From an uncultured Verrucomicrobiae bacterium (GTDB lineage Bacteria; Verrucomicrobiota; Verrucomicrobiia; Limisphaerales; Palsa-1400): a DNA stretch of 64,000 nt. The stretch lies in assembly GCA_963702845.1 (NCBI GenBank), contig OY969763.1:4864001-4928000 (forward strand). Direction: 5' to 3'. The notes beneath the pieces were generated by a model. It ran no database searches. It was not told the DNA's origin and saw only the letters and a list, made by a program, of their open reading frames with translations. Positions within the stretch are counted from its first letter, which is position 1; every line of letters starts with the position of its first letter. A program made the position numbers and the translations under genes. This document shows, piece by piece, positions 1-64,000 of this stretch.

Positions 1-18
1 TTATGATTTACTTCGCGC

Positions 19-1251
19 GTGAAGGACCGAGCGCAACAAACTTACCGCTTCGACAATTGGCGCGCCATTAGCGCGGGCATCGTCGAAAGCGCCAGTGGCA
101 CGTTTCTGCTGCTGATCGCGGTGCGTTGGTTTCATGCAAGTGATACGGCGAAGGGTCTCATTGCGACGGGTGGCAGCCTGGGGTTTCTCGTCGCACCGCT
201 GATCGTTTCGTTTGTTGAAGCACGCCGATGGCCAACATCTCTTGCGGCCGCGCGGTTGTGTGCGCTTGGCGCGGTTTCCTTTTTCATCAGCGCGGCGCTA
301 CCAACGGTGCCGGTCTTCGTTGCGTGCGGCATCGTGGGGATGGCGACTGCGTCTGCAATCGTCCCGCTGATGACGCAGATTTATCAGGAGAATTACGGCG
401 CGAACGAACGCGGCCGACGCTTTTCCAGGACGTTGATGATTCGCATCGGAGCGACCGTTGCGTTTACAGAAATCGGCGGGCTCGTTCTTAAAAGCCATAT
501 CGATTACTCGCGCTATATTCTTTTGATCTTCGGCATCGCGATGGCGACGGCCGCCACCTGTCTTAAACGCATTCCTTCGTCGCCGCTGACCAATTCCGGC
601 AGCACACATCCGCTACGTGCATTACGCTTCGCGAAAACCGACCGGCTGTTCCGGCTCACCTTAATGAACTGGATGCTAATGGGAACGGGCACCTTGATGA
701 TGCAGCCTTTGCGCGTCGAATACGTGGCGAATCCAAAATACGGGCAAACGTGGGACGTGCTGACGATCGCATTGTTAACCGGCGTCATCCCGAACGCGGT
801 GCGATTGGTACTCAGTCCTTTTTGGGGTTGGCTCTTCGATCACGCGAATTTTTTCGTGCTCCGCGTCGTCCTGAACATCGGCTTCATGCTCAGCATCGTG
901 ACCTTTTTCATGAGCCAGACGTTCACCGGGTTGCTTATCGGCGCGCTCATTTACGGCATTTCAAACTCCGGTGGCGATATCGCCTGGAGTTTGTGGGTGA
1001 CGAAGTTCGCGCCGGCGCCACGCGTGGCCGATTACATGGCAGCGCATACGTTCTTTACCGGGTGCCGCGGAGTCGTCGCGCCGGTGTTGGCGTTCCAATT
1101 AATCGCCGCAAACGTCTCGATGGTGACGCTCGGTTGGATTTGCGCGGGGCTGATTGTCGGTGGCACGTTGTTGCTGGTGCCGGAAATACCGTTTGGCCGG
1201 TCAAGCCGACCTGCAGTTGCCCTGGCTGATAGAACGTTTGACGGCGACTAA
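19..1251 (+). CDS. MFS-type transporter
   Basis: 410 aa, about 12 hydrophobic segments, MFS-like loop 'YQENYGANERGRRFS'; GTG start. Confidence 0.75.
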   Translation: MKDRAQQTYRFDNWRAISAGIVESASGTFLLLIAVRWFHASDTAKGLIATGGSLGFLVAPLIVSFVEARRWPTSLAAARLCALGAVSFFISAALPTVPVFVACGIVGMATASAIVPLMTQIYQENYGANERGRRFSRTLMIRIGATVAFTEIGGLVLKSHIDYSRYILLIFGIAMATAATCLKRIPSSPLTNSGSTHPLRALRFAKTDRLFRLTLMNWMLMGTGTLMMQPLRVEYVANPKYGQTWDVLTIALLTGVIPNAVRLVLSPFWGWLFDHANFFVLRVVLNIGFMLSIVTFFMSQTFTGLLIGALIYGISNSGGDIAWSLWVTKFAPAPRVADYMAAHTFFTGCRGVVAPVLAFQLIAANVSMVTLGWICAGLIVGGTLLLVPEIPFGRSSRPAVALADRTFDGD

Positions 1252-1472
1252 TCGCCTTCGCAGTCGTTCGGTTCGGGAACGAAATTCTTGAAGACAGCCA
1301 AGCCTTCTTTGACGACTTTCATCGTTTGGCTGTCCACCACCTGATAATACCGGTTTGGTTCGCCGAGGATGTTATCGAGCGCTTCGGAAATGCTGTCGAA
1401 AGAGTCCAGGAAATCTTTGTGACCGCCGAAAGAACGACCTACGTAATAGGTATAGAGCAGATACTGTTTCAT
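1248..1472 (-). CDS. small hypothetical protein
   Basis: 74-aa ORF convergent with the MFS gene, protein-like composition. Confidence 0.6.
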   Translation of the reverse strand: MKQYLLYTYYVGRSFGGHKDFLDSFDSISEALDNILGEPNRYYQVVDSQTMKVVKEGLAVFKNFVPEPNDCEGD

Positions 1473-1549
1473 TGAGGTGACCCTGACCCAACGCCAGGGA
1501 AGTTTGGTTGCATGGCCCTTCCTTTAGCAACCGGTATGCCGAAAAATCC

Positions 1550-1640
1550 AAGGTAGAAGGCTGAAGGCAGAAGGATGAAGAAAACACCGTAAATTGCGTT
1601 CAAAATTATTTTCAGCCTTCTGCCTTCATCCTTCATCCTT
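1550..1640. repeat. heptamer-based inverted repeat, (GAAGGAT/GAAGGCT/GAAGGCA)n ... (ATCCTTC)n
   Basis: left arm aaggtagaaggctgaaggcagaaggatgaa (1550-1579), right arm ttcagccttctgccttcatccttcatcctt (1611-1640). Confidence 0.8.
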
Positions 1641-1698
1641 TCAGAAAGTGTCCTGCTTCTGGACAAACTCCCGTGGGCACGCGTATCATAGTCATTCA

Positions 1699-4623
1699 AT
1701 GCGCCTCCCCGTTGTCCTATGTGCTGTATTACTGACAGCGTCTCACGTATTAGCCCAAGGGTTCGCGCCGGAAGAGGCTGTCCGGCGCATGAAGCTACCG
1801 TCCGGCTTCGAAGCAAAACTGGTCGCAAGCGAACCGGATATTGCCCAGCCCGTCTGCATCGAATTCGACGAACGCGGACGCCTTTGGGTTATTCAATACC
1901 TGCAGTATCCCAACCCGGCAGGCCTCAACCGCGTCAAAGTTGACCGCTATTCACGAACGGTTTACGACAAAATTCCCGAACCACCGCCGCATGGAACGAA
2001 AGGCGCCGATCGCATCACGATCATGGACCAGTTCGATGACAATGGTCGGGCGCATCGATTCAAAGACTTTGTGAATGGGCTTAATCTCACCAGCGGTTTG
2101 GCATTCGGCCATGGCGGCGTGTTTGTTTTACAAATTCCCTATTTGCTCTTTTACCCGGATCGCAATCATGACGACGTGCCAGACAGCGACCCTGAAGTGT
2201 TGCTCACGGGTTTCGGGATGGAAGATGCGCACTCGGTTGCGAACTCGCTCACATGGGGGCCGGACGGCTGGCTTTATGGTTGTCAGGGCAGCACCGTAAC
2301 AGCGCGTATTCGCGGCATTGAATTTCAACAAGGTGTTTGGCGTTACCATCCGATTACGCACAAGTTCGAATTATTCTGCGAAGGCGGCGGCAATTCGTGG
2401 GGGCTAGATTTCGATGAAGACGGTAATTTGATTTATTCCACCAACCTCGGCCCGTATCGCATGTTGCATGGCGTCCAAGGCGGCTATTACTGGAAAAGCT
2501 TCGGCAAACATGGCGCGCTCCACAATCCCTATACTTACGGTTACTTCGACCATGTTCCTTACAGCAACTTCACGGGCGGCCATGTCACGGATGGCGGAAT
2601 CATTTATCAAGGTGACCAATTTCCCGCTGAGTTCCGCGGCAAATACATTGCCAATGATCTCCTCGGCCACGCTGTGCAATGGCACAACCTCCAACGCAAC
2701 GGTTCGACGTTCAACGCAAGCTACGGTAGCGAATTGCTGACACCAAACGACACCTGGTTTGCACCGAGCGATCTGACGATGGGACCCGACGGTTCTTTGT
2801 ATGTCGCCGATTGGTATGACAAACGAACGGCGCATCCGGATCCGGATGCGGATTGGGACCGGAGTAATGGCCGGATCTACCAGATTCGGTACAATGGAAC
2901 GAACGTCGAACATGGAACGTCCAATTTCCAACGTCCAACGTTCGACAAAGCGAAAAGCAAGGAACTCGTGAAGATGTTGGGTGAAAGCAACGATTGGAAC
3001 GTTCGTTGGGCGCGACACACTCTGGCAGATCGACGAGACAAGTCCGTCATCCCAATCCTGCGCAATACGATTCTGCAATCTACTAACGACCATCTCGCGC
3101 TTGAATCGCTGTGGGCTCTTTACGTGAGCGGCGGTCTGGATGACAAGTTCTCGGGCCAACTTCTTCAACATCGTTTGCCACAGATTCGTAGCTGGGCGGT
3201 GCGCCTACTCGGCGATGAAGGTAAAGCTGCTCGCAACGTGCTTTCATTAGCAACGACAGAAACAAACGTGATGGTGCGCAGCCAACTCGCGTCCACAGCC
3301 AATCGCCTTCCAGCCATCGAAGGGCTCGCGGTCACCGGAACGCTTGCTCTACGCGACGTGAACGCCAAAGATCCTTACATTCCCCTGCTCCTCTGGTGGG
3401 CCGTCGAGGCTCATTGCGTGTCTCACGTCGAACAATGCATCAACATTTTTGCCGCCGTTGACGCATGGCACCATCCGGTCGTGAACGAGACAATCGCGCC
3501 ACGCTTGATGCGGCGCTACGCTGCGGAAGGCTCAAGCGCCACCCTTGCTGGCTGCGCTGAAATCCTAAAACGCGCACCTGCGAACTATCGCGCATCAATG
3601 CTCGCATCGCTCAATGAAGGTTTGCAGGAATGCACGAACAAGTTGGTTTCTGTGGCTGCACTGGAAGAGCAATTGTCGCGCGACAACTCAAACGTGATCG
3701 CCGTCCAGATTGCGGCACGATTAGGACAAGACTCGGCGCGGCGTCATACCGTCGAAATTGCGACGAACACTAAAGCCCCGAAGGCAGATCGCTTAACGAT
3801 GTTGAAACTGTTAGCAGATTTAGCGCCGGCAGAATGTGAGCCCGCGGTACTCCCGATGGTGAATGCCACGGAGCCGGAGTCCATTCAAATCGGCGCGCTT
3901 GAAGTGCTGCAACATTTCGATAACCCGGAAATCACAACGCACGTTTTAGCGGATTATGCGAAAATGTCTGAGCCGGTGCGTTCGCGTGCGCGCGATTTAT
4001 TACTGACACGCAAGGCCGGCACCCTTGCACTCTTGCAACAGGTGGACACCGGAAAAATGGCCGCCACACAAATCCCACTCGACCAACTGCGGCGCGTCTC
4101 GCTCCACAATGATCAACAGCTCAATGAGCTCGTGCGCAAACACTGGGGCAACGTCACTGGCGGCACACCCGAAGAAAAACTTGCGGTCGTTCGTCGTTTC
4201 AACAACGACCTTCGCGCGGCTTACGGCGACCCTGCACGTGGTCATGACTTGTTCGTGAGGACGTGTGGTGTTTGTCATCAACTATTCGGGGAAGGAACGC
4301 CCGTCGGCCCGGACCTGACGCACGCAAATCGGCCAGACCGCGATTTCCTGCTCGTCAGCATCGTCGACCCGAGCGCGGTCATTCGCAAAGAATTCCTCAA
4401 CTATAACGTCGAATTAAAAGATGGCAGTGTGCTGAGCGGCTTGATCGTTGAACAATCGCCGAACAGCATCACGCTGGCAGTGGCGAAAAATGAACGGACG
4501 ATCATTCTGCGGTCGAACATTAAAGAATTACGCGAATCGGCAGTCTCACTCATGCCGGAAGGTCTGCTGCAAGCGCTCAAACCGCAGGAGCTGCGCGATC
4601 TGTTCAGTTATTTGCAGAAATAA
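1699..4623 (+). CDS. PVC-type membrane-bound dehydrogenase domain protein with C-terminal heme-binding CxxCH domain
   Basis: signal peptide, 'LPSGFEAKLVASEPDIAQP' start, beta-propeller motifs (WGPDGWLY, GPDGSLYVADWYD), HEAT-like repeats, CGVCH..VGPDLT..SLMPEGL; ATG at 1699 preferred. Confidence 0.85.
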   Translation: MRLPVVLCAVLLTASHVLAQGFAPEEAVRRMKLPSGFEAKLVASEPDIAQPVCIEFDERGRLWVIQYLQYPNPAGLNRVKVDRYSRTVYDKIPEPPPHGTKGADRITIMDQFDDNGRAHRFKDFVNGLNLTSGLAFGHGGVFVLQIPYLLFYPDRNHDDVPDSDPEVLLTGFGMEDAHSVANSLTWGPDGWLYGCQGSTVTARIRGIEFQQGVWRYHPITHKFELFCEGGGNSWGLDFDEDGNLIYSTNLGPYRMLHGVQGGYYWKSFGKHGALHNPYTYGYFDHVPYSNFTGGHVTDGGIIYQGDQFPAEFRGKYIANDLLGHAVQWHNLQRNGSTFNASYGSELLTPNDTWFAPSDLTMGPDGSLYVADWYDKRTAHPDPDADWDRSNGRIYQIRYNGTNVEHGTSNFQRPTFDKAKSKELVKMLGESNDWNVRWARHTLADRRDKSVIPILRNTILQSTNDHLALESLWALYVSGGLDDKFSGQLLQHRLPQIRSWAVRLLGDEGKAARNVLSLATTETNVMVRSQLASTANRLPAIEGLAVTGTLALRDVNAKDPYIPLLLWWAVEAHCVSHVEQCINIFAAVDAWHHPVVNETIAPRLMRRYAAEGSSATLAGCAEILKRAPANYRASMLASLNEGLQECTNKLVSVAALEEQLSRDNSNVIAVQIAARLGQDSARRHTVEIATNTKAPKADRLTMLKLLADLAPAECEPAVLPMVNATEPESIQIGALEVLQHFDNPEITTHVLADYAKMSEPVRSRARDLLLTRKAGTLALLQQVDTGKMAATQIPLDQLRRVSLHNDQQLNELVRKHWGNVTGGTPEEKLAVVRRFNNDLRAAYGDPARGHDLFVRTCGVCHQLFGEGTPVGPDLTHANRPDRDFLLVSIVDPSAVIRKEFLNYNVELKDGSVLSGLIVEQSPNSITLAVAKNERTIILRSNIKELRESAVSLMPEGLLQALKPQELRDLFSYLQK

Positions 4624-5476
4624 GTGATGGCAGGAAAATACGGTCTGCGTTAGACGATTTCTCTACGACTTTTTCGGAATCTCCTTGTGAGGTCCGTCTG
4701 GCTGTGATGCAGTCGCGCAAAAGTTCATCAACGGTGACGAACTGATATCCACGCTTCTGCAGTTCATCACACAGTTCGCCCAGGCGCCGAAACATTTTAT
4801 CTTTGCGCTCAGCGCCCGAACCCAGATGCATCAACAGGAGATACCCGTTCAGGCCGTGTTGTTTTTCTTGCTGCAAGATGCTGTCGAAAATCGTCTGAGA
4901 CGAAACAAAGTTGCGCGATCGTTCTTCCGTGTAATCAGCCGCTGATCGCGTTCCCGGTGTGTGGTTGATTAACACCAGTCCGACCTCGTGCGTCCAATCT
5001 ACAATTTCGTGATTGTACCATTCATAGGGCGGCATGAAAAACTTGATGCGCTCGCGCTGCACACCGGCATTTTCCAGCGCAGAAAGATTTTGTTTCAAAT
5101 CGTCGGCAAAGAAATCCTTCGTGACCAACGTTCTCTTTTTGCCGGTCCACGGGCATAGCAGTGGATGACTGTTTGAATGCGGCCCGATGTAATGGCCGTC
5201 TTTCACCATGCGCCGAATCATGGCTTTGTTTTCAGCGCGCCGCGCGCAACAGCCGGTGAGGAAAAACGATGCCTTCAGGTGCCGCGATCCCAATTCGTCA
5301 AGAATCGTGGGCGCGCCTTCGACAAATTCGTGGGCGCTAAATTCCAAAGCAATTCGCTTTTGCGATTGCGAGCCTCGGACAACGCCGCCATCGATATATT
5401 CGCACGTCCCGTCGACCGCGCGAACTACGGTCACGCTGAGCAGCAGAGCGGCGCTCAGCGGTAACATCCAACGCAT
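4604..5476 (-). CDS. polysaccharide deacetylase (NodB/CE4 family), secreted
   Basis: signal peptide; KASFFLTG, GHYIGPHSNSH, FMPPY and LLMH motifs. Confidence 0.8.
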   Translation of the reverse strand: MRWMLPLSAALLLSVTVVRAVDGTCEYIDGGVVRGSQSQKRIALEFSAHEFVEGAPTILDELGSRHLKASFFLTGCCARRAENKAMIRRMVKDGHYIGPHSNSHPLLCPWTGKKRTLVTKDFFADDLKQNLSALENAGVQRERIKFFMPPYEWYNHEIVDWTHEVGLVLINHTPGTRSAADYTEERSRNFVSSQTIFDSILQQEKQHGLNGYLLLMHLGSGAERKDKMFRRLGELCDELQKRGYQFVTVDELLRDCITARRTSQGDSEKVVEKSSNADRIFLPSLISANN

Positions 5477-5485
5477 AATTACAAC

Positions 5486-6904
5486 TCAGGTGAGATTTTT
5501 TGCAGGGGAAGTATCACGTGTTTGACATTGCCAAAAATACAGCGGTAATCCAAGCAATATCAGAGCGATTCCGACAATGGACTCCAAACGGCTGGTTTGC
5601 AGTGTGTTAATGAGCAGCCAAATTGCAACCACGATGAAAATCAACGGCACTATGGGATAACCAAGCGTCTTATATGGCCGCGGAGCATCTGGCATTTTGT
5701 GACGCAGGACGAAAACCGCCGCTGTCGTAGACGCGTAAAAAATCATTCCCGCAAACACGACGCAGTCGGTGAGTTGATCAAAGGTACCCGACAACGCCAG
5801 CAGACAAGCCCATAACGATTGCAGAATAATTGCCGACACCGGAACCGAAGTGTGTTCGCTCAGCTTCGCAAATCGCGAGAAGAACAAACCGTCGCGTGCC
5901 ATAGCATAAGGGATACGTGCGCTGGTCAGGATTGAGCCGTTCAGAACGCCAACGGTGGAAAGCAGTGCGGCGATGGAGAACAACTGAGCGCCGAAGTGCG
6001 GCAGGAACGTTTGCGCTGCTTTACTCGCGACGGGCGCACCTAGCGGATGGAGCGTGGAACGCGCTGTCAGAATTTCTTCGGTCGGCAACGCATAGCAATA
6101 CGCCAGGTTTACTAAACCATAGACGAGCAGCACGATCGCCATTCCCAGGACCAAAGCACGGGGCACGTTGCGACCCGGATCTTTCACTTCACCAGCAGCC
6201 ATCGGCATATTGTTCCAGCCGTCGTAAGCCCAAAGCGCCGCCAGCATCGCCATGCCGAACGCCGAAAATCCGCTCCACGACGACGCACCCGGCGGATTCT
6301 TTAAATGCTCCCACCTCGCGCCCGGCGAAAAAAAGAACACACCCACAATAATCGCGGCGATCCCGAGAACTTTTCCGAGCGTCAGAATCAATTGCACCCT
6401 ACCGCCAAAAACAACGCGCGCACAGTTGATCGCCGAGAAGAGTAAAATCACGCCGACAGCAACGACCTGTTGCACGCCAAAACTCCAATCAACTTTTTGC
6501 CCGAGGAAATTAAACGAAGCTTTGGCCCACACGGCGTTCAGTGGAATCAGTCCCGAAAGAAAAACCGCAAAGGCAACACCGAAGCTGGCAATCGAGCCCG
6601 TTGAGCCCACGATGAGGCGCATCCAACCAAACAAGAACGCGGGAACATCTCCGTAAGCTGCGCGCAAATAAACATACTCACCGCCCGCGTGCGGCAACAT
6701 CGCACCGAGTTCGGCGTAACTCAGCGCACCGGCGAGCGACAACAAACCAGCCGCAACCCACGCCAGCAGCACCAATTGCGGCGTGCCCACTGCCTGAGCC
6801 ATCTTGGCCGTCTTGAGAAAAACTCCCGTGCCGATAATTGTCCCCACTACCAGCGCGGTCGTATCGCCCAACGTTAGGCCGCGAACAAGTTGGTGTTTAC
6901 TCAT
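5486..6904 (-). CDS. APC-family amino acid permease
   Basis: GTIIGTGVF, YAELGAMLPHAGGEYVY, WAYDGW and RPYK motifs; about 12 TM segments. Confidence 0.9.
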   Translation of the reverse strand: MSKHQLVRGLTLGDTTALVVGTIIGTGVFLKTAKMAQAVGTPQLVLLAWVAAGLLSLAGALSYAELGAMLPHAGGEYVYLRAAYGDVPAFLFGWMRLIVGSTGSIASFGVAFAVFLSGLIPLNAVWAKASFNFLGQKVDWSFGVQQVVAVGVILLFSAINCARVVFGGRVQLILTLGKVLGIAAIIVGVFFFSPGARWEHLKNPPGASSWSGFSAFGMAMLAALWAYDGWNNMPMAAGEVKDPGRNVPRALVLGMAIVLLVYGLVNLAYCYALPTEEILTARSTLHPLGAPVASKAAQTFLPHFGAQLFSIAALLSTVGVLNGSILTSARIPYAMARDGLFFSRFAKLSEHTSVPVSAIILQSLWACLLALSGTFDQLTDCVVFAGMIFYASTTAAVFVLRHKMPDAPRPYKTLGYPIVPLIFIVVAIWLLINTLQTSRLESIVGIALILLGLPLYFWQCQTRDTSPAKNLT

Positions 6905-8283
6905 GGTGAACCCAGGACGATTTTACAGATAACGACCGACGCGATAATTCCCGCCGCGTCCGCCAGCAACCCAGCGGCGATCGCATGGCGCGTCCTGCGA
7001 ATACCAACCGCGCCGAAATAAACAGCAACGACATAGAAGGTCGTCTCCGTGCTGCCATACATCGTCGCGGCCATTTTGCTGAAGATGTGATCGGGTCCGT
7101 AATGCGTAATGACGTCCGACAGCAAGGCCAGGCTTCCGCTGCCGCTCAGTGGTCGCATGAAAGCGAGCGTGAGCAACTCCGTTGGAAAACCAATTGCAGT
7201 CAAAAGCGGTTTCAGCCCCATCGCAATCAGTTCGATTCCGTGCGCGGCACGGAACATGGCAACCGCAGCCAAAATCGTCACCAAATAAGGAATGATGCGC
7301 ACTGCCACTTGAAAACCCTCCTTGGCGCCGTCAACGAACTCCTCATAAACCTTCACCCGGCGCAACGCGGCATAGAGCGGAAAAAACGAAAGAAAGAACG
7401 GGATCGCCAGCAATGAGATCCCATTCACGATCCGTGAAAACGTGCTTGTGTTCATTGCGTCGGCATTTGGCTTTGGGCCGAAACCTAATTGAGGAAACGA
7501 CAGTGATATCCAGAGCCAAACAAAAAATAAAAAGAAAGCCGTCAGGACGGCTATCGCCCACGGAGTCAGCGGTGCCGCCGGATGCCGTGCTTGCTCGACC
7601 TTTTCAGCTATGGATGTGCTGGTGAGCGGCGCTTGAGTCGAATCGGAAAGTACATCCTCTGGACGCGGTCGGAACATCGGCAGCTTTTGCAACGTCTTCA
7701 CCGCCGTCAGCCCGACGATCTGCGCGCAAACCGTCGCTAGAAACGCAGTGCCGACAATGGCTGTAGGATTTTTTGCTCCTTTAACCGCGAGCAGGCCGAC
7801 CGCGGTCGCTGGGATCAATTGAATGGAAGCCGTGTTGATGGCCAGAAACGTGCACATCGCATTCGTCGCGCTACTGGGGTGCGGATTTAATTTTTGCAAC
7901 TCCTGCATCGCCCGCAAACCGAGAGGCGTTGCCGCGTTGCCAAGCCCAAGCATGTTCGCGGCGATGTTCATCACCATCGACCCCATGGCCGGATGGTCGG
8001 CGGGCACGTCGGGAAACAACCACCGCAAAATCGGACGCAACGCGCGCGCGAGCACTTGCACAAGCCCGGAACGATCAGCGAGCCGCATCACACCAAGCCA
8101 GATCGTCATGATGGCCGAAAGAGGCAGTGCAAGGTCCATCACCGCCGTCTTCGCCATGTCGAAAGCCGACTTTATGACGGCGTCCAGGCCACCGCCCGGC
8201 AGAGTTTCGCTCGGATGAATGGTATTGTAGCCGCCTAGAATGACGGCAAGAACGACGAGCGCGAGCCAGATGTAGTTTAACAT
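6901..8283 (-). CDS. fused SpmA/SpmB (nucleoside recognition Gate domain) membrane protein
   Basis: ANMLGLGNAATPLGLRAM (SpmA) and YEEFVDGAKEG..RPLSGSG..GSTETTFYV (SpmB) in one ORF. Confidence 0.88.
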   Translation of the reverse strand: MLNYIWLALVVLAVILGGYNTIHPSETLPGGGLDAVIKSAFDMAKTAVMDLALPLSAIMTIWLGVMRLADRSGLVQVLARALRPILRWLFPDVPADHPAMGSMVMNIAANMLGLGNAATPLGLRAMQELQKLNPHPSSATNAMCTFLAINTASIQLIPATAVGLLAVKGAKNPTAIVGTAFLATVCAQIVGLTAVKTLQKLPMFRPRPEDVLSDSTQAPLTSTSIAEKVEQARHPAAPLTPWAIAVLTAFFLFFVWLWISLSFPQLGFGPKPNADAMNTSTFSRIVNGISLLAIPFFLSFFPLYAALRRVKVYEEFVDGAKEGFQVAVRIIPYLVTILAAVAMFRAAHGIELIAMGLKPLLTAIGFPTELLTLAFMRPLSGSGSLALLSDVITHYGPDHIFSKMAATMYGSTETTFYVVAVYFGAVGIRRTRHAIAAGLLADAAGIIASVVICKIVLGSP

Positions 8284-8308
8284 TGGCCCTGGTTTGGTTG
8301 ACTGCCGA

Positions 8309-9052
8309 TCACGGTCGAATCATCGGCAACTGCCACGATTTTTGCAATTGCAAGTATTCGGATTCGGGAAACTGAACCAGCAGCGGTTTCGCTTTCGGAT
8401 CGAGCCACTTCATCACGCGTTTCAAATCGCTCTCACCCATCGCGGTGCAGCCGGTCGTCCCGATGTGTGGGCCAGTCCAGATGTGCAGAAAAATGCACGA
8501 ACCATTGCCCGGTTTGCGCTCCGCGTTATGGTCAACAACCACGCCCCAGCGATACAGCACATCTTTACGATGCATTTGCTCGGAGCTGGTCCAGTCGCGT
8601 TTCGCCACCGTTGCACTGTCGAGAACCTGGTTGTAGCGGCTGGATTTTCCGTCGTCGACGCACTCGATCGCATCGGTGCATTGGACGTACGGCAGCTTAA
8701 CCCAGCGCGCCTGGTCCGACGGCGCGTAGCCGAAAGCAGTTGGCAAACCGAGAACACCAGCGGGACTGCGCCCATCGCCTTCATGCTTCACCGGAATTTC
8801 TCCTCGGATTGCGATCGGAAGTTTCAAGCCTTCGGCCAAACCGAGGCCGCTATGTCCCACCACGATGGCGACTGCTTTTCCGCTCTGCTTCCAAGTGCCG
8901 TTTTTCCTCAGTTCAAAACAACGCAGTTGCCCGTCCACATTCATCCAGCCTTTGGTGACGACAACCACCAATTGCTGGCACTCGCTGGAAACCGGCGACG
9001 ATTGCGCGAACGCACCAAACGAAGCTAGCAGGAAAATTACAATGAAGCGCAC
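8309..9052 (-). CDS. YkuD-like L,D-transpeptidase family protein, secreted
   Basis: signal peptide; KHEGDGRSPAG and GSCIFLHIW..TTGC catalytic His/Cys motif. Confidence 0.8.
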   Translation of the reverse strand: MRFIVIFLLASFGAFAQSSPVSSECQQLVVVVTKGWMNVDGQLRCFELRKNGTWKQSGKAVAIVVGHSGLGLAEGLKLPIAIRGEIPVKHEGDGRSPAGVLGLPTAFGYAPSDQARWVKLPYVQCTDAIECVDDGKSSRYNQVLDSATVAKRDWTSSEQMHRKDVLYRWGVVVDHNAERKPGNGSCIFLHIWTGPHIGTTGCTAMGESDLKRVMKWLDPKAKPLLVQFPESEYLQLQKSWQLPMIRP

Positions 9053-9091
9053 GGGCCGATGTTATCCAAGCGTTGCCCGCGCGCAAATGGT

Positions 9092-9487
9092 TTAACGATC
9101 GTACTGTTTGAACATGGCCAGCTTCCCATCCGACCCGAACACCAATCGCAACCACCGGTTGTAAAAATCCGGCCCGGTCGGATAACCGTAACCGATTGCC
9201 GGCGCAACCCAGCCATGTTGCCAATATCCGCCGCTGTAACCATAGGTCGCGCAATCCAACGTGTAATGCGCCAGCGCCCATTCGGCAACAGCGCTGTTAT
9301 CATTGAGCTTCTGAAATTTGTCCGGCACACCCAATTCCTTTATCGCCTGGTCATAATTGTATTGGCCAATGCGCGTGTTCCAGTTGACTCGGTGCGGAGT
9401 CATGCAGCCATTGGTCAAAGTCATCAGCACCACCGCCGCGATCAAAGATAGAATCAAACGCATAACATGCCTTTCTGCGGCAATCAT
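9092..9487 (-). CDS. hypothetical lipoprotein
   Basis: hydrophobic stretch with LTNGC lipobox; 'ELGVPD' SmpA/BamE-like motif. Confidence 0.6.
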   Translation of the reverse strand: MIAAERHVMRLILSLIAAVVLMTLTNGCMTPHRVNWNTRIGQYNYDQAIKELGVPDKFQKLNDNSAVAEWALAHYTLDCATYGYSGGYWQHGWVAPAIGYGYPTGPDFYNRWLRLVFGSDGKLAMFKQYDR

Positions 9488-9574
9488 GAACCCGCGGGCA
9501 ATTTCAGTTCAATCGTCGAGGCCCTTATTTTCCTTTGCTCTTCTCCCGATACTTGCGGTTAAATTGACCCTTAC

Positions 9575-12500
9575 ATGCGTCGTCAGTATCCATTTCATTT
9601 AATCGAACCCAAGTGGCAGGGCCTTTGGGATACGCAATCCACTTTCCGTGCCTGGAATCCTGGTGATGCAATCCCGAGCGATCATCCGTTCGCCAAACGG
9701 CATCAAGCCACCGCTGCGTTGCCGCCGAAGTATTACATTCTGGACATGTTCCCCTACCCGTCCGGCGCTGGCCTGCACGTCGGTCACCCGGAAGGTTATA
9801 CCGCCACGGATATTCTCGCCCGCTATCGCCGCTCCCTCGGCTACAACGTTCTTCATCCGATGGGCTGGGACGCCTTCGGCTTGCCAGCCGAACAATACGC
9901 CATTCGCACTGGCCAACATCCACGCAAAACGACCGAGCAAAACATCACCACCTTCAAGCGCCAGATTCAGTCGCTCGGTTTCAGCTACGATTGGTCGCGC
10001 GAACTCGACACCACCGATCCGAAATATTTCAAATGGACTCAGTGGATTTTTCTCAAGCTATACAACAGCTATTTCGACCCCGAGCTGAACAAAGCGATGC
10101 CGATCGCGCTTCTGGAAGATGCACTGAACGACGATCCAAAGCGCGGCAGCGAATGGAAAGACAACCCCTATTTGCTCGGCAACCATCAAGGTTTCAGCAG
10201 TCTCAAACCCGAGCATCGCGAAGTCGCGCGCCAGAATTTCATCAACAACGCCCGGCTCGCCTACGTCACGGAAGCGCCGGTTTGGTGGTGCGAGGAACTC
10301 GGCACCGTTCTGGCCAACGAAGAAGTCATCGACGGCAAAAGTGAAGTCGGCGGTTTCCCCGTTACGCGCAAACCAATGCGCCAATGGATGCTCCGCATCA
10401 CCGCCTACGCTGAGCGTTTGTTGCAAGGCCTCGAACAAATCGACTGGAGCGATTCGTTAAAAGAAATGCAGCGCAACTGGATTGGCCGCAGCGAAGGGGC
10501 TGAAGTCGAGTTCCGCATCAAAGGATCAGATAAAACGATTAAAGTTTTTACGACGCGTCCCGACACATTGTTTGGTGCAACATTCATGGTTCTTGCCCCA
10601 GAGAACCATCAGATCGACGACCTAATTCCACCGGTATATCCACCGGATACTCGTCCCGAGTGGAGGTATGTTTACAAGGCAGAAAGCGTTCCCCCTGCGC
10701 TCGACATTCAAGAGTACAGGGACTTCGTCGCATCGTTAAGCGATCGCGACCGTATGGAGTCGAAAGACAAACGGGGAGCATTTAGCGGGGTATTTGCGAT
10801 AAATCCGGTCAACGGAAAAGACATCCCTATATTCTTTTCTGAATACGTCCTAATAAGTTACGGGACCGGAGCAATCATGGCTGTCCCAGCGCACGATGAG
10901 CGCGATTTCGAATTTGCTCGGAAGCTAAAGGTGCCGATTACAGCCGTCGTTGAACCGAGTGCCGAGTGGGTAATGAGGCACGGCACCAGCGTTAATCTGA
11001 CCGAAGATTTAGCCAATCTGTTGCAGAACCAACGGGATGCGTTCGCGGCAGGTAATATCGGTGGCGGAATGGCGATTGCCAAAATGATTGAAAATGGGTT
11101 CTGGACCTCGGACGAAACTGCGAAAGCGTTAAAATCGATATATTCGGAACACGCCGAACTGTTCGATAGTGCGTTTTGTTCAGAGGGATATTCAATCAAC
11201 TCCGCAAATGCGGACATAAATCTGAATGGCCTTCCCACCCCCGAGGCCAAAAAGAAAATCACCGCCTGGCTCGAAGAAAAAGGCCTCGGTCGCAAAACGA
11301 TCAATTACAAACTCCGCGACTGGCTCTTCAGCCGCCAACGTTATTGGGGCGAACCCTTCCCGATCATTTGGAAAAAAGACGCGCGAGGCCAGCTTTACCA
11401 TGAAGCCTTGCCCGAATCCGCATTGCCGCTCATGCCGCCGGACCTGACCGATTTCAAACCGACCTCCACGGGCGAACCGCCCCTCGCACGCGCCAAAGAT
11501 TGGGTCAACCTCCCCGACGGTTCGCAACGCGAAACCAACACCATGCCCCAATGGGCCGGCAGCTGCTGGTATTACCTGCGTTTCTTGAATGCCCGCAATG
11601 ACATCAAGTTCTGCGCACCGTCACCCGAGCATTACTGGATGGGCACCGATGTAAAACAAAACGTCGGCACTACACCCGGCGTCGACCTCTACGTCGGCGG
11701 TGTCGAACACGCTGTCTTGCACCTGCTCTACTCCCGTTTCTGGCACTCGGTCCTTTACGATCTTAACTACGTCTCCACGCCCGAGCCCTTTTTCAAACTA
11801 GTCAACCAAGGACTAATTTTGGGAGAGCTGGAGTATACAGTTTTTGAAGAAGAACTCCCTGACGGCAGTCGAAAGATGGTCTCTGCCGACGAACTTATGA
11901 TTGCAGCAAGCGCCGGGACAGTAGTCGCACGTAGAAAGGGTGTAAAACCGGACTCGACGGGAATAGGGGCCGGAGTCCTAATCGGCAAGAAGGTGCCTGA
12001 ATCGGAGGTTGTAGCCAAAGGTGACCACTTCGTTCTAAAAGCCTCTCCTCAAATTGTTGTCGATGCCCGGAGTTTTAAAATGTCCAAGTCCCGAGGCAAC
12101 GTGGTCAACCCCGACGACATCCTGAAAGAATACGGCGCCGACGCCTTCCGTCTTTACGAAATGTTCATGGGCCCGCTCGAAATGGTGAAACCGTGGAACA
12201 CCAAAGGCGTCGAAGGCGTCTACCGTTTCCTCGGTCGCGTCTGGCGATTGTTCATCGATGAAAAAAGCGAAACCGAATTCGAACAAGCCGAAACCACTCG
12301 CCCGAACGACGCAGCGTTGATGAGCACACTGCAAATCAGCGGCGCAATTCAAAACGTCGAACCCACGCCCGAGCAGCTTAAAACGCTCCACGCCTGCATC
12401 AAAAAAGTGACCGAAGATTTGGACGGCTTCCGTTTCAACACCGCCATCTCCGCGCTCATGATTTTCGTGAACGAGGCCATCACCTGGCAAATCCGCCCTC

Positions 12501-12835
12501 GTTCAATCATGCAGGAATTCCTGTTGTTATTGAGTCCGTTCTCTCCGCACATCGCTGAAGAGCTTCATTCAAAACTGACCGGCGAACCCGGCTCGATTTC
12601 CTACAAACCCTGGCCAAAGTTCAATCCCGAGTTGCTCGTCGAATCGACCTTGGAAATCCCAGTCCAAATCAACGGCAAACTCCGCGACCGCATCGTCGTC
12701 GCAGCTGACGCCACTCAACAACAGATCGAGACCGCCGCGCTTGCCGCCGAAAAAGTGAAACCACTGCTCGAAGGTAAATCGGTCAAAAAGATCATCATCG
12801 TTCCAAAGAAACTGGTGAACATAGTGGCCGCGTAA
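9575..12835 (+). CDS. leuS: leucine--tRNA ligase
   Basis: [14 protein letters not shown] (HIGH), FTTRPDT and [12 protein letters not shown] editing motifs, [16 protein letters not shown]. Confidence 0.98.
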
Positions 12836-12876
12836 TGTATTCCGAATTGCGGACGTCCACGTCCACACTCCAGGAC

Positions 12877-15800
12877 CTACCAACCTTCAATGATGCGATA
12901 AAACCGCGCCGACGCATTCGTCGCGTCGCTATCGTTTAATTGCAACATGCCATTGCTGATGGACAGCGGCGCAAGCACCGGCCACCAGTCCACAAGATTC
13001 GAACTGTATTGCGCCTGGAACCCAGAAATATCCATGCCGCCGGAGAGCGCCGATCGATCAGCGTCTTGTGAAGTGATGGTGAACGTGCCGTCCGGTTGCA
13101 AGAGTGGCAGACCAATAGTTTGTGGTATGTGCACAGTCAGCACCGCGTTACTGCTGCGCATGCTACCGACGGAATTCGTCACGATCAGGAAATAAGTGCC
13201 CGACGAAGAACGGTAACTCGGATTAATTGTCAGCACCGGCGAAGTTGAAATGGCGGTGCCGCCAAACGTATTAAACCATCGATAAGTCAATGGCGCCGTC
13301 CCATACACACCCGCGCTGAACAAAACAGCCGGCCCACCCAACACCGTTTGGCTAAGTGGCTGGCTCGTGATGGTCGGCGCGATCGACGTGAACGTCAGTT
13401 GATCAACAAACCCGGCGTCCATCCCCGCCGTTCCTGCAGCATCCTTGGAATAAGTCCAAATAAGCATCTGCGGACCGGCCGGAACAGTGAACGTGACCAA
13501 CTGCCAATCCACTTCGCCAGAAATAGCCGCTTGCGGCACGCCACCGATCGACAACGTGAGAAAATCGTGGTTCGTTTCCGACGAAACCTTCCACCAAAAG
13601 CTGACATTGATCGGCCCGTTTGTGACCAGCATTCGCATCGATGACGCGGTGCTGCTGGCAATTTGTGCACTGCGCGCCGCGTGTTTGCCGTCGTGACTGA
13701 CTCCGGTTTGCCCGTACCATTGCGGGCTGCTCCGTGAGCTGACGACTAGCACGGGAGTGTCCAATGCCGTGGACAAAAACACAGGCGGGAAAGGTCGCGG
13801 CGAAAGCAAGGTTACAAAATGAGTAGCCCCACCGTCGGCAGCAATGACACCACCCAAACCTGGCGGCGGATTTGTTGCCGCTGCGCTGCCTGCCCAAGTC
13901 ACTACTGTTCCGTCCGACCTCACCGCCATTTTACTCCCATTATCCGTCGCTGCGACTTCGATGATGTTGGTCAGGCTATTCGTCGGTGGTGACAATCCCC
14001 AATCCACGATCGTGCTGTCACGCCGCAAGAACACGCCTGCGTACATCCCCGCAGCTGCCGCCAAAACATTTGTTACAGCAGGAGGGGCAGTGACGCCTTG
14101 ATACGTTATAACCGTCCCATCCGCGCGCAGTGCAATAAACCCGTTAGAATCATCTGCGAGCACAACGGTGTTCGAAAATCCCGCAGGCAATGAAACGAAG
14201 CCGCTAAAGCCAACACGCGTGAGAGTGCCGTTCGTACGGAGGAACGTCGCGCCCGAATTATCCGCTTCAATTGCCACGACATTGGACAAACTTGCCACTG
14301 CGTTTGAAAACAGTGCGCTGCTTGGCCCCCAGGGGGCGACCGTTCCATCGCTTCTTAATGCTAGCCGAGAACCTTGATACCCATCAGCAATTTCGACCAC
14401 ATTTGATAACCCTGCCGGAACATTCGTTCCGGTGTTGCCAAATAGAGCAACCGTCCCGTCATCTTTGAGTACCACGTTTTCATAATTGTTTGCAGCCAGC
14501 GCAACCGCATTCGTGAGCGAAGCCGGCACGTTTGTCTGTCCAAGACTGTTGTCGCCCCACGCGACGACCTGGCGCACCGTCAAAATGACATTGGTTGTTG
14601 CCACGAAGCCAAACGCGTTGCTCGCAACTAGACTATAAGTGCCCGCGTCCGAAACACGAACCGGATCGAGCACAAAATCCTCATTCGTCGCACCGGGCAA
14701 GTTCTGCCAGCCAACCGGGAGCGCTGGTGGATTCGTGGCAATCCGCCATTGCAATTGCATTGGGCCGGAACCACTGACCGGCACGCTCCAGGCCAAACGT
14801 GTTCCCACGTAGACCGTACGACTCCCGGGTTGAATTGAAAGAAATGGAGCACTATTCATTACGTTCAGGGGTAAAGGCACAGTGTTGGCTGCACCGATGG
14901 AATTCGTAACCACCAGTTGGTATGTTCCTGCATTCCCCATCTGCACATTTTTCACCGTCAACGCGGAATTCGTTGCGCCATCGATATTCGTCCCATTGAA
15001 CGTCCATTGATAAACCAATGGCGCGTTCCCGACCACTTGAGCATTGAATTTAAAATCCCGCCCGGTAAACGCAGTGCCACCGACCGGCGATTGCACGACC
15101 ACCGGCCGGCCATCACTAACCAGCGCCAAACTATGATAAGCGCCACCGGCAACAGCCACCACATTGCTCAAGCCGCTCGGCGCGTTCGTTTCTCCATAAA
15201 AATTGTCGCCCCACGAAATCACTGTGCCGTTCGTCAAAACCGCAAGACTGTGCCCCTGGCCTTGTGGGTATCCTCCCGCCGCGATCGCAACTACCCGTGG
15301 CGCTGACGCGTTGGTAAGAAGTGGAGGAATGTTCAATGCCTCGTCTTTTGTTCCCCATCCCACAATTCGTCCGTCCGATTTCAAAGCCAGGCACTGCCCA
15401 TAACCCGTCGCGATTGCCACAACGTTGCTCAACCCAGGTACAGGATTCGTAATCGCTGTCGTGCCACTCGTGGTAAGCGACGCACCCCATTCGAGCACCG
15501 TCCCATCAGAACGAAGCGCCAGGTATTGATTGTTTGCGGCCGCTGCAATGGCTGTGATTTTCGTCAGCCCAGTTGGCGTATTACCAACTGGCATCGCCGC
15601 AACGGTCCCATCAGAACGCAGAAAGAGCGATGAATTCCAGCCATCCGCGATAGCAACAATGTTGGTAAGCCCAGAAGACACGCCTCCTCCTCCCCACCCA
15701 ACAACCGTCCCATCAGCCAGCAAAGCGTGACCCGCGTCGTTAGGCCCCGCAGAAACCGCCACCGCATTACTTTGCGGGAACAAGCTGAAATTCATCCCCC

Positions 15801-18800
15801 ACGCAGTGAGCGAACCATCAGACCGGACACTGACACTGTAGTTTGCAGCACCTGCTATCCCAACCACGTTGCTCAATCCAGCCGGCGGCAAACATTGATT
15901 TGCATTATTGCGGCCCCAACACGCCACCGGCCCAACCGTCAACATGGCGTTCGAGCTCACTGTGACTCCAGCCACGTTGCTCGCCACCAAATTGTAAGTA
16001 CCCTAAATCCGCCGATGAGACGTTTGAAATCGTGTATGCGGTGCTCGTCGCCCCTGAAATGTTCGTCCCATTCAATTGCCACTGCAACGTAATCGGCACC
16101 GGACCTGTCGCATTAGCCGAGAATGTCGTCGGCAACCCAAGCGGGAGCGATCGTCCAATCGGCTGCGGCGTAATCGTTGGCGGTGCAAGCACCGTCAACA
16201 CAGCACTGCTGCTTGTGACAGATCCACCGCCATTGCCAGCCACCAAAACATAAGTTCCGCCATCGGTAACCTGCACGTTCGAGATGCTCAAGCTGCCCGT
16301 CGTCGGACCGGCAATGCGCGTGCTGTCGGACAGCACCGCTCCATTGAAAAGCCAGGTATAAATCAATGGCTGCGTGCCATCGACGCCGGCGCTGAAATTT
16401 GCAGTAGTCCCGACAATGTTTGTTCGACTAGTCGGCTGCTGCGAAATCGTTGGCGCCACCCCCACAAACACGTTCACCACCGAACTCGTAGCGACATTCA
16501 CACTGTTCAAAGCAACTACGTAGTAACTTCCGCTGTCGTTTGTTTGCCCAGGCGCGATGGTCAGATTTGGCGACGCCGCCCCGGCAATCCGCCCATCGTC
16601 AGCCAGCGCCGTGTTATTTACGTACCACTGATAGCCAATCGGAATCGAACCCACAGCCTTCACCGACATCGTCACGTTGGAACCCGGCGGCACAGTTTGG
16701 CCAATCGGCAGCAACGTAAACGTCGGCGGCAGCGATTGCACCGACAGTTGCGCGATAGCACTCGCGACCGTGTTCGAAGTTGTCGAAGTAAGCAGTTGAT
16801 AACTGCCGATGTCGTTTGTCTGCGCGCTCGAGATACTAAGCGAATATGTCGTCGATCCGGAGACGCGCCCGTTGTCAGTTAATGGCGCGCCATTGAAAAG
16901 CCATTGATAACTGATCGGCAACGGCGAACCAATGGCACCACCAACAAACCTCGCGTTGAAACCAGACACAACCGAGGCGTTCGTCGGTTGCAAAACAAAC
17001 ATCGGCGCAGTCGTTGCTTCCGTAATCTGCATCCCCGAAATCACCGCTTCGAGGCAAACCGAGTCCAGATACGTAATCACCACGCGCACGGATGATGTCG
17101 CATTCGTCAGCGCCACACCACGGAACGCCGCGTAGTGAACGCCTTGCAGCCAGTTCGTCGAACTATCGCCGCTCCCCCAAACTTGTTGTTGCCCCTGACT
17201 GACGCCGTTCACAAACAACTGGTAATTGTAATCACCGCAGCCCGCGTAATAATAAAAGTCAAACACACCGGGCGGGAGGTTGGTCGTGTCCACCGTCAGA
17301 TTTCCAGGCAAGTTGTATTGATACAAATAATCGTGATACATCGCGTCAGGATTACCGTTCACCGGCGCAACAGGTCCCGCTCCATAAACGTTCACCGTCA
17401 CCGCCGAAGGCGTGCCATCCGCCAACAGCAGGTTCGTCCTGCCCGTGATATTCGTGCCGTAAGAATTCCATAAGTCCGACGCAGTTTGGCCGATGGCCGC
17501 AGGCCCCGTCTTCAGCGAGCTCGGCCCTGTCCCGAAATCCACATTAATCAAAACATCCGGCGCAGTAACTGCAAGTGTAGCAAAATCACTCGTCACCGTT
17601 CCGTAACTATTGCTCGTCACAACCCAATAACTTCCCGCATCGCCGCGCAATGCAGATGCAATCGTCAAAACATTGCTGTCCACTCCAAATGCGCGGTTGT
17701 TCGCTAGTGGCGCGCCATTGAAATACCACTGGTAAACAAACGGCGGCGTGCCGGCCGCATTCACCGAAAACGTCGCCCAACTGCCGACAACATTCGTGCC
17801 CGATACCGGCTGCTGCGTCAGAGAGACCGGCGTCAGCACCGTCAGAGAAACATTCGCACTGATCGCCGCACCAAACTGATTCGTCACAGTCACCGAATAG
17901 GAGCCTTGGTCACCGAGCTGTGCCGAAGCAATCGCGAAAGTGGAATCAGTCGCACCGGAAATGTTAATCCCGTTCAATTGCCATTGATAACCCAGCGTCG
18001 CCGCGCCCGTCGCACCAACACTAAACGACGCCGGAGATCCCGAATGCACAACAAGGTTCGTCGGCTGATTCGTAATCACCGGCGCAGGTAAAGCGAAACT
18101 CTGCTCCGCCGCAAACGTCGAACCAACAAACGAATTATCAATCGCCTGCAGGCTCCAGAAATAACTGCCGCCCGCCAGATTCGTTATGAGCAAACTCGTG
18201 CGATAACCGGCGTTACCAATCTTCGGCACGCGCCTGAAGCCGGTGTTTAAATCAGCGAGTGGCGAAAGAATGTTAACCCCATTTGCATTCGTGCCGATCC
18301 GCACATTGTAGGTCAAGCCGCCTGCTTGTTCCGCATCACTCGAGCCCGTCCACGTCAGCAACGCGGAATTATATCCGAGCGTCACACTCAAACCACCCGG
18401 CGTTGTCGGCGGCGTGTCCGGCATCGCGCCGTTATTGTGATAAAGCTTGATCGTCGGAATATCTCCAGCCGTTTCGCCGATCGTAACGAGATCAAGCGCG
18501 CCGTCGTTATCGTAATCACCCCACGCCGCATAACCATTGACCATTCCGGGAATCGCAAATTGCGCTCCGGCAAAAGTCATGTTGCCGAAACCACGACATA
18601 TTTGTGAAACGCGATTGAAAGTCGGATCGTAACCAGCAAGAAACAGATCGGTCCTGCCGTCATTATCGAAATCGCCCGCCGCGGCAGCAGCGTTACGTTG
18701 CAGCCCGGGCAAAGACGAACCCACGTTGGTCAGCACTCCCGCGTCGTTGCGATAAATCGACGAGTAAGCACTGCCATTCGCCGTGCCAGTAAGCACTAAA

Positions 18801-20137
18801 TCCGGCGTGCCATCGTTGTTGAAATCCGCCCAGGCGACACCACCGGCAGAAAATCCCGTTATCGAATTTCCGCTATTCGTAAAAACACCGCTGCCCTGGT
18901 TCCGGTACAACTTCGACCCAAACGAATCCGCGGGCGCCTCCCCCGCGACAAACACATCCAGCGCACCATCGCCGTCATAGTCCACCCACGCCGCCATATT
19001 ATTGCCGGCCCCCAGCATGGACGTGGAGTGAAACGTAAAAGTCCCATCGCCATTGTTGTGGTAAATGGAATTAAAGCTCGCTTCCGTGATCATCAAGTCA
19101 GGTTTGCCATCGTTGTCGTAATCTCCCCAACGAACGCAGCCGGCATTGAAAGCGCCGATATTCGTGACTTGCGTAAAATGTCCGTTCCCGTCATTGCGAT
19201 AAACAAACGTCACCGCGAACGAAGAAGTCCCTCCGTTCAACGCCAGATCCGGCAAACCGTCATTGTTGAAATCCGCCCAATCCGCCGACGAGGACATCAG
19301 ATTCGCGAAGGGCGTCGCCACTTCCGTAAACGTGCTGTCGCCATTGTTGTGATAAAGCCACGTGTGCGGCGAAAAATTCGTATCCATTCCGCTCACGAAC
19401 AAATCCAGTCGCCCGTCGTTGTCGTAATCCACCCAATTCACCGTCCCACGACTCACCCCCGCCAAAATTGTCGCAACTTCCGAAAAATTCGTCACCGTCA
19501 ACAAAAACGAAGTGCTCGTGCCAAGCCCAGTCGGCAAATTCGTCACGCCCACCGTCATAGTCGTCGTGCCCACCAAAGCCCCTGTCGGCATCAGCGTCAT
19601 CGACCAATTGCTTCCCGACCCGCTCAACACGATGCTTGCAGGCTGAATCAAATTCGTATCCGACGACCTCACCGTAATAAACGACGACGGCGCGTTCCCA
19701 ATCGTGAATGGAATTGGACGCGTCATTGTATTTGGGAACGTCCGCTGATTCGGTATCGCCGAAATTGTTGGCGGCGCAAGCACGGTCAAAGTCGCCACTG
19801 AACTAGTCACCGCCCCATGCCGATTCGTCACAACTACCCTGTAAGACCCAATATCTCCGGCCAAAACCGTTACAATTGTCAGCGCCGAATTCGTCGCCCC
19901 AACAACACGACCACCGTCCGATAAATTCGCGCCGTTCTTCGACCATTGATAAGTCAATGGCGTCTGCCCGCTCGCCACCACTGAAAACACCGCGTTGCTT
20001 CCAGCGATTACAGTCTGGCTGCTCGGCTCGGTCGTGATCGCAGGTCCGGCCTGCGCATACAGCCGTTCAGGTGCAAAAAGTCCCAGCGCGCCCGCAACAG
20101 CGCAAATCCAACAAGCAATAGATGAAGCAGTTTTCAT
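12877..20137 (-). CDS. giant (~2400 aa) secreted protein with Ig-like, FG-GAP/VCBS and RCC1 repeats; one apparent frameshift near 16001
   Basis: signal peptide MKTASSIACW..; repeated 'P.IT.QP....YQW..NG..GSY.V.V.N..G' Ig modules; DYDNDG/DFNNDG repeats; RCC1 repeats 'ALRSDGTV..WG'; an Ig module continues across the two ORFs if one G of GGG at 16001-16003 is removed. Confidence 0.8.
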
Positions 20138-20270
20138 ATGTAAATCCAGCCAACTCCCGAGAGCTCCGTGATCGGTGAGAAACGATGCATGTTTTATCAT
20201 CGTCGGCAGAATCTGCCAAGCGTCCATTTGACAGCACACTCACTGAAAACCGATTAGTGGAGAAAACTAT

Positions 20271-20295
20271 GTAGGAGACGAGGTGACGAGTCTCT
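20271..20295. repeat. REP-like palindrome GTAGGAGACGAGGTGACGAGTCTCT
   Basis: GAGAC..GTCTC hairpin; related copies at ~62935-62960 and a left half at 59609-59619. Confidence 0.55.
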
Positions 20296-20464
20296 AACCA
20301 GTCCTCTCGGGGCCTGAATTTCGCCGACTCACCGCAGCCCCGACACTCCCCACCGAGTGGTGTGATTAAATCGGTGGTCGAGTTTATTAGATTTCTCCTC
20401 CTCATGCGAGGCCGACGATCGGCTAGTTGACTCGCGAATCCGTCGGTTTGCGTTATTTTGATAC

Positions 20465-21079
20465 ATGCGACGGATTGGCCACTCTTTGGTTCTCCTACTG
20501 CCCGTTCTGCTTTCCTCCTTCGGCTGCGCCTCCTTCCGCAATAACCCCGAGAGCCAAAACCAGCCCACCGCCGTCACAAACGCCATCCCCGCACAAGGCG
20601 TCCTCCAAAACGGCTACGCGTTACTATTCGACCTGCTCGGCGACGAAAAAAATGTTTCCTTACTGCACTTCATCAAATCCGAACAACCAGAGCTAAAAAC
20701 ATTGATGGCCGACATCTCGCGCGTCAGTGGCGAAGCCTATCAGCGCCTCGAAGACTTCGGCAAAGCCGATCCGAAATTGAATCTGAAAAACGAAGGCCTG
20801 CCCTTGGCCGAACTCGCCGCGCGCAAATCCATCAGCACGATGAAAACGCGCCTTCTCCTGCACAGCAAAGGCACCGAATTCGAACTACAACTTCTGCTCA
20901 GCCAGAGCGAAGCCTTGGTCTACGGCGCCAACCTCGCGCAGGTCACCGCCGCCAGCGAAACCGATTCCCAACGCGCCACTTACCTGCGCGAAACCGCCGA
21001 CCGCCTCCTGCAGTTAGACAATCGAGTCCTCCAAATGTTATTAAACCGCTACGAAAACCCCCGCGTCGGCGTAAAATAA
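20465..21079 (+). CDS. hypothetical helical lipoprotein
   Basis: 204 aa with an SFGC lipobox. Confidence 0.7.
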   Translation: MRRIGHSLVLLLPVLLSSFGCASFRNNPESQNQPTAVTNAIPAQGVLQNGYALLFDLLGDEKNVSLLHFIKSEQPELKTLMADISRVSGEAYQRLEDFGKADPKLNLKNEGLPLAELAARKSISTMKTRLLLHSKGTEFELQLLLSQSEALVYGANLAQVTAASETDSQRATYLRETADRLLQLDNRVLQMLLNRYENPRVGVK

Positions 21080-21381
21080 CGACTGTCACGCACCCCAGGG
21101 AGAACGCATCAAACAGAGCCGCGCGCGTGAGCAAGCGGTTACCACCCCGACTTTCCAAAACACATCAACCGCTTTGAATCGCGTAGCGATTCCTGAAGGT
21201 AGCCGTGGGATTTATCCCACGAAAAAGTTCCAAAAAGACAGTACAGGAGTTTTTCTCCACTGTGCCAAAGCATGCGCCACGCGTGGCACACTTGCGCCAT
21301 ATTGACGCATATAACTGTGCCGAGCACGCTCCTTTATCGGCGCAACTCATTGCAAATCAACGCCAAATATTTCTACCACCT

Positions 21382-21398
21382 CCGGCACACCCACTGCT
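21382..21398 (+). promoter_or_regulatory. sigma54 (-24/-12) promoter of dnaK
   Basis: CCGGCACACCCACTGCT has exact GG-N10-GC spacing, about 38 nt upstream of the dnaK ATG. Confidence 0.6.
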
Positions 21399-21435
21399 CA
21401 TAAACACCTAATATTTTACAGAGGCAAACGATTTT

Positions 21436-23376
<1,941 letters not shown>

Positions 23377-23386
23377 CGGACTTCAT

Positions 23387-23420
23387 TGGAGTTCACGGAG
23401 CAATTCGTGAACTCCGAATT
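23387..23420 (+). terminator. stem-loop after dnaK
   Basis: ggagttcacg-gagcaatt-cgtgaactcc inverted repeat; weak U-tract. Confidence 0.5.
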
Positions 23421-23502
23421 TCGTACGAACGCAAACGCATGAACATTGTCAGAACATTCGCGATTAAGAGGTGCATAGAAGTGGGTGCCGCTATCTGCGG
23501 CA

Positions 23503-23544
23503 TATCACCTTCTATCACCTTCTATCGGCTTCTATCGCCTTCTA
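23503..23544. repeat. 10-bp tandem repeat (TATCACCTTC)x4, degenerate
   Basis: tatcaccttc tatcaccttc tatcggcttc tatcgccttc ta. Confidence 0.8.
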
Positions 23545-23714
23545 ACACTAAAAAAAGGATTCTTTTTTTGTCGTTAGCGAGTGCGCCTGGGCAGAGGACG
23601 ACGGACTACTGACAATTTAAAATTTTCCCGCGGCGAGTGCTTCGGGATTTGATTACGAAACTAACAACTGCCCCGACGTTTCGGGGCTAATAAACGAAAA
23701 GAGAAAGAAAAACT

Positions 23715-24008
23715 ATGGCACTGAACGTAAGACCTCTCGGTGACCGGATCCTTGTTGAACCGGCCGAAGAGAAAGAAGTCAAAAAGGGCGGCATCATCAT
23801 TCCTGATTCCGCAAAAGAAAAACCGACCGAAAGCATCGTCGTCGCGCTCGGAACGGGCAAAACCGATGACAATGGCAAAAAAGTTCCTTTCGAAGTCAAA
23901 AAGGGTGATCGCGTGCTCGTCAGCAAATACGGCGGCACCGAAATCAAACTGAACGACAAGGAATATAAGATCCTGAGCTCGGAAGACATCCTCGCGATCA
24001 TCGAATAA
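23715..24008 (+). CDS. groES: co-chaperonin GroES
   Basis: [31 protein letters not shown]. Confidence 0.99.
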
Positions 24009-24035
24009 CGTTTTTACCACTTAACTCTCAACTAA

Positions 24036-25691
<1,656 letters not shown>

Positions 25692-25777
25692 GCCGTAACG
25701 CAGGCGTCTCGTCTGCGGGTTCTGGCGGCGTCTCGCCGCCTGAATCTTTGCTGAAAAATTAAGAGGAAGAAGAAACG

Positions 25778-25811
25778 GGACCCCGACACGTAAGTGTCGG
25801 GGTTTTCTTTT
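25778..25811 (+). terminator. intrinsic terminator after groEL
   Basis: accccgacac-gtaa-gtgtcggggt followed by tttctttt. Confidence 0.8.
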
Positions 25812-25953
25812 CTGGAGCCGACTCGATGATTTGCAGCGTGTCGCCATCCGGAATACCTGTAAAACGCCCAAAAACACCTGTTTTTCATTGACGATATTCA
25901 CCGGCCTTCGCATCATTCCCGCAGTTAGTGCCCAGAATTGCCCAGTTATCCTT

Positions 25954-27102
25954 ATGAAGAATCTTCTTGCCCTTACCCTATTGTGTACCGCTTCTATCAG
26001 CGGATTCGCCGTCACGTTGCCAATCTTTGATCCGTTTACCGATGCTACTGCTTCAAACGGCACCGCCTATGCCGATTCAACATTGCTCCGCGATCAAAAG
26101 AATGCCCAAGGTGTGACCTGGCTTGGAATTAACACCAACCAAAACACCGGCCTGATCACGCTGTCGAGCTATGCGTTTACGAACTACGCCCCCGGCTCAG
26201 CGTTGCCCGCTCCGACCGGTGTCGAAGCCGGACAAGTCGGCGCTCCGGGCACCGGCACCGGCCAAGGCGTGCGATTGAATCTCACTGATTTTGCTACCAA
26301 CGGTATCAGCAACGGCACCGTTTACGCGTCGATGTATCTCCGTTGTAACGATATTAGTTTGTTGCCTGTCAACACCGGAACGGGCGCACTCCAGGGCGGC
26401 ATTTTCCACATCGGCTTTAGCGATACGGTTGGCGCGCAGGGCACCCTCCCGACAATTCTCGGAGGCCGTTGGTATTTCCATAAGTCGGCAACAGATGCTA
26501 GTAAGTACAGCATCGGTATCTCGAAGGTGACCAGCGCGACCGGCGGCTCAAATCCGACTGCCTACTACGACACCCGGGAGTGGAGCACGAGCGACGAACT
26601 CTTCGTTGTGGCGGGGTATACCTTTAATAGCGGCACTACAAACGATGACGTTGTCAAACTGTGGATCAATCCTCCCGCTAACACCCTCGGCGCCGCCAGT
26701 GAGCCCAGCGCCAACGCACAAAGCGGCAACACTGTTTTGGATACGGATCTGAAATCGATCGGCAGCTTCAACATCATGGTGCGCAACACCACTCAAGTCA
26801 CATCAATGCTGTTCGACGAAGTGCGCCTCGGCACGACTTGGGCACAAGTGACTTCGACCAATACCGCTGTCATCCAGCCAATCATTCAACCAACTTTGAC
26901 GGCTTCAGTTATTAACCCGTCGACTGTGCAACTTTCATGGGGAACGAATTCGACCGGGTTTACTTTGCAAAACACATCGGCACTTTTATCGACCAATACT
27001 GCGTGGGTAAACGTAAGTGGCGGAGCGACTGTTTCCGGGACGAATTACCTCCAGACCGATACGATTGGTGGCACGAAGTTTTACCGATTGCTCCATCCAT
27101 GA
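25954..27102 (+). CDS. secreted Thr/Asn/Gly-rich protein with C-terminal FYRL domain (paralog 1)
   Basis: signal peptide from ATG 25954; 'DDVVKLWINP..FDEVRLGTTWAQV' core; ends KFYRLLHP. Confidence 0.75.
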   Translation: MKNLLALTLLCTASISGFAVTLPIFDPFTDATASNGTAYADSTLLRDQKNAQGVTWLGINTNQNTGLITLSSYAFTNYAPGSALPAPTGVEAGQVGAPGTGTGQGVRLNLTDFATNGISNGTVYASMYLRCNDISLLPVNTGTGALQGGIFHIGFSDTVGAQGTLPTILGGRWYFHKSATDASKYSIGISKVTSATGGSNPTAYYDTREWSTSDELFVVAGYTFNSGTTNDDVVKLWINPPANTLGAASEPSANAQSGNTVLDTDLKSIGSFNIMVRNTTQVTSMLFDEVRLGTTWAQVTSTNTAVIQPIIQPTLTASVINPSTVQLSWGTNSTGFTLQNTSALLSTNTAWVNVSGGATVSGTNYLQTDTIGGTKFYRLLHP

Positions 27103-27200
27103 TGACAAGAACATCTTGATTAAAAATGGTTTTGATCCAGCGGTTTCAATTGACCGCTGGATTTTTTTGTTCTATTACGAAGGCGTTGCCCACAGCCGCT

Positions 27201-28307
27201 ATGAAAAACCTTCTTGTTTGCTTATCCCTGTTTGCGTGCTCTCTGAGCGCGTTTGCGTTTCCTTCATTTGAACCGTTTGCAGATTCGACCTCTGTTACCG
27301 GTGGAACTTCCTACGCCGCCGGTGCTGCTTTGGCTGGACAAACCAATTTGTTAGGAGAGGGCTGGGTCGCGATCGGCACCACTGCCACCGGCGCAACCGT
27401 CGTCCTCACCAATGGATCACTGACTGCCCCGGTCGGTTTGCCTTCGTCCACAGGTAATATGGTGCAACTGGTGAATCAACTTGGGCCGGGAGGTCGCTAT
27501 AACTTCTCGTCCCATACGACCGGGAGTGTGTTTTATTCGGTTCTGATCCAATTGAAGGACATCACCAACCTGATCGCTGCCAACACCAATACTCACGGCG
27601 GCGGCGCTTTCAACCTGGGCTTCAATAACTCCACCACTGTTAATCAGGCTGCAAATCCGACTGGATATGGGGCGCCCCTTTTCTATGGCAACGTCACCAA
27701 TAGCAGTGGCGTTTCGCAGGGTTACCTCCTGGGTATTGGCCGTGGCACCGGCTCCACTAACCGATTCTGGGAGACCAATACGTCAAATTTCCACCAGGTG
27801 AGCGATATCGTGTTTGTCGTCGCCTCTTATACCGTCGTGGCGGGCGTCAGCAATGACATTGTTGCGTTGTGGGTGAATCCCGACCCTTCGACTTTTGGCG
27901 CTGCTAGCGCTCCGACGCCTACTATCCTAATCGACGGCGTCACCATCGTAGCGAACGAAGCCGACGTCAGTCCCATCACCAGTTTCCTACTGGCCAATCG
28001 CAACACCGGATCGCCGAACTTAATGTACGCGGACGAACTCCGACTTGGCACAAATTGGGCACAAGTAACTCCAACGACGAACGCGGTGGCGGTTATTCCC
28101 ACGCTGAGTGTTTCGACAATCGACCCAAATACCGTGCAACTATCGTGGCGTGGTGATGCGACCGGTTTTACGCTGCAAGGCACGGGCCAGCTTTTGTCCA
28201 GCGGCACGCCATGGACGGCTGTTCCCGGAACACCTACCACTGCTGGAACGAACTTAATCCAGACGGATGCCATCAGCGGGACGAAGTTTTACCGCTTGTT
28301 CAAGTAG
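27201..28307 (+). CDS. secreted Thr/Asn/Gly-rich protein with C-terminal FYRL domain (paralog 2)
   Basis: signal peptide from ATG 27201; 'NDIVALWVNP..ADELRLGTNWAQV' core; ends KFYRLFK. Confidence 0.75.
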   Translation: MKNLLVCLSLFACSLSAFAFPSFEPFADSTSVTGGTSYAAGAALAGQTNLLGEGWVAIGTTATGATVVLTNGSLTAPVGLPSSTGNMVQLVNQLGPGGRYNFSSHTTGSVFYSVLIQLKDITNLIAANTNTHGGGAFNLGFNNSTTVNQAANPTGYGAPLFYGNVTNSSGVSQGYLLGIGRGTGSTNRFWETNTSNFHQVSDIVFVVASYTVVAGVSNDIVALWVNPDPSTFGAASAPTPTILIDGVTIVANEADVSPITSFLLANRNTGSPNLMYADELRLGTNWAQVTPTTNAVAVIPTLSVSTIDPNTVQLSWRGDATGFTLQGTGQLLSSGTPWTAVPGTPTTAGTNLIQTDAISGTKFYRLFK

Positions 28308-28319
28308 TTAAATCCGGTC

Positions 28320-28348
28320 TTGACCCGAAAACGTTCGCACCCTATCCT
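28320..28348 (+). promoter_or_regulatory. sigma70-type promoter of the ilvB leader
   Basis: TTGACC-N17-TATCCT. Confidence 0.55.
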
Positions 28349-28356
28349 TCGCGACA

Positions 28357-28440
28357 ATGATTTTGAACGCGCTGCAAGTCGTAAGTAAGGTCGTAGTCGT
28401 CGTAACTGACGGCCACGCCGCTGGTGCTTGTCGCGCGTAA
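28357..28440 (+). CDS. ilvB leader peptide (MILNALQVVSKVVVVVTDGHAAGACRA)
   Basis: 27-aa ORF with 7 Val, 2 Leu and 1 Ile codons, directly upstream of a terminator and ilvB; below the ORF-track length cutoff. Confidence 0.85.
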   Translation: MILNALQVVSKVVVVVTDGHAAGACRA

Positions 28441-28457
28441 CGTTTTTTTAGACAAAC

Positions 28458-28490
28458 ACCCACGGCTGGCAACAGTCGTGGGTTTTTTTA
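28458..28490 (+). terminator. attenuator terminator of ilvB
   Basis: acccacggctg-gcaa-cagtcgtgggt plus a T-run; alternative pairing ggtgcttgtc/gacaaacacc overlaps its 5' arm. Confidence 0.85.
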
Positions 28491-28518
28491 TACTTACGAT
28501 TGGCCGCCCATCACAAAC

Positions 28519-30404
28519 ATGAGCACAAAAACTGAAGGTAAGAAGACGGACGCGACCGCCACGAAGGCGAGCGCCACAACGCAACGTTCGGAAATCGGCG
28601 AGCCGATGCTCGGCCGCGACATTTTCGTCAAAGCTCTCGAACGCGAAGGCGTTGAATGTATTTTTGCGTATCCCGGCGGAGCCAGCATGGAAATCCACCA
28701 GTCGCTGACGAAGTCATCGATTCGCACCATTTTGCCGCGCCACGAGCAAGGCGGCTCCTTCGCCGCCGAAGGTTACGCGCGCGCGACCGGTAGAGCCGGC
28801 GTGTGCATGGCGACCAGCGGCCCCGGCGCGACCAATTTGGTCAGCGCGATTGCCGATGCTTACATGGACTCGGTGCCCTTGGTCGCGATCACCGGCCAGG
28901 TGCCGCAAGCGATGATCGGCAAAGGCGCGTTCCAGGAGACTGACTTTTTCGGCATGACGCTGCCGGTGGTGAAGCACAGCTATCTGATCACCGACATCAA
29001 CGATATTCCGCGCATCGTTAAAGAAGCCTTTTACATCGCGCAAACCGGCCGCCCCGGTCCGGTGGTGATCGATTTTCCGAAGAATATTCAGCAGGCAAAG
29101 ACCCAGCCGGTTTGGCCAACTGAAGTCAATTTGCGCGGTTACGATCCAAAGAAGAAAGCCGACGACACTGTCCTGAACGAAATCATCGGCCTGATCGAAA
29201 ACAGCGAGCGTCCGGTGCTTTATTGCGGCGGTGGAATTATCACCGGCCAACGCGTCGGAAGAGTTGCGTCAAGTTTGCTGAAGCAGCGCAGATTCCGGTG
29301 ACCACAACCATCATGGGTTGCGGTGCATTCCCTGAAACGGATCGGCTGTCATTGCGCTGGCTCGGTATGCACGGCGCGGCTTACGCCAACTGGGCCGTGA
29401 GCGGTGAATTTCAGAAGCGCAAAAGCCCTGACGAACCGTTGATCAAGCTGAAGCCCGGCGCTGATTTGCTGCTCGCATTCGGTGTGCGTTTTGACGATCG
29501 CGTGACCGGCAAGGTGGATGAATTCTGCAAGACCGGCACGATTGTTCACATCGACATCGACCAGTCGGAACATAACAAGAATCGCAAAGTGCAATTGGCG
29601 ATCGAGAGCGACATCAAATATGCGCTCAGCCGATTGAACGAAATGATTCGCAAGCGACCGATCAAGAAACGTTTCAACGCGTGGCATGCGCAAGTTGACG
29701 AATGGAAGGAGCGCGCGCCGTTCCGTTATGGCGTGACTGAAGAAGTGATTCGCTCCGAGCACATGCGCGACCATCTTCAAGGCCAGGAAAGCGAAGTCAT
29801 CCTGCCGCAGATGGCGATCGAGATGTTGTACGAGCTCACCAAGGGTGAAGCGATCATCACGACCGGCGTGGGCCAGCACCAAATGTGGGCGGGCCAATAT
29901 TACAAATACAAATATCCGCGCCAGTTCATCACCAGCGCAGGTTTGGGCGCAATGGGTTTTGGTTATCCCTCGGCGCTCGGCATTAAAGTGGCGCATCCCG
30001 ACAAGCAGGTCATCGACATCGATGGCGACGGCTCGTTCCTCATGAACGTGCAGGAACTCGCCACCGCGCACATTGAGAAGATTGCCGCGAAAGCGATGAT
30101 CCTGAATAACCAGCATCTCGGCATGGTGATGCAATGGGAAGACAATTTCTTCGCGGGCAATCGCGGCCACACCTATCTTGGCGACCCCGAGAAGCGCGCA
30201 AACATTTATCCTGACTACATCACAATGGCGAAGAGTTTCAACGTTCCCGCCGAACGCGTCATGTATAAGAAGGACCTGCGCGGGGCCATCCAGCGCATGT
30301 TGGATTCCGACCAGCCCTACGTGCTGGACATCATCACGCCGTATAGCGAGCACGTGTTGCCGTTCATCCCGGCCGGCCGGACGGTGGCGGATATGACTTA
30401 CTAG
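28519..30404 (+). CDS. ilvB: acetolactate synthase large subunit; apparent frameshifts at ~29247-29271
   Basis: [35 protein letters not shown] ThDP motif; the two ORFs join if two extra C are removed. Confidence 0.93.
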
Positions 30405-30424
30405 GCGCAGCTAAGCGACTCACT

Positions 30425-30457
30425 GGCACAGAGACTTTGTCTCTGTGCCTTTTTTAT
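30425..30457 (+). terminator. intrinsic terminator after ilvB
   Basis: ggcacagaga-ctttg-tctctgtgcc followed by a T-run. Confidence 0.8.
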
Positions 30458-31845
30458 TAGACAAACTTCCCCGGATTCAACAATCCCTTGGGATCCAGTG
30501 CCGCCTTAATGCTTTTGTGCATCGCCCGCACTTCTTTTGAAGTTGCGATCGGCCACCAACGCTTCTTGGCCAACCCAATCCCGTGCTCACCGGTAATCAC
30601 GCCGCCTAACGCGAGCACTTTGCGAAACAAATCATCCAACGCGTCCTGCGTCCTCTTCTGGATGTTCGGCCATTTCGCATCGTACATGACGTTGCAATGA
30701 ATGTTGCCATCGCCAGCGTGGCCGAAGCACGCCACCGGCACGTCGTATTTTTTCTGGAGTCGTTCCGCAAACTGGAACAGCTCCTCCAGTTTGCCTCTTG
30801 GAACCACGATGTCCTGGTTCAGTTTGATCAAGCCGGTGTCTCGAAGTGAGTACCAAAATTCGCGGCGCAATCCCCAGAGCTTTTCCACCTCTGCACCGCC
30901 AAGTGCTTTTTGCAACATGACCGGGTTGAAGCGCCGAACGATCTTTTCCAGTGCAAACAATTCCGCGGCCACCGATTTTTGCTGACCGTCCAACTCCACG
31001 AGAATAATCGCGTTACAACCTTCGAGACGTTTGCTGCCGGTACGCTTTCGCGCCGCCGCCAGTGTAAATTTGTCCGCAACCTCCAATGCGCACGGCAAAA
31101 ATCCACCTGCAAAAACTGCTCGAATCGCCCGTGCGGCGTTCTTCATCGAGTCGAAACCCGCGACGATCAACGCGCGATAGGGCGGCAGCGGAATCAGTTT
31201 CAGGGTCGCTTCGGTAATCACACCAAGCATACCTTCCGAACCAACAAACAAACGTGTCAGATCAAAACCAGTTTTGTTTTTATGCGTGCGTCCGCCAAGC
31301 TGGGCAATCGATCCGTCCGCCAATACGACTTCGAGACCAAGAACGTAATCCCGCGTCACGCCATATTTAAGACAACGCGGCCCGCCGGCATTCGTCGCAA
31401 TCGTCCCACCGACGCTCGCGTCGGCCCGGCTCGCCGGATCAGGCGGGTAATACAAACCTTTTTTCTCTGCGTTATCCTGCAACGTTTTCAGAATCACACC
31501 GGGTTGCGCCACCGCAACAAAATCACCCGCATTAATTTCTTTGATGCGGTTCATGCGCTCCATCGCCAGTGCGATTCCTCCAAATTCAGGAACTGCCCCG
31601 CCCACGTATCCAAAGCCCGCGCCACGCGCGGTCACCGGAATATTGTGCTTCGAAGCGAATTTCAAAATCTGCGAAACAGATTCCGTGTTCCTGGGAAAGG
31701 CAACCGCATCCGGCAAATGGCTGGCGAACCATTTATCGCCGGAGTTTTTCTTCCGGACTTCGGCATCAAAAGAAATCTCACTCCTGCCAAGTGAACGCGC
31801 CAGTTCCTGCAGCTTACGCTGGCGATTCTGTTTTTTGGGGGGCAC
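30457..31845 (-). CDS. FAD-linked oxidase (GlcD/D-lactate dehydrogenase family)
   Basis: RGAGFGYVGG, YPPDPAS, ATNAGGPRCLKYGVTRD, FGHAGDGNIH, GEHGIG, LNPGK. Confidence 0.9.
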   Translation of the reverse strand: MPPKKQNRQRKLQELARSLGRSEISFDAEVRKKNSGDKWFASHLPDAVAFPRNTESVSQILKFASKHNIPVTARGAGFGYVGGAVPEFGGIALAMERMNRIKEINAGDFVAVAQPGVILKTLQDNAEKKGLYYPPDPASRADASVGGTIATNAGGPRCLKYGVTRDYVLGLEVVLADGSIAQLGGRTHKNKTGFDLTRLFVGSEGMLGVITEATLKLIPLPPYRALIVAGFDSMKNAARAIRAVFAGGFLPCALEVADKFTLAAARKRTGSKRLEGCNAIILVELDGQQKSVAAELFALEKIVRRFNPVMLQKALGGAEVEKLWGLRREFWYSLRDTGLIKLNQDIVVPRGKLEELFQFAERLQKKYDVPVACFGHAGDGNIHCNVMYDAKWPNIQKRTQDALDDLFRKVLALGGVITGEHGIGLAKKRWWPIATSKEVRAMHKSIKAALDPKGLLNPGKFV

Positions 31846-31859
31846 GGAAAAACGTTCTG

Positions 31860-32093
31860 CTACGCGCTCGCTTCGGCAGAAGCTTCCTCGGGCGAATCAA
31901 GGAGCGCTTTGGCGTCTACCGCCTGGTCATCGGGCACCTGCACAAACAGGCCACCGGAAGTAATGCCGCCGCCCCAGGCCTTTGCTGAGTCCTCGTTTTT
32001 TATTGAGACATCGAATTCGGCGAGTTCCAGGCGAGCGCGGATCAACTCCGCTTCCGCCGGATTAAGCGTGGAGAAAACGGTTACTAAGTCCAT
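31860..32093 (-). CDS. DUF2007-like small protein
   Basis: 'NPAEAELIRARLE...VQVP..AKALL' pattern. Confidence 0.7.
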   Translation of the reverse strand: MDLVTVFSTLNPAEAELIRARLELAEFDVSIKNEDSAKAWGGGITSGGLFVQVPDDQAVDAKALLDSPEEASAEASA

Positions 32094-32180
32094 GATAGAA
32101 GCATGGATTCACTTGACGCATCGCGCAATCCGGAAAAATAACTTGAAACACGTAGTGGAGAAGCAATCCAATGAGGATGA

Positions 32181-32633
32181 ATGGCAAGATTGACGCACAT
32201 TAATTCACGCGGAGAGGCCAGCATGGTCGACGTTTCAGCAAAACCGATCGTCCTGCGCGAAGCTACGGCCGTCGGTGAAATCATTCTGCAACCCGCAACC
32301 GTCCGCGCCATCCGCAAAGACCAAATCACTAAAGGCAACGTGTTGGCCGCCGCTCGCATTGCCGGAATCAGCGCCGCCAAAAAAACTGCCGACCTGATTC
32401 CACTTTGTCATCCCCTGCCACTCACCCACTGTGAAGTGCTGTTTGCTCTTAAACAAAACCGCATCATCATTACTGCATCGGCCAAAATCGCTGCCCAAAC
32501 CGGCATCGAAATGGAGGCGTTGACGGCCGTTTCCGTCGCGGCCCTCACCATTTACGATATGTGCAAGGCGATCGACAAAAAGATGCGCATCGAGAACATT
32601 CACCTCGTCTCCAAGACCAAGAAAGCAATCTGA
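32181..32633 (+). CDS. moaC: cyclic pyranopterin monophosphate synthase
   Basis: MVDVSAK, LIPLCHP, TGIEMEAL, IYDMCKA. Confidence 0.97.
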   Translation: MARLTHINSRGEASMVDVSAKPIVLREATAVGEIILQPATVRAIRKDQITKGNVLAAARIAGISAAKKTADLIPLCHPLPLTHCEVLFALKQNRIIITASAKIAAQTGIEMEALTAVSVAALTIYDMCKAIDKKMRIENIHLVSKTKKAI

Positions 32634-32634
32634 C

Positions 32635-33117
32635 ATGCAAATTGAAGTTGGCATCATCACCATTTCCGACCGCGCCTCCCGCGGCCTTTACGACGACCTC
32701 GGCGGACCTGCGCTCAAGAAAGCAGCCGAAGGTTACGGTTGGAAAATTCTCGCGGATGCACTGGTCCCCGACGAAAAGCGCGACATTCAACGCGCCATTC
32801 GTGAAATGATTTCCAAAGGTTGCGGTCTCATCCTGACCACTGGCGGCACCGGCGTTAGCCTGCGCGATGTCACACCGGAAGCAGTCCGCGAGATCGCCGT
32901 TCGTGAACTTACCGGTTTCGGTGAAGTCATGCGCATGGAATCGATGAAGATTACCAAGAACGCAATTCTTTCCCGAAACCTCGCTGCCGTTGTCGAAAAA
33001 TCTTTGATTGTCTGCCTTCCCGGGAAACCAAGTGGCGCTGTTGAGTGTTTAAGCTTTGTGGTTGGCGCGATTCCGCATTGCGTGGAAGTTTTGCAGGAAG
33101 TACCAACGAGCTGTTAA
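32635..33117 (+). CDS. mog: molybdopterin adenylyltransferase (MogA/MoaB family)
   Basis: TISDRASRG, LTTGGTG..RDVTPEA, LPGKP. Confidence 0.9.
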   Translation: MQIEVGIITISDRASRGLYDDLGGPALKKAAEGYGWKILADALVPDEKRDIQRAIREMISKGCGLILTTGGTGVSLRDVTPEAVREIAVRELTGFGEVMRMESMKITKNAILSRNLAAVVEKSLIVCLPGKPSGAVECLSFVVGAIPHCVEVLQEVPTSC

Positions 33118-33567
33118 ATGAAAATTATTTCAACGCAAAGGCGCAAAATGGCAAAGCCGCAAAGCCAAGAAGGAAGAATCTTTTATCAACTTCGCGTTTT
33201 TGCCTCTTTGCGCCTTTGCGTTCCTGTCTTTTTCGCTTTGTTCGTGGTTGCCGGCTGCGTCAGCAAATCCAAAGCAAGGATCAACGCGCAACAGGCCTAC
33301 ATCGCCGGCCAACAGAGTGCGATGATGACGATGCAGCAGAACAAAACTTCAGTGCAAGTTCGCGGCAACGTGAAGAACACCGTCATTCCGTGGACCGAAG
33401 GTCTCACGATGGCGCAAGCGATCGTCGCCGCAGAATACCAGGGCGCACATGACCCATCGTCGGTCATCATTGTACGCAATGGCACCGGCACCGAAATAAA
33501 AGCAGTGGAACTTTTGCACGGACACGACGAACCGTTGCAACCCGGTGACATGATCGAAATTCGTTAA
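33118..33567 (+). CDS. hypothetical lipoprotein with SLBB-like domain; start uncertain
   Basis: VAGC lipobox; 'VQVRGNVK..GLTMAQAI..LQPGDMIEI' beta-grasp pattern. Confidence 0.6.
   Translation: MKIISTQRRKMAKPQSQEGRIFYQLRVFASLRLCVPVFFALFVVAGCVSKSKARINAQQAYIAGQQSAMMTMQQNKTSVQVRGNVKNTVIPWTEGLTMAQAIVAAEYQGAHDPSSVIIVRNGTGTEIKAVELLHGHDEPLQPGDMIEIR
33132..33222. repeat. ACGCAAAG/CGCAAAG-type inverted repeat
   Basis: aacgcaaaggcgcaaaatggcaaagccgcaaag ... ttcgcgtttttgcctctttgcgcctttgcgtt. Confidence 0.7.
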
Positions 33568-33569
33568 CC

Positions 33570-34661
33570 ATGCGCGAGCCTGAACCACTACAACAAGTCG
33601 ACCGCACCTACGTGCGTCACAAAGGCCAAAAGCTTTCGTACTTTGCCGGCTGCGACTACTTTCGTTTGGCCTGGCATCCAGACGTTCAACGCGCGACTGC
33701 TACCGGCTTAAAGAAATACGGCTTGAGTGTTTCAGCATCGCGCCTCACCACAGGCAACCACAAAATTTTCGCCGAAGTTGAGAAAGCGCTCACAAAGTTT
33801 TTTGATGCCCCGGCCGCCTTGCTCGTTTCCAACGGTTACAACACCAGCGGCATCGTTGCACAGGCATTGCGCGACGACGTATCGCACGTCCTCATCGATG
33901 AAAAAGCGCACGTCAGTCTCAAAGATGCTGCCCGTCAGTTTGATTGTGCGGTGATTACCTTCGCACATCGCGATGCGTCCGACTTAAAACGCAAACTCCC
34001 GCGCTCAAGCAAGCGCATCGCCGTGCTGACCGACGGCATGTTCGCACACGACGGCTATATCGCACCGTTAGACGAGTATGCAAAAGTTTTGCCAAAGAAC
34101 GCCGTTGTGCTCGTCGACGACGCACATGGCGCGGGTGTTCTCGGGCGAACCGGCAAAGGCACACTCGAAGAAACTGGCGTCGCGCGCGCTCGCGTTATTC
34201 AGGCGATCACTCTTAGCAAAGCCTTCGGCGCTTACGGCGGCGCGATTCTGTGCGAACCGGCTTTGCGCGAAAAAATGATCCAAAAAAGCGGCATGTTCGC
34301 CGGTAGCACTCCTGTACCGCTGCCGCTGGCCAATGCCGCGATTGCCGGAATTCAACTTTTGAAGCGCGACAAGAGTTTGCGCCGTCGCCTCTGCCACAAC
34401 GTCCAGTTCGTAAAAACCGCTCTCGCCGCTCACCATCCGACGATCGTCCAAACGCCCGCGCCAATCGTCACGTTAGTTCCTGCTTCGGCCACCGTCGCCG
34501 CAGCCATGCGCATGCGCTTGCTCGCGCATAAGGTTTTCCCGTCCTTCATCCAATATCCGGGTGGACCGCCCAACGGCTATTTCCGTTTCGTCATTTCCAG
34601 CGAGCACACCAAAGCTCAACTGTTCGATCTCGTTTGCGCACTCAGTGAAGGCGAATCATAA
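33570..34661 (+). CDS. 8-amino-7-oxononanoate synthase-like class II PLP enzyme
   Basis: DYFRLA, SRLTTG, DDAHG, TLSKAFG (PLP lysine). Confidence 0.8.
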   Translation: MREPEPLQQVDRTYVRHKGQKLSYFAGCDYFRLAWHPDVQRATATGLKKYGLSVSASRLTTGNHKIFAEVEKALTKFFDAPAALLVSNGYNTSGIVAQALRDDVSHVLIDEKAHVSLKDAARQFDCAVITFAHRDASDLKRKLPRSSKRIAVLTDGMFAHDGYIAPLDEYAKVLPKNAVVLVDDAHGAGVLGRTGKGTLEETGVARARVIQAITLSKAFGAYGGAILCEPALREKMIQKSGMFAGSTPVPLPLANAAIAGIQLLKRDKSLRRRLCHNVQFVKTALAAHHPTIVQTPAPIVTLVPASATVAAAMRMRLLAHKVFPSFIQYPGGPPNGYFRFVISSEHTKAQLFDLVCALSEGES

Positions 34662-35343
34662 CAACCGGCCGTTCGTTTTCCTTAACCTCGCGATCACCGC
34701 CGACGGAAAAATCGCGCCTGCCAATCGTCATTTCATCCCCTTCACCAGTAAACGCGATCAAACACATCTTCTCGAACTCCGCACCCAGGCCGACGCCGTC
34801 ATTTCCGGCGCGCGCACGGTCGACTTATCCGCCGTCACTATGGGATCGGGCGGCGCAAAATACCGGCGCATGCGGCTCAAGAATGGCCTGGCCGAACAAC
34901 CTTTGCGCGTCGTCGTCAGTGGCGGCGGCACGATTGATCCGAACGCCGAGATCTTTAAACGCGGTTCCGCGCCACTCATTATCCTGACTACCGAGCGCGC
35001 CGGCGAACGTCTGAAACAACTGCACGAACTGGCCGACGAAGTAAAAGTCTGTGGAAAAGAACATCTCAACTTTGCATTCGCTCTCGGATGGCTACGCGAA
35101 AAGTGGAAGGTCAAACGACTTCTCTGCGAAGGCGGCGGTGAAATCAACGCCGGTCTATTCGAGGCTGGTCTCGTGGACGAATTGCACCTGACCATCTCGC
35201 CAACAACCATTTTCGGCGGCCGCACCGCACCGACTTTATCAGACGGCAATGGCATCGAGCATCTGACCGACGCTACCAGATTCCGCATCCATTCCAAACG
35301 CCAAATCGGCGACGAGCTTTTCCTCGTGTATCGCAGAGTATAA
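34645..35343 (+). CDS. RibD C-terminal-type reductase
   Basis: RPFVFLNLAITADGKI, LLCEGGGEIN, VDELHLTISP; GTG start overlapping the upstream stop. Confidence 0.85.
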   Translation: MKANHNNRPFVFLNLAITADGKIAPANRHFIPFTSKRDQTHLLELRTQADAVISGARTVDLSAVTMGSGGAKYRRMRLKNGLAEQPLRVVVSGGGTIDPNAEIFKRGSAPLIILTTERAGERLKQLHELADEVKVCGKEHLNFAFALGWLREKWKVKRLLCEGGGEINAGLFEAGLVDELHLTISPTTIFGGRTAPTLSDGNGIEHLTDATRFRIHSKRQIGDELFLVYRRV

Positions 35344-35399
35344 ACGCATTCGTTGAACAAGCTTGGAAAGCTCGAGCACTTTCTGTTAAATCCCGCTCG

Positions 35400-36404
35400 T
35401 TGACATCGCCTGTTGTCTATATCAACCAGCACCACCTCGCATCCCCGTGGTTTTTCCTCGCGCTGTTTCTGGCGGCGTCGTTCCTCATGATCTGGAGGCT
35501 CGAATCCATGTCCGCTAACGGCATGGAAGGAACCGTCCTCGGCACGCTCATCATGCCTTACTGCTCGGGCTTGGGTAATTTGGTCTTCGCTATTCTCCTG
35601 GGAATGCATCACGGCTCCGGCTCCGACGTCATGACCAACTGCCTGGTAAACAACGTTACGAACCTCACGCTCATCGTTGGCCTTCCCGCCATTTTCTGCA
35701 ACATGAGCATCGTGGGTGGCTCGCAAAGCAAAAACGGAAAATCTGGCAAAAAACAATCCGGCAACACCGCGCAACTCAATCGCCTCTCACTTTTGTTGAC
35801 GCTCCTCGCGGTTCTTTTCTTTACCGGCGTGACCTGGGCTCTCGGCAGGGACGGTCGCATCAGTTATGACGACGGCCTGGTCCTCGTCGGACTGTTCCTC
35901 TTCTGGCAATGCTTCCACGTTTACGAAGTCATGAAAACAAACGTGCAGAAAAATCGCACGTTCGGTTTGATGATCCTCATCGACTTGAGCCTTTTGGCCG
36001 TGGGTGCCTACGGCATCTATTTGAGCACTGATTGGCTCGTGAACTGGATTTCGAGCGTCAAATCCGGTTTCATCAGCGCGCAATACCTGGGATGGCTCAG
36101 CGGTTGGCTAATGGTTCTGCCAAATGGCCTGCTCGCCTTCTATTACGCGTGGAAAAAACAGCCGGAAGTCGTCTACACGTCACAAGTCGGCGATGGCCAC
36201 ATCTGCATCCCGCTCTGCATCGGCATTTACGCTCTCTACCAACCGATGATCGTGCCGCATTACTTCATGACCGGGGTGTTCATCCTCTGTGCCGCCACCG
36301 TGGCGCACATCTTCTACGTGGCATTTGTCGGCAAGCTGACCCGACCCGCCGGCTGGGTTCTCTGCGGAGCTTACGTATGGTTCCTTTACCGCGGCCTTAA
36401 ATAG
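35400..36404 (+). CDS. sodium:calcium exchanger-like membrane protein
   Basis: about 10 TM segments with two-fold internal repeat; TTG start. Confidence 0.6.
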   Translation: MTSPVVYINQHHLASPWFFLALFLAASFLMIWRLESMSANGMEGTVLGTLIMPYCSGLGNLVFAILLGMHHGSGSDVMTNCLVNNVTNLTLIVGLPAIFCNMSIVGGSQSKNGKSGKKQSGNTAQLNRLSLLLTLLAVLFFTGVTWALGRDGRISYDDGLVLVGLFLFWQCFHVYEVMKTNVQKNRTFGLMILIDLSLLAVGAYGIYLSTDWLVNWISSVKSGFISAQYLGWLSGWLMVLPNGLLAFYYAWKKQPEVVYTSQVGDGHICIPLCIGIYALYQPMIVPHYFMTGVFILCAATVAHIFYVAFVGKLTRPAGWVLCGAYVWFLYRGLK

Positions 36405-36816
36405 CCAACGGATCTTTCCGAAAAGTCTCGGTCAACTCCAGAAATGGCACTTGCGCACTAAGCCAACGCGAATCCTTCGTAATCCCCTCCATCGAGTTTG
36501 CCGTGTTGTTGCAGATGAGGTAAAGCTGTGAGCCGATCACCATCATAGCTTCGAAGTGGGTGCCGTTGCCGTATCGCGCAAATTCGAAATCGCCCGGCCC
36601 ATGATCCTGGCGCATTAACGTGGGCCGCAATTCACCCGCGTCGCGCCCAAAATTCTTTTCAAACCCTTCCTGCCGCGGCCCCATGTAACGCGCAATGGTT
36701 GCCTTGCCCGCGACAAAGCTGAGAACGACCCATTCGTCGAAAACGGTCTTTCCGTACATCGAATTCATGCGTTCAGCACAGTTTTTAATCAAATTAATAG
36801 CTTGGTCGAGTTTCAT
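36397..36816 (-). CDS. hypothetical protein
   Basis: 139-aa ORF with GGAG RBS upstream. Confidence 0.65.
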   Translation of the reverse strand: MKLDQAINLIKNCAERMNSMYGKTVFDEWVVLSFVAGKATIARYMGPRQEGFEKNFGRDAGELRPTLMRQDHGPGDFEFARYGNGTHFEAMMVIGSQLYLICNNTANSMEGITKDSRWLSAQVPFLELTETFRKDPLAI

Positions 36817-36890
36817 AGATGCTCCTAGGGGACGAGCTAAGCAATTCTCATCCCAACCGACAAGCCCAATTCAAAAAGCGCGCAAAACTA

Positions 36891-36960
36891 CTGTATTTAG
36901 GTGTATCTAGCTGTATTTAGACGGACCTGGCTGCACTTAGGTGCAAACAGGTGCAGTTCG
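36891..36960. repeat. degenerate 10-bp tandem array
   Basis: ctgtatttag gtgtatctag ctgtatttag acggacctgg ctgcacttag gtgcaaacag gtgcagttcg. Confidence 0.65.
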
Positions 36961-37076
36961 CTCCTATCACACCCCTCCACCCCCTTCCAACCCGTCACGC
37001 CGTCCCAAGCCACGTAAACATTGACGATTTCTGCATTTTCACCCGTCCCGCGGGAGGTACCGCCTCCGTCCCACAC

Positions 37077-37113
37077 AAAAAGAAAAACTCCGGCAAGGAT
37101 AACCTTGCCGGAG
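37077..37113 (-). terminator. intrinsic terminator after VPDSG-CTERM gene 1
   Basis: ctccggcaagg-ataa-ccttgccggag with an adjacent A-run (U-tract on the minus strand). Confidence 0.8.
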
Positions 37114-37139
37114 AAATGGAAACAATTTGAGGTTGCCTA

Positions 37140-37799
37140 TTAGGCAGTCTTGCGAGAACGAGCAAACAAGGCCAAGCCAGTCAAGCCGGAGCCCAACAAA
37201 GCGAGGGTCATGCCCGCGTCAGGGACCGGGACTGTCACCTGCTGATCAAAGCTCGACTGTCCGGCACCGGTCGCCACCAAAATTGCGGTGAGCGTCAAGG
37301 TCGATGAGCCAGGGCCACTAATGGCGCCAGTCGTAGTTCCACTAAACGCTCCAAGAGTAGTGAAAGTCTGAGTGGCCACAGTGGTACTACCCGGAGCAGT
37401 GGTGACACCGAAACTAGCGCTGGTGTTTCCTAGGGTACCGCCGACGGCGTTTACGATGGTGCCAGAAAATGGCCCCAAGTTGTCGGCCGTGAACCTCATG
37501 GTCAACGTACTACTACCAACACCGTTAAATGAATTTACCGAGCTGAGGTCGACAAATGGGTGTGAAGCGTTACCAAGGGGGCCTGGAGGGTTGGCTGTGC
37601 CGGTCGTCACGTTGATGGTCCAACCGCCGATAGTACCGATGAACGTCACGGCGCCAACGTTGACATTTGCGTCGCCTGCAAGCTGGTCAACAATGGTCAC
37701 AGAATTAACGCCATCGCTCAAAAACAAGGTCGGCACCGCAGTTGCAGATTGCACAGCGAGTAATGCCGCTGCCGCACTTAGAATTAATATTTTCTTCAT
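37140..37799 (-). CDS. VPDSG-CTERM (PEP-CTERM variant) exosortase-target surface protein
   Basis: signal peptide; C-terminus VPDAGMTLALLGSGLTGLALFARSRKTA. Confidence 0.88.
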   Translation of the reverse strand: MKKILILSAAAALLAVQSATAVPTLFLSDGVNSVTIVDQLAGDANVNVGAVTFIGTIGGWTINVTTGTANPPGPLGNASHPFVDLSSVNSFNGVGSSTLTMRFTADNLGPFSGTIVNAVGGTLGNTSASFGVTTAPGSTTVATQTFTTLGAFSGTTTGAISGPGSSTLTLTAILVATGAGQSSFDQQVTVPVPDAGMTLALLGSGLTGLALFARSRKTA

Positions 37800-37863
37800 A
37801 TGAATATGTTTCTTGGTTTATTTCCGTTTTTTTTCCCGACACATTCGTGCCGCATCCCTCCAT

Positions 37864-37880
37864 TAGCCTAACCCGTGCCA
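37864..37880 (-). promoter_or_regulatory. sigma54 promoter
   Basis: minus strand TGGCACGGGTTAGGCTA, GG-N10-GC. Confidence 0.75.
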
Positions 37881-37978
37881 ACTTACGATCGAGTCAACAG
37901 CATCAATATAAACTGCCACTTATAAAGGGTTTACATTGCCACTTTTTTTCCAACAGCGCATTCGAAGTTAGGCTGTTC

Positions 37979-38095
37979 CGTAAAGTATTCCGACGCTCCT
38001 GCCGCGCAATGCATCAACCAACCGACAATCACAATGCAATCAACTAATATTCAGCGGTTTCCAAATGCGCTAATGGCCTGTAAGGCGATCCGACG
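37979..38095. promoter_or_regulatory. two putative enhancer boxes YGTAAR-N6-YGAC
   Basis: cgtaaagtattccgacg (37979) and tgtaaggcgatccgacg (38079). Confidence 0.6.
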
Positions 38096-38347
38096 ATTTC
38101 GACGTGGCAAACCGTCACTTGAGGATTGTCAAAGGATCGATTTTTCGGGCAAAACAACCCCTCTCTTATCTTTGTCTGCCCTCGCGCACAAACGCCGGGC
38201 TCCGCACCTCGACTGCATAAAAGGGTCAGCTTGTCGCAGCCAAGAATTTTTACAGCTGTAACCCGCACTGATGGAAAAAAGGAAAAACCCCAGCAAACAT
38301 AAAGTTCGCCAGGGCTTTTACTAACGGAGAGTGTTAAAGCGCTGTAA

Positions 38348-39016
38348 TTACGTCGTCTTGCGGGTTCGGTTGAACGCTGCCAAGCTAATCAGGCTCGAAC
38401 CAAGTAAGGCCACGGTCAACCCAGCATCGGGAACGCGCAGATCTTCACTTAAACTGGTGACACCATAGTGGGTATGAGTGATCGTCGCGACTTCGGTCAA
38501 TGAGAACGAGGCACCAAGTGACAAGGGCGTTGACGCAAGGTCGTTAAACCCACCGACACTGAACGGCCCCTGCGAGGTCAAAAGTGTCCCTTGGCCAAAA
38601 AGAGCGTTCGATGCGTCGGCATACGTTTGGACGCTCACGGTACCACCGGCCGTTCCACCCGTCTTCGAGACAAACACACCGGAAGAGGGACCGAAGAAGT
38701 CGTCGGAGAACTTGATAGTGAGGGACCCAGCACCTTTTGAGTTGGCATTAACCGAGCCCAAACTCATCCAAGGTTGGGTAGCAGATCCAAGGTCCGGCTT
38801 GCTCAAGCCAGTGGTGACGTTCATCGTCCAGTTAATTCCAACCGCGCCATTGTAGCCAACAACGCCAACTGCGGAATTAGAATCCAAAGCACTACCGTCA
38901 GCAATGGTCACAGAAGTGACACCATCACTCAGATACAACGTCGGAACTGCACTTGCGCTGCCTACCAAGCCGAGAACTCCCGCTGTCACTCCCAAAATTT
39001 TTACGGACAATTTCAT
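38348..39016 (-). CDS. VPDSG-CTERM surface protein, paralog of 37140-37799
   Basis: signal peptide MKLSVKILG.., shared mature N-terminus 'AVPTL(F/Y)LSDGV.SVTI.D'; C-terminus VPDAGLTVALLGSSLISLAAFNRTRKTT. Confidence 0.88.
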   Translation of the reverse strand: MKLSVKILGVTAGVLGLVGSASAVPTLYLSDGVTSVTIADGSALDSNSAVGVVGYNGAVGINWTMNVTTGLSKPDLGSATQPWMSLGSVNANSKGAGSLTIKFSDDFFGPSSGVFVSKTGGTAGGTVSVQTYADASNALFGQGTLLTSQGPFSVGGFNDLASTPLSLGASFSLTEVATITHTHYGVTSLSEDLRVPDAGLTVALLGSSLISLAAFNRTRKTT

Positions 39017-39069
39017 ATTCGACAACCTAACGCTCAACGAACCGGTCTATAACCGTATCCGGTTAAGTA

Positions 39070-39086
39070 TAGCGACCGCCGTGCCA
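39070..39086 (-). promoter_or_regulatory. sigma54 promoter
   Basis: minus strand TGGCACGGCGGTCGCTA, GG-N10-GC. Confidence 0.75.
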
Positions 39087-39187
39087 ACAGGTTTTACGCG
39101 GTGCGCGTTTTTCGTGTATGTCACTATGAATAGGACGCTTAGAGTCGTCAAATTTCTATTTCATTGCTTTGGCCAGCTCGGCCTAAA

Positions 39188-39306
39188 CGTAAGTAATTCT
39201 GACCGAATGGCTAGGTAAACCCCTATAAAACGCTCGCAAACGATTGTAAGCGCCTGATTGAGTTAGTGTTACACAAATAACCGCCGAAGTGTAAAGCAAG
39301 TCGACA
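39188..39306. promoter_or_regulatory. two putative enhancer boxes YGTAAR-N6-YGAC
   Basis: cgtaagtaattctgacc (39188) and tgtaaagcaagtcgaca (39290). Confidence 0.6.
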
Positions 39307-39445
39307 AGTTATGTCCTTGGAACTGTGCCGTTTACGTCGAAATCCATCAGGGTTTTACCTTATAGTGCGTTCGTCGCCGTGGTCGCCAAACCTCGAAACA
39401 ATAGTTGACACGAACGTCGTGCTGGGTTGCTCTGGCTAAGCGTAG

Positions 39446-39672
39446 ATGAACCCGTATTTCAAAGCAGCGCTGTTTTTGATTCGCCTGATCGCGGCCGGTT
39501 TCGTCATTTTTGGTTTCACGCTCCTGTGTAGCGACCTTTTCCTGATGCTTTCGCACAAGCCAGTTTCAGGCCCGGGCACCCTTGCGCTAAAAGCCCTTCC
39601 CATCTTAATTGGCTTAGTACTCTTCCTGAAGAGCTACGCGCTGGCGAAACATTTGACCAAGGATTTCGACCC

Positions 39673-39676
<4 letters not shown>
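39446..39676 (+). CDS. small 2-TM membrane protein
   Basis: two hydrophobic helices; ATGA overlap with the next gene. Confidence 0.65.
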
Positions 39677-41247
<1,571 letters not shown>

Positions 41248-41251
41248 TGGA

Positions 41252-41327
41252 CAACGCAAAGACGCGAAGAAGCAAAGGCGCAAAGTTCGTTTGCTGAACT
41301 ATTCATTCCTTAGCGTCTTTGCGTTGA
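41252..41327. repeat. ACGCAAAG-type inverted repeat between convergent genes
   Basis: caacgcaaagacgcgaag ... cttagcgtctttgcgttg. Confidence 0.7.
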
Positions 41328-41330
41328 AAG

Positions 41331-42237
41331 CTAAGGAACCAAAATTTCTTTCCTCAACAACCCTACATTCTCATTTCGCAACCGCACATCCAAGGTCCCA
41401 TCGACCATCTTTTCCGGCCCTACGTGCCCGTCGCAAAATACCACATTCGCGCGCTTATTATGGCGGAAGTGCGCGTGGGCTGCGTCGGCTCGATAATCCA
41501 CTGAGTAGAATTCTTCCAACATCGGATTGCTCGCCGAGGCCGGCGCTTGAAACGTGTTCACTTGCGCTGCGTCGGCCAACAAAACTGTGTCCGCCGGACG
41601 CACGATTCGCTTCGTCGAAATCGGCGGATACGTGACGTTCGTGGAAAGGTTCAAATTGTATCCATAACCATAAGCCGCGCCGGTCGCTTTATATTTGAAC
41701 TGTGTCGCCGCAATAATTCAGTGACGGACAAATATCCACGCCGTGCCCGCGCAAATACGGATACAACGCGCCTTGCGTCACATCAAAACCGCGCGTCGCC
41801 TCCGCGCCGTTCTCCAACCAACCAAACCAATACAAACGGCCATTGTTCGTCGTCCAATAGAAGTAACGAAAACAATTCCCGCTATTCTCATCCCAATACA
41901 AATGCGTCGCGATCCCGAGCTGATGCAAATCGCTCGTGCACTGTATCCTTTGTGCCGATTTTTTACTTCGCGCCAAAACGGGCAATAACAGCGACGCCAG
42001 AATCGAGATGATCGCAATAACAACGAGCAACTCGATTAACGTGAAGCCGATTTTTTCGTTCCGTGGCGGACGTTTTTGCAATTCCGTTTTCAAACAATCC
42101 GGACAAAGACAATCGCGTCCCGCCACCGGCGGCACAGATGGCATTTCCATGCACCAACACCTGGTGCCGGGGCATCCCGCATAACACAGAAACGCCTTGC
42201 CGCAGATGGCACACGCTTTTGTCTTCGCCAGACTCAT
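41331..42237 (-). CDS. prepilin-type N-methylation / H-X9-DG (DUF1559-like) protein with N-terminal Cys-rich CWC domain; apparent frameshift near 41701
   Basis: CAICGKAFLC..CWC..CLCPDC, then G|FTLIELLVVIAIISILASLLLP; YGYGYN and RHNKRANVVFCDGHV in the downstream frame. Confidence 0.85.
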
Positions 42238-42240
42238 GAA

Positions 42241-43845
42241 TTATCGTTGCGCTTTCACGCGATAAAACTGCATCGCCCCACCCGAATTATCCTGTAATTG
42301 CAACGCGCCGCCATTGCCGCTCACGCTTGCCGCATCCGTCCACGTGTTCAAATCCGTGCTTCGTTGCAAAGTGTAGTTCCAATTGGTGCGACTCACAAAA
42401 TTGGCGCTCCAAGCATTGTTACTGAATCCACCATGGAAGCTCGTCACAGCCGGCGGCGGCAATGTCATCGCAATATTCGCCACGGTTCCATGTGCCAGCA
42501 CCGAACTGCCGTACCCTTGATCATCGTTGAAACTGCTGATGCTCAAAGTATCGACGCGAAAATCTCCCAGCGACGACGCCAGCGGATCGACAATTGTCAA
42601 ATTCGTGCTCACCGAACTTATCGTCGTCACCATCGTATGATTCGACGACGTGTAATTCATCAACACGTGATACCACTCGTTCGTGTTGAATGCGTACACG
42701 GCGTAATCGTCGCCGCTGTTGAAATTGAACGTGCTGTTCGTATCGACAAACAGCGGCCAATCCGTCGTGCCGAAACCTGAATCAAAAAAATAGTCAAACT
42801 CACACAGGTCGGGTGACAAAAAGCCGGTCCCGCGCAAAAACCCGGGCTTCGTCGCTTCCGCAAAGTTCAAGAGCCCGATCGTGATCCCGAATGAAAAACT
42901 TTTCGTCGGATCAGGTCCCGGCCCGATGTCTTTCAGCAACAAATCAAATGCGAGGCTGAAATCATCGTCGCGATTCAACACTGACCCGAGCGGATGATAG
43001 AAGTAACTGTTCGACTGGCCCGAATCCCACGTGACATCCAAATTTTTATTCGTCGCGTTCCATGCGAATAAATTTGTGTTACCAAAAATCTGCCAACCAT
43101 CGGCCAGCGGATCGCTTACGAAACTTTCCTGCAACGACGGCACCACGGAAATCGCATCCACCTCCGATTTGCCGCTCAAGACGGTGATGCGCACATAATT
43201 AGCCGACGAAATCACGCCGTAGTTTCCATTGGTATCTCGCGCCCACGCCAGATCGTAACCCGTCCCGCCCGCCGATCCGGCGTACAATGCTCGAATTCCA
43301 GACAATCCCTGTCCCGCAAAATTCGGCGAGCCGAAGTGTGGATTCACCGGCAACGAAGGATTACCAATACCGTCCGTCGGAAAAATATTATCCACGGTCA
43401 ACGCCAGCGATTGATTCAAGGTGAACCAGTTCGTAGCGTCCTGGCTCACTTCCACCTTCGTGGTACCAGTGTTATTGCCGAGCAACGAACCATCTGTAAT
43501 TCCGCCTCCGGAAAAATTTCCATTCGTAATCACAAAACCGGTATTCCCATAAATGATGAAATCGATTCCGAACGGATTCATCGGATTGTCCACGATCGGC
43601 ATCGACGTATGAACTGTGAGTGAGCCGCCGGCGCCGAGCGACAGCAGTTGCGAGTTTTTAAACGCGGGGCTGAAAGGGTTCGCGTTGGTTGTCGGGCCAC
43701 CCAGCGTTACTGCTGGATTTGTGAACCCGGCCGAGAAACCGGTACCGGAAGAATAATCCACCACCGCATCGGCGAAGTAGCCGGCACGCGACGGTGTAAT
43801 AAGTGCAAGACAGGCAACGGCTGTTGCCAGATATTTTTTGGACAT
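42241..43845 (-). CDS. secreted surface protein, putative cobalamin-binding (BtuH-like N-domain) with C-terminal FYR domain
   Basis: signal peptide MSKKYLATAV..; 'LSLGAGGSLTV..IVDN..GIDFIIYGN' motif; lies under a B12 riboswitch; ends QFYRVKAQR. Confidence 0.65.
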   Translation of the reverse strand: MSKKYLATAVACLALITPSRAGYFADAVVDYSSGTGFSAGFTNPAVTLGGPTTNANPFSPAFKNSQLLSLGAGGSLTVHTSMPIVDNPMNPFGIDFIIYGNTGFVITNGNFSGGGITDGSLLGNNTGTTKVEVSQDATNWFTLNQSLALTVDNIFPTDGIGNPSLPVNPHFGSPNFAGQGLSGIRALYAGSAGGTGYDLAWARDTNGNYGVISSANYVRITVLSGKSEVDAISVVPSLQESFVSDPLADGWQIFGNTNLFAWNATNKNLDVTWDSGQSNSYFYHPLGSVLNRDDDFSLAFDLLLKDIGPGPDPTKSFSFGITIGLLNFAEATKPGFLRGTGFLSPDLCEFDYFFDSGFGTTDWPLFVDTNSTFNFNSGDDYAVYAFNTNEWYHVLMNYTSSNHTMVTTISSVSTNLTIVDPLASSLGDFRVDTLSISSFNDDQGYGSSVLAHGTVANIAMTLPPPAVTSFHGGFSNNAWSANFVSRTNWNYTLQRSTDLNTWTDAASVSGNGGALQLQDNSGGAMQFYRVKAQR

Positions 43846-43916
43846 GACTGGTCTTTCTGAACTGATCGCCAAAGTTATTGGCGAATGGTTTTAATGAGAG
43901 ACCAGTGCGAAGCCTG

Positions 43917-43960
43917 AAAATAAAAAACCTTCAGACTCCGGCAAAACGTGAGAATGAAGG
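43917..43960 (-). terminator. terminator of the riboswitch expression platform
   Basis: minus strand ccttca..tgaagg stem followed by ttttttatttt. Confidence 0.65.
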
Positions 43961-44063
43961 CATCCATCGAATCCCATGGAAAACAGTTCCACAGGGCTGG
44001 CCTCATCCTTCTCTTGTCGGAGAAGCGCCCAGCTCTTGTGCAAGAGCTGTGGCATGACGAGCA

Positions 44064-44218
44064 TTACCAGGCTGATATCCTGACTTCGGGCTGATGTCCG
44101 CTCTCCCGCCTTCCCGGCGTCGCGTTTGGTGATGCGACGACCAGTGGCATTAGGAGTTTGTCACCCGTTACAGTGGCGCAACCGTCCTCGATTCACACGA
44201 GGTTCCCAGCGTTGGTAA
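44064..44218 (-). ncRNA. cobalamin (B12) riboswitch
   Basis: minus strand GGGAA-cctcgtgtgaatcgagg-ACGGTTGCGCCACTGTAA..GCCACTGG..CCGGGAAGGC..AGTCAGGA; closing stem TTACCA/TGGTAA. Confidence 0.92.
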
Positions 44219-44385
44219 CTAACTGACTTTTCAAAGAACGATTCGAGTCAACGCTTCTACCCCGGCTTTGGCAAGGGAATTGTTACTTCGAAACGCGCCG
44301 CAGAAATTCAACTCCCGTTTTGTTGAAGTTGAAAACGATGGGAGATTTTGCCCTCTCTCATGTACGGTTTTGTTTCCGTCGTAAT

Positions 44386-45054
44386 CTACACTTGATCCAC
44401 TCGCATGACTGCCCGGGGCACGCGGCTGGAAATTTCGTCAAACTTCGAAAGGAAACGCTGCGCGTCTGGTGAGGCTTTTTTGAAACGCATTATTGTGCTG
44501 TGGACTAGAGGCGGAATGTTGAAGCCGAGGCCGTCTAGACAGGTTCGGAGGGATGGATTGCGGGCGAGGCTCTCAATCACCCGATTTCGGATTCGTGTGA
44601 TTGCACCACTTGGATCAGATAGGGGGAGTATTGCGGCCTTACGCGAGATGACGGGTTGTTCGATCCACAGGTCGAAAGGTTGGATCGAATCTTCGCCGCT
44701 AAACACGGGCTGTAGTTGTGCAGCAATTTGCCGCATCAAATCTTTCAACTCGACGAAGCGTTGCGGTGTTGGGGACTGGTACTGGGTAAAGTTGATGAGG
44801 GTGGCGATGGTTACGTGGGTTTCCCAGATTGGGTAGACATAAACGCCTGGATCGAGATCGGATAACTGGGCGACTAGCGAATTGTAAGCTTCTGTTACTT
44901 CGGCTGGGAATGGGTAGAGGCAAGCGAGATTGACGCCGAAGACAGGGCGGTCCGGGCCGTCAGCCAGGAATTTATCGGCGACGAAACCGTGAGCACAAAT
45001 TTCGTCGCGCATTTCTTTCAAGCGCGCCCTGGTGAAGAATTCTCTGGCTAGCAT
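44386..45054 (-). CDS. 2H phosphoesterase-like protein; may extend to 44308 past a TAG
   Basis: two HxT motifs (THVTI, VHSTI) about 105 aa apart. Confidence 0.6.
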   Translation of the reverse strand: MLAREFFTRARLKEMRDEICAHGFVADKFLADGPDRPVFGVNLACLYPFPAEVTEAYNSLVAQLSDLDPGVYVYPIWETHVTIATLINFTQYQSPTPQRFVELKDLMRQIAAQLQPVFSGEDSIQPFDLWIEQPVISRKAAILPLSDPSGAITRIRNRVIESLARNPSLRTCLDGLGFNIPPLVHSTIMRFKKASPDAQRFLSKFDEISSRVPRAVMRVDQV

Positions 45055-45148
45055 ATTAGGGATCAGCCTTGAGATTACCGATTCGTCCCGAGCTTTTGCA
45101 CTTCGTTTTTCACTTTAGCATTGAGGCGTTAGCCCTTAGCCTTTCGCC

Positions 45149-45400
45149 ATGCAACCCAACCGTAAAATCTGGTTTCCGGCCAAGAAATACGGCTGGGGCT
45201 GGGGACCGCCATGCTGTTGGCAAGGTTGGGCTGTTATTGTCGTTTGGTTCGCAATTGTCATTTCTGGCGTAACTTTGTTTTTCCGTCCCGACCGCAACAT
45301 CGTCGGATTTTATATTTTCGACGCGATCATGGTCGTTTTGATAATCGGGATTTGTTGGCTCAAAGGTGAAAAACCACAATGGCGATGGGGCAACAAATAG
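45149..45400 (+). CDS. small 2-TM membrane protein
   Basis: WFPAKKYGWGWG..WQGW..KGEKPQWRWG, conserved-looking pattern. Confidence 0.7.
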   Translation: MQPNRKIWFPAKKYGWGWGPPCCWQGWAVIVVWFAIVISGVTLFFRPDRNIVGFYIFDAIMVVLIIGICWLKGEKPQWRWGNK

Positions 45401-46572
45401 ACAGTCCGGCGCGCTCAGCCGCAACTGAGCCGAGTCATTCCGCGCCGACGACGCGCTTGATGTCCCTCGATGTCTTCCGCGGCGCGACAATGGCCGCTAT
45501 GTTGCTCGTCAACAATCCCGGCGATTGGGGCAATCTTTACACACCGCTCGATCACGCCGAATGGAACGGCTGGACGTTTACCGATCTGATCTTCCCGTTT
45601 TTCTTGTGGATTGTTGGCGTCGCGATTCCTTTCTCGCTCGGTCGCAAAATCGAACAAGGTGAAGCGCCCGGCAAACTGTTGTTCAAGGTCCTGCGTCGCT
45701 CCATGATTCTCGTCGCGGTCGGCATCGCGCTAAACGGATTTCCGCTCTACGACTTTTCATTCATTCGCATTCCAGGCGTCCTGCAACGCATCGGTGTCTG
45801 CTATTTCTTTGGCGCGAGTATTTTTCTCTTCACCGGCATTCGCGGCCAAATCGCCGCCATTCTGACTTTGCTGATCGGCTATTGGTTGCTGATGGCTTTC
45901 GGACCCGTGCCCGGCGTTGGTCATGGTGTGATGACTCTTCACGGCAACTTCTCCGAATACGTCGATAAGCAAATTTTCGGTCATCACGTTTGGAGAGAAA
46001 TGGCACCCGGCGATCCGGAAGGTTCCATCAGCACCCTGCCCGCCATTGCCAGCGTGCTCTTTGGCATCATGGCCGGTCATATCCTGCGCTCGCGCAAAAC
46101 GCCGTCGGAACAAACCGCGTGGTTATTCGTCCTCGGCAACATCCTGCTTTTCGTCGGCGCGCTGATGGACTGGTGGCTGCCCATCAACAAAAAACTTTGG
46201 ACCAGTTCCTATTCCGTCTTCATGGCCGGGATGGCGACGAACATTTTCGCGGTGTGTTATTGGCTCGTCGATATTCAAGGCCGCCGCAAATTAGTCAAAC
46301 CACTCGCCGTTTACGGCATGAACGCTATTACCGTATTCGTGCTGACCGGACTGCTTGGACGACTGACAACGTTCATCAAATTCCAATACGAGGGCAAAAC
46401 TATCATGCTGAAGACGTATCTCTACGAACATCTCAAAGCTGGATTCGAAGCCATCGGCGGCCCGCTCGCCACACCGAAAAATAGTTCGTTGGTTTATGCG
46501 CTTTGCTGGGTGTTGCTGATGTACGGGGTCTGTTACGTGATGTATCGCAAGAAGTGGTTCTTACGTTTTTAA
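45379..46572 (+). CDS. heparan-alpha-glucosaminide N-acetyltransferase-like (NagX/DUF5009) membrane protein
   Basis: RLMSLDVFRG, LVNNPG, HAEWNG.T.TDLIFPFF, PGVLQRI, DPEG, PINKKLWTSS. Confidence 0.9.
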   Translation: MAMGQQIDSPARSAATEPSHSAPTTRLMSLDVFRGATMAAMLLVNNPGDWGNLYTPLDHAEWNGWTFTDLIFPFFLWIVGVAIPFSLGRKIEQGEAPGKLLFKVLRRSMILVAVGIALNGFPLYDFSFIRIPGVLQRIGVCYFFGASIFLFTGIRGQIAAILTLLIGYWLLMAFGPVPGVGHGVMTLHGNFSEYVDKQIFGHHVWREMAPGDPEGSISTLPAIASVLFGIMAGHILRSRKTPSEQTAWLFVLGNILLFVGALMDWWLPINKKLWTSSYSVFMAGMATNIFAVCYWLVDIQGRRKLVKPLAVYGMNAITVFVLTGLLGRLTTFIKFQYEGKTIMLKTYLYEHLKAGFEAIGGPLATPKNSSLVYALCWVLLMYGVCYVMYRKKWFLRF

Positions 46573-46578
46573 GTTGGC

Positions 46579-47628
46579 ATGGACCTGCACATCCATTCGC
46601 CTTTGCCGAAGAAACGTGATTGGCAGATTGGAATTCTCGGCGCGGGGTTCATCGTCAACGATTGCCATTTACCCGCTTACCGCAAAGCTGGGTTCAATCC
46701 TGTCGCAATCGCCTCACGCACCCGCGAAAACGCGGAACGCGTTACGAAAAATCACGACATCGCTAAAGTTTACGGAACCTACGACGAACTGCTCGCCGAC
46801 ACATCGATCGAAGTTCTCGACATAGCCGTCCCGCCCAACGCACAACTCGCTCTAATTAAAGCCGCCTGCGCGCGTAAAACAGTCAAAGCCATTCTCGCGC
46901 AAAAACCTCTCGGGGTGAATTACGCCGAAACAGTCGAAGCCGTCCGCGCCTGCGAACAAGCCGGCATCCTTCTCGGGGTCAATCAAAACATGCGCTACGA
47001 CCAATCGGTCCGCGCCGGCAAAACGATTTTGGAAAACGGCACGATTGGCGAACCTGTTTTCGCCAGTATCGAAATGCGCGCCATTCCGCATTGGATGCCG
47101 TGGCAGGCCGAACTCGGTTGGGCCACCTTGCGCATCATGTCGATTCATCACATCGATTGCTTCCGTTATTGGTTCGGCGAACCGACGCGCATCATCTGCA
47201 GCACACGCACTGATCCGCGCGCGAAGTTCAAACACACCGACGGCATCTGCACTTACTTTTTGGAATACGGAAGCGGCCTGCGTTGCATCGGCATTGATGA
47301 CACCTGGACCGGTCCGGCGAAAGAAGGTTGCCCGTCCGAGAACTACATCCGCTGGCGCATCGAAGGTACCAACGGCCTCGCCATCGGCGACATCGGTTGG
47401 TGCAAAGATCCATATACTTCACCATCAACCATTCGTTTTGCTAGCAAGGGCGACAAAGCTTTTCACAAACCGAAGTGGACCGAAAGCTGGTTCCCCGACG
47501 CGTTCATCGGAACCATGGCGCAACTCTTAATCGCGCTTGAAACCGGCACCGAACCAGCAATCAGCGGTCGGGACAATTTGAAAACGATGAAGCTAGTCGA
47601 AGAGGCCTACATTTCCGCGCGGCCTTAG
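46579..47628 (+). CDS. Gfo/Idh/MocA oxidoreductase
   Basis: IGILGAGFI, AQKP, NQNMRY. Confidence 0.88.
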   Translation: MDLHIHSPLPKKRDWQIGILGAGFIVNDCHLPAYRKAGFNPVAIASRTRENAERVTKNHDIAKVYGTYDELLADTSIEVLDIAVPPNAQLALIKAACARKTVKAILAQKPLGVNYAETVEAVRACEQAGILLGVNQNMRYDQSVRAGKTILENGTIGEPVFASIEMRAIPHWMPWQAELGWATLRIMSIHHIDCFRYWFGEPTRIICSTRTDPRAKFKHTDGICTYFLEYGSGLRCIGIDDTWTGPAKEGCPSENYIRWRIEGTNGLAIGDIGWCKDPYTSPSTIRFASKGDKAFHKPKWTESWFPDAFIGTMAQLLIALETGTEPAISGRDNLKTMKLVEEAYISARP

Positions 47629-47691
47629 AACGTCGCGCAACGGTTCTAACTTCGTTGACTGTCGCAATGCAAATCCGGCAAACTGCGCCCA

Positions 47692-48672
47692 ATGAAATTT
47701 CACATCGTTTTGTTGATTGCGGGATCTTGCATCTTGTCGGGTTGCGACAAAGGCGCATCCTCGGCTGGCGGGGCCGGTGAAACAAAGCCAGCCGCTGGCG
47801 GCAAACTCGAAGTCGGCTTCTCACAAATCGGCGCAGAAAGCGCCTGGCGCACGGCCGAAACCGAATCCATTCGCGGCGAAGCCGACAAACGCGGCGTGAA
47901 CCTCCATTTCTCTGATGCTCAAAGCAAACGCGAAAACCAGATCAAGGCGCTCAACAGCTTTCTGCAACAAAACGTCGAGGCAATCATTCTCGCGCCCGTA
48001 ATCGAAAGCGGTTGGGGCCCGGTGCTGAGCGACATAAAGAAAGCCAATATCCCCGTCATCCTTGTTGATCGCGGCATCAAAGTTGAAGACGAATCGCTCT
48101 ACACCACGCTGATTGCATCGGATTTCGTGCAAGAAGGCGAACGCGCCGGCGAATGGCTCGCCAAGAAAATCGGCGGCAAAGGCAACATCGTCCAACTCGA
48201 AGGCACCACTGGCGCAGCGCCTGCGATTGATCGCGCCGCAGGTTTCAAAAAGGTCCTCGATAAAAATCCCGACATGAAAATCATTCTGTCGCAGTCCGGT
48301 GATTTCAATCGCACCAAAGGCAAAGAAGTCATGGAAGCTTTCCTCAAAGCGCGTGGCAAAGACATCAACGCCGTCTACGCGCACAATGACGACATGGCGC
48401 TCGGCGCAATCCAGGCCATCGAAGAAGCCGGCATGAAACCCGGCGTCGATATCATCGTCGTTTCCATTGACGGCATCAAATCGGCGCTCGAAGCGATCGT
48501 CGCTGGAAAACTGAATTGTTCCGTCGAATGCAATCCGTTGCTCGGACCGGCTGCCTTCGACGTCATCGAATCGATCAAGAAGGGCAACAAACCCGAACAC
48601 AAGATCACCGTGCACGACGAGTTGTTTGATTCGTCGAACGCTGCGGCGGCCTTGCCGAATCGCAAATATTGA
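47692..48672 (+). CDS. sugar ABC transporter substrate-binding lipoprotein (YtfQ-like)
   Basis: LSGC lipobox; VGFSQIGAESAWRTAET, AHNDDMALGAIQA, VECNPLLGP. Confidence 0.9.
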   Translation: MKFHIVLLIAGSCILSGCDKGASSAGGAGETKPAAGGKLEVGFSQIGAESAWRTAETESIRGEADKRGVNLHFSDAQSKRENQIKALNSFLQQNVEAIILAPVIESGWGPVLSDIKKANIPVILVDRGIKVEDESLYTTLIASDFVQEGERAGEWLAKKIGGKGNIVQLEGTTGAAPAIDRAAGFKKVLDKNPDMKIILSQSGDFNRTKGKEVMEAFLKARGKDINAVYAHNDDMALGAIQAIEEAGMKPGVDIIVVSIDGIKSALEAIVAGKLNCSVECNPLLGPAAFDVIESIKKGNKPEHKITVHDELFDSSNAAAALPNRKY

Positions 48673-49619
48673 TGCGGCATCGCCTCGCATTGCTAATTCT
48701 GTTTTGCGCCCTCACCTCATTTTTGAGTGAGGGCGCAAACATTTCGGGCGTTGAATACGTCCACCTCAACGAGTGGGCGCAGAGCGCGGGTTACAAGGCA
48801 AAATGGCTCCAGCGCGACAAAGTTGTGCAATTCACCGGCTCGCGAACGAGCGCGACGTTTGAAATCGATTCGCGCAAAGCCGACATCGGCGGCGTCACGG
48901 TCCTGCTGTCGTTCCCGATTGCCGCTAGTCACGGCGCGGCCATGATCTCCCAACTTGATCTGCGATCGACTGTCGAACCGATTATTTCTCCACATCCCAA
49001 ACGAAAGCCGATCAAAACCATCTGCCTCGACCCCGGTCATGGTGGCCACGACGCCGGAAAGATCGATGGCCGTAATTTGGAAAAAAATTACACACTTCTG
49101 ATTGCCAACGAGGTCGCGGCGCTCCTTCGCAAAAATGGTTTCAAGGTCGTGATGACGCGCACGCGCGACAAAACACTCGATCTAATCGAACGCCCTGAAA
49201 CCGCGCGCCGTGCCGGTGCCGATCTATTCGTAAGCCTGCATTACAACGCCGGGCCGTCCGAGGTTCACGGCTTGGAGGTTTACTGCCTCACTCCGGCTGG
49301 TGCCAACTCGAGCAATGCCGGCGGCGGGAAATCCAGTTCGTCACGAAACGTCGGCAACGCCAATGACGATAACAACGTTCTACTCGCGTTTACCCTACAG
49401 AAAACCATCGTGCGCGAAACGGGTTTGGAAGATCGCGCGATGAAACGCGCCCGTTTCGAAGTCTTGCGTGAAGCGCCGATGCCCGCCGTTCTCATCGAGG
49501 GCGGTTTTATGTCCAATCGCGCGGAGGCAAAAAAAATCTACGACTCCGCATTTCGGAAACGCATGGCTCAGGCGATCGTCGACGGCATCCTGAGCTACAA
49601 ACAACTAGCCGGTCGCTGA
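48672..49619 (+). CDS. N-acetylmuramoyl-L-alanine amidase (Amidase_3)
   Basis: LDPGHGGHD, EK, FVSLHYNA, AVLIEGGFMSN. Confidence 0.92.
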   Translation: MRHRLALLILFCALTSFLSEGANISGVEYVHLNEWAQSAGYKAKWLQRDKVVQFTGSRTSATFEIDSRKADIGGVTVLLSFPIAASHGAAMISQLDLRSTVEPIISPHPKRKPIKTICLDPGHGGHDAGKIDGRNLEKNYTLLIANEVAALLRKNGFKVVMTRTRDKTLDLIERPETARRAGADLFVSLHYNAGPSEVHGLEVYCLTPAGANSSNAGGGKSSSSRNVGNANDDNNVLLAFTLQKTIVRETGLEDRAMKRARFEVLREAPMPAVLIEGGFMSNRAEAKKIYDSAFRKRMAQAIVDGILSYKQLAGR

Positions 49620-51023
49620 TTTATTTTTCTTACCGCGCTTCTTCGGTTTTTCTTTTGGCGCCGGCACTTCCTTATTCAACTGATCAAACATCGCCCTCAA
49701 CCGTTGCACCACTTCCGGGTTCTCTGCCGCGACATCGTGCTGTTCCGCCGGATCCTTCTCCAAATCATACAACGACCCTTCCTTCGTCTCATCGCCCGTC
49801 AACACACCTGGATACTGACTCGGATGCGGCTGTTCGTAGGGCGCGATGATAGTCACGCCGTCCGGCGCGCGTGGGTCGATCCACTTGTCATCCGGTTTCA
49901 TCACCTTTGGTCGCTTTGGCGGCACGACGTGCAGCTTCCACTTACCACTCCGCACGCAAGCCAAACGATCGCCCGCCATCGCGAACAGCGCCTCGTGCGG
50001 ACTCTCTGCTTTTGACGTCAACAAGGGCATAATGTTTTTGCCGTCGATGTAGCGGTCCTGTGGAATACCAATCCCGCACGTCACCAATGACGTGGTAAAC
50101 AAATCCATGATGATCGCTGGCTCATGACTGACGTGGCCCGCGGGAATCTTGCCCGGCCACCACGCAATCATCGGCTCTCGAATGCCACCATCCCAGGTGC
50201 CGCCTTTCATCCCGCGCAAGCCGCCCGTGCTACCGCCATACCACGGCCCGTTGTCGCTCGTGAAAATCACCAGCGTGTTGGTATCGAGATGCAATTCTTG
50301 CAGCTTCTTCAAAACTTCCCCCACCGACCGATCCAACTCTTCAATCGCATCGCCATACAAACCGCCGCCGCTCTTTTTGTAAAAATCCTCCGATGCCGAG
50401 AGCGGTTTGTGCGGAAGGTATTGCGCAAAATAGAGGAAGAACGGTCGTTTCTTGTTTTTCTCAATAAAGCTCAAGGCCCGCGCCGTATATTTCTTCGTCA
50501 GGTTCGCGAGAATGACCGGATACTCATTCGTTTTGTTCCCGTCCATCACTTGGACCGGTCGCATATCGGAGCTATAAAGAATTCCCAGGTATTCATCAAA
50601 CCCATGCCGTGTCGGATAAAACTTCGGCAGATGTCCAAGGTGCCATTTCCCGATGCAACAGGTCTTATACTTCGCCTTCTGGAACGCCCGCCCGAGCGTT
50701 ATCTCTTCGTCGGAGATACCAATGTCGTTATTGCCCGAATCCGGCGCCGGGTTGCTCGTAATGCCGCTCCGGAATTGATACCGGCCCGTCATCAGCGCGG
50801 CCCGAGTCGGCGCGCAGTACGGACAAGGCGTGTAGAAATCCGTCAGTCTGGCCCCTTCCTTGGCCATCCGATCAATATTTGGCGTCTTCCATTTCTTTTG
50901 CCCGTAACAACCCAAGTCGCCGTACCCCATATCATCCGCCAATATAATAATGACATTCGTGTGCGCGGCGCAGTTCAAGGCGGCCAAGAGCACCGCCAGC
51001 AGTAGAAGAAACTTAGTTTTCAT
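49605..51023 (-). CDS. arylsulfatase family protein
   Basis: ILADDMGYGDL, CAPTRAALMTGR (CxPxR), GKWHLG, FTSDNG; ATG 51023 with signal peptide. Confidence 0.93.
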   Translation of the reverse strand: MKTKFLLLLAVLLAALNCAAHTNVIIILADDMGYGDLGCYGQKKWKTPNIDRMAKEGARLTDFYTPCPYCAPTRAALMTGRYQFRSGITSNPAPDSGNNDIGISDEEITLGRAFQKAKYKTCCIGKWHLGHLPKFYPTRHGFDEYLGILYSSDMRPVQVMDGNKTNEYPVILANLTKKYTARALSFIEKNKKRPFFLYFAQYLPHKPLSASEDFYKKSGGGLYGDAIEELDRSVGEVLKKLQELHLDTNTLVIFTSDNGPWYGGSTGGLRGMKGGTWDGGIREPMIAWWPGKIPAGHVSHEPAIIMDLFTTSLVTCGIGIPQDRYIDGKNIMPLLTSKAESPHEALFAMAGDRLACVRSGKWKLHVVPPKRPKVMKPDDKWIDPRAPDGVTIIAPYEQPHPSQYPGVLTGDETKEGSLYDLEKDPAEQHDVAAENPEVVQRLRAMFDQLNKEVPAPKEKPKKRGKKNKSATG

Positions 51024-51110
51024 GGGATATGACTTCGTAATCCCTTGACGCGGCGATCGCCAGCAAAGTTTCGCTTTCCACACCGACAACCGCGTATTAC
51101 ATAATAGTAC

Positions 51111-51139
51111 TTGCCTCATTTGCCGCAGGAATCTATATT
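51111..51139 (+). promoter_or_regulatory. sigma70-type promoter of rpmI-rplT
   Basis: TTGCCT-N17-TATATT. Confidence 0.5.
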
Positions 51140-51196
51140 CCCCGCTCTTTTGAAAGGGGCATCCCGATATCCGGGTTGCCCTGAAAGGTAATTTTT

Positions 51197-51406
51197 ATGC
51201 GACGGCCTAAAGGCATTAAGACAAAGAAATCTGTAGCGAAACGGTTCAAAATAACCGCAACCGGTAAAGTCATGCGCATGCGCGCTGGTAAACGCCACCT
51301 TCTGCAAGGCAAAAGCGCTGGCCGCCGCCGCAATCTCGGCACCGGCAAAGAGGTGCACCATACCGACACCTATCGCATCACCCAGAGCCTGCCGTTCAGC
51401 CACTAA
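51197..51406 (+). CDS. rpmI: 50S ribosomal protein L35
   Basis: KTKKSVAKRFKITATGK..RHLL. Confidence 0.95.
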   Translation: MRRPKGIKTKKSVAKRFKITATGKVMRMRAGKRHLLQGKSAGRRRNLGTGKEVHHTDTYRITQSLPFSH

Positions 51407-51419
51407 CATTTAGACATCT

Positions 51420-51797
51420 ATGCGTGTTACAAATTCTCCAGCTTCCCGTAAGCGCCGCATCCGGACAATCAAGGCGGCCAAGGGTTTCCGCCTTAAGCGC
51501 TCCAAACTGTATCGTTACGCCGCCGACGCGCTCGACCACGGTATGCAATACGCCTACCGCGATCGCCGCGTCAAGAAGCGCACCTTCCGCGCGCTCTGGC
51601 AAGTGCGTATCAACGCCGCCAGCCGCGCCGCCGGCATGACCTACAGCCGTTTCATGGAAGGCCTCAAAGCCGCCAAGTGCAGCCTCGACCGCAAAGTCAT
51701 CGCTGACCTCGCCGCCCAGGACGCTGCCGCATTCCAGGAATTGATCAAGCTCGCCCAGGGCGCGCTCAAGACCAAAACGTCAGCAGCCGCGAAGTAA
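51420..51797 (+). CDS. rplT: 50S ribosomal protein L20
   Basis: YAYRDRRVKKRTFRALWQVRINAA..YSRFM..LDRKVIADLA. Confidence 0.97.
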   Translation: MRVTNSPASRKRRIRTIKAAKGFRLKRSKLYRYAADALDHGMQYAYRDRRVKKRTFRALWQVRINAASRAAGMTYSRFMEGLKAAKCSLDRKVIADLAAQDAAAFQELIKLAQGALKTKTSAAAK

Positions 51798-51826
51798 AAA
51801 CGCCAAGCCGCAAAGTTTTTCGAACT

Positions 51827-51856
51827 GGCACGCTCCGAACCGAGCGTGCCTTTTTG
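51827..51856 (+). terminator. intrinsic terminator after rplT, flanked by ACGCAAAG-type repeat arms (51799-51817 and 51871-51905)
   Basis: ggcacgctc..gagcgtgcc followed by ttttt. Confidence 0.75.
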
Positions 51857-51916
51857 CTGAATATCTTTTCAACTTTGCGCCTTTGCCCCTTAGCGTCTTT
51901 GCGTTAATAACAAACC

Positions 51917-52921
51917 ATGTCTTTGCTAAACGACATCGAACCTTTGAAGCAGGCCGCGCTGGCCGAATTGAAAGCCGCGTCCGACCTCGCCACCCTCGAA
52001 CACGCCAAAGGTTCCTTCATCGGCCCTCAGGGAAAATTCACCGCGCTGATGAAACAGATGGGCTCGCTCACCAAAGAAGAGCGGCCCGCTGCCGGCAAAC
52101 TCATCAACCAGGCCAAAGCCGAAATCGAAACCGCCTTGGTCGAACGCCGCGCCGAACTCGAACTTAAAGCCGCGCTCCCAAAAGAGCCGACCGATTGGAC
52201 CCTGCCCGGTCGCCGTCGCACCATCGGCAAACTTCACCCACTCACGCAAGTCACCGAAGACATCGTCCGCAGCTTCCGCAAAATCGGATTCGCGGTCGCT
52301 GACGGTCCCGAAGTCGAAGACGAATACCATTGCTTCGACGCCTTGAACACGCCCGCCGACCATCCCGCGCGCGATTCCCAGGACACGTTCTATCTCAAAA
52401 ACAACGAGCGTTCCCTTTTGCGCACACATACCTCCTCTGTGCAAATCCGCGTGATGGAAAAGCAGCCACCGCCCATCCGCATCATCGTCCCCGGCCGCGT
52501 CTATCGCCGGGACAATCCCGACGCCACCCACAACCCGACCTTCAACCAGATCGAAGGCCTCTACGTCGACAAAAAGGTCACCGTTGGCGATTTGAAAGGC
52601 TCCGTCGAATTCGTTTTCAAAGACCTGCTCGGCGCCGACACAAAAATCCGTTTTCGTCCGCACTATTTCTCCTATACTGAGCCCAGCTTCGAAATCGATT
52701 TCTCCAGTCCGCTCGTGAAAAAAATGGGCAAACAATGGCTGGAGATCGCCGGCTGCGGCATGGTCCATCCCCAAGTCTTCGAGAACGTCGGCTACGACCC
52801 CGAAGAATGGACCGGCTGGGCCTTCGGCTTCGGCATCGAACGCATCGCCATGATCCGTTACGCCATCAACGACATCCGCCTCTTCTACGAGAGCGACATG
52901 CGTTTCCTGAAACAATTCTGA
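51917..52921 (+). CDS. pheS: phenylalanine--tRNA ligase alpha subunit
   Basis: HPARDSQDTF, LRTHTS, FSYTEPS, GWAFGFGIER. Confidence 0.98.
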   Translation: MSLLNDIEPLKQAALAELKAASDLATLEHAKGSFIGPQGKFTALMKQMGSLTKEERPAAGKLINQAKAEIETALVERRAELELKAALPKEPTDWTLPGRRRTIGKLHPLTQVTEDIVRSFRKIGFAVADGPEVEDEYHCFDALNTPADHPARDSQDTFYLKNNERSLLRTHTSSVQIRVMEKQPPPIRIIVPGRVYRRDNPDATHNPTFNQIEGLYVDKKVTVGDLKGSVEFVFKDLLGADTKIRFRPHYFSYTEPSFEIDFSSPLVKKMGKQWLEIAGCGMVHPQVFENVGYDPEEWTGWAFGFGIERIAMIRYAINDIRLFYESDMRFLKQF

Positions 52922-52995
52922 ACGTTTCCCGCCAGCGGCGCGACCGACGCAAGCGTGACGAAAGCTGCCGATTCAGAAATTATACATCCCGCCTT

Positions 52996-53508
52996 ATGAA
53001 ACTATCGGATCTACTCAAGCTGAGCAGTTCAACCACACACAACGTCCTTAGTTTGTTTTCGGTGGCAATTTTACTGCTTTCCGGTTGTGCTACTACGCAA
53101 ACGTATTCGCAGGGATCGGCCACCTCCAAAACTGATTTAATTACTTTAACGTGCGATTCGGAAACCAATCTTAAGCTCTTTCCCGGAGCGAACCGCACCG
53201 TCACGATTACAAAACTGGACGGGAAAAACGTAGGGTCGTCTGTTTCTGAGCTTTTGTTTGGCGCGGCTGGCCACGCGCCGGGAATCGACCTTGCTTATGT
53301 CATCGCAGGACGGCATGAACTCGTTCTACACTGGAGGTCCATGAACACTTACGCAAACATGGCGTTGTGGTTTAATGCCGAAGCCGGCAAATCATATGCG
53401 GTCCGTTGGAAATCATTTAAGGGGCGCAACTTCCTGGACCCGGGCTCTACCGATTTTTGGATAGAGGAAGTCGCGACAGGAAAACACGTTGGTGGAGTGT
53501 TGGAATAA
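52996..53508 (+). CDS. hypothetical lipoprotein (paralog A)
   Basis: LSGC lipobox; 'GRHELVL..FNAEAGKSY..FWIEE'. Confidence 0.65.
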   Translation: MKLSDLLKLSSSTTHNVLSLFSVAILLLSGCATTQTYSQGSATSKTDLITLTCDSETNLKLFPGANRTVTITKLDGKNVGSSVSELLFGAAGHAPGIDLAYVIAGRHELVLHWRSMNTYANMALWFNAEAGKSYAVRWKSFKGRNFLDPGSTDFWIEEVATGKHVGGVLE

Positions 53509-53921
53509 TGAAAGAGCGTTTCGCACATGTTATTTCGGTCGCCTTCGCTGCGGCATTAGTAAGTATTTGCGGCTGCAGCACGCGGATCACATGGACGGAG
53601 GACAAAGGGGTAAACCGCAACGAACTTGTAAAAGTTACCGGCGACTGGGAACCAAAATACAAGGTATTTATCGTCAAAGTTGATGAAAAGCGGCTGCGAA
53701 ATAACGTTCTCACCGGCTTAAATCAAACGGCATATCTTAAACCCGGCCAACATACTTTGGTGGTTGGGTACGAACACCGAATGGTCGGGCCTGGAATTAA
53801 TGGCGAGGGAGAGTCCCGGGCTTTTCAAAAGCTGAAGTTTATTGCGCAAGCCGGTAAGTCATACGCGATCCACCGAAAGCTGGACGGTTATCAAATTACT
53901 TTCTGGATTGATGAGTTGTAA
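53508..53921 (+). CDS. hypothetical lipoprotein (paralog B)
   Basis: ICGC lipobox; 'GQHTLVV..FIAQAGKSY..FWIDE'; TAATG coupling to the upstream gene. Confidence 0.65.
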   Translation: MKERFAHVISVAFAAALVSICGCSTRITWTEDKGVNRNELVKVTGDWEPKYKVFIVKVDEKRLRNNVLTGLNQTAYLKPGQHTLVVGYEHRMVGPGINGEGESRAFQKLKFIAQAGKSYAIHRKLDGYQITFWIDEL

Positions 53922-53975
53922 CGAGCCAACGTTAGGTTCTTAAGAATCGGCGTGAGAATTGTACCCCGCTTAGCG

Positions 53976-55502
53976 TTATTGCCCCGGCTTGATGAGGCGA
54001 AAGAACTGCGCGGGACTGGCATCGATTGGGATCGAGACTTCAAACGAGTTGTTACTCTGCGAATAAGGTCCGGGGACAATTTGCCATACGCCGTTGGTGG
54101 ACACATCGGAGGAGCTTTGCAGGTTGAAGTTGGTGTAATCGGATGGCCATGCCAGTTGCAAAACGCCGGGGGTCGAGGCAAACGAGAGTTTTGGGGGCAC
54201 GTTCACTCCTGTGCCGAACAGTTCGAGATCGAAAGTAAGGCCCGGTCCAGCAACAATCGCTCTGTGGACCTCCACGGCAATGACATTTGTGCCTGCGGGA
54301 AGCGACATTGGCAGATTCGTCGCATAGTAAGTCCTTAAATAGTCTCCAGACAATCCTGGGGAAAACGTTGCCTTGGTTTGATAGGTGATCGTGCCCGCGG
54401 GAAGACTAACGCGATAAAGCTCCTTTCCGTTGAGGTAGACCACCGCACCATCCAAGCGGTTCAGGCGCAGGTTGAGATTGGTGTAGGTAACATCGCCGGG
54501 GACGACGAATGGATGTCGGAAATAGGTGGTGATGTATTTGTTATTCGGATCAGATCCGTAGCTCACGGTGGTCGTTTCGTAAACACCGTAGCCGAGCCGC
54601 CCTGCGCCCTGGGACCATGTTGAATCATCATAACCGGGCTGAGACCAGTTGGTGCTGAGGTCCAAGCCCTGGTCCGAGTATCTCCACGTCGAACCGCCTT
54701 GAATAAAAGGGGTCGTCACATAGTCGGGCCGAGCCGTGATCGCGGCGATTCGGAACATCATTTCGTTTGCAAGAAGCGAAAAACCTGTGGCAGTCGGATG
54801 CGTGCCGTCGCTGATCAAATTTGTGCCGACGGCCGAGAATAAATCCGCCACGTACACATTTTGGCCCTGGGCACGCCGAGCGGTGGCTAAGGCTTGGACT
54901 GCGTCGCCGAAAGCCCACATGTTCGTCTTGTATGAGCCATAGCTAAGAATCGTGGAGGCACTGATGGATGTGGGCTTGCTGACAATGATGTGGGCGTTGG
55001 GCACCTTGGCGAAGATCAAATCCAATAGCGCGGACAGGTGGTTAGTTGCCACCAGATAGGGATCGCGTCCGCGTCCCATATCGTTCACCCCCATGTCAAC
55101 GAGGACAAGATCGGGAAAAAAAGCATTTGTAAAAGCGTCAGACAGGCTCTTTAACGTGTAATTGTTTGCCGCCGTATAACCGTGCGGCGAGCCGCCCACG
55201 CCCGGGGCGCCAATCACCGCACTGTCCATCCCCTCGTGATGAACCTGCGTGAAGCCAGAGGAGGGAGCAGAGGACCAGCGTCCGAGATTTGTAAAGGCGT
55301 AGCCATTGGTGACAAACAGCTTCTGCAGATAAGACCGCCATGCGCCAGACATCGAGGAATCATCCGTAATCGAATCACCACTGCAGAGCACCTTCAGCGG
55401 ATGGGCGGCGGTGTAATTGGTCAGCACGAGTCCCGCACGCGCTGCGACGGCAAACGCGCCCACCATCAACCAAATTAATAGGAGCCACCAACGCCTTTTC
55501 AT
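53976..55502 (-). CDS. secreted SGNH/GDSL hydrolase with beta-sandwich domain and C-terminal FFRL domain
   Basis: GDSIT, GVND, DGTHP; 'WRYSDQG..LGYG..TTYFRH..DGAVVYLNG' module. Confidence 0.85.
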   Translation of the reverse strand: MKRRWWLLLIWLMVGAFAVAARAGLVLTNYTAAHPLKVLCSGDSITDDSSMSGAWRSYLQKLFVTNGYAFTNLGRWSSAPSSGFTQVHHEGMDSAVIGAPGVGGSPHGYTAANNYTLKSLSDAFTNAFFPDLVLVDMGVNDMGRGRDPYLVATNHLSALLDLIFAKVPNAHIIVSKPTSISASTILSYGSYKTNMWAFGDAVQALATARRAQGQNVYVADLFSAVGTNLISDGTHPTATGFSLLANEMMFRIAAITARPDYVTTPFIQGGSTWRYSDQGLDLSTNWSQPGYDDSTWSQGAGRLGYGVYETTTVSYGSDPNNKYITTYFRHPFVVPGDVTYTNLNLRLNRLDGAVVYLNGKELYRVSLPAGTITYQTKATFSPGLSGDYLRTYYATNLPMSLPAGTNVIAVEVHRAIVAGPGLTFDLELFGTGVNVPPKLSFASTPGVLQLAWPSDYTNFNLQSSSDVSTNGVWQIVPGPYSQSNNSFEVSIPIDASPAQFFRLIKPGQ

Positions 55503-55616
55503 AGACCATGGTTAACCGCAAAAACCGCCCGTGGAAATCACAAAAGGGACGACCGCTTCAGCTTGACGCCCACCGACGCGGCACTAAAACTCATACTATT
55601 GACAACAACAGGCACA

Positions 55617-56210
55617 ATGTTGGCGGCGCTCCGGCGGCTCTTGAATTCATCCGGCCTCCTTATGATCCTCATCGCACTGGCAGGCTTGCCTGCCTGGGCC
55701 GACGAGGTCCCGGCGGTCTCAACCAATGCAATTTCAACCAACACAGTGACGACGCCCCCGGTGACGACACTCTATTTGACCCGCACCGGAGAACGTTGTG
55801 CCGCGACCAATAAAGTGGGAAAAATCGCCCTCGCCAAACGCGGCATTCTGCAAGCAGGCGCATTGCAGTTCTTCACTATCGAACGTATCGGCACAGTGAG
55901 CTTGCGCAGGGGAATTTACGAATGCGTGATGGAACAACAGCACAATTCCGATGGCTCCGAAAAGCGCAAAGTGTTTCGTCCCCGGGCCGATGGACCGCTG
56001 GGACATCATCTCAAGAGCAGCACGGGCGGTCCCGCAGCTATCCTGATTCACCCCGCCAATACTCCGCACCAACTCACGGGCTGCATCGCCCCGGGCCGAA
56101 TTAAAACCCCTGACGGTGTGGATCAGAGTATTGCCGCCTTGAAAGCCATCTTCGACGCTTGCGGCGGTTTTGTTGATGGCAAGGTCGTGAGGCTGGTGGT
56201 CCGAAATTAG
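55617..56210 (+). CDS. DUF5675-like secreted protein (HxxN..GC, L,D-peptidase-like); start uncertain
   Basis: TIER..GIYEC..ILIHPANTPHQLTGCIAPG..S.AAL. Confidence 0.6.
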   Translation: MLAALRRLLNSSGLLMILIALAGLPAWADEVPAVSTNAISTNTVTTPPVTTLYLTRTGERCAATNKVGKIALAKRGILQAGALQFFTIERIGTVSLRRGIYECVMEQQHNSDGSEKRKVFRPRADGPLGHHLKSSTGGPAAILIHPANTPHQLTGCIAPGRIKTPDGVDQSIAALKAIFDACGGFVDGKVVRLVVRN

Positions 56211-56396
56211 AAATCTCTGATCTTCCCTGCGATCCGAGGCGGAGAGTCCGAACTCTCCTTGTAGCTATTCATATGCTGGTGGCCGTAGCAACTTCGCCGC
56301 CCGCCGGCCAGCATTCACGCCATATATCATCTTTTTCCGGGACATTTCCCGGTTCCATGGCTAATCCCAGTTGAACGGACCAATTTATCGCACCAT

Positions 56397-57260
56397 ATGA
56401 AATACATCGCACACCATTCCATTCGCCTTCTGTCGCTCCTTTGCCTTGCGGCAGCCCCGGTCTTTGCTGCCGAACCGCCTGCGGCTCTCACCCCCACTGA
56501 AATCTCCCTCTTGAAGAGCCAGCTTGCCGCAATAACAAATCAGGCCGCCGAACCAGTTGCAACCACGGCGCCGGACGCCGAATTTACTGCTGTCTGGCCG
56601 GATATGCCCACACTGAAGGACGCAGAGTTTAACGGTTTGCCTTTGGAAGAAGTTGCCCGCTCCGTGCGAAACTCCGCCACCAATGCATTCGACATTATCC
56701 TGCCCACCGACCGCAACGATCTGCCGAATGTCACTTTGCAACTCAGAAACGTGGGCCCGGCCCAAATCTTTACCGCCATGAATCTACAATTCGAAATGGA
56801 CGCCCAAAAATGGCGTTGGGTTCCTTTCCTTAACGGCGGCCGTCCAACTGTTGCTTTGAAAAGCCTCTCTCAAAAACCCATCCCGGCGGTCGAATCCAAA
56901 CTGCGAACCACCATCTTTTATTGCGGCGATTTGCTCCTGACCAGCGGGGCAGAAACCAGGCGCAAGGAAATGGACGACATTGCCAAATCCCTTGCCGAGA
57001 TGCTCAGCGTAGCCCGTGCGCAAACGTCCGATCAGTCGCCACACCCACGTATTTCCGTTGACGGACGCGTCGAAGTTTTGGTTGTCACCGCCACCGACGA
57101 CGAAATCGAAGTCATCAAAGATTTTTTGACCGCCCTTAAGCTAAGGGTCCACAACGAAACTATAAGAGCGAACGCAGCGATAAAAAACGGCTCGCCATCT
57201 CCCGGGAACCCAATTGCGACGGACGCCCAACCAGGCATACTCAAGCCAGGTAAGCCATGA
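56397..57260 (+). CDS. secreted protein with secretin N-terminal-like (STN and N) domains, no secretin barrel
   Basis: signal peptide; 'FNGLPLEEVA..VTLQLRNV' and 'ISVDGRVEVLVVTATDDEIEVIKDFLTAL'. Confidence 0.5.
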   Translation: MKYIAHHSIRLLSLLCLAAAPVFAAEPPAALTPTEISLLKSQLAAITNQAAEPVATTAPDAEFTAVWPDMPTLKDAEFNGLPLEEVARSVRNSATNAFDIILPTDRNDLPNVTLQLRNVGPAQIFTAMNLQFEMDAQKWRWVPFLNGGRPTVALKSLSQKPIPAVESKLRTTIFYCGDLLLTSGAETRRKEMDDIAKSLAEMLSVARAQTSDQSPHPRISVDGRVEVLVVTATDDEIEVIKDFLTALKLRVHNETIRANAAIKNGSPSPGNPIATDAQPGILKPGKP

Positions 57261-57264
57261 ACTG

Positions 57265-57912
57265 ATGCCGTCACTTGCGTTATCCAAACCATTGACTATC
57301 GCCAGCGCCATGAGCACGGCTGCCTCGGATGAAGCTCCAGTTGTGCCTTTGCTCGCCCCGGCCCAACACGCCGACATCTGGGCGCGTCGGGTGACCGTTG
57401 CCGTTTCCCGCGGCGATGACTCTGCCTTCCGGGAGTTGCACGATCACTATCGCGACCGCACCTTGCGCTTCGCCGCCGTTCTCGTGCGCGGAAACGTTGC
57501 CCTTGCCGAGGAAATTGTGCAGACCGTCATGCTCACCGTCGCCCGCAAACTCAAGCCCCTCGAAAGCGATGCTCATCTGTGGAACTGGCTCGCGCGCGTC
57601 ACCCGCCAGCACGCCGCCAAACTGGGCCGACGCGAACAGCGCGCCGCCGCCCTGAGTCAATCCGAAACCACAGACGACTGCGCCATTGCTGAAAAAGCCG
57701 ATTCCTTCCTGGAATCGTGCATGGACAGCGCATTACTCGAACTCGAAGAAGACGATCGTCAACTCGTCGAATGGTTTTATTTCGATGGCCTCAGCCAAAA
57801 AGACATCGCCGAACGCCTCGCCACCACCCCCAAAGCAATTTCCGGCCGTCTCGACCGCGCACGAGGCAAACTGCGGTTGGCCGTAAACCAAAAGCTATCT
57901 TATGAAAGCTGA
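57265..57912 (+). CDS. ECF sigma-70 factor
   Basis: GDDSAFREL, AEEIVQTV, WNWLARV, region 4 'YFDGLSQKDIAERLATTPKAISGRLDRAR'. Confidence 0.9.
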   Translation: MPSLALSKPLTIASAMSTAASDEAPVVPLLAPAQHADIWARRVTVAVSRGDDSAFRELHDHYRDRTLRFAAVLVRGNVALAEEIVQTVMLTVARKLKPLESDAHLWNWLARVTRQHAAKLGRREQRAAALSQSETTDDCAIAEKADSFLESCMDSALLELEEDDRQLVEWFYFDGLSQKDIAERLATTPKAISGRLDRARGKLRLAVNQKLSYES

Positions 57913-58282
57913 AAAACAAAAATTACTCGACGACCTGTGGGGCACCGCCCCTTCCCGGCGCGAAGCAACTTTACGCGCTGGAAGTGCCGTGCTCCGTCGC
58001 CGCCGTCACATCCGATTAGCCCTGCGAAGTTCCGCTATAATCTCAGTCCTGCTCGTATTAGCGGGTGTCTATTACCGGTCCCTGATGCATCCTGCCAGAA
58101 TCGCCAACCAAATTGCCGCGGCTAAGTCATCCGAGCATCCACAAATCGGAACCCTGAACAACGATCAACTGCTCGCCGTATTTGCCGACGCGCCGGTCGG
58201 CATAGTCAAACTCAAGGACGGACGGCAGCGATTAGTCTTCTTCCGCCCCGAAGACGAAGCGCGCTACGTAACGAGGTTCTGA
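57902..58282 (+). CDS. single-TM protein, putative anti-sigma factor
   Basis: overlaps the ECF stop; RRRR followed by one TM helix. Confidence 0.6.
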   Translation: MKAEKQKLLDDLWGTAPSRREATLRAGSAVLRRRRHIRLALRSSAIISVLLVLAGVYYRSLMHPARIANQIAAAKSSEHPQIGTLNNDQLLAVFADAPVGIVKLKDGRQRLVFFRPEDEARYVTRF

Positions 58283-58354
58283 GACTCCAGGAACGCTGCT
58301 GGTTAGGAGAAATGCGGGCTCTATCTGCCCCGTCAAAACTGTGTTCCCTTCCGG

Positions 58355-58468
58355 AACCCCAACGCGGGTTCAAAGCAGTCAGCCTAGGGTTGCGAGGAAC
58401 GAGCTACCCTAGGTAAAAAACCCAAAACGAAGTTTTCACTTTCGCGAAGCGGCGACGAAGGAGTTAAC
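58355..58468. repeat. ~110-bp composite REP-like element, copy 1
   Basis: near-identical to 63020-63129; contains cctagggttgc..gctaccctagg palindrome. Confidence 0.85.
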
Positions 58469-58545
58469 AGTCTTATCCGCAAGACTTCGAAAACCTCGGT
58501 GTTAGCTGAGTCGCCTCAAAATAACTTCGTCACTTCCATTTGCCG

Positions 58546-59561
58546 CTATTTCGCCCTCATGATTGAGCGATGGTCGGACCCGGTAATACTGGTTCGGGCT
58601 GCGCTTTCTTCCAAATTTCTTGCGGGGCCTTGGGGTATTGGAGTTGCGTTGGTCGGGTTTAAGTAAAGGTGGAACCAGTGTTCGATGTACATCTGCACGA
58701 TGTCGGTAGGAAGATTGTGGCCGAACCCTTCGTAAATAACGAGACGCAGGCGGTCCGGGTCTTGTTTGTAATAGGGCCGTGCGGCATCGACAAAGGCCCG
58801 CGCGGTTTTCGGATCAACAACTTTGTCGTCGGCCCCGCTGACCATGAGAACTGCGCAGGGGAACATTTTTTGTACGTGAAGGATTGGATCGACTTTCGGC
58901 AAGAGCGCTTCCGTTTCAGGCCACAAGCCGTTGGTTTGTCCCCGCCACAGTTGGTTGGAATGCCAGCTCTCGAGCCACTGGTGATACGCGCCGGCGCTAA
59001 CGAAAGCGACGACGGCCGCGAGCCGTGGTTCTTGCGTTGCGACAGCCAGCCCCGGTATGCCGGTGGAGGAACTACCAACCCAGCCGATTTTTCCGATGTC
59101 GCCGCGCTTCAAAAGGTAGTCAATGACGCGACCGGAGTCTTCGACTGCGTTAAGGCCGCCTTCGACGTAGCTGTGGGCGAACCGTTGGTCGAAGTAAAGC
59201 CATTGCGGGCGGCGCGCGGGATCGGGGTCAGGTGCGCGCCGCGCTCGGCGTTGAAGGCGACGAGTATGTAACCTTCGTTCAGCAGATTGCTGCTCCAGGA
59301 CGGAAGAGAATTGGATCGCGCCGTGCCGAGCATGAGGATGGCCGGATGCTTAGCGACGATGCCCGGACGCCAGGCGAGTTCGATTTTAATCGTCGGTTGG
59401 CGATTAGTCAGAAAGACGGTAGCGAATTGGAACGGGCTGGCTTTTGCTTCGGCAGTTGATGTGAGGAGAATAACAAGTGCAGAGACAGTGACATTGCTGA
59501 TGGTGAAAGAAGCCGTTCGGCATAGCGCATTCAATAATGAGAACCACGAACGCGTTTGCAT
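58546..59561 (-). CDS. alpha/beta hydrolase (dienelactone hydrolase/S9-like); apparent frameshift near 59240
   Basis: IGWVGSSSTG nucleophile elbow, GADDKVV, GFGH; N- and C-halves lie in different frames. Confidence 0.65.
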
Positions 59562-59760
59562 GCGCCATGAGTAAACCTATAGACCCCACCGTGGAAATCA
59601 CAAAACTTGTAGGAGACGAACTCCGCTAGGAGTGACATGTCTATAGAACCGCCACCAAAAAAATAATCATCCCAATCACTTTCGCGAAGCGGCGACGAAG
59701 GAGTTAACTGACTCTGGCTGTTCCAGCAAACAGAAACTTCGGACTTCCAAAGCAAAAAAC

Positions 59761-59838
59761 ATCGCCATGATCCGCTGCGCCATCAACGACATTCGCCTCT
59801 TCTACGAGAGCGATATGAGGTTCTTGAAGCAGTTTTGA
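59761..59838 (+). repeat. diverged duplicate of the pheS 3' end (att-like direct repeat of 52844-52921)
   Basis: 68/78 nt identical; encodes IAMIRCAINDIRLFYESDMRFLKQF* versus IAMIRYAINDIRLFYESDMRFLKQF*. Confidence 0.92.
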
Positions 59839-59946
59839 CCTCGTTGATGCGAAGCTCTTGGATTGCGGCAGTCGTCCGCTTTCCCATTTGCGAGAAAGCG
59901 CAGGGAATAGATAGCGTCTCCACTCTTATTTCCCCGCAATAGACAC

Positions 59947-62589
59947 TCACCGCGCTGTGGCGAGGGCGGCGCGCCCACGATCTCCGACTTCAACTGCCTT
60001 TGGTAGTTCAATCCAGAATTTGCTGCCCTTGCCGATTTCCGATTCGAAACCGACGTGGCCGTCCATTCGTTGGATGCACTTTTTAACGATTGCCAGACCG
60101 ATGCCTGTGCCGCCGTATTCGTCTTCATGATGCATGCGCTGGAACATGCGAAATATCTTATCCTGAGCCTCTGCTTGAATGCCGATGCCGTTGTCTTCAA
60201 TCCAAATCCTGACCATCCCCGAGTCATCGTAACGTTCTTCAGACCAGATGCGGACAGAAGGACGAACGCCGGGAGCAACAAATTTGACAGCGTTCTCCAG
60301 GATATTACCGACGCATTGAGTGAGGAGGGATTCGTTGCCCAAAACGTACAACCCTTCGAACTCCAGATTGATATCAGCGACGTGCGATTGGAGAGAGGGA
60401 TAAGTGTCAATCAAGCCGCGCAAGAGTTTGCCAATGTCCAGACGAGTCACCGAAGCATCTTCACGTAACACGCGATTGTAATTGAGGGCATCGGTGACAA
60501 GACGATCCAGCCGGACGGAACCCTCGCGGATACGCTGCAAGTAGTCCGCCCCCGGAGGATGTTGGCAATCAGGGCAGTCCTCCTCCAAAATATGTGCGAA
60601 GCCTTGCATGGCTCGCAACGGGGCGCGCATGTCGTGGATCATGCTGTAGGACATCTGTTCGAGCTCGGCGAGGGTCTCGCGCACCTCCTCGGTTCGCATC
60701 TCAACCTCTTCCTCTAAATGTTCCTGAAGGCGTTTGCGTTCGGTAACGTCGGTGTTGGATTCGAGAAGTTCTTGTATGTCGCCCTGTGCATTGAGCTCAG
60801 CCATCCAGTAGCTTTGGACGATGACTTGGCGGCCGGCTCGGGTTCGGTGCCGGAGTTCGCCTGACCATGTGTAACCCGCTTTCAGTTTGGCTTCGATGTT
60901 ATCCAATGGTTCGGGAAACACCGTTCGCAGCAGGTTATTGGCGCGTTTCCCTAGCGCATCTGCCCTGTTCCAGCCGTAGAGGCATTCAGCGCCGTCGCTC
61001 CAGAAGGTGATGGTGCCGTCGTGCTCTTCGACGAAAGTTGCGGCGGGAGCGAGATCGATCAACCGCGCCTGACGAATCAAGGCCTCTTCCCGCTCACGCA
61101 ATTCAGAAATGTCGGTGGCGGTGCCGAACCAGAGGCCCACTCGCCCCTGATAGTCTTTGTGAGGCACAACGCGCGCGAGAAAGGGTCGCAAGTTGCCATC
61201 AGCGCCGCGTAGTGGGTATTCCATGTCTATAAAAGGCTCTCCGGTATCAATCGATTGTCGCCATCGTTCCAACACTCTTGGGAGTGCCTTGGGGTCAACG
61301 ATACTTTGCCAGCCCCAGCCTTTCAGTTGATCCGGGGTGAGTCCGGTATATTCATAGCAGCGGCGATTAAACCAGATGGCATAGCCGTCGTCGCGGCAAA
61401 TCCAGGCGACTTGCGGCATCGCGTTCGCCATGGTGCGAAACCGCTCTTCGCTTTCCTGTAAAGCCTGCTCGGCTTCTTTGCGCCGAGTGACATCGCTGGC
61501 CGCACCGAACCACTCGACGATTTCGTTGTGCGCATCGAGCAACGGGACTGCCCGCGAGAAGGTCCAGCCTGCGCTGCCGTCTGCGCGCCTGACGCGGTGT
61601 TCGAGTTCGAAGACACTTTTTGTGCGGATCGCTTCGTGGATGACTTCCAGCACATGCGGTTGATCCTCCGGGAAAATGTATTTGTCCAACCACGTTCGGC
61701 TGGGGGCTTCCGTATCTGCGACAAATTGCGCGCCATGGAGTTCGCGCATTTCGCGCCAATCTGCGCTCATCCGATAGATGATATATGAACTGGCATTCAC
61801 CAGCGCGCGCAAGCGTTCTTCACTCTGGCGCAGAGCTTGATCGCGTTGTTTTCGACCTGTTACGTCGACATTGACTCCTAACAACCGCAGTGGCTTGTCG
61901 GATCCGTTATGAAAGGCCTGGAAACGGGCCGCCAGCCAGTGCACGGAGCCATTGGGCCAGATGACTCGCCATTCGCCTTCTTGCGTCTGGAATGTGGACA
62001 GAGCGCGGTTGACAGCGGCTATTACGTTAGGCCGGTCTTCCGGGTGGACCAACTGCTCCCAAGCCGACTCGGTACCGCCGAACTCGCCGGATTTGAGGCC
62101 GTATAGTGCTTCCATCTCTGGCGTCCAGGCGTCGATCCCGGTCTGGAGGTTCCACTCGAAAATGCCAATGCCGGTTGCCTGGCAGGCGAGGCGCAAACGT
62201 GCCTCCTTTTGTCGCAATGCTTCTGATTTCAATCGGAGCCGGCCTCCAAGGATGCTGACGCCGATGTTCACGGCGATAAAAAAGCCCAATGCGACTGCGT
62301 GAGGCACTACCTTGCCAAAAGGCAAGACGACCAAATCCCCCAGCATAACGCTGAGGATGGTGGCCAGCACCCCCGGACCTGTTCCACCGATAGCTGCGGC
62401 GGCAAACACGAAAGGATAGAATGTGATGTAGAGCGGCAGGTCACCGATTACGTGTTGGAACGACCACCTTATCAGCAGCGCAACCCCTGTTCCAACTACC
62501 GCTACAATGTAACCTATCCACCGACGCGCAGGCGGGATTCCCCGTTCGGCGTGTGCTTTTTTTCTTTTGAATTTACTGCTTCTCAGCAT
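59947..62589 (-). CDS. sensor histidine kinase with DUF4118-like TM region and four PAS domains
   Basis: N-terminal TM helices; PAS motifs (VHPED, IFPED); H-box HDMRAPLR; N, G1, F and G2 boxes. Confidence 0.92.
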   Translation of the reverse strand: MLRSSKFKRKKAHAERGIPPARRWIGYIVAVVGTGVALLIRWSFQHVIGDLPLYITFYPFVFAAAAIGGTGPGVLATILSVMLGDLVVLPFGKVVPHAVALGFFIAVNIGVSILGGRLRLKSEALRQKEARLRLACQATGIGIFEWNLQTGIDAWTPEMEALYGLKSGEFGGTESAWEQLVHPEDRPNVIAAVNRALSTFQTQEGEWRVIWPNGSVHWLAARFQAFHNGSDKPLRLLGVNVDVTGRKQRDQALRQSEERLRALVNASSYIIYRMSADWREMRELHGAQFVADTEAPSRTWLDKYIFPEDQPHVLEVIHEAIRTKSVFELEHRVRRADGSAGWTFSRAVPLLDAHNEIVEWFGAASDVTRRKEAEQALQESEERFRTMANAMPQVAWICRDDGYAIWFNRRCYEYTGLTPDQLKGWGWQSIVDPKALPRVLERWRQSIDTGEPFIDMEYPLRGADGNLRPFLARVVPHKDYQGRVGLWFGTATDISELREREEALIRQARLIDLAPAATFVEEHDGTITFWSDGAECLYGWNRADALGKRANNLLRTVFPEPLDNIEAKLKAGYTWSGELRHRTRAGRQVIVQSYWMAELNAQGDIQELLESNTDVTERKRLQEHLEEEVEMRTEEVRETLAELEQMSYSMIHDMRAPLRAMQGFAHILEEDCPDCQHPPGADYLQRIREGSVRLDRLVTDALNYNRVLREDASVTRLDIGKLLRGLIDTYPSLQSHVADINLEFEGLYVLGNESLLTQCVGNILENAVKFVAPGVRPSVRIWSEERYDDSGMVRIWIEDNGIGIQAEAQDKIFRMFQRMHHEDEYGGTGIGLAIVKKCIQRMDGHVGFESEIGKGSKFWIELPKAVEVGDRGRAALATAR

Positions 62590-62690
62590 GCTTGGAAGCA
62601 ACTCCCCTCAAAGAGAACCTCTCTTATGCAGGGGTTGATGCAATGGAAACTTTCCCCTCGTTTTTGTTTTTTGTGCGCCTGTTTACCCTG

Positions 62691-62840
62691 ATGACGCACT
62701 GTTTAGAATGTGTGGATCGCGTGGAGAAAGCGTTGGAAGCAATTCCTGGCGTCGTCGCCACGGATGTGGAGCTGAATGGTGTCACGACCATCGATCATGA
62801 AAACGTGGATGAGAGAACATTGATGCGGGTGGTGGCCTAG
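62691..62840 (+). CDS. HMA (CopZ-like) domain, short or degenerate
   Basis: MTHCLECVDRVEKALEAIPGV. Confidence 0.5.
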   Translation: MTHCLECVDRVEKALEAIPGVVATDVELNGVTTIDHENVDERTLMRVVA

Positions 62841-63019
62841 GTCTTCGCCTGCGAAATCCCGGAGGATGGCAGGCCGCCACTTCGTGAATTTTGGAAGGGG
62901 CGCGTCGCTCCGCGCGCGCCGCAGCCATTCGTTTTAGGAGAACGAGGTAATGAGTCTCTTATATCCGTTTTTCGTCCAGGTTCGCCTGTATTTGACTCGT
63001 GCCCGTCCGTTAAATCCCC

Positions 63020-63129
63020 AACCTCAACGAGGTTGAAGCCCTCAGCCTAGGGTTGCGAGCAACGAGCTACCCTAGGTAAAAAACCACAAACGAAGTTTCA
63101 CTTTCGCGAAGCGGCGACGAAGGAGTCAA
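63020..63129. repeat. ~110-bp composite REP-like element, copy 2
   Basis: matches 58355-58468. Confidence 0.85.
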
Positions 63130-63472
63130 TCGTTTTTCTCTCCCAATCGCGAAAGCTAAATCTCGATGGCGGCCCATACCGCTTATGAGGGCAGCTACTG
63201 TCAACTGCGTAGGCGAATGCAATACGAACTGGAGCGGGCGGTAAGACTATGTATGCTGCGCCTGGACTGAGCGGCTGATCATGAGTTCCAACTTTTTGAC
63301 CACTACTGGTCGATGAAGCAAGCAAGCAAGCCAAACCGGGTTGATCAGCTTTATGAAGCCGGTGTGAAACCATTGATTATCAGCACACGCGATGCGAAAA
63401 CATTTCCGTCTGATTTACAAAGAGAACGTATCGTCCGGTTTCTGCCGGAACACATGACTTTCGAACTGCGAT

Positions 63473-64000
63473 ATGAACACCGGTGACGAAAGACATGCTG
63501 CAAAAAGTTTCATAAACACGGTGGAATTGCAGAAGCTGTCGTATGCGTCTTTCGGCAGACACTCAAAATCGCCGCATGTTCCAACCGACACGTATTTCTC
63601 GCACAAAATACGGAAACTCGGTACGTTTTTAGAAAACAAAACTCTACTGTATCTGGATACCAACCACTGGGTGAACCTGCGGCACGTCGTTCTGGAGAGC
63701 CGGTTGGAAGCTGTGGGATATCGTGAGGTTCTAGCTTTGTTAGAAAATCTACTTCAACAAGGACGAATTTGTTGCCCCGTCAGTTTTCTTTTGTTCATCG
63801 AACTGACGAAGCAATCCGACGCGAACACGCGAACGCATACCGCAAAATTAATGGACCATTTTAGCCAAGGGATCTGCTTTCAATTCCCCCCCGAAATGGC
63901 GCGGTCGGAGCTGCGGCATTTCCTTCTCAAAACAGCGGCAAAACAGAACCTTGGACCCAAGCCTTGGGTTTGGACCAAAGCAGGGTTCCTCGTCGGAGAG
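63473..64000 (+). CDS. PIN-like domain protein, truncated by the window end
   Basis: open frame with no stop to the window end; LLYLDTNHWVNL..ICCPVSFLLFIEL; AT-richer than the core genes. Confidence 0.55.
   Translation, partial: MNTGDERHAAKSFINTVELQKLSYASFGRHSKSPHVPTDTYFSHKIRKLGTFLENKTLLYLDTNHWVNLRHVVLESRLEAVGYREVLALLENLLQQGRICCPVSFLLFIELTKQSDANTRTHTAKLMDHFSQGICFQFPPEMARSELRHFLLKTAAKQNLGPKPWVWTKAGFLVGE

Follow-up and report, generated by a model that had tools for sequence, protein, structure and literature searches.

Five proteins encoded in the window, the 64,000-nucleotide stretch of verrucomicrobial DNA analyzed here, end in a shared domain, the tail. We propose, with a probability of roughly 0.65 and on the basis of structure modeling, natural fusions, and gene order, that the tail is a docking socket completed by a small protein, D, and that D is in turn held by P, a PEP-CTERM protein anchored by exosortase. 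What is new is the likely partner D, encoded together with P in a named two-gene locus; the orphan tag therefore becomes directly testable.

A terminal domain shared by five window proteins

The five tails were found by sequence check at the positions, and with the endings, given for them in an earlier note on this DNA, and they align with one another, the Q, W, F, and R residues being invariant (Table 1). The terminal pattern described for them holds overall, with the exceptions that the giant lacks the first W and the two paralogs lack the S of LQxS. The cargo types Ig/FG-GAP/RCC1 and GDSL/SGNH were confirmed by Pfam, while no Pfam family was found in the cargo of the remaining three tail proteins of the window. 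The two proteins regarded as paralogs are identical at 156 of 387 aligned residues, and the B12 regulation ascribed to a further one is borne out by a cobalamin riboswitch upstream of its gene. The Thr/Asn richness reported previously was also seen, Thr plus Asn making up 14 to 21% of the tail proteins versus a background median of 9.5%; N-glycosylation sequons were barely enriched (1.09 versus 1.05). A signal peptide on all five had been claimed as well, and here the exception is the giant, whose tail-bearing ORF (12877-15990) has none of its own as assembled because a frameshift near 15995, at a short G run, splits the gene; the overlapping upstream ORF (15905-20239) has the signal peptide. 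The frameshift is likely a sequencing indel.

Table 1. Positions of the tail domains and associated features; coordinates refer to the window unless a contig is named.
Feature	Position	Strand	Remarks
Tail domain of Ig/FG-GAP/RCC1 giant	12877-13130	-	predicted FN3-like, six strands
Ig/FG-GAP/RCC1 giant gene	12877-20239	-	two overlapping ORFs
Tail domain, paralog 1	26866-27102	+	ORF start about 25954; signal peptide present; without Pfam family
Tail domain, paralog 2	28074-28307	+	ORF start about 27201; signal peptide present; without Pfam family
Tail domain of riboswitch-linked protein	42241-42474	-	ORF start about 43845; this copy was modeled both alone and in complex
Cobalamin riboswitch, upstream of the 42241-43872 gene	44053-44246	-	RF00174, 61.8 bits
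Tail domain of SGNH/GDSL hydrolase	53976-54212	-	ORF 53976-55502
Stand-alone D of this genome	C1:353834-354472	+	outside the window; two P genes next

A profile of these five tails only detected 28 further domains in the genome in its first round (iE<1e-3), and 32 of the 33 domains then in hand lay within 15 aa of the stop. After convergence, the profile matched 162 ORFs, one copy each, and gave no match in a control search of reversed ORFs. With terminal defined as no more than 15 aa after the tail domain, 141 of the 162 copies are terminal; the strictly C-terminal position proposed earlier fails for the other 21, and the tail was also found internally, in tandem arrays, and fused before or behind other modules. 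Co-occurrence with signal peptides is indicated by a crude heuristic (86 of 108 terminal-tail ORFs of at least 400 aa versus 669 of 1627 background ORFs), and the tail is uncatalogued, matching nothing in Pfam or NCBIfam. Tail proteins have no PEP-CTERM end, as none of the 61 PEP-like ORFs carries a tail.

Across the phylum, 80 of 200 genomes carry the tail, and so do 39 of 40 relatives, each of which has between 18 and at least 138 tail proteins. A HMMER scan of 1.84 billion proteins gave 83,101 matches at E<=0.001, a number that does not measure family size; genuine FN3 repeats rank among the top matches. In the ESM Atlas, only Verrucomicrobiota clusters were returned, with recognition below the mark.

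The tail is predicted to be an FN3-like sandwich without its last strand

The modeled tail has six strands (mean pLDDT 84.9), in which strands A, B, C, C', E, and F and the FN3 Trp/Tyr pattern are present, and it is predicted to be an FN3-like sandwich without the last (G) strand. Strand F is the last one in 141 of the 162 copies, which have no G strand of their own, and the FN3 chains 3teu, 7jgu, and 3mpc align only to about residue 75-78 of 90-98. In the fold search FN3 and Ig-like chains ranked first; among the best 50 rows, the best Z was 7.5 (rmsd 2.2, 67 aligned residues) and no title names a CTD. Foldseek gave no match at E<=0.001, which does not prove a new fold, and the tail profile weakly matches true FN3 repeats of the genome. 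Because tandem tails exist with no G strand between them, the six-strand unit is perhaps stably repeatable.

The likeness to T9SS CTDs suggested in the earlier note is weakened by the strand number, type A CTDs being seven-stranded according to the portion of PMC12618676 available. None of 45 tails matched the T9SS CTD profiles TIGR04183 or PF18962 at E<0.1, and SprA (PF14349) and PF18962 were not found in the genome, a search in which no control genome matched and for which genome completeness is 89.8%. What stands of the earlier proposal is a lineage-specific tag on exported proteins, with surface attachment as its better branch; export of the T9SS kind is weakened because of the six strands, the lack of a profile match, and the internal, tandem, and fused copies.

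D is the likely partner of the tail

No machinery for the tail was known to the earlier reader, and D is now a candidate cognate partner. It has a long form, TIGR02597, for which no function is described and whose name was not found in the literature searched, and a short form without a family match in Pfam or NCBIfam. Thirteen of the 14 TIGR02597 domains of the genome directly follow a tail, while the fourteenth sits behind a complete FN3-like domain instead. Tail-D fusions recur in other genomes across the phylum with both D forms, and at most junctions the spacing is fixed and of hairpin length, the Y of FYR lying 12 to 14 residues ahead of the conserved G of D in 23 of 28 measured. A signal peptide seems to be missing from four tail-D fusions, each about 300 aa long.

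When D stands alone, a signal peptide is followed by a donor motif, S-x-N-[AV]-[VI]-G-Y, or T-D-P-V-G in TIGR02597, and D begins 2 to 6 residues before this motif. Residues 1-9 form no strand when D is modeled alone, and V31, G32, V119, V139, P140, and Q141 are invariant or nearly so among 101 homologs. Structure searches found no solved relative of D: Foldseek gave no match at E<=0.001, and in the fold search every chain of the full run stayed below Z 5, the best row being at Z 5.0 after re-alignment. As with the tail, this does not prove a new fold. Two points weigh against the docking reading: a single stand-alone D would serve the 141 terminal tails of this genome, and its codon bias is modest (86th percentile).

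One tail-D pair, the window tail and the stand-alone D of this genome, was modeled as a complex and scored 0.90, with 0.01 for the best control; among solved pairs 116 of 157 score at or above the mark, among mismatched pairs 2 of 215, and these figures hold roughly, as own alignments were used. At least 98% of contacts were the same between runs, with a partner pLDDT of at least 81. In the model, D residues 22-35 contact tail residues 66-77 and 9-17, and the N-terminal strand of D occupies the G position of the tail, a geometry predicted before modeling. The lowest-error contacts join tail F70 and L42, conserved in 72% and 62% of 134 terminal copies, to D V31, G32, V119, V139, P140, and Q141. 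The completion of an FN3 fold by the model may reflect FN3 structures that it has learned; completion of the incomplete sandwich by the terminal strand of another chain is nevertheless what was predicted, and the fusion spacing supports it.

D is encoded beside a PEP-CTERM protein

Among stand-alone D genes that were found independently and leave room for a following gene, 52 of 55 have a PEP-CTERM gene behind them; such a gene lies directly upstream in 1 of 66. Its product, P, ends in a PEP motif, a helix, and a basic tail and carries TIGR02595/PF07589, while the P domain itself has no Pfam or NCBIfam match; longer relatives of P did not turn up in a weak search. Two exosortases are encoded in this genome. 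We also found D, P, and a tail in one ORF, P-tail proteins behind D, and runs of tail gene, D, and P at five loci in four genomes. Because the likely partner D adjoins a PEP-CTERM gene, the tail and PEP-CTERM routes appear linked, and the earlier view that the tag runs alongside the PEP/VPDSG-CTERM route seems mistaken.

Among the 200 genomes, 61 have both tail and D, 19 tail only, 12 D only, and 108 neither; within the 121 PEP-CTERM genomes the same tally is 61, 16, 12, and 32. These counts overstate the association because the co-occurring genomes are kin. PEP-CTERM alone was set aside as the correlate of the tail, since it is broader (121 versus 80 genomes), and type II secretion profiling by secretins was uninformative, 192 of 200 genomes being positive. 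Eight tail-rich genomes (6 to at least 28 tails; G062, G089, G092, G122, G143, G009, G018, and G072) have no D by any profile applied; G089 has only 7 contigs, and the four of the eight tested for P had none, while the positive control was detected. Among the 39 tail-bearing relatives, no D was found in six, all with 190-800 contigs.

Proposed mechanism and alternatives

We hypothesize that cargo, D, and P are all exported, as their signal peptides indicate, and that the first residues of D would then pair antiparallel with the F(Y/F)R strand of the tail and touch strand A. The conserved Phe and Leu of the tail are predicted to pack against conserved D residues, in agreement with the natural fusions. 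Gene pairing and the one D-P-tail fusion suggest that D binds P, and membership in the PEP-CTERM family suggests that exosortase cleaves and anchors P; type II secretion of the folded complex through the outer membrane is a guess. In this way, one or a few D-P loci could display tens to more than 100 different enzymes and adhesins. The best reading is thus of a docking system that is not a T9SS-type signal and is plugged into PEP-CTERM rather than parallel to it. For a display system that is phylum-wide, with a split FN3, a D adaptor, and a PEP-CTERM holder, and whose cellulosome- or pilus-like arrays grow longer or branch through D-tail, P-tail, and D-P-tail proteins, we regard the odds as even.

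D could instead be a recycled chaperone or shuttle that caps the tail in the periplasm and passes cargo to an outer-membrane secretion machine, such as type II; the tail would then be an export signal, as first proposed, and cargo need not remain on the cell. This is unlikely. The many-to-one ratio of 141 terminal tails to a single stand-alone D in this genome resembles that of PorV, the partner shared by type A CTDs, and in G060 the D gene lies directly behind a giant tail gene, as in type B CTD-shuttle pairs with PorP/SprF (PMC12618676, in the part available). The genome also has six secretin matches. However, the distribution of secretins does not follow that of the tail, and the gene linked to D is a PEP-CTERM gene rather than a secretion locus. 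Many proteins moreover have D as a permanent fusion to cargo, with four repeats of D in one of them, which suits a structural module.

It is quite improbable that D and P are donor-strand subunits of a fiber or lattice, with tail proteins as tips or branches and P as the base, as in the WxL pilus. Possible donor-acceptor blocks do exist (D-tail, D-tail-tail, D-P-tail, P-tail, and repeated tail-D-Ig units), and many D homologs lie on 1.0-1.5 kb contigs, which may be abundant transcripts; against this, no D-tail or P-tail extender occurs in this genome, and no chaperone or usher gene was seen adjoining D-P.

Very improbable is a self-sufficient, six-stranded surface or glycan binder that D completes only in fusions, the in-trans model being an artifact: tandem arrays without a G strand, tail-rich genomes without detectable D, and a weak sequence resemblance of part of the domain to chitosan-binding modules (E 3e-5) would fit it, but the complex-model controls scored at most 0.01, conserved residues of both partners meet at the modeled interface, stand-alone D keeps its donor motif directly behind the signal peptide, and FN3 and Ig-like chains top the fold search.

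In soil, peat, lakes, sea, and rumen, Verrucomicrobiota break down polysaccharides, and docking of tails onto D would bear on how they hold large enzyme sets at the surface. If it is true, one adaptor serves as many as hundreds of enzymes and adhesins in a genome, the tail predicts the displayed proteome, TIGR02597 and one class of PEP-CTERM proteins gain a first function, and PEP-CTERM anchoring is linked to the indirect display of non-PEP proteins. The pair would also be a natural tag-and-catcher, a small split-domain pair for protein engineering.

Comparison with known systems

No description of a tail-D-P system was found in the literature searched, where most subscription papers fell outside coverage. 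Long D belongs to the NCBIfam family TIGR02597 and P to the PEP-CTERM/exosortase system (TIGR02595/PF07589), while no family was matched by short D or the tail. In the cohesin-dockerin cellulosome, a portable module, terminal, internal, or repeated, plugs many enzymes onto a cell-anchored adaptor. The folds are unrelated, docking there is calcium-dependent and helical whereas strand complementation is predicted here, and this genome has no large scaffoldin. In chaperone-usher pili, an Ig-like domain minus its last strand receives the missing one from the N-terminal extension of a second protein, as predicted here for D; however, the tail is FN3-like and not of the pilin fold, no usher or chaperone was found, and the relation is many-to-one. 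In Pfam and NCBIfam, neither the tail nor D nor P matches pilins, WxL domains, or the chaperones of either.

T9SS CTDs (type A with PorV, type B with PorP/SprF), as described in the part of PMC12618676 available, are like the tail in being terminal beta-sandwiches of about 75 residues on very many Sec-exported proteins, with one common partner, for the tail the putative partner D, whose gene sometimes lies directly behind the cargo gene. In contrast, D is small and secreted and has no barrel, and the tail is also internal, tandem, and partner-fused. Amuc0953 of Akkermansia is described with a "T9SS-like CTD" in the available portion of bioRxiv 10.1101/2025.09.11.675649.

The WxL/Elr pilus of Enterococcus (bioRxiv 10.64898/2026.10.17.759780, as far as its text was accessible) likewise joins varied payloads to a C-terminal attachment module that does not vary. 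It differs in that the tail is FN3-like, without a WxL match, in a diderm host, and in that cargo here is often enzymes, scattered over 162 loci, with no chaperone or fiber shown. Donor-strand complementation is common to both, although only predicted here, with some members that donate and accept, and in both a sorting-signal protein is the likely base, LPxTG there and PEP-CTERM here.

A terminal domain family on secreted proteins

The ~70-residue tail is a real and uncatalogued feature. All five copies described in the earlier note, with their F(Y/F)R(L/I/V) endings, were verified in the window, and the cargo annotations, riboswitch and Thr/Asn richness of their proteins were upheld on checking. 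Q, W, F and R are invariant in the five-tail alignment. An HMM built from these five alone recovered 33 domains in the six-frame ORFs of the genome (one contig, 89.8% complete), and the converged profile matched 162 ORFs, with a single copy in each; reversed ORFs, used as a control, gave 0 matches. The expected C-terminal position held for 32/33 first-round domains, which lie within 15 residues of the stop, but not for every converged copy, as 141 were terminal and 21/162 were not. Since the giant Ig/FG-GAP/RCC1 gene of the window comprises two overlapping ORFs and many other tail ORFs of the genome start in mid-protein, indel errors are likely, probably from long-read sequencing. Several database proteins (P0004, P0010, P0011, P0014, P0017, P0025 and others) carry 3-8 tandem tails, joined by short linkers, at their C-terminus, a possible arrangement for multivalent docking.

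No Pfam or NCBIfam family matched 45 tails at a useful level. The AlphaFold2 model of the tail has six strands (mean pLDDT 84.9), and a structural search with it placed FN3 and Ig-like chains on top (best Z 7.5, none at 8). Because single FN3 chains could be aligned only up to residue 75-78 of 90-98, this predicted six-strand fold resembles an FN3 domain that has strands A to F but lacks G.

Coordinates of features in the window and on the genome's contig (C1)
Feature	Position	Strand	Remark
Stand-alone short-form D	C1:353834-354472	+	Traced by the same motif class as T-D-P-V-G; only one in the genome
Frameshift dividing the giant gene	window 15990-16000	-	At a short G run
Prepilin-type N-methylation protein	window 41689-42237	-	Lies just downstream of the tail gene under riboswitch control; the two may share a B12-regulated operon
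VPDSG-CTERM-like protein	window 37140-37799	-	24.2 against the Pfam cut-off of 25 bits
VPDSG-CTERM-like protein	window 38348-39037	-	21.1 against the same cut-off
Weak tail-like domain, not C-terminal	G000 C1:310386-312137		Straight after signal peptide; iE 0.03
Weak tail-like domain, not C-terminal	G000 C1:5879542-5882295		Straight after signal peptide; iE 0.002

D, a candidate partner of the tail

In 13 of the 21 non-terminal copies the tail is followed immediately by a 320-residue domain, TIGR02597 (the long form of D). The genome holds 14 such domains, and the fourteenth sits behind a complete FN3-like domain. Elsewhere, most TIGR02597 proteins stand alone and carry a T-D-P-V-G motif 2-6 residues past the signal peptide. 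The short form of D (table) matched no family, has 1,974 homologs and is followed by two PEP-CTERM genes. Among the matches listed, D homologs named in a species-genome scan are almost all from Verrucomicrobiota, many from Limisphaerales/Pedosphaera, which makes this the likely group of the host as well. D comprises two repeats (alignments A3 and A5). Each contains a hairpin that ends in G-W and often carries Phe or Leu at its tip, and these hairpins may bind the PEP-CTERM protein (P) or a membrane. Secreted 150-residue proteins at L082 and L083 (G032, G128) match only the second half of D.

Tail-D fusions, with both forms of D, were found by profile in G004, G032, eleven loci in nine relatives and two database proteins, and by eye in G177, G081 and G128; the regions were picked because D sat in a longer ORF, so that they show the existence of fusions and not their frequency. 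The spacing from the Y of FYR to the conserved G of D, measured at 28 of 29 junctions, was 13 in 17, 14 in five, 12 in one and 17-29 in five, which fits a tight F-G hairpin. D-tail, D-tail-tail, tail-D-cargo and four D units within one protein also occur, as do a single ORF encoding D-P-tail and a P-tail gene located behind D. Four ~300-residue tail-D fusions (L140, L142, L143, L144; G227, G228, G203, G236) seemingly lack a signal peptide and begin with a short basic stretch.

Predicted donor-strand binding

That the N-terminal strand of D serves as the tail's missing G strand was recorded as a hypothesis ahead of modelling. For one pair, the tail of the riboswitch-controlled protein (42241-43872) and mature D of the same genome, the complex scored 0.90, 0.89 and 0.90, and the best of three controls 0.01; the score mark was reached by 116/157 solved complexes and 2/215 mismatched pairs, counts that are only rough with our own alignments. 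The runs agreed in at least 98% of contacts, with partner pLDDT of at least 81. D 22-35 is predicted to lie antiparallel to tail 66-77 (V31-Y71, G32-F70, Y33-Q69), with tail strand A (9-17) also in the interface and D V119 and V139-P140-Q141 packed against tail F70 and L42. The predicted interface positions are conserved in both partners, and mature residues 1-9 form no strand in the model of D alone. No solved relative of D turned up in sequence or fold searches, so the network is unlikely to be reproducing a comparable complex, although completing an FN3 domain is a pattern that such models know well. The complex model supports tail-D binding, which we consider highly likely, but does not prove it.

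Gene linkage to P and distribution

An independent species-genome scan gave at least 74 D loci, 66 with stand-alone D among the matches listed. Among these matches, a PEP-CTERM gene follows stand-alone D in 52 of the 55 cases with at least 750 bases downstream and lies directly upstream in 1/66; two of the three D genes without one behind them precede a tail protein gene. In an earlier hand-picked set, D preceded a PEP-CTERM gene in 38/45 rows (two duplicates), and the order tail, D, P was seen at five loci in four genomes. The P profile matched only the two genes behind D in this genome, which has two exosortases. Three-gene runs at L094, L099, L100 and L105 (G113, G014, G083) begin with a small secreted protein bearing the tail, whose N-terminal domain shows only faint likeness to P (E 0.1-0.6), and continue with a divergent D and a PEP-CTERM protein. 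At L046, L049 and L054 (three genomes) a larger conserved secreted protein with a similar N-terminus follows the D-P pair.

We propose that the strand at D's mature N-terminus would complete the tail, that D would contact P, and that exosortase would anchor P, displaying the cargo on the surface; we give this whole model a probability of roughly 0.65. D could otherwise be a recycled shuttle, which we think unlikely, or the system could be a fibre or lattice, which seems less likely still.

Across 200 genomes of the phylum, each at least 90% complete (up to 28 tail candidates scored in each), the tail was found in 80, D in 73 and PEP-CTERM in 121, including every D genome. Tail and D occurred together in 61, tail only in 19, D only in 12 and neither in 108 (61, 16, 12 and 32 within the PEP-CTERM genomes), related genomes not being independent in either count. 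Follow-up recovered D in G066, G174 and G032 and D-like sequences in G128 and G113; of five D-only genomes checked, four showed weak tail-like ends (E 0.08-0.4). No D turned up, even on follow-up, in eight genomes carrying from 6 to at least 28 tails, which counts against the display model; P was absent from the four of them tested. A self-sufficient tail is nonetheless a reading that we hold very improbable. Among 40 relatives, 39 had tails and 33 had D; of those lacking D, one also lacked tails and the remaining six were fragmented. Secretins are near universal (192/200 genomes), so a link to type II secretion could not be confirmed.

Comparison with known systems

The proposed mechanism would add a new variant to donor-strand complementation, built from components without known function, and no description of the tail-D-P system was found in the literature searched. 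Cohesin-dockerin display is alike in logic and has no family in common with it. The T9SS CTD, the parallel drawn in the earlier note, failed as an identity for the tail in the tests with a clear outcome, family match and strand count (the latter criterion from the available part of PMC12618676); the accessible text of an Akkermansia preprint ascribes a T9SS-like CTD to Amuc0953 (bioRxiv 10.1101/2025.09.11.675649). Closest in working, as far as the available portion of its report describes it, is the WxL/Elr pilus (bioRxiv 10.64898/2026.10.17.759780), which shares no family with tail, D and P. In PilC/PilY1 strand complementation, according to the sections at hand of PMC12918778, the cargo is the donor, whereas in the predicted tail-D complex the roles are reversed and D would donate the strand.

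Follow-up and report, generated by a model that had tools for sequence, protein, structure and literature searches.

A B12-riboswitch unit pairing a BtuH-fold protein with a type IV prepilin: a candidate pilin-based route of B12 import in Limisphaerales

Introduction

Why should a cobalamin (B12) riboswitch head an operon that ends in a type IV prepilin? The question is raised by a locus of an uncultured Verrucomicrobiae bacterium (Verrucomicrobiota; Limisphaerales; Palsa-1400; GCA_963702845.1), located in a 64,000-nt stretch of contig OY969763.1 (forward-strand positions 4,864,001-4,928,000), hereafter the window. All coordinates given below are positions in the window, and the riboswitch, gene 1 and gene 2 lie on its (-) strand. 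In Bacteroides thetaiotaomicron, B12 riboswitches control BtuB and BtuFCD together with BtuH1/H2 and BtuG1, the latter through its H domain also a BtuH-type protein (PDB 7BIZ, 8BLW). The Btu loci of that organism thus share riboswitch control and a BtuH-fold surface protein with the unit described here, which in contrast contains no BtuB, BtuG or BtuFCD and carries a prepilin in the operon place of the transporter. An original prediction had read the locus as a riboswitch followed by two close-set genes, with neither btuB nor btuFCD inside the unit, and had proposed that the H-X9-DG protein acts as a ligand-specific pilin in B12 uptake. The gene order, the 3-nt gap between the two genes and the missing transporter genes were all borne out, but gene 2 is frameshifted as assembled.

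Results

A single cobalamin riboswitch precedes the unit

A search with cmscan placed a cobalamin riboswitch aptamer (RF00174) at 44053..44246, with 61.8 bits against a gathering threshold of 31.5, an E-value of 7e-13 and model positions 1-189 covered. This match, which agrees with the full riboswitch predicted before gene 1, is the sole one that turned up in the 6.0-Mb genome. Downstream of it, the centroid fold predicts an intrinsic terminator consisting of a hairpin at 43960-43928 and a U run at 43927-43917. The minimum-energy fold of the same stretch is a competing hairpin (z -2.0), and a simple terminator scanner made no call at this leader. An equivalent hairpin and U run is found in 53 of 56 leaders, the window's included, compared to 25 of 168 shuffles, which is consistent with the terminator platform proposed earlier. 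A further hairpin (43848..43906; -24.7 kcal/mol, z -4.9) would cover the bases just 5' of the gene 1 start codon and, judged from this predicted fold, is possibly a second, translational layer of control.

Gene 1 combines a BtuH-fold domain with a lectin-like domain

Gene 1 (42241..43845) encodes a protein of 534 residues that is predicted to be secreted from its hydrophobic N-terminus, followed by a BtuH-fold domain, a lectin-like domain and a C-terminal tail. The protein matched no Pfam or NCBIfam family at cut-off, and a single-sequence search of the PDB gave nothing useful, so that profiles were needed. The BtuH-like domain, a predicted B12 binder, spans residues 22-235 (43141..43782). It superposes with BtuH2 (7biz_B; VIA Z 14.9, rmsd 3.4, 154 aligned) and with 8blw_B (Z 14.8, rmsd 3.1, 160 aligned), residues 17-237 being covered, and profile searches gave E-values of 5.4e-6 and 1.9e-5 to 8blw_B and of 0.0084 to 7biz_A. 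Fold and profile homology thus both uphold the likeness to BtuH that had been suspected from an N-domain motif. In BtuH2, the ligand is contacted by Gln333, Asn399, His476, Tyr510, Trp511 and Trp577 (PMC8941943). Asn399 alone could be placed on gene 1, where it appears aligned to N101 (the numbering offset being inferred), a residue kept in 40 of 52 sequences; the other five lie outside the aligned stretches, and use of the L170 protein as a bridge placed no more of them.

The middle domain (residues 238-462; 42460..43134) adopts a legume-lectin/ConA-like β-sandwich (Z 15.8, rmsd 3.5, 200 aligned to 1ciw_A) and, judging from gene layouts, is a standalone gene in many relatives. Foldseek on the whole gene 1 model likewise had lectins and other β-sandwich carbohydrate-binding proteins among the matches listed. 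We also considered DUF4465/BtuJ. The middle domain has no PF14717 match in Pfam, and BtuJ structures were absent among the matches listed for it, although lectins filled these lists and the fold compared was that of the domain within a longer model. The C-terminal tail (residues 470-534; 42244..42438), whose profile is matched by 27 reading frames of the genome, is likely a sorting or anchoring domain as judged from sequence; in relatives, the BtuH-like domain is often anchored by PEP-CTERM.

In place of the PKD and propeller domains of the B. thetaiotaomicron proteins, gene 1 has a lectin-like domain and a different tail. Unlike Bacteroidota BtuH proteins, which often are, the BtuH-like gene is not encoded together with BtuB, and the conserved neighbours of gene 1 relatives (61 loci) include no TonB receptor family. 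We predict that the BtuH-like domain works like BtuH in another setting.

Gene 2 encodes an H-X9-DG prepilin that is split by a frameshift

As assembled, gene 2 consists of two parts. The 5' part (41689..42237, 182 aa) holds a Cys-rich leader, the prepilin site and the first half of the head domain, while the 3' part (41331..41711) holds the second half of the head with the H-X9-DG motif at 41471-41421. The class III signal (G/FTLIELL, residues 64-65 at the site; 42048-42043) has Glu at +5 and a hydrophobic helix, and scores above cut-off with PF07963 (32.9 vs 21.2 bits) and TIGR02532 (28.3 vs 16.3), as does the H-X9-DG motif near the C-terminus with TIGR04294 (23.5 bits vs 19). The assignment as a type IV prepilin with H-X9-DG therefore stands. 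In the predicted model of an intact pilin orthologue, residues 4-54 form a helix. Within the 63-residue leader, a CWC-like Cys-rich domain (42088..42213) scores 22.7 bits with PF14375, just below the cut-off of 24, and the same family is above cut-off in the pilin leaders of P0143, P0243, P0253, L047 and L086. A short contig of run X2 covers the junction of the CWC-like domain, which would face the cytoplasm.

PF07596 (DUF1559) was matched by neither part of gene 2 in the window. Of 48 intact pilin orthologues, 40 matched the family at E <= 0.01, and in the close relatives checked the match spanned just the N-terminal 30 or so of the 268 model positions. When the pilin head was compared with solved folds, the top 24 rows were all pilins or pseudopilins at Z <= 5.2, including weak matches to ComP (Z 4.9) and PilA4 (Z 5.2). 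Foldseek on the pilin returned nothing at E <= 0.001, and no solved ligand-binding fold matched the head domain. Complex prediction of an intact orthologous head with the N and M domains from the same genome scored 0.00, which is no evidence either way.

The original prediction did not include the frameshift, nor the Cys-rich domain of the leader, nor the lectin-like domain and tail of gene 1. The first frame stops at 41689 and the H-X9-DG half follows in another frame; the 907 nt from start to final stop are a multiple of three plus one, and one extra base falls at 41712..41715, a position at which the spacing agrees with 39 of 46 relatives. Might the window's pilin then be a real pseudogene, in a system that is decaying here? 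The frameshift is present in the assembly, for which the measured background amounts to no more than 10 extra frames per 42,385 codons. Against decay, 7 of 107 test loci of the assembly carry a frameshift, and each half scores as a full clade member against the clade profile (189 bits for positions 1-113, 178 bits for positions 114-237). Moreover, metH is spread over several frames and the gene next door is broken into three, a sign of local indel errors. Three DNA runs yielded scattered 151-nt pieces, none across the frameshift. We consider a true pseudogene rather unlikely and the frameshift probably an assembly error; the question is apart from that of the mechanism.

The riboswitch is linked to one pilin clade and not to its paralogs

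Of 301 genomes of the order, 195 have the clade to which gene 2 belongs, almost always as one intact copy. In the window genome, 83 frames match the pilin profile, of which one falls in the clade (189 + 178 bits), while the next best scores 103. Among 60 genomes selected by gene 1, 56 have a riboswitch 5' of the pilin (51 from the main survey, 4 from further surveys and 1 with RF01482), as do 10 of 15 genomes selected by the pilin from a sample of the whole phylum. None of 18 paralogous pilin loci has a B12 riboswitch. The linkage is thus conserved and specific among the relatives surveyed, and given this control we reject chance. Upstream of the pilin, no riboswitch was detected in G262, G213, G423, G333 and G526, and in G301 and G305 there is weak evidence only. 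In the searches, only 9 or 31 candidates per genome were scored, and since the genomes are akin they are not independent; gene 1 relatives made up 989 of 7995 scored candidates. Within the clade, the prepilin processing motif, including Glu at +5, does not vary, and head residues such as K117, Q160, E177, H191 and F192 are specific to it (26-29 of 30 members vs 0-2 of 37 paralogs).

The partner gene of the pilin varies. It may be BtuH-like, DUF4465/BtuJ, lectin-like or missing: in three relatives (G320, G446, G356), DUF4465/BtuJ stands where gene 1 would be, with the riboswitch before it and the pilin after it, and the pilin directly follows the riboswitch in five loci (G214, G257, L132, L136, L142). 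In the window genome, DUF4465/BtuJ is absent by tblastn. In the accessible part of bioRxiv 2025.08.21.671476, DUF4465 (BtuJ) is a proven B12-binding family that includes D5EK51 of Coraliomargarita akajimensis and is linked to TonB and ABC genes, with no mention of a pilin. An obligatory pilin-BtuH pair is ruled out by this swapping and loss, and because the riboswitch link persists where another gene, or none, replaces the BtuH-like one, the pilin, and not gene 1, is the core of the module.

The same variation bears on the possibility that the protein is a substrate-specific pseudopilin that serves to export or display the B12-binding surface protein of its operon and never touches B12 itself. 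The pilin gene usually lies directly 3' of a secreted-protein gene, each of two pilin clades (see below) has its own partner type, and the genome has 14 T2SSE-family and 5 secretin matches, as an export role might lead one to expect. However, one clade would then serve unrelated partners (BtuH-like, DUF4465, lectin-like), the pilin stands alone behind the riboswitch in the five loci above, and export of a binder leaves B12 entry without a TonB receptor unaccounted for. We regard this explanation as distinctly unlikely.

The pilin alternates with riboswitch-controlled TonB receptors

Among 40 relatives without the pilin clade, 17 have a riboswitch with a TonB receptor and 18 a riboswitch with a BtuH-like protein and a second pilin clade; of the rest, 4 lack a riboswitch and 1 is truncated at a contig end. 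A riboswitch-controlled TonB receptor was never found together with either B12 pilin clade among the related genomes examined, and the second clade was found in none of the 17 genomes with riboswitch and TonB receptor and in none of the 56 gene-1 genomes. Here, BtuB calls are based on riboswitch context and the TonB plug and barrel families and not on TIGR01779, which is a poor test for BtuB because B. thetaiotaomicron also falls below its cut-off. Quick IQ-TREE and FastTree trees do not settle one versus several origins for the two B12 pilin clades, L136 and L142. The evidence at this point exceeds the original prediction in two respects: the riboswitch keeps the pilin without the BtuH-like gene, and a BtuB-like receptor takes the place of the module in some relatives.

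A B12-dependent MetH domain is present in 51 of 56 gene-1 genomes, whereas cobQ was found in none of the 56. Such genomes might profit from adhesion, and a B12-starvation module could use pilin and lectin-like domain to fix the cell to B12 producers or matrix, with no transport involved; the legume-lectin fold of the gene 1 middle domain would also suit this. A common fold does not show function, though, and adhesion predicts neither the mutual exclusion with the TonB receptor nor the interchange with DUF4465, which makes it highly improbable.

In two relatives, G045 (96% complete, in one contig) and G251 (94% complete), neither the TonB plug and barrel families nor the BtuF family had a match, yet both genomes possess pilT and a prepilin peptidase. 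The window genome has a prepilin peptidase and 5 pilT-family matches in addition to the secretin and T2SSE-family matches given above. It also encodes 4 TonB receptors outside riboswitch control, able in principle to carry B12, and TonB receptors are present in 37 of 55 relatives.

Neither BtuF nor BtuC was matched in the window genome, and a BtuF match is absent in 30 of 55 relatives. Together with BtuF-like domains that are fused to the pilin leader in some relatives, apparently without a signal peptide, this could indicate that the pilin-like protein forms no filament and instead acts as a periplasmic B12 receptor at the inner membrane (a stand-in for BtuF) or as part of a permease, the outer membrane being crossed by another, unregulated route. 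A precedent is Legionella PilA2, a major pilin that, according to the accessible part of PMC13170364, contributes to iron uptake and needs neither PilT nor PilD for it. On the other hand, the pilin alternates with an outer-membrane receptor, it adjoins BtuF-like genes in G301, G287, G070, G298 and G092, and its processing motif is invariant. We judge a filament-free receptor unlikely, albeit the most credible of the alternatives weighed.

Discussion

On the basis of sequence comparisons, we consider it moderately probable that the riboswitch-headed unit is a pilin-based route of B12 import standing in for BtuB. Under B12 shortage, transcription would pass the terminator. The exported, BtuH-fold gene 1 product would first capture and hold B12 at the surface. 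Prepilin peptidase would cut off the leader, and the pilin would join a filament as a ligand-specific minor subunit, whose head may bind B12 such that retraction through the secretin draws it across the outer membrane. As the genome has no match to BtuF or BtuC, this import route is incomplete. The idea of a ligand-specific pilin in B12 uptake is strengthened by fold, riboswitch and conserved linkage, and is weakened by a window pilin gene that is broken as assembled. Besides the frameshift, the unregulated TonB receptors, the single mapped ligand residue and the lack of a ligand-binding fold for the head speak against import by the pilin.

Competence pili with the minor pilin ComP take up DNA by retraction and thus likewise employ a type IV pilin in solute uptake, the fold match to ComP being weak. 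In contrast to competence pili and Legionella PilA2, a vitamin would be the cargo here, a riboswitch exerts the control, and the pilin has a far larger head domain. H-X9-DG (TIGR04294)/DUF1559 (PF07596) prepilin-like proteins share with gene 2 the prepilin motif, a long helix at the N-terminus and an H-X9-DG close to the C-terminus; gene 2 differs in that its clade is single-copy and goes with one defined nutrient. The parts are of known kinds, and the novelty lies in the inferred transport route. In the literature searched, largely without subscription journals and without supplements, we found no description of an uptake route joining a B12 riboswitch and a pilin, and PMC13616437 mentions neither pilins nor Verrucomicrobiota nor DUF1559. 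If the pilin merely anchors or exports the binder, the unit would be a variant of known B12-capture operons.

DUF1559/H-X9-DG proteins constitute a very large family without known function; a profile of them matches 180,831 clusters (50% identity) at E <= 1e-10, mostly through the shared N-terminus. Because a single-copy clade is tied to one nutrient, the family becomes testable by a cheap assay, as B12 binding turns a protein pink. The finding also bears on the B12 supply of B12-dependent Verrucomicrobiota in which no cobQ was found and which lack a regulated BtuB. More speculatively, and with less than even confidence, DUF1559/H-X9-DG proteins may act as receptor subunits, each specific for a ligand, in a retractile type IV filament that brings solutes in through a secretin and so parallels TonB receptors without depending on TonB. 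At least two clades would then be dedicated to B12, each replacing BtuB, and the roughly 80 paralogs, corresponding to the about 80 frames of the window genome that match the H-X9-DG pilin profile, would form a repertoire for other nutrients.

A cobalamin riboswitch heads a two-gene unit

The original prediction placed a cobalamin riboswitch ahead of two tightly spaced genes, and this arrangement was borne out. RF00174 matches in full at 44053-44246 on the minus strand with 61.8 bits (gathering threshold 31.5), and the gene for a BtuH-like surface protein (gene 1; 43845-42241, minus strand, 534 aa) is followed after 3 nt by the prepilin gene (gene 2), which begins at 42237. No second cobalamin riboswitch was detected in the genome (6.0 Mb, 90% complete), as judged from an Rfam search in which 150 of 278 candidates were scored and an in-house riboswitch profile run over the whole sequence. 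RNA folding gave a terminator-like hairpin (43960-43928, minus strand, followed by a U run at 43927-43917) as the centroid structure of the leader and a competing hairpin as its minimum-energy structure. A comparable hairpin and U run occurs in 53 of 56 leaders versus 25 of 168 shuffles, and a further hairpin is predicted to mask bases preceding the start codon (z -4.9). Upstream of the riboswitch lies a 222-aa frame (44386-45054, minus strand) without a match in Pfam and NCBIfam scans, whose two HxT/HxS-type motifs hint at a 2H phosphoesterase.

Gene 1 encodes a BtuH-like and a lectin-like domain

Pfam and NCBIfam scans assigned gene 1 to no family at cut-off, and its structure model (pLDDT 88) is divided into three parts. 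Residues 17-237 superpose on BtuH2 (7biz_B; Z 14.9, r.m.s.d. 3.4, 154 residues aligned) and likewise on the BtuG1 H domain (8blw_B; Z 14.8, r.m.s.d. 3.1, 160 residues aligned). Profile searches agree with this fold match (E 5.4e-6), and the BtuH-like motif named in the original prediction is thus correct. Among the BtuH2 ligand residues named in PMC8941943, only Asn399 could be placed on gene 1, as N101 with an inferred numbering offset; 40 of 52 relatives retain this Asn. Relatives carry the label Verrucomicrobiota, in some cases Limisphaerales or Pedosphaera.

The model folds residues 235-467 as a legume-lectin-like sandwich (Z 15.8). Adhesion as the role of the unit appears very improbable to us. 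A profile of the 65 C-terminal residues hits 27 frames of the same genome, and this part is likely a sorting tail. The BtuH-like and lectin-like domains are separate genes in many relatives, where stand-alone BtuH-like proteins often carry a terminal PEP-CTERM. The window also holds two tandem, related VPDSG-CTERM-like secreted proteins (37140-37799 and 38348-39037, minus strand), both scoring close to or below the cut-off of that family.

Gene 2 encodes an H-X9-DG prepilin

As predicted, gene 2 is of the prepilin type, with a prepilin site at residues 64-65 and the H-X9-DG motif. Its leader (42237-42049) is Cys-rich and CWC-like, scoring slightly below the Pfam cut-off; such leaders are a minority (at least 4 leader Cys in 9 of 117 proteins). 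In the assembly, a single additional base near 41715-41712 breaks the frame of gene 2. The site is spanned by no sequencing read, and the window's copy may be a pseudogene, yet an assembly error is likely, because metH of the same genome (G000:C1:3552027-3555743) is broken across several frames, a sign of assembly indel errors, because 7 of 107 test loci of this assembly are frameshifted, and because the neighbouring gene (39673-41247, plus strand) is split into three overlapping frames. This neighbour, which resembles glycoside hydrolase family 57, converges on gene 2, the two ends lying 83 nt apart.

The confident model of an intact orthologue (pLDDT 94) shows a long helix and a head domain, the latter weakly similar to pilins of known structure (Z no higher than 5.2). 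In some relatives, the apparent leader holds CWC, DUF1289, DUF5522, a BtuF-like domain or an entire secreted PEP-CTERM protein (loci L047, L058, L072, L083, L086 and L094; proteins P0143, P0244, P0254, P0276 and P0299). If these are genuine fusions and not the result of internal start sites, prepilin peptidase would release the extra domains in a polyprotein-like manner. That the pilin acts as an export or display adaptor is, in our estimation, distinctly unlikely.

A single-copy pilin clade is tied to the riboswitch

The pilin is the core of the unit. While 83 frames of the window genome match the pilin profile, gene 2 is the only member of its clade, its halves scoring 189 and 178 bits against the clade profile and the next best frame 103. 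Out of 301 genomes of the order, 195 yielded the clade (counting the window genome and the unpublished G237), and trees set 27 verrucomicrobial members apart from 37 paralogues with supports of 94 and 98. The linkage is conserved in related genomes, as the original prediction required: the riboswitch precedes the clade pilin in 56 of 60 gene-1 genomes, taken from the top of a ranked search with matches far from contig ends, and at 0 of 18 control paralogous pilin loci. The 56 comprise 51 within the fetched stretch, four with the pilin at another place behind its own riboswitch (G004, G214, G054, G257), and G001, whose riboswitch belongs to RF01482. G262 and G213 hold both genes with no switch detected, and the loci of G115 and G079 were not resolvable. 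No further gene family was regular in a conserved-neighbour survey of the unit; in a small number of genomes it also includes BtuF-like genes.

A pilin-only search of 300 genomes of the phylum yielded 15 additional genomes, 10 of which carry RF00174 0.9-1.4 kb upstream. G301 matched by the in-house profile only, G305 had an AdoCbl-II match below cut-off, and three lacked any switch match upstream. The gene between switch and pilin encodes a DUF4465-PEP-CTERM protein in three of the 15 and a protein related to the lectin-like domain in five, with different or unassigned proteins in the remainder; DUF4465 proteins bind B12, according to bioRxiv 2025.08.21.671476. Among 80 metagenome loci, five exceed 120 bits, four with RF00174 and the fifth a partial locus. 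Of the others, 28 offered no less than 2.5 kb of upstream sequence; an Rfam scan of 18 of these, the control loci above, gave no cobalamin switch. The switch directly precedes the pilin, with no gene between, at L132, L136 and L142; from sequence style we guess L136 to be Armatimonadota-like and L142 planctomycete-like.

Three further loci are recorded here. At L131 (G526:C16:24500-30564), a distant clade pilin with no switch detected is followed by MotA/ExbB, DUF2149 and a CobN-like chelatase. This combination resembles haem-uptake hmu operons, and the pilin may serve another tetrapyrrole. An ApbE-family flavin transferase follows a clade pilin at L117:4318-5205 (G423, without an RF00174 match). 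A MISL RNA (RF03079, 396 bits) lies at L164:1-556, minus strand, and a pilin paralogue is encoded ~2 kb away.

The riboswitch heads a TonB receptor or a second pilin clade elsewhere

For comparison, we employed 40 genomes of the order without a clade match and mostly with a weak or no gene 1 match, of which 36 have RF00174 and 38 the MetH domain. The switch heads a TonB receptor in 17, followed in G030 by BtuF, D, C and salvage genes. Another 18 place behind the switch a larger BtuH-like protein together with a second pilin clade, distinct on the tree (support 100); four have no switch and one locus is cut by a contig end. This second type combines a very conserved H-X9-DG pilin with a BtuH-like protein of 550-860 aa (L242-L253, L260, L261, L277, L280). 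Searches of the 17 TonB-type genomes and of 56 gene-1 genomes gave no match to this second clade, and the two pilin clades were never found together in the searched genomes. These alternation counts derive from 9 or 31 candidates scored per genome, and related genomes are not independent; both pilin types are intermixed inside several families, and the TonB type occurs in 12 families. Eight extra switches were readable in gene-1 genomes: seven head ribonucleotide reductases, one a lectin-like copy and none a TonB receptor. Second riboswitches heading NrdA/NrdB/NrdD-type genes lie at L212, L213, L215, L218, L227, L262-L268 and L273.

A proposed model for filament-based B12 import

In a set of 56 genomes, searches gave no cobQ match and located the B12 domain of MetH in 51. 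G045 (one contig, 96% complete) and G251 (94%), drawn from sets of five chosen for few receptor candidates, gave no match to the TonB plug, the TonB barrel or BtuF and possess MetH, pilT and prepilin peptidase. The window genome has prepilin peptidase, five pilT-family matches, secretins and T2SSE ATPases. Its four TonB receptors outside switch control and its lack of a BtuF or BtuC match, which bears on the inner-membrane step, count against a simple import picture. A filament-free membrane receptor, for which Legionella PilA2 offers a comparison (PMC13170364), is an unlikely role for the pilin. We moderately favor B12 import via the riboswitch-controlled capture protein and a ligand-specific pilin of a retractile type IV filament. 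B12 shortage would relieve termination, the gene 1 product would capture B12 at the cell surface, and the processed pilin would serve as the ligand-specific subunit of a filament that draws B12 through a secretin.

The known BtuH and BtuJ are from Bacteroidota and occur with BtuB, the standard TonB-dependent B12 receptor. Pilins, Verrucomicrobiota and DUF1559 go unmentioned in the passages of PMC13616437 covered. DUF71, tied to B12 salvage in PMC3541065, adjoins TonB receptors at the loci examined here. No description of a B12-controlled prepilin was found in the main texts of the mostly open-access literature searched; a supplementary regulon table may include it. New here are the structural match to BtuH, the order-wide count of the clade, and the division of the genomes into three types, two with distinct pilin clades and one with a TonB receptor.
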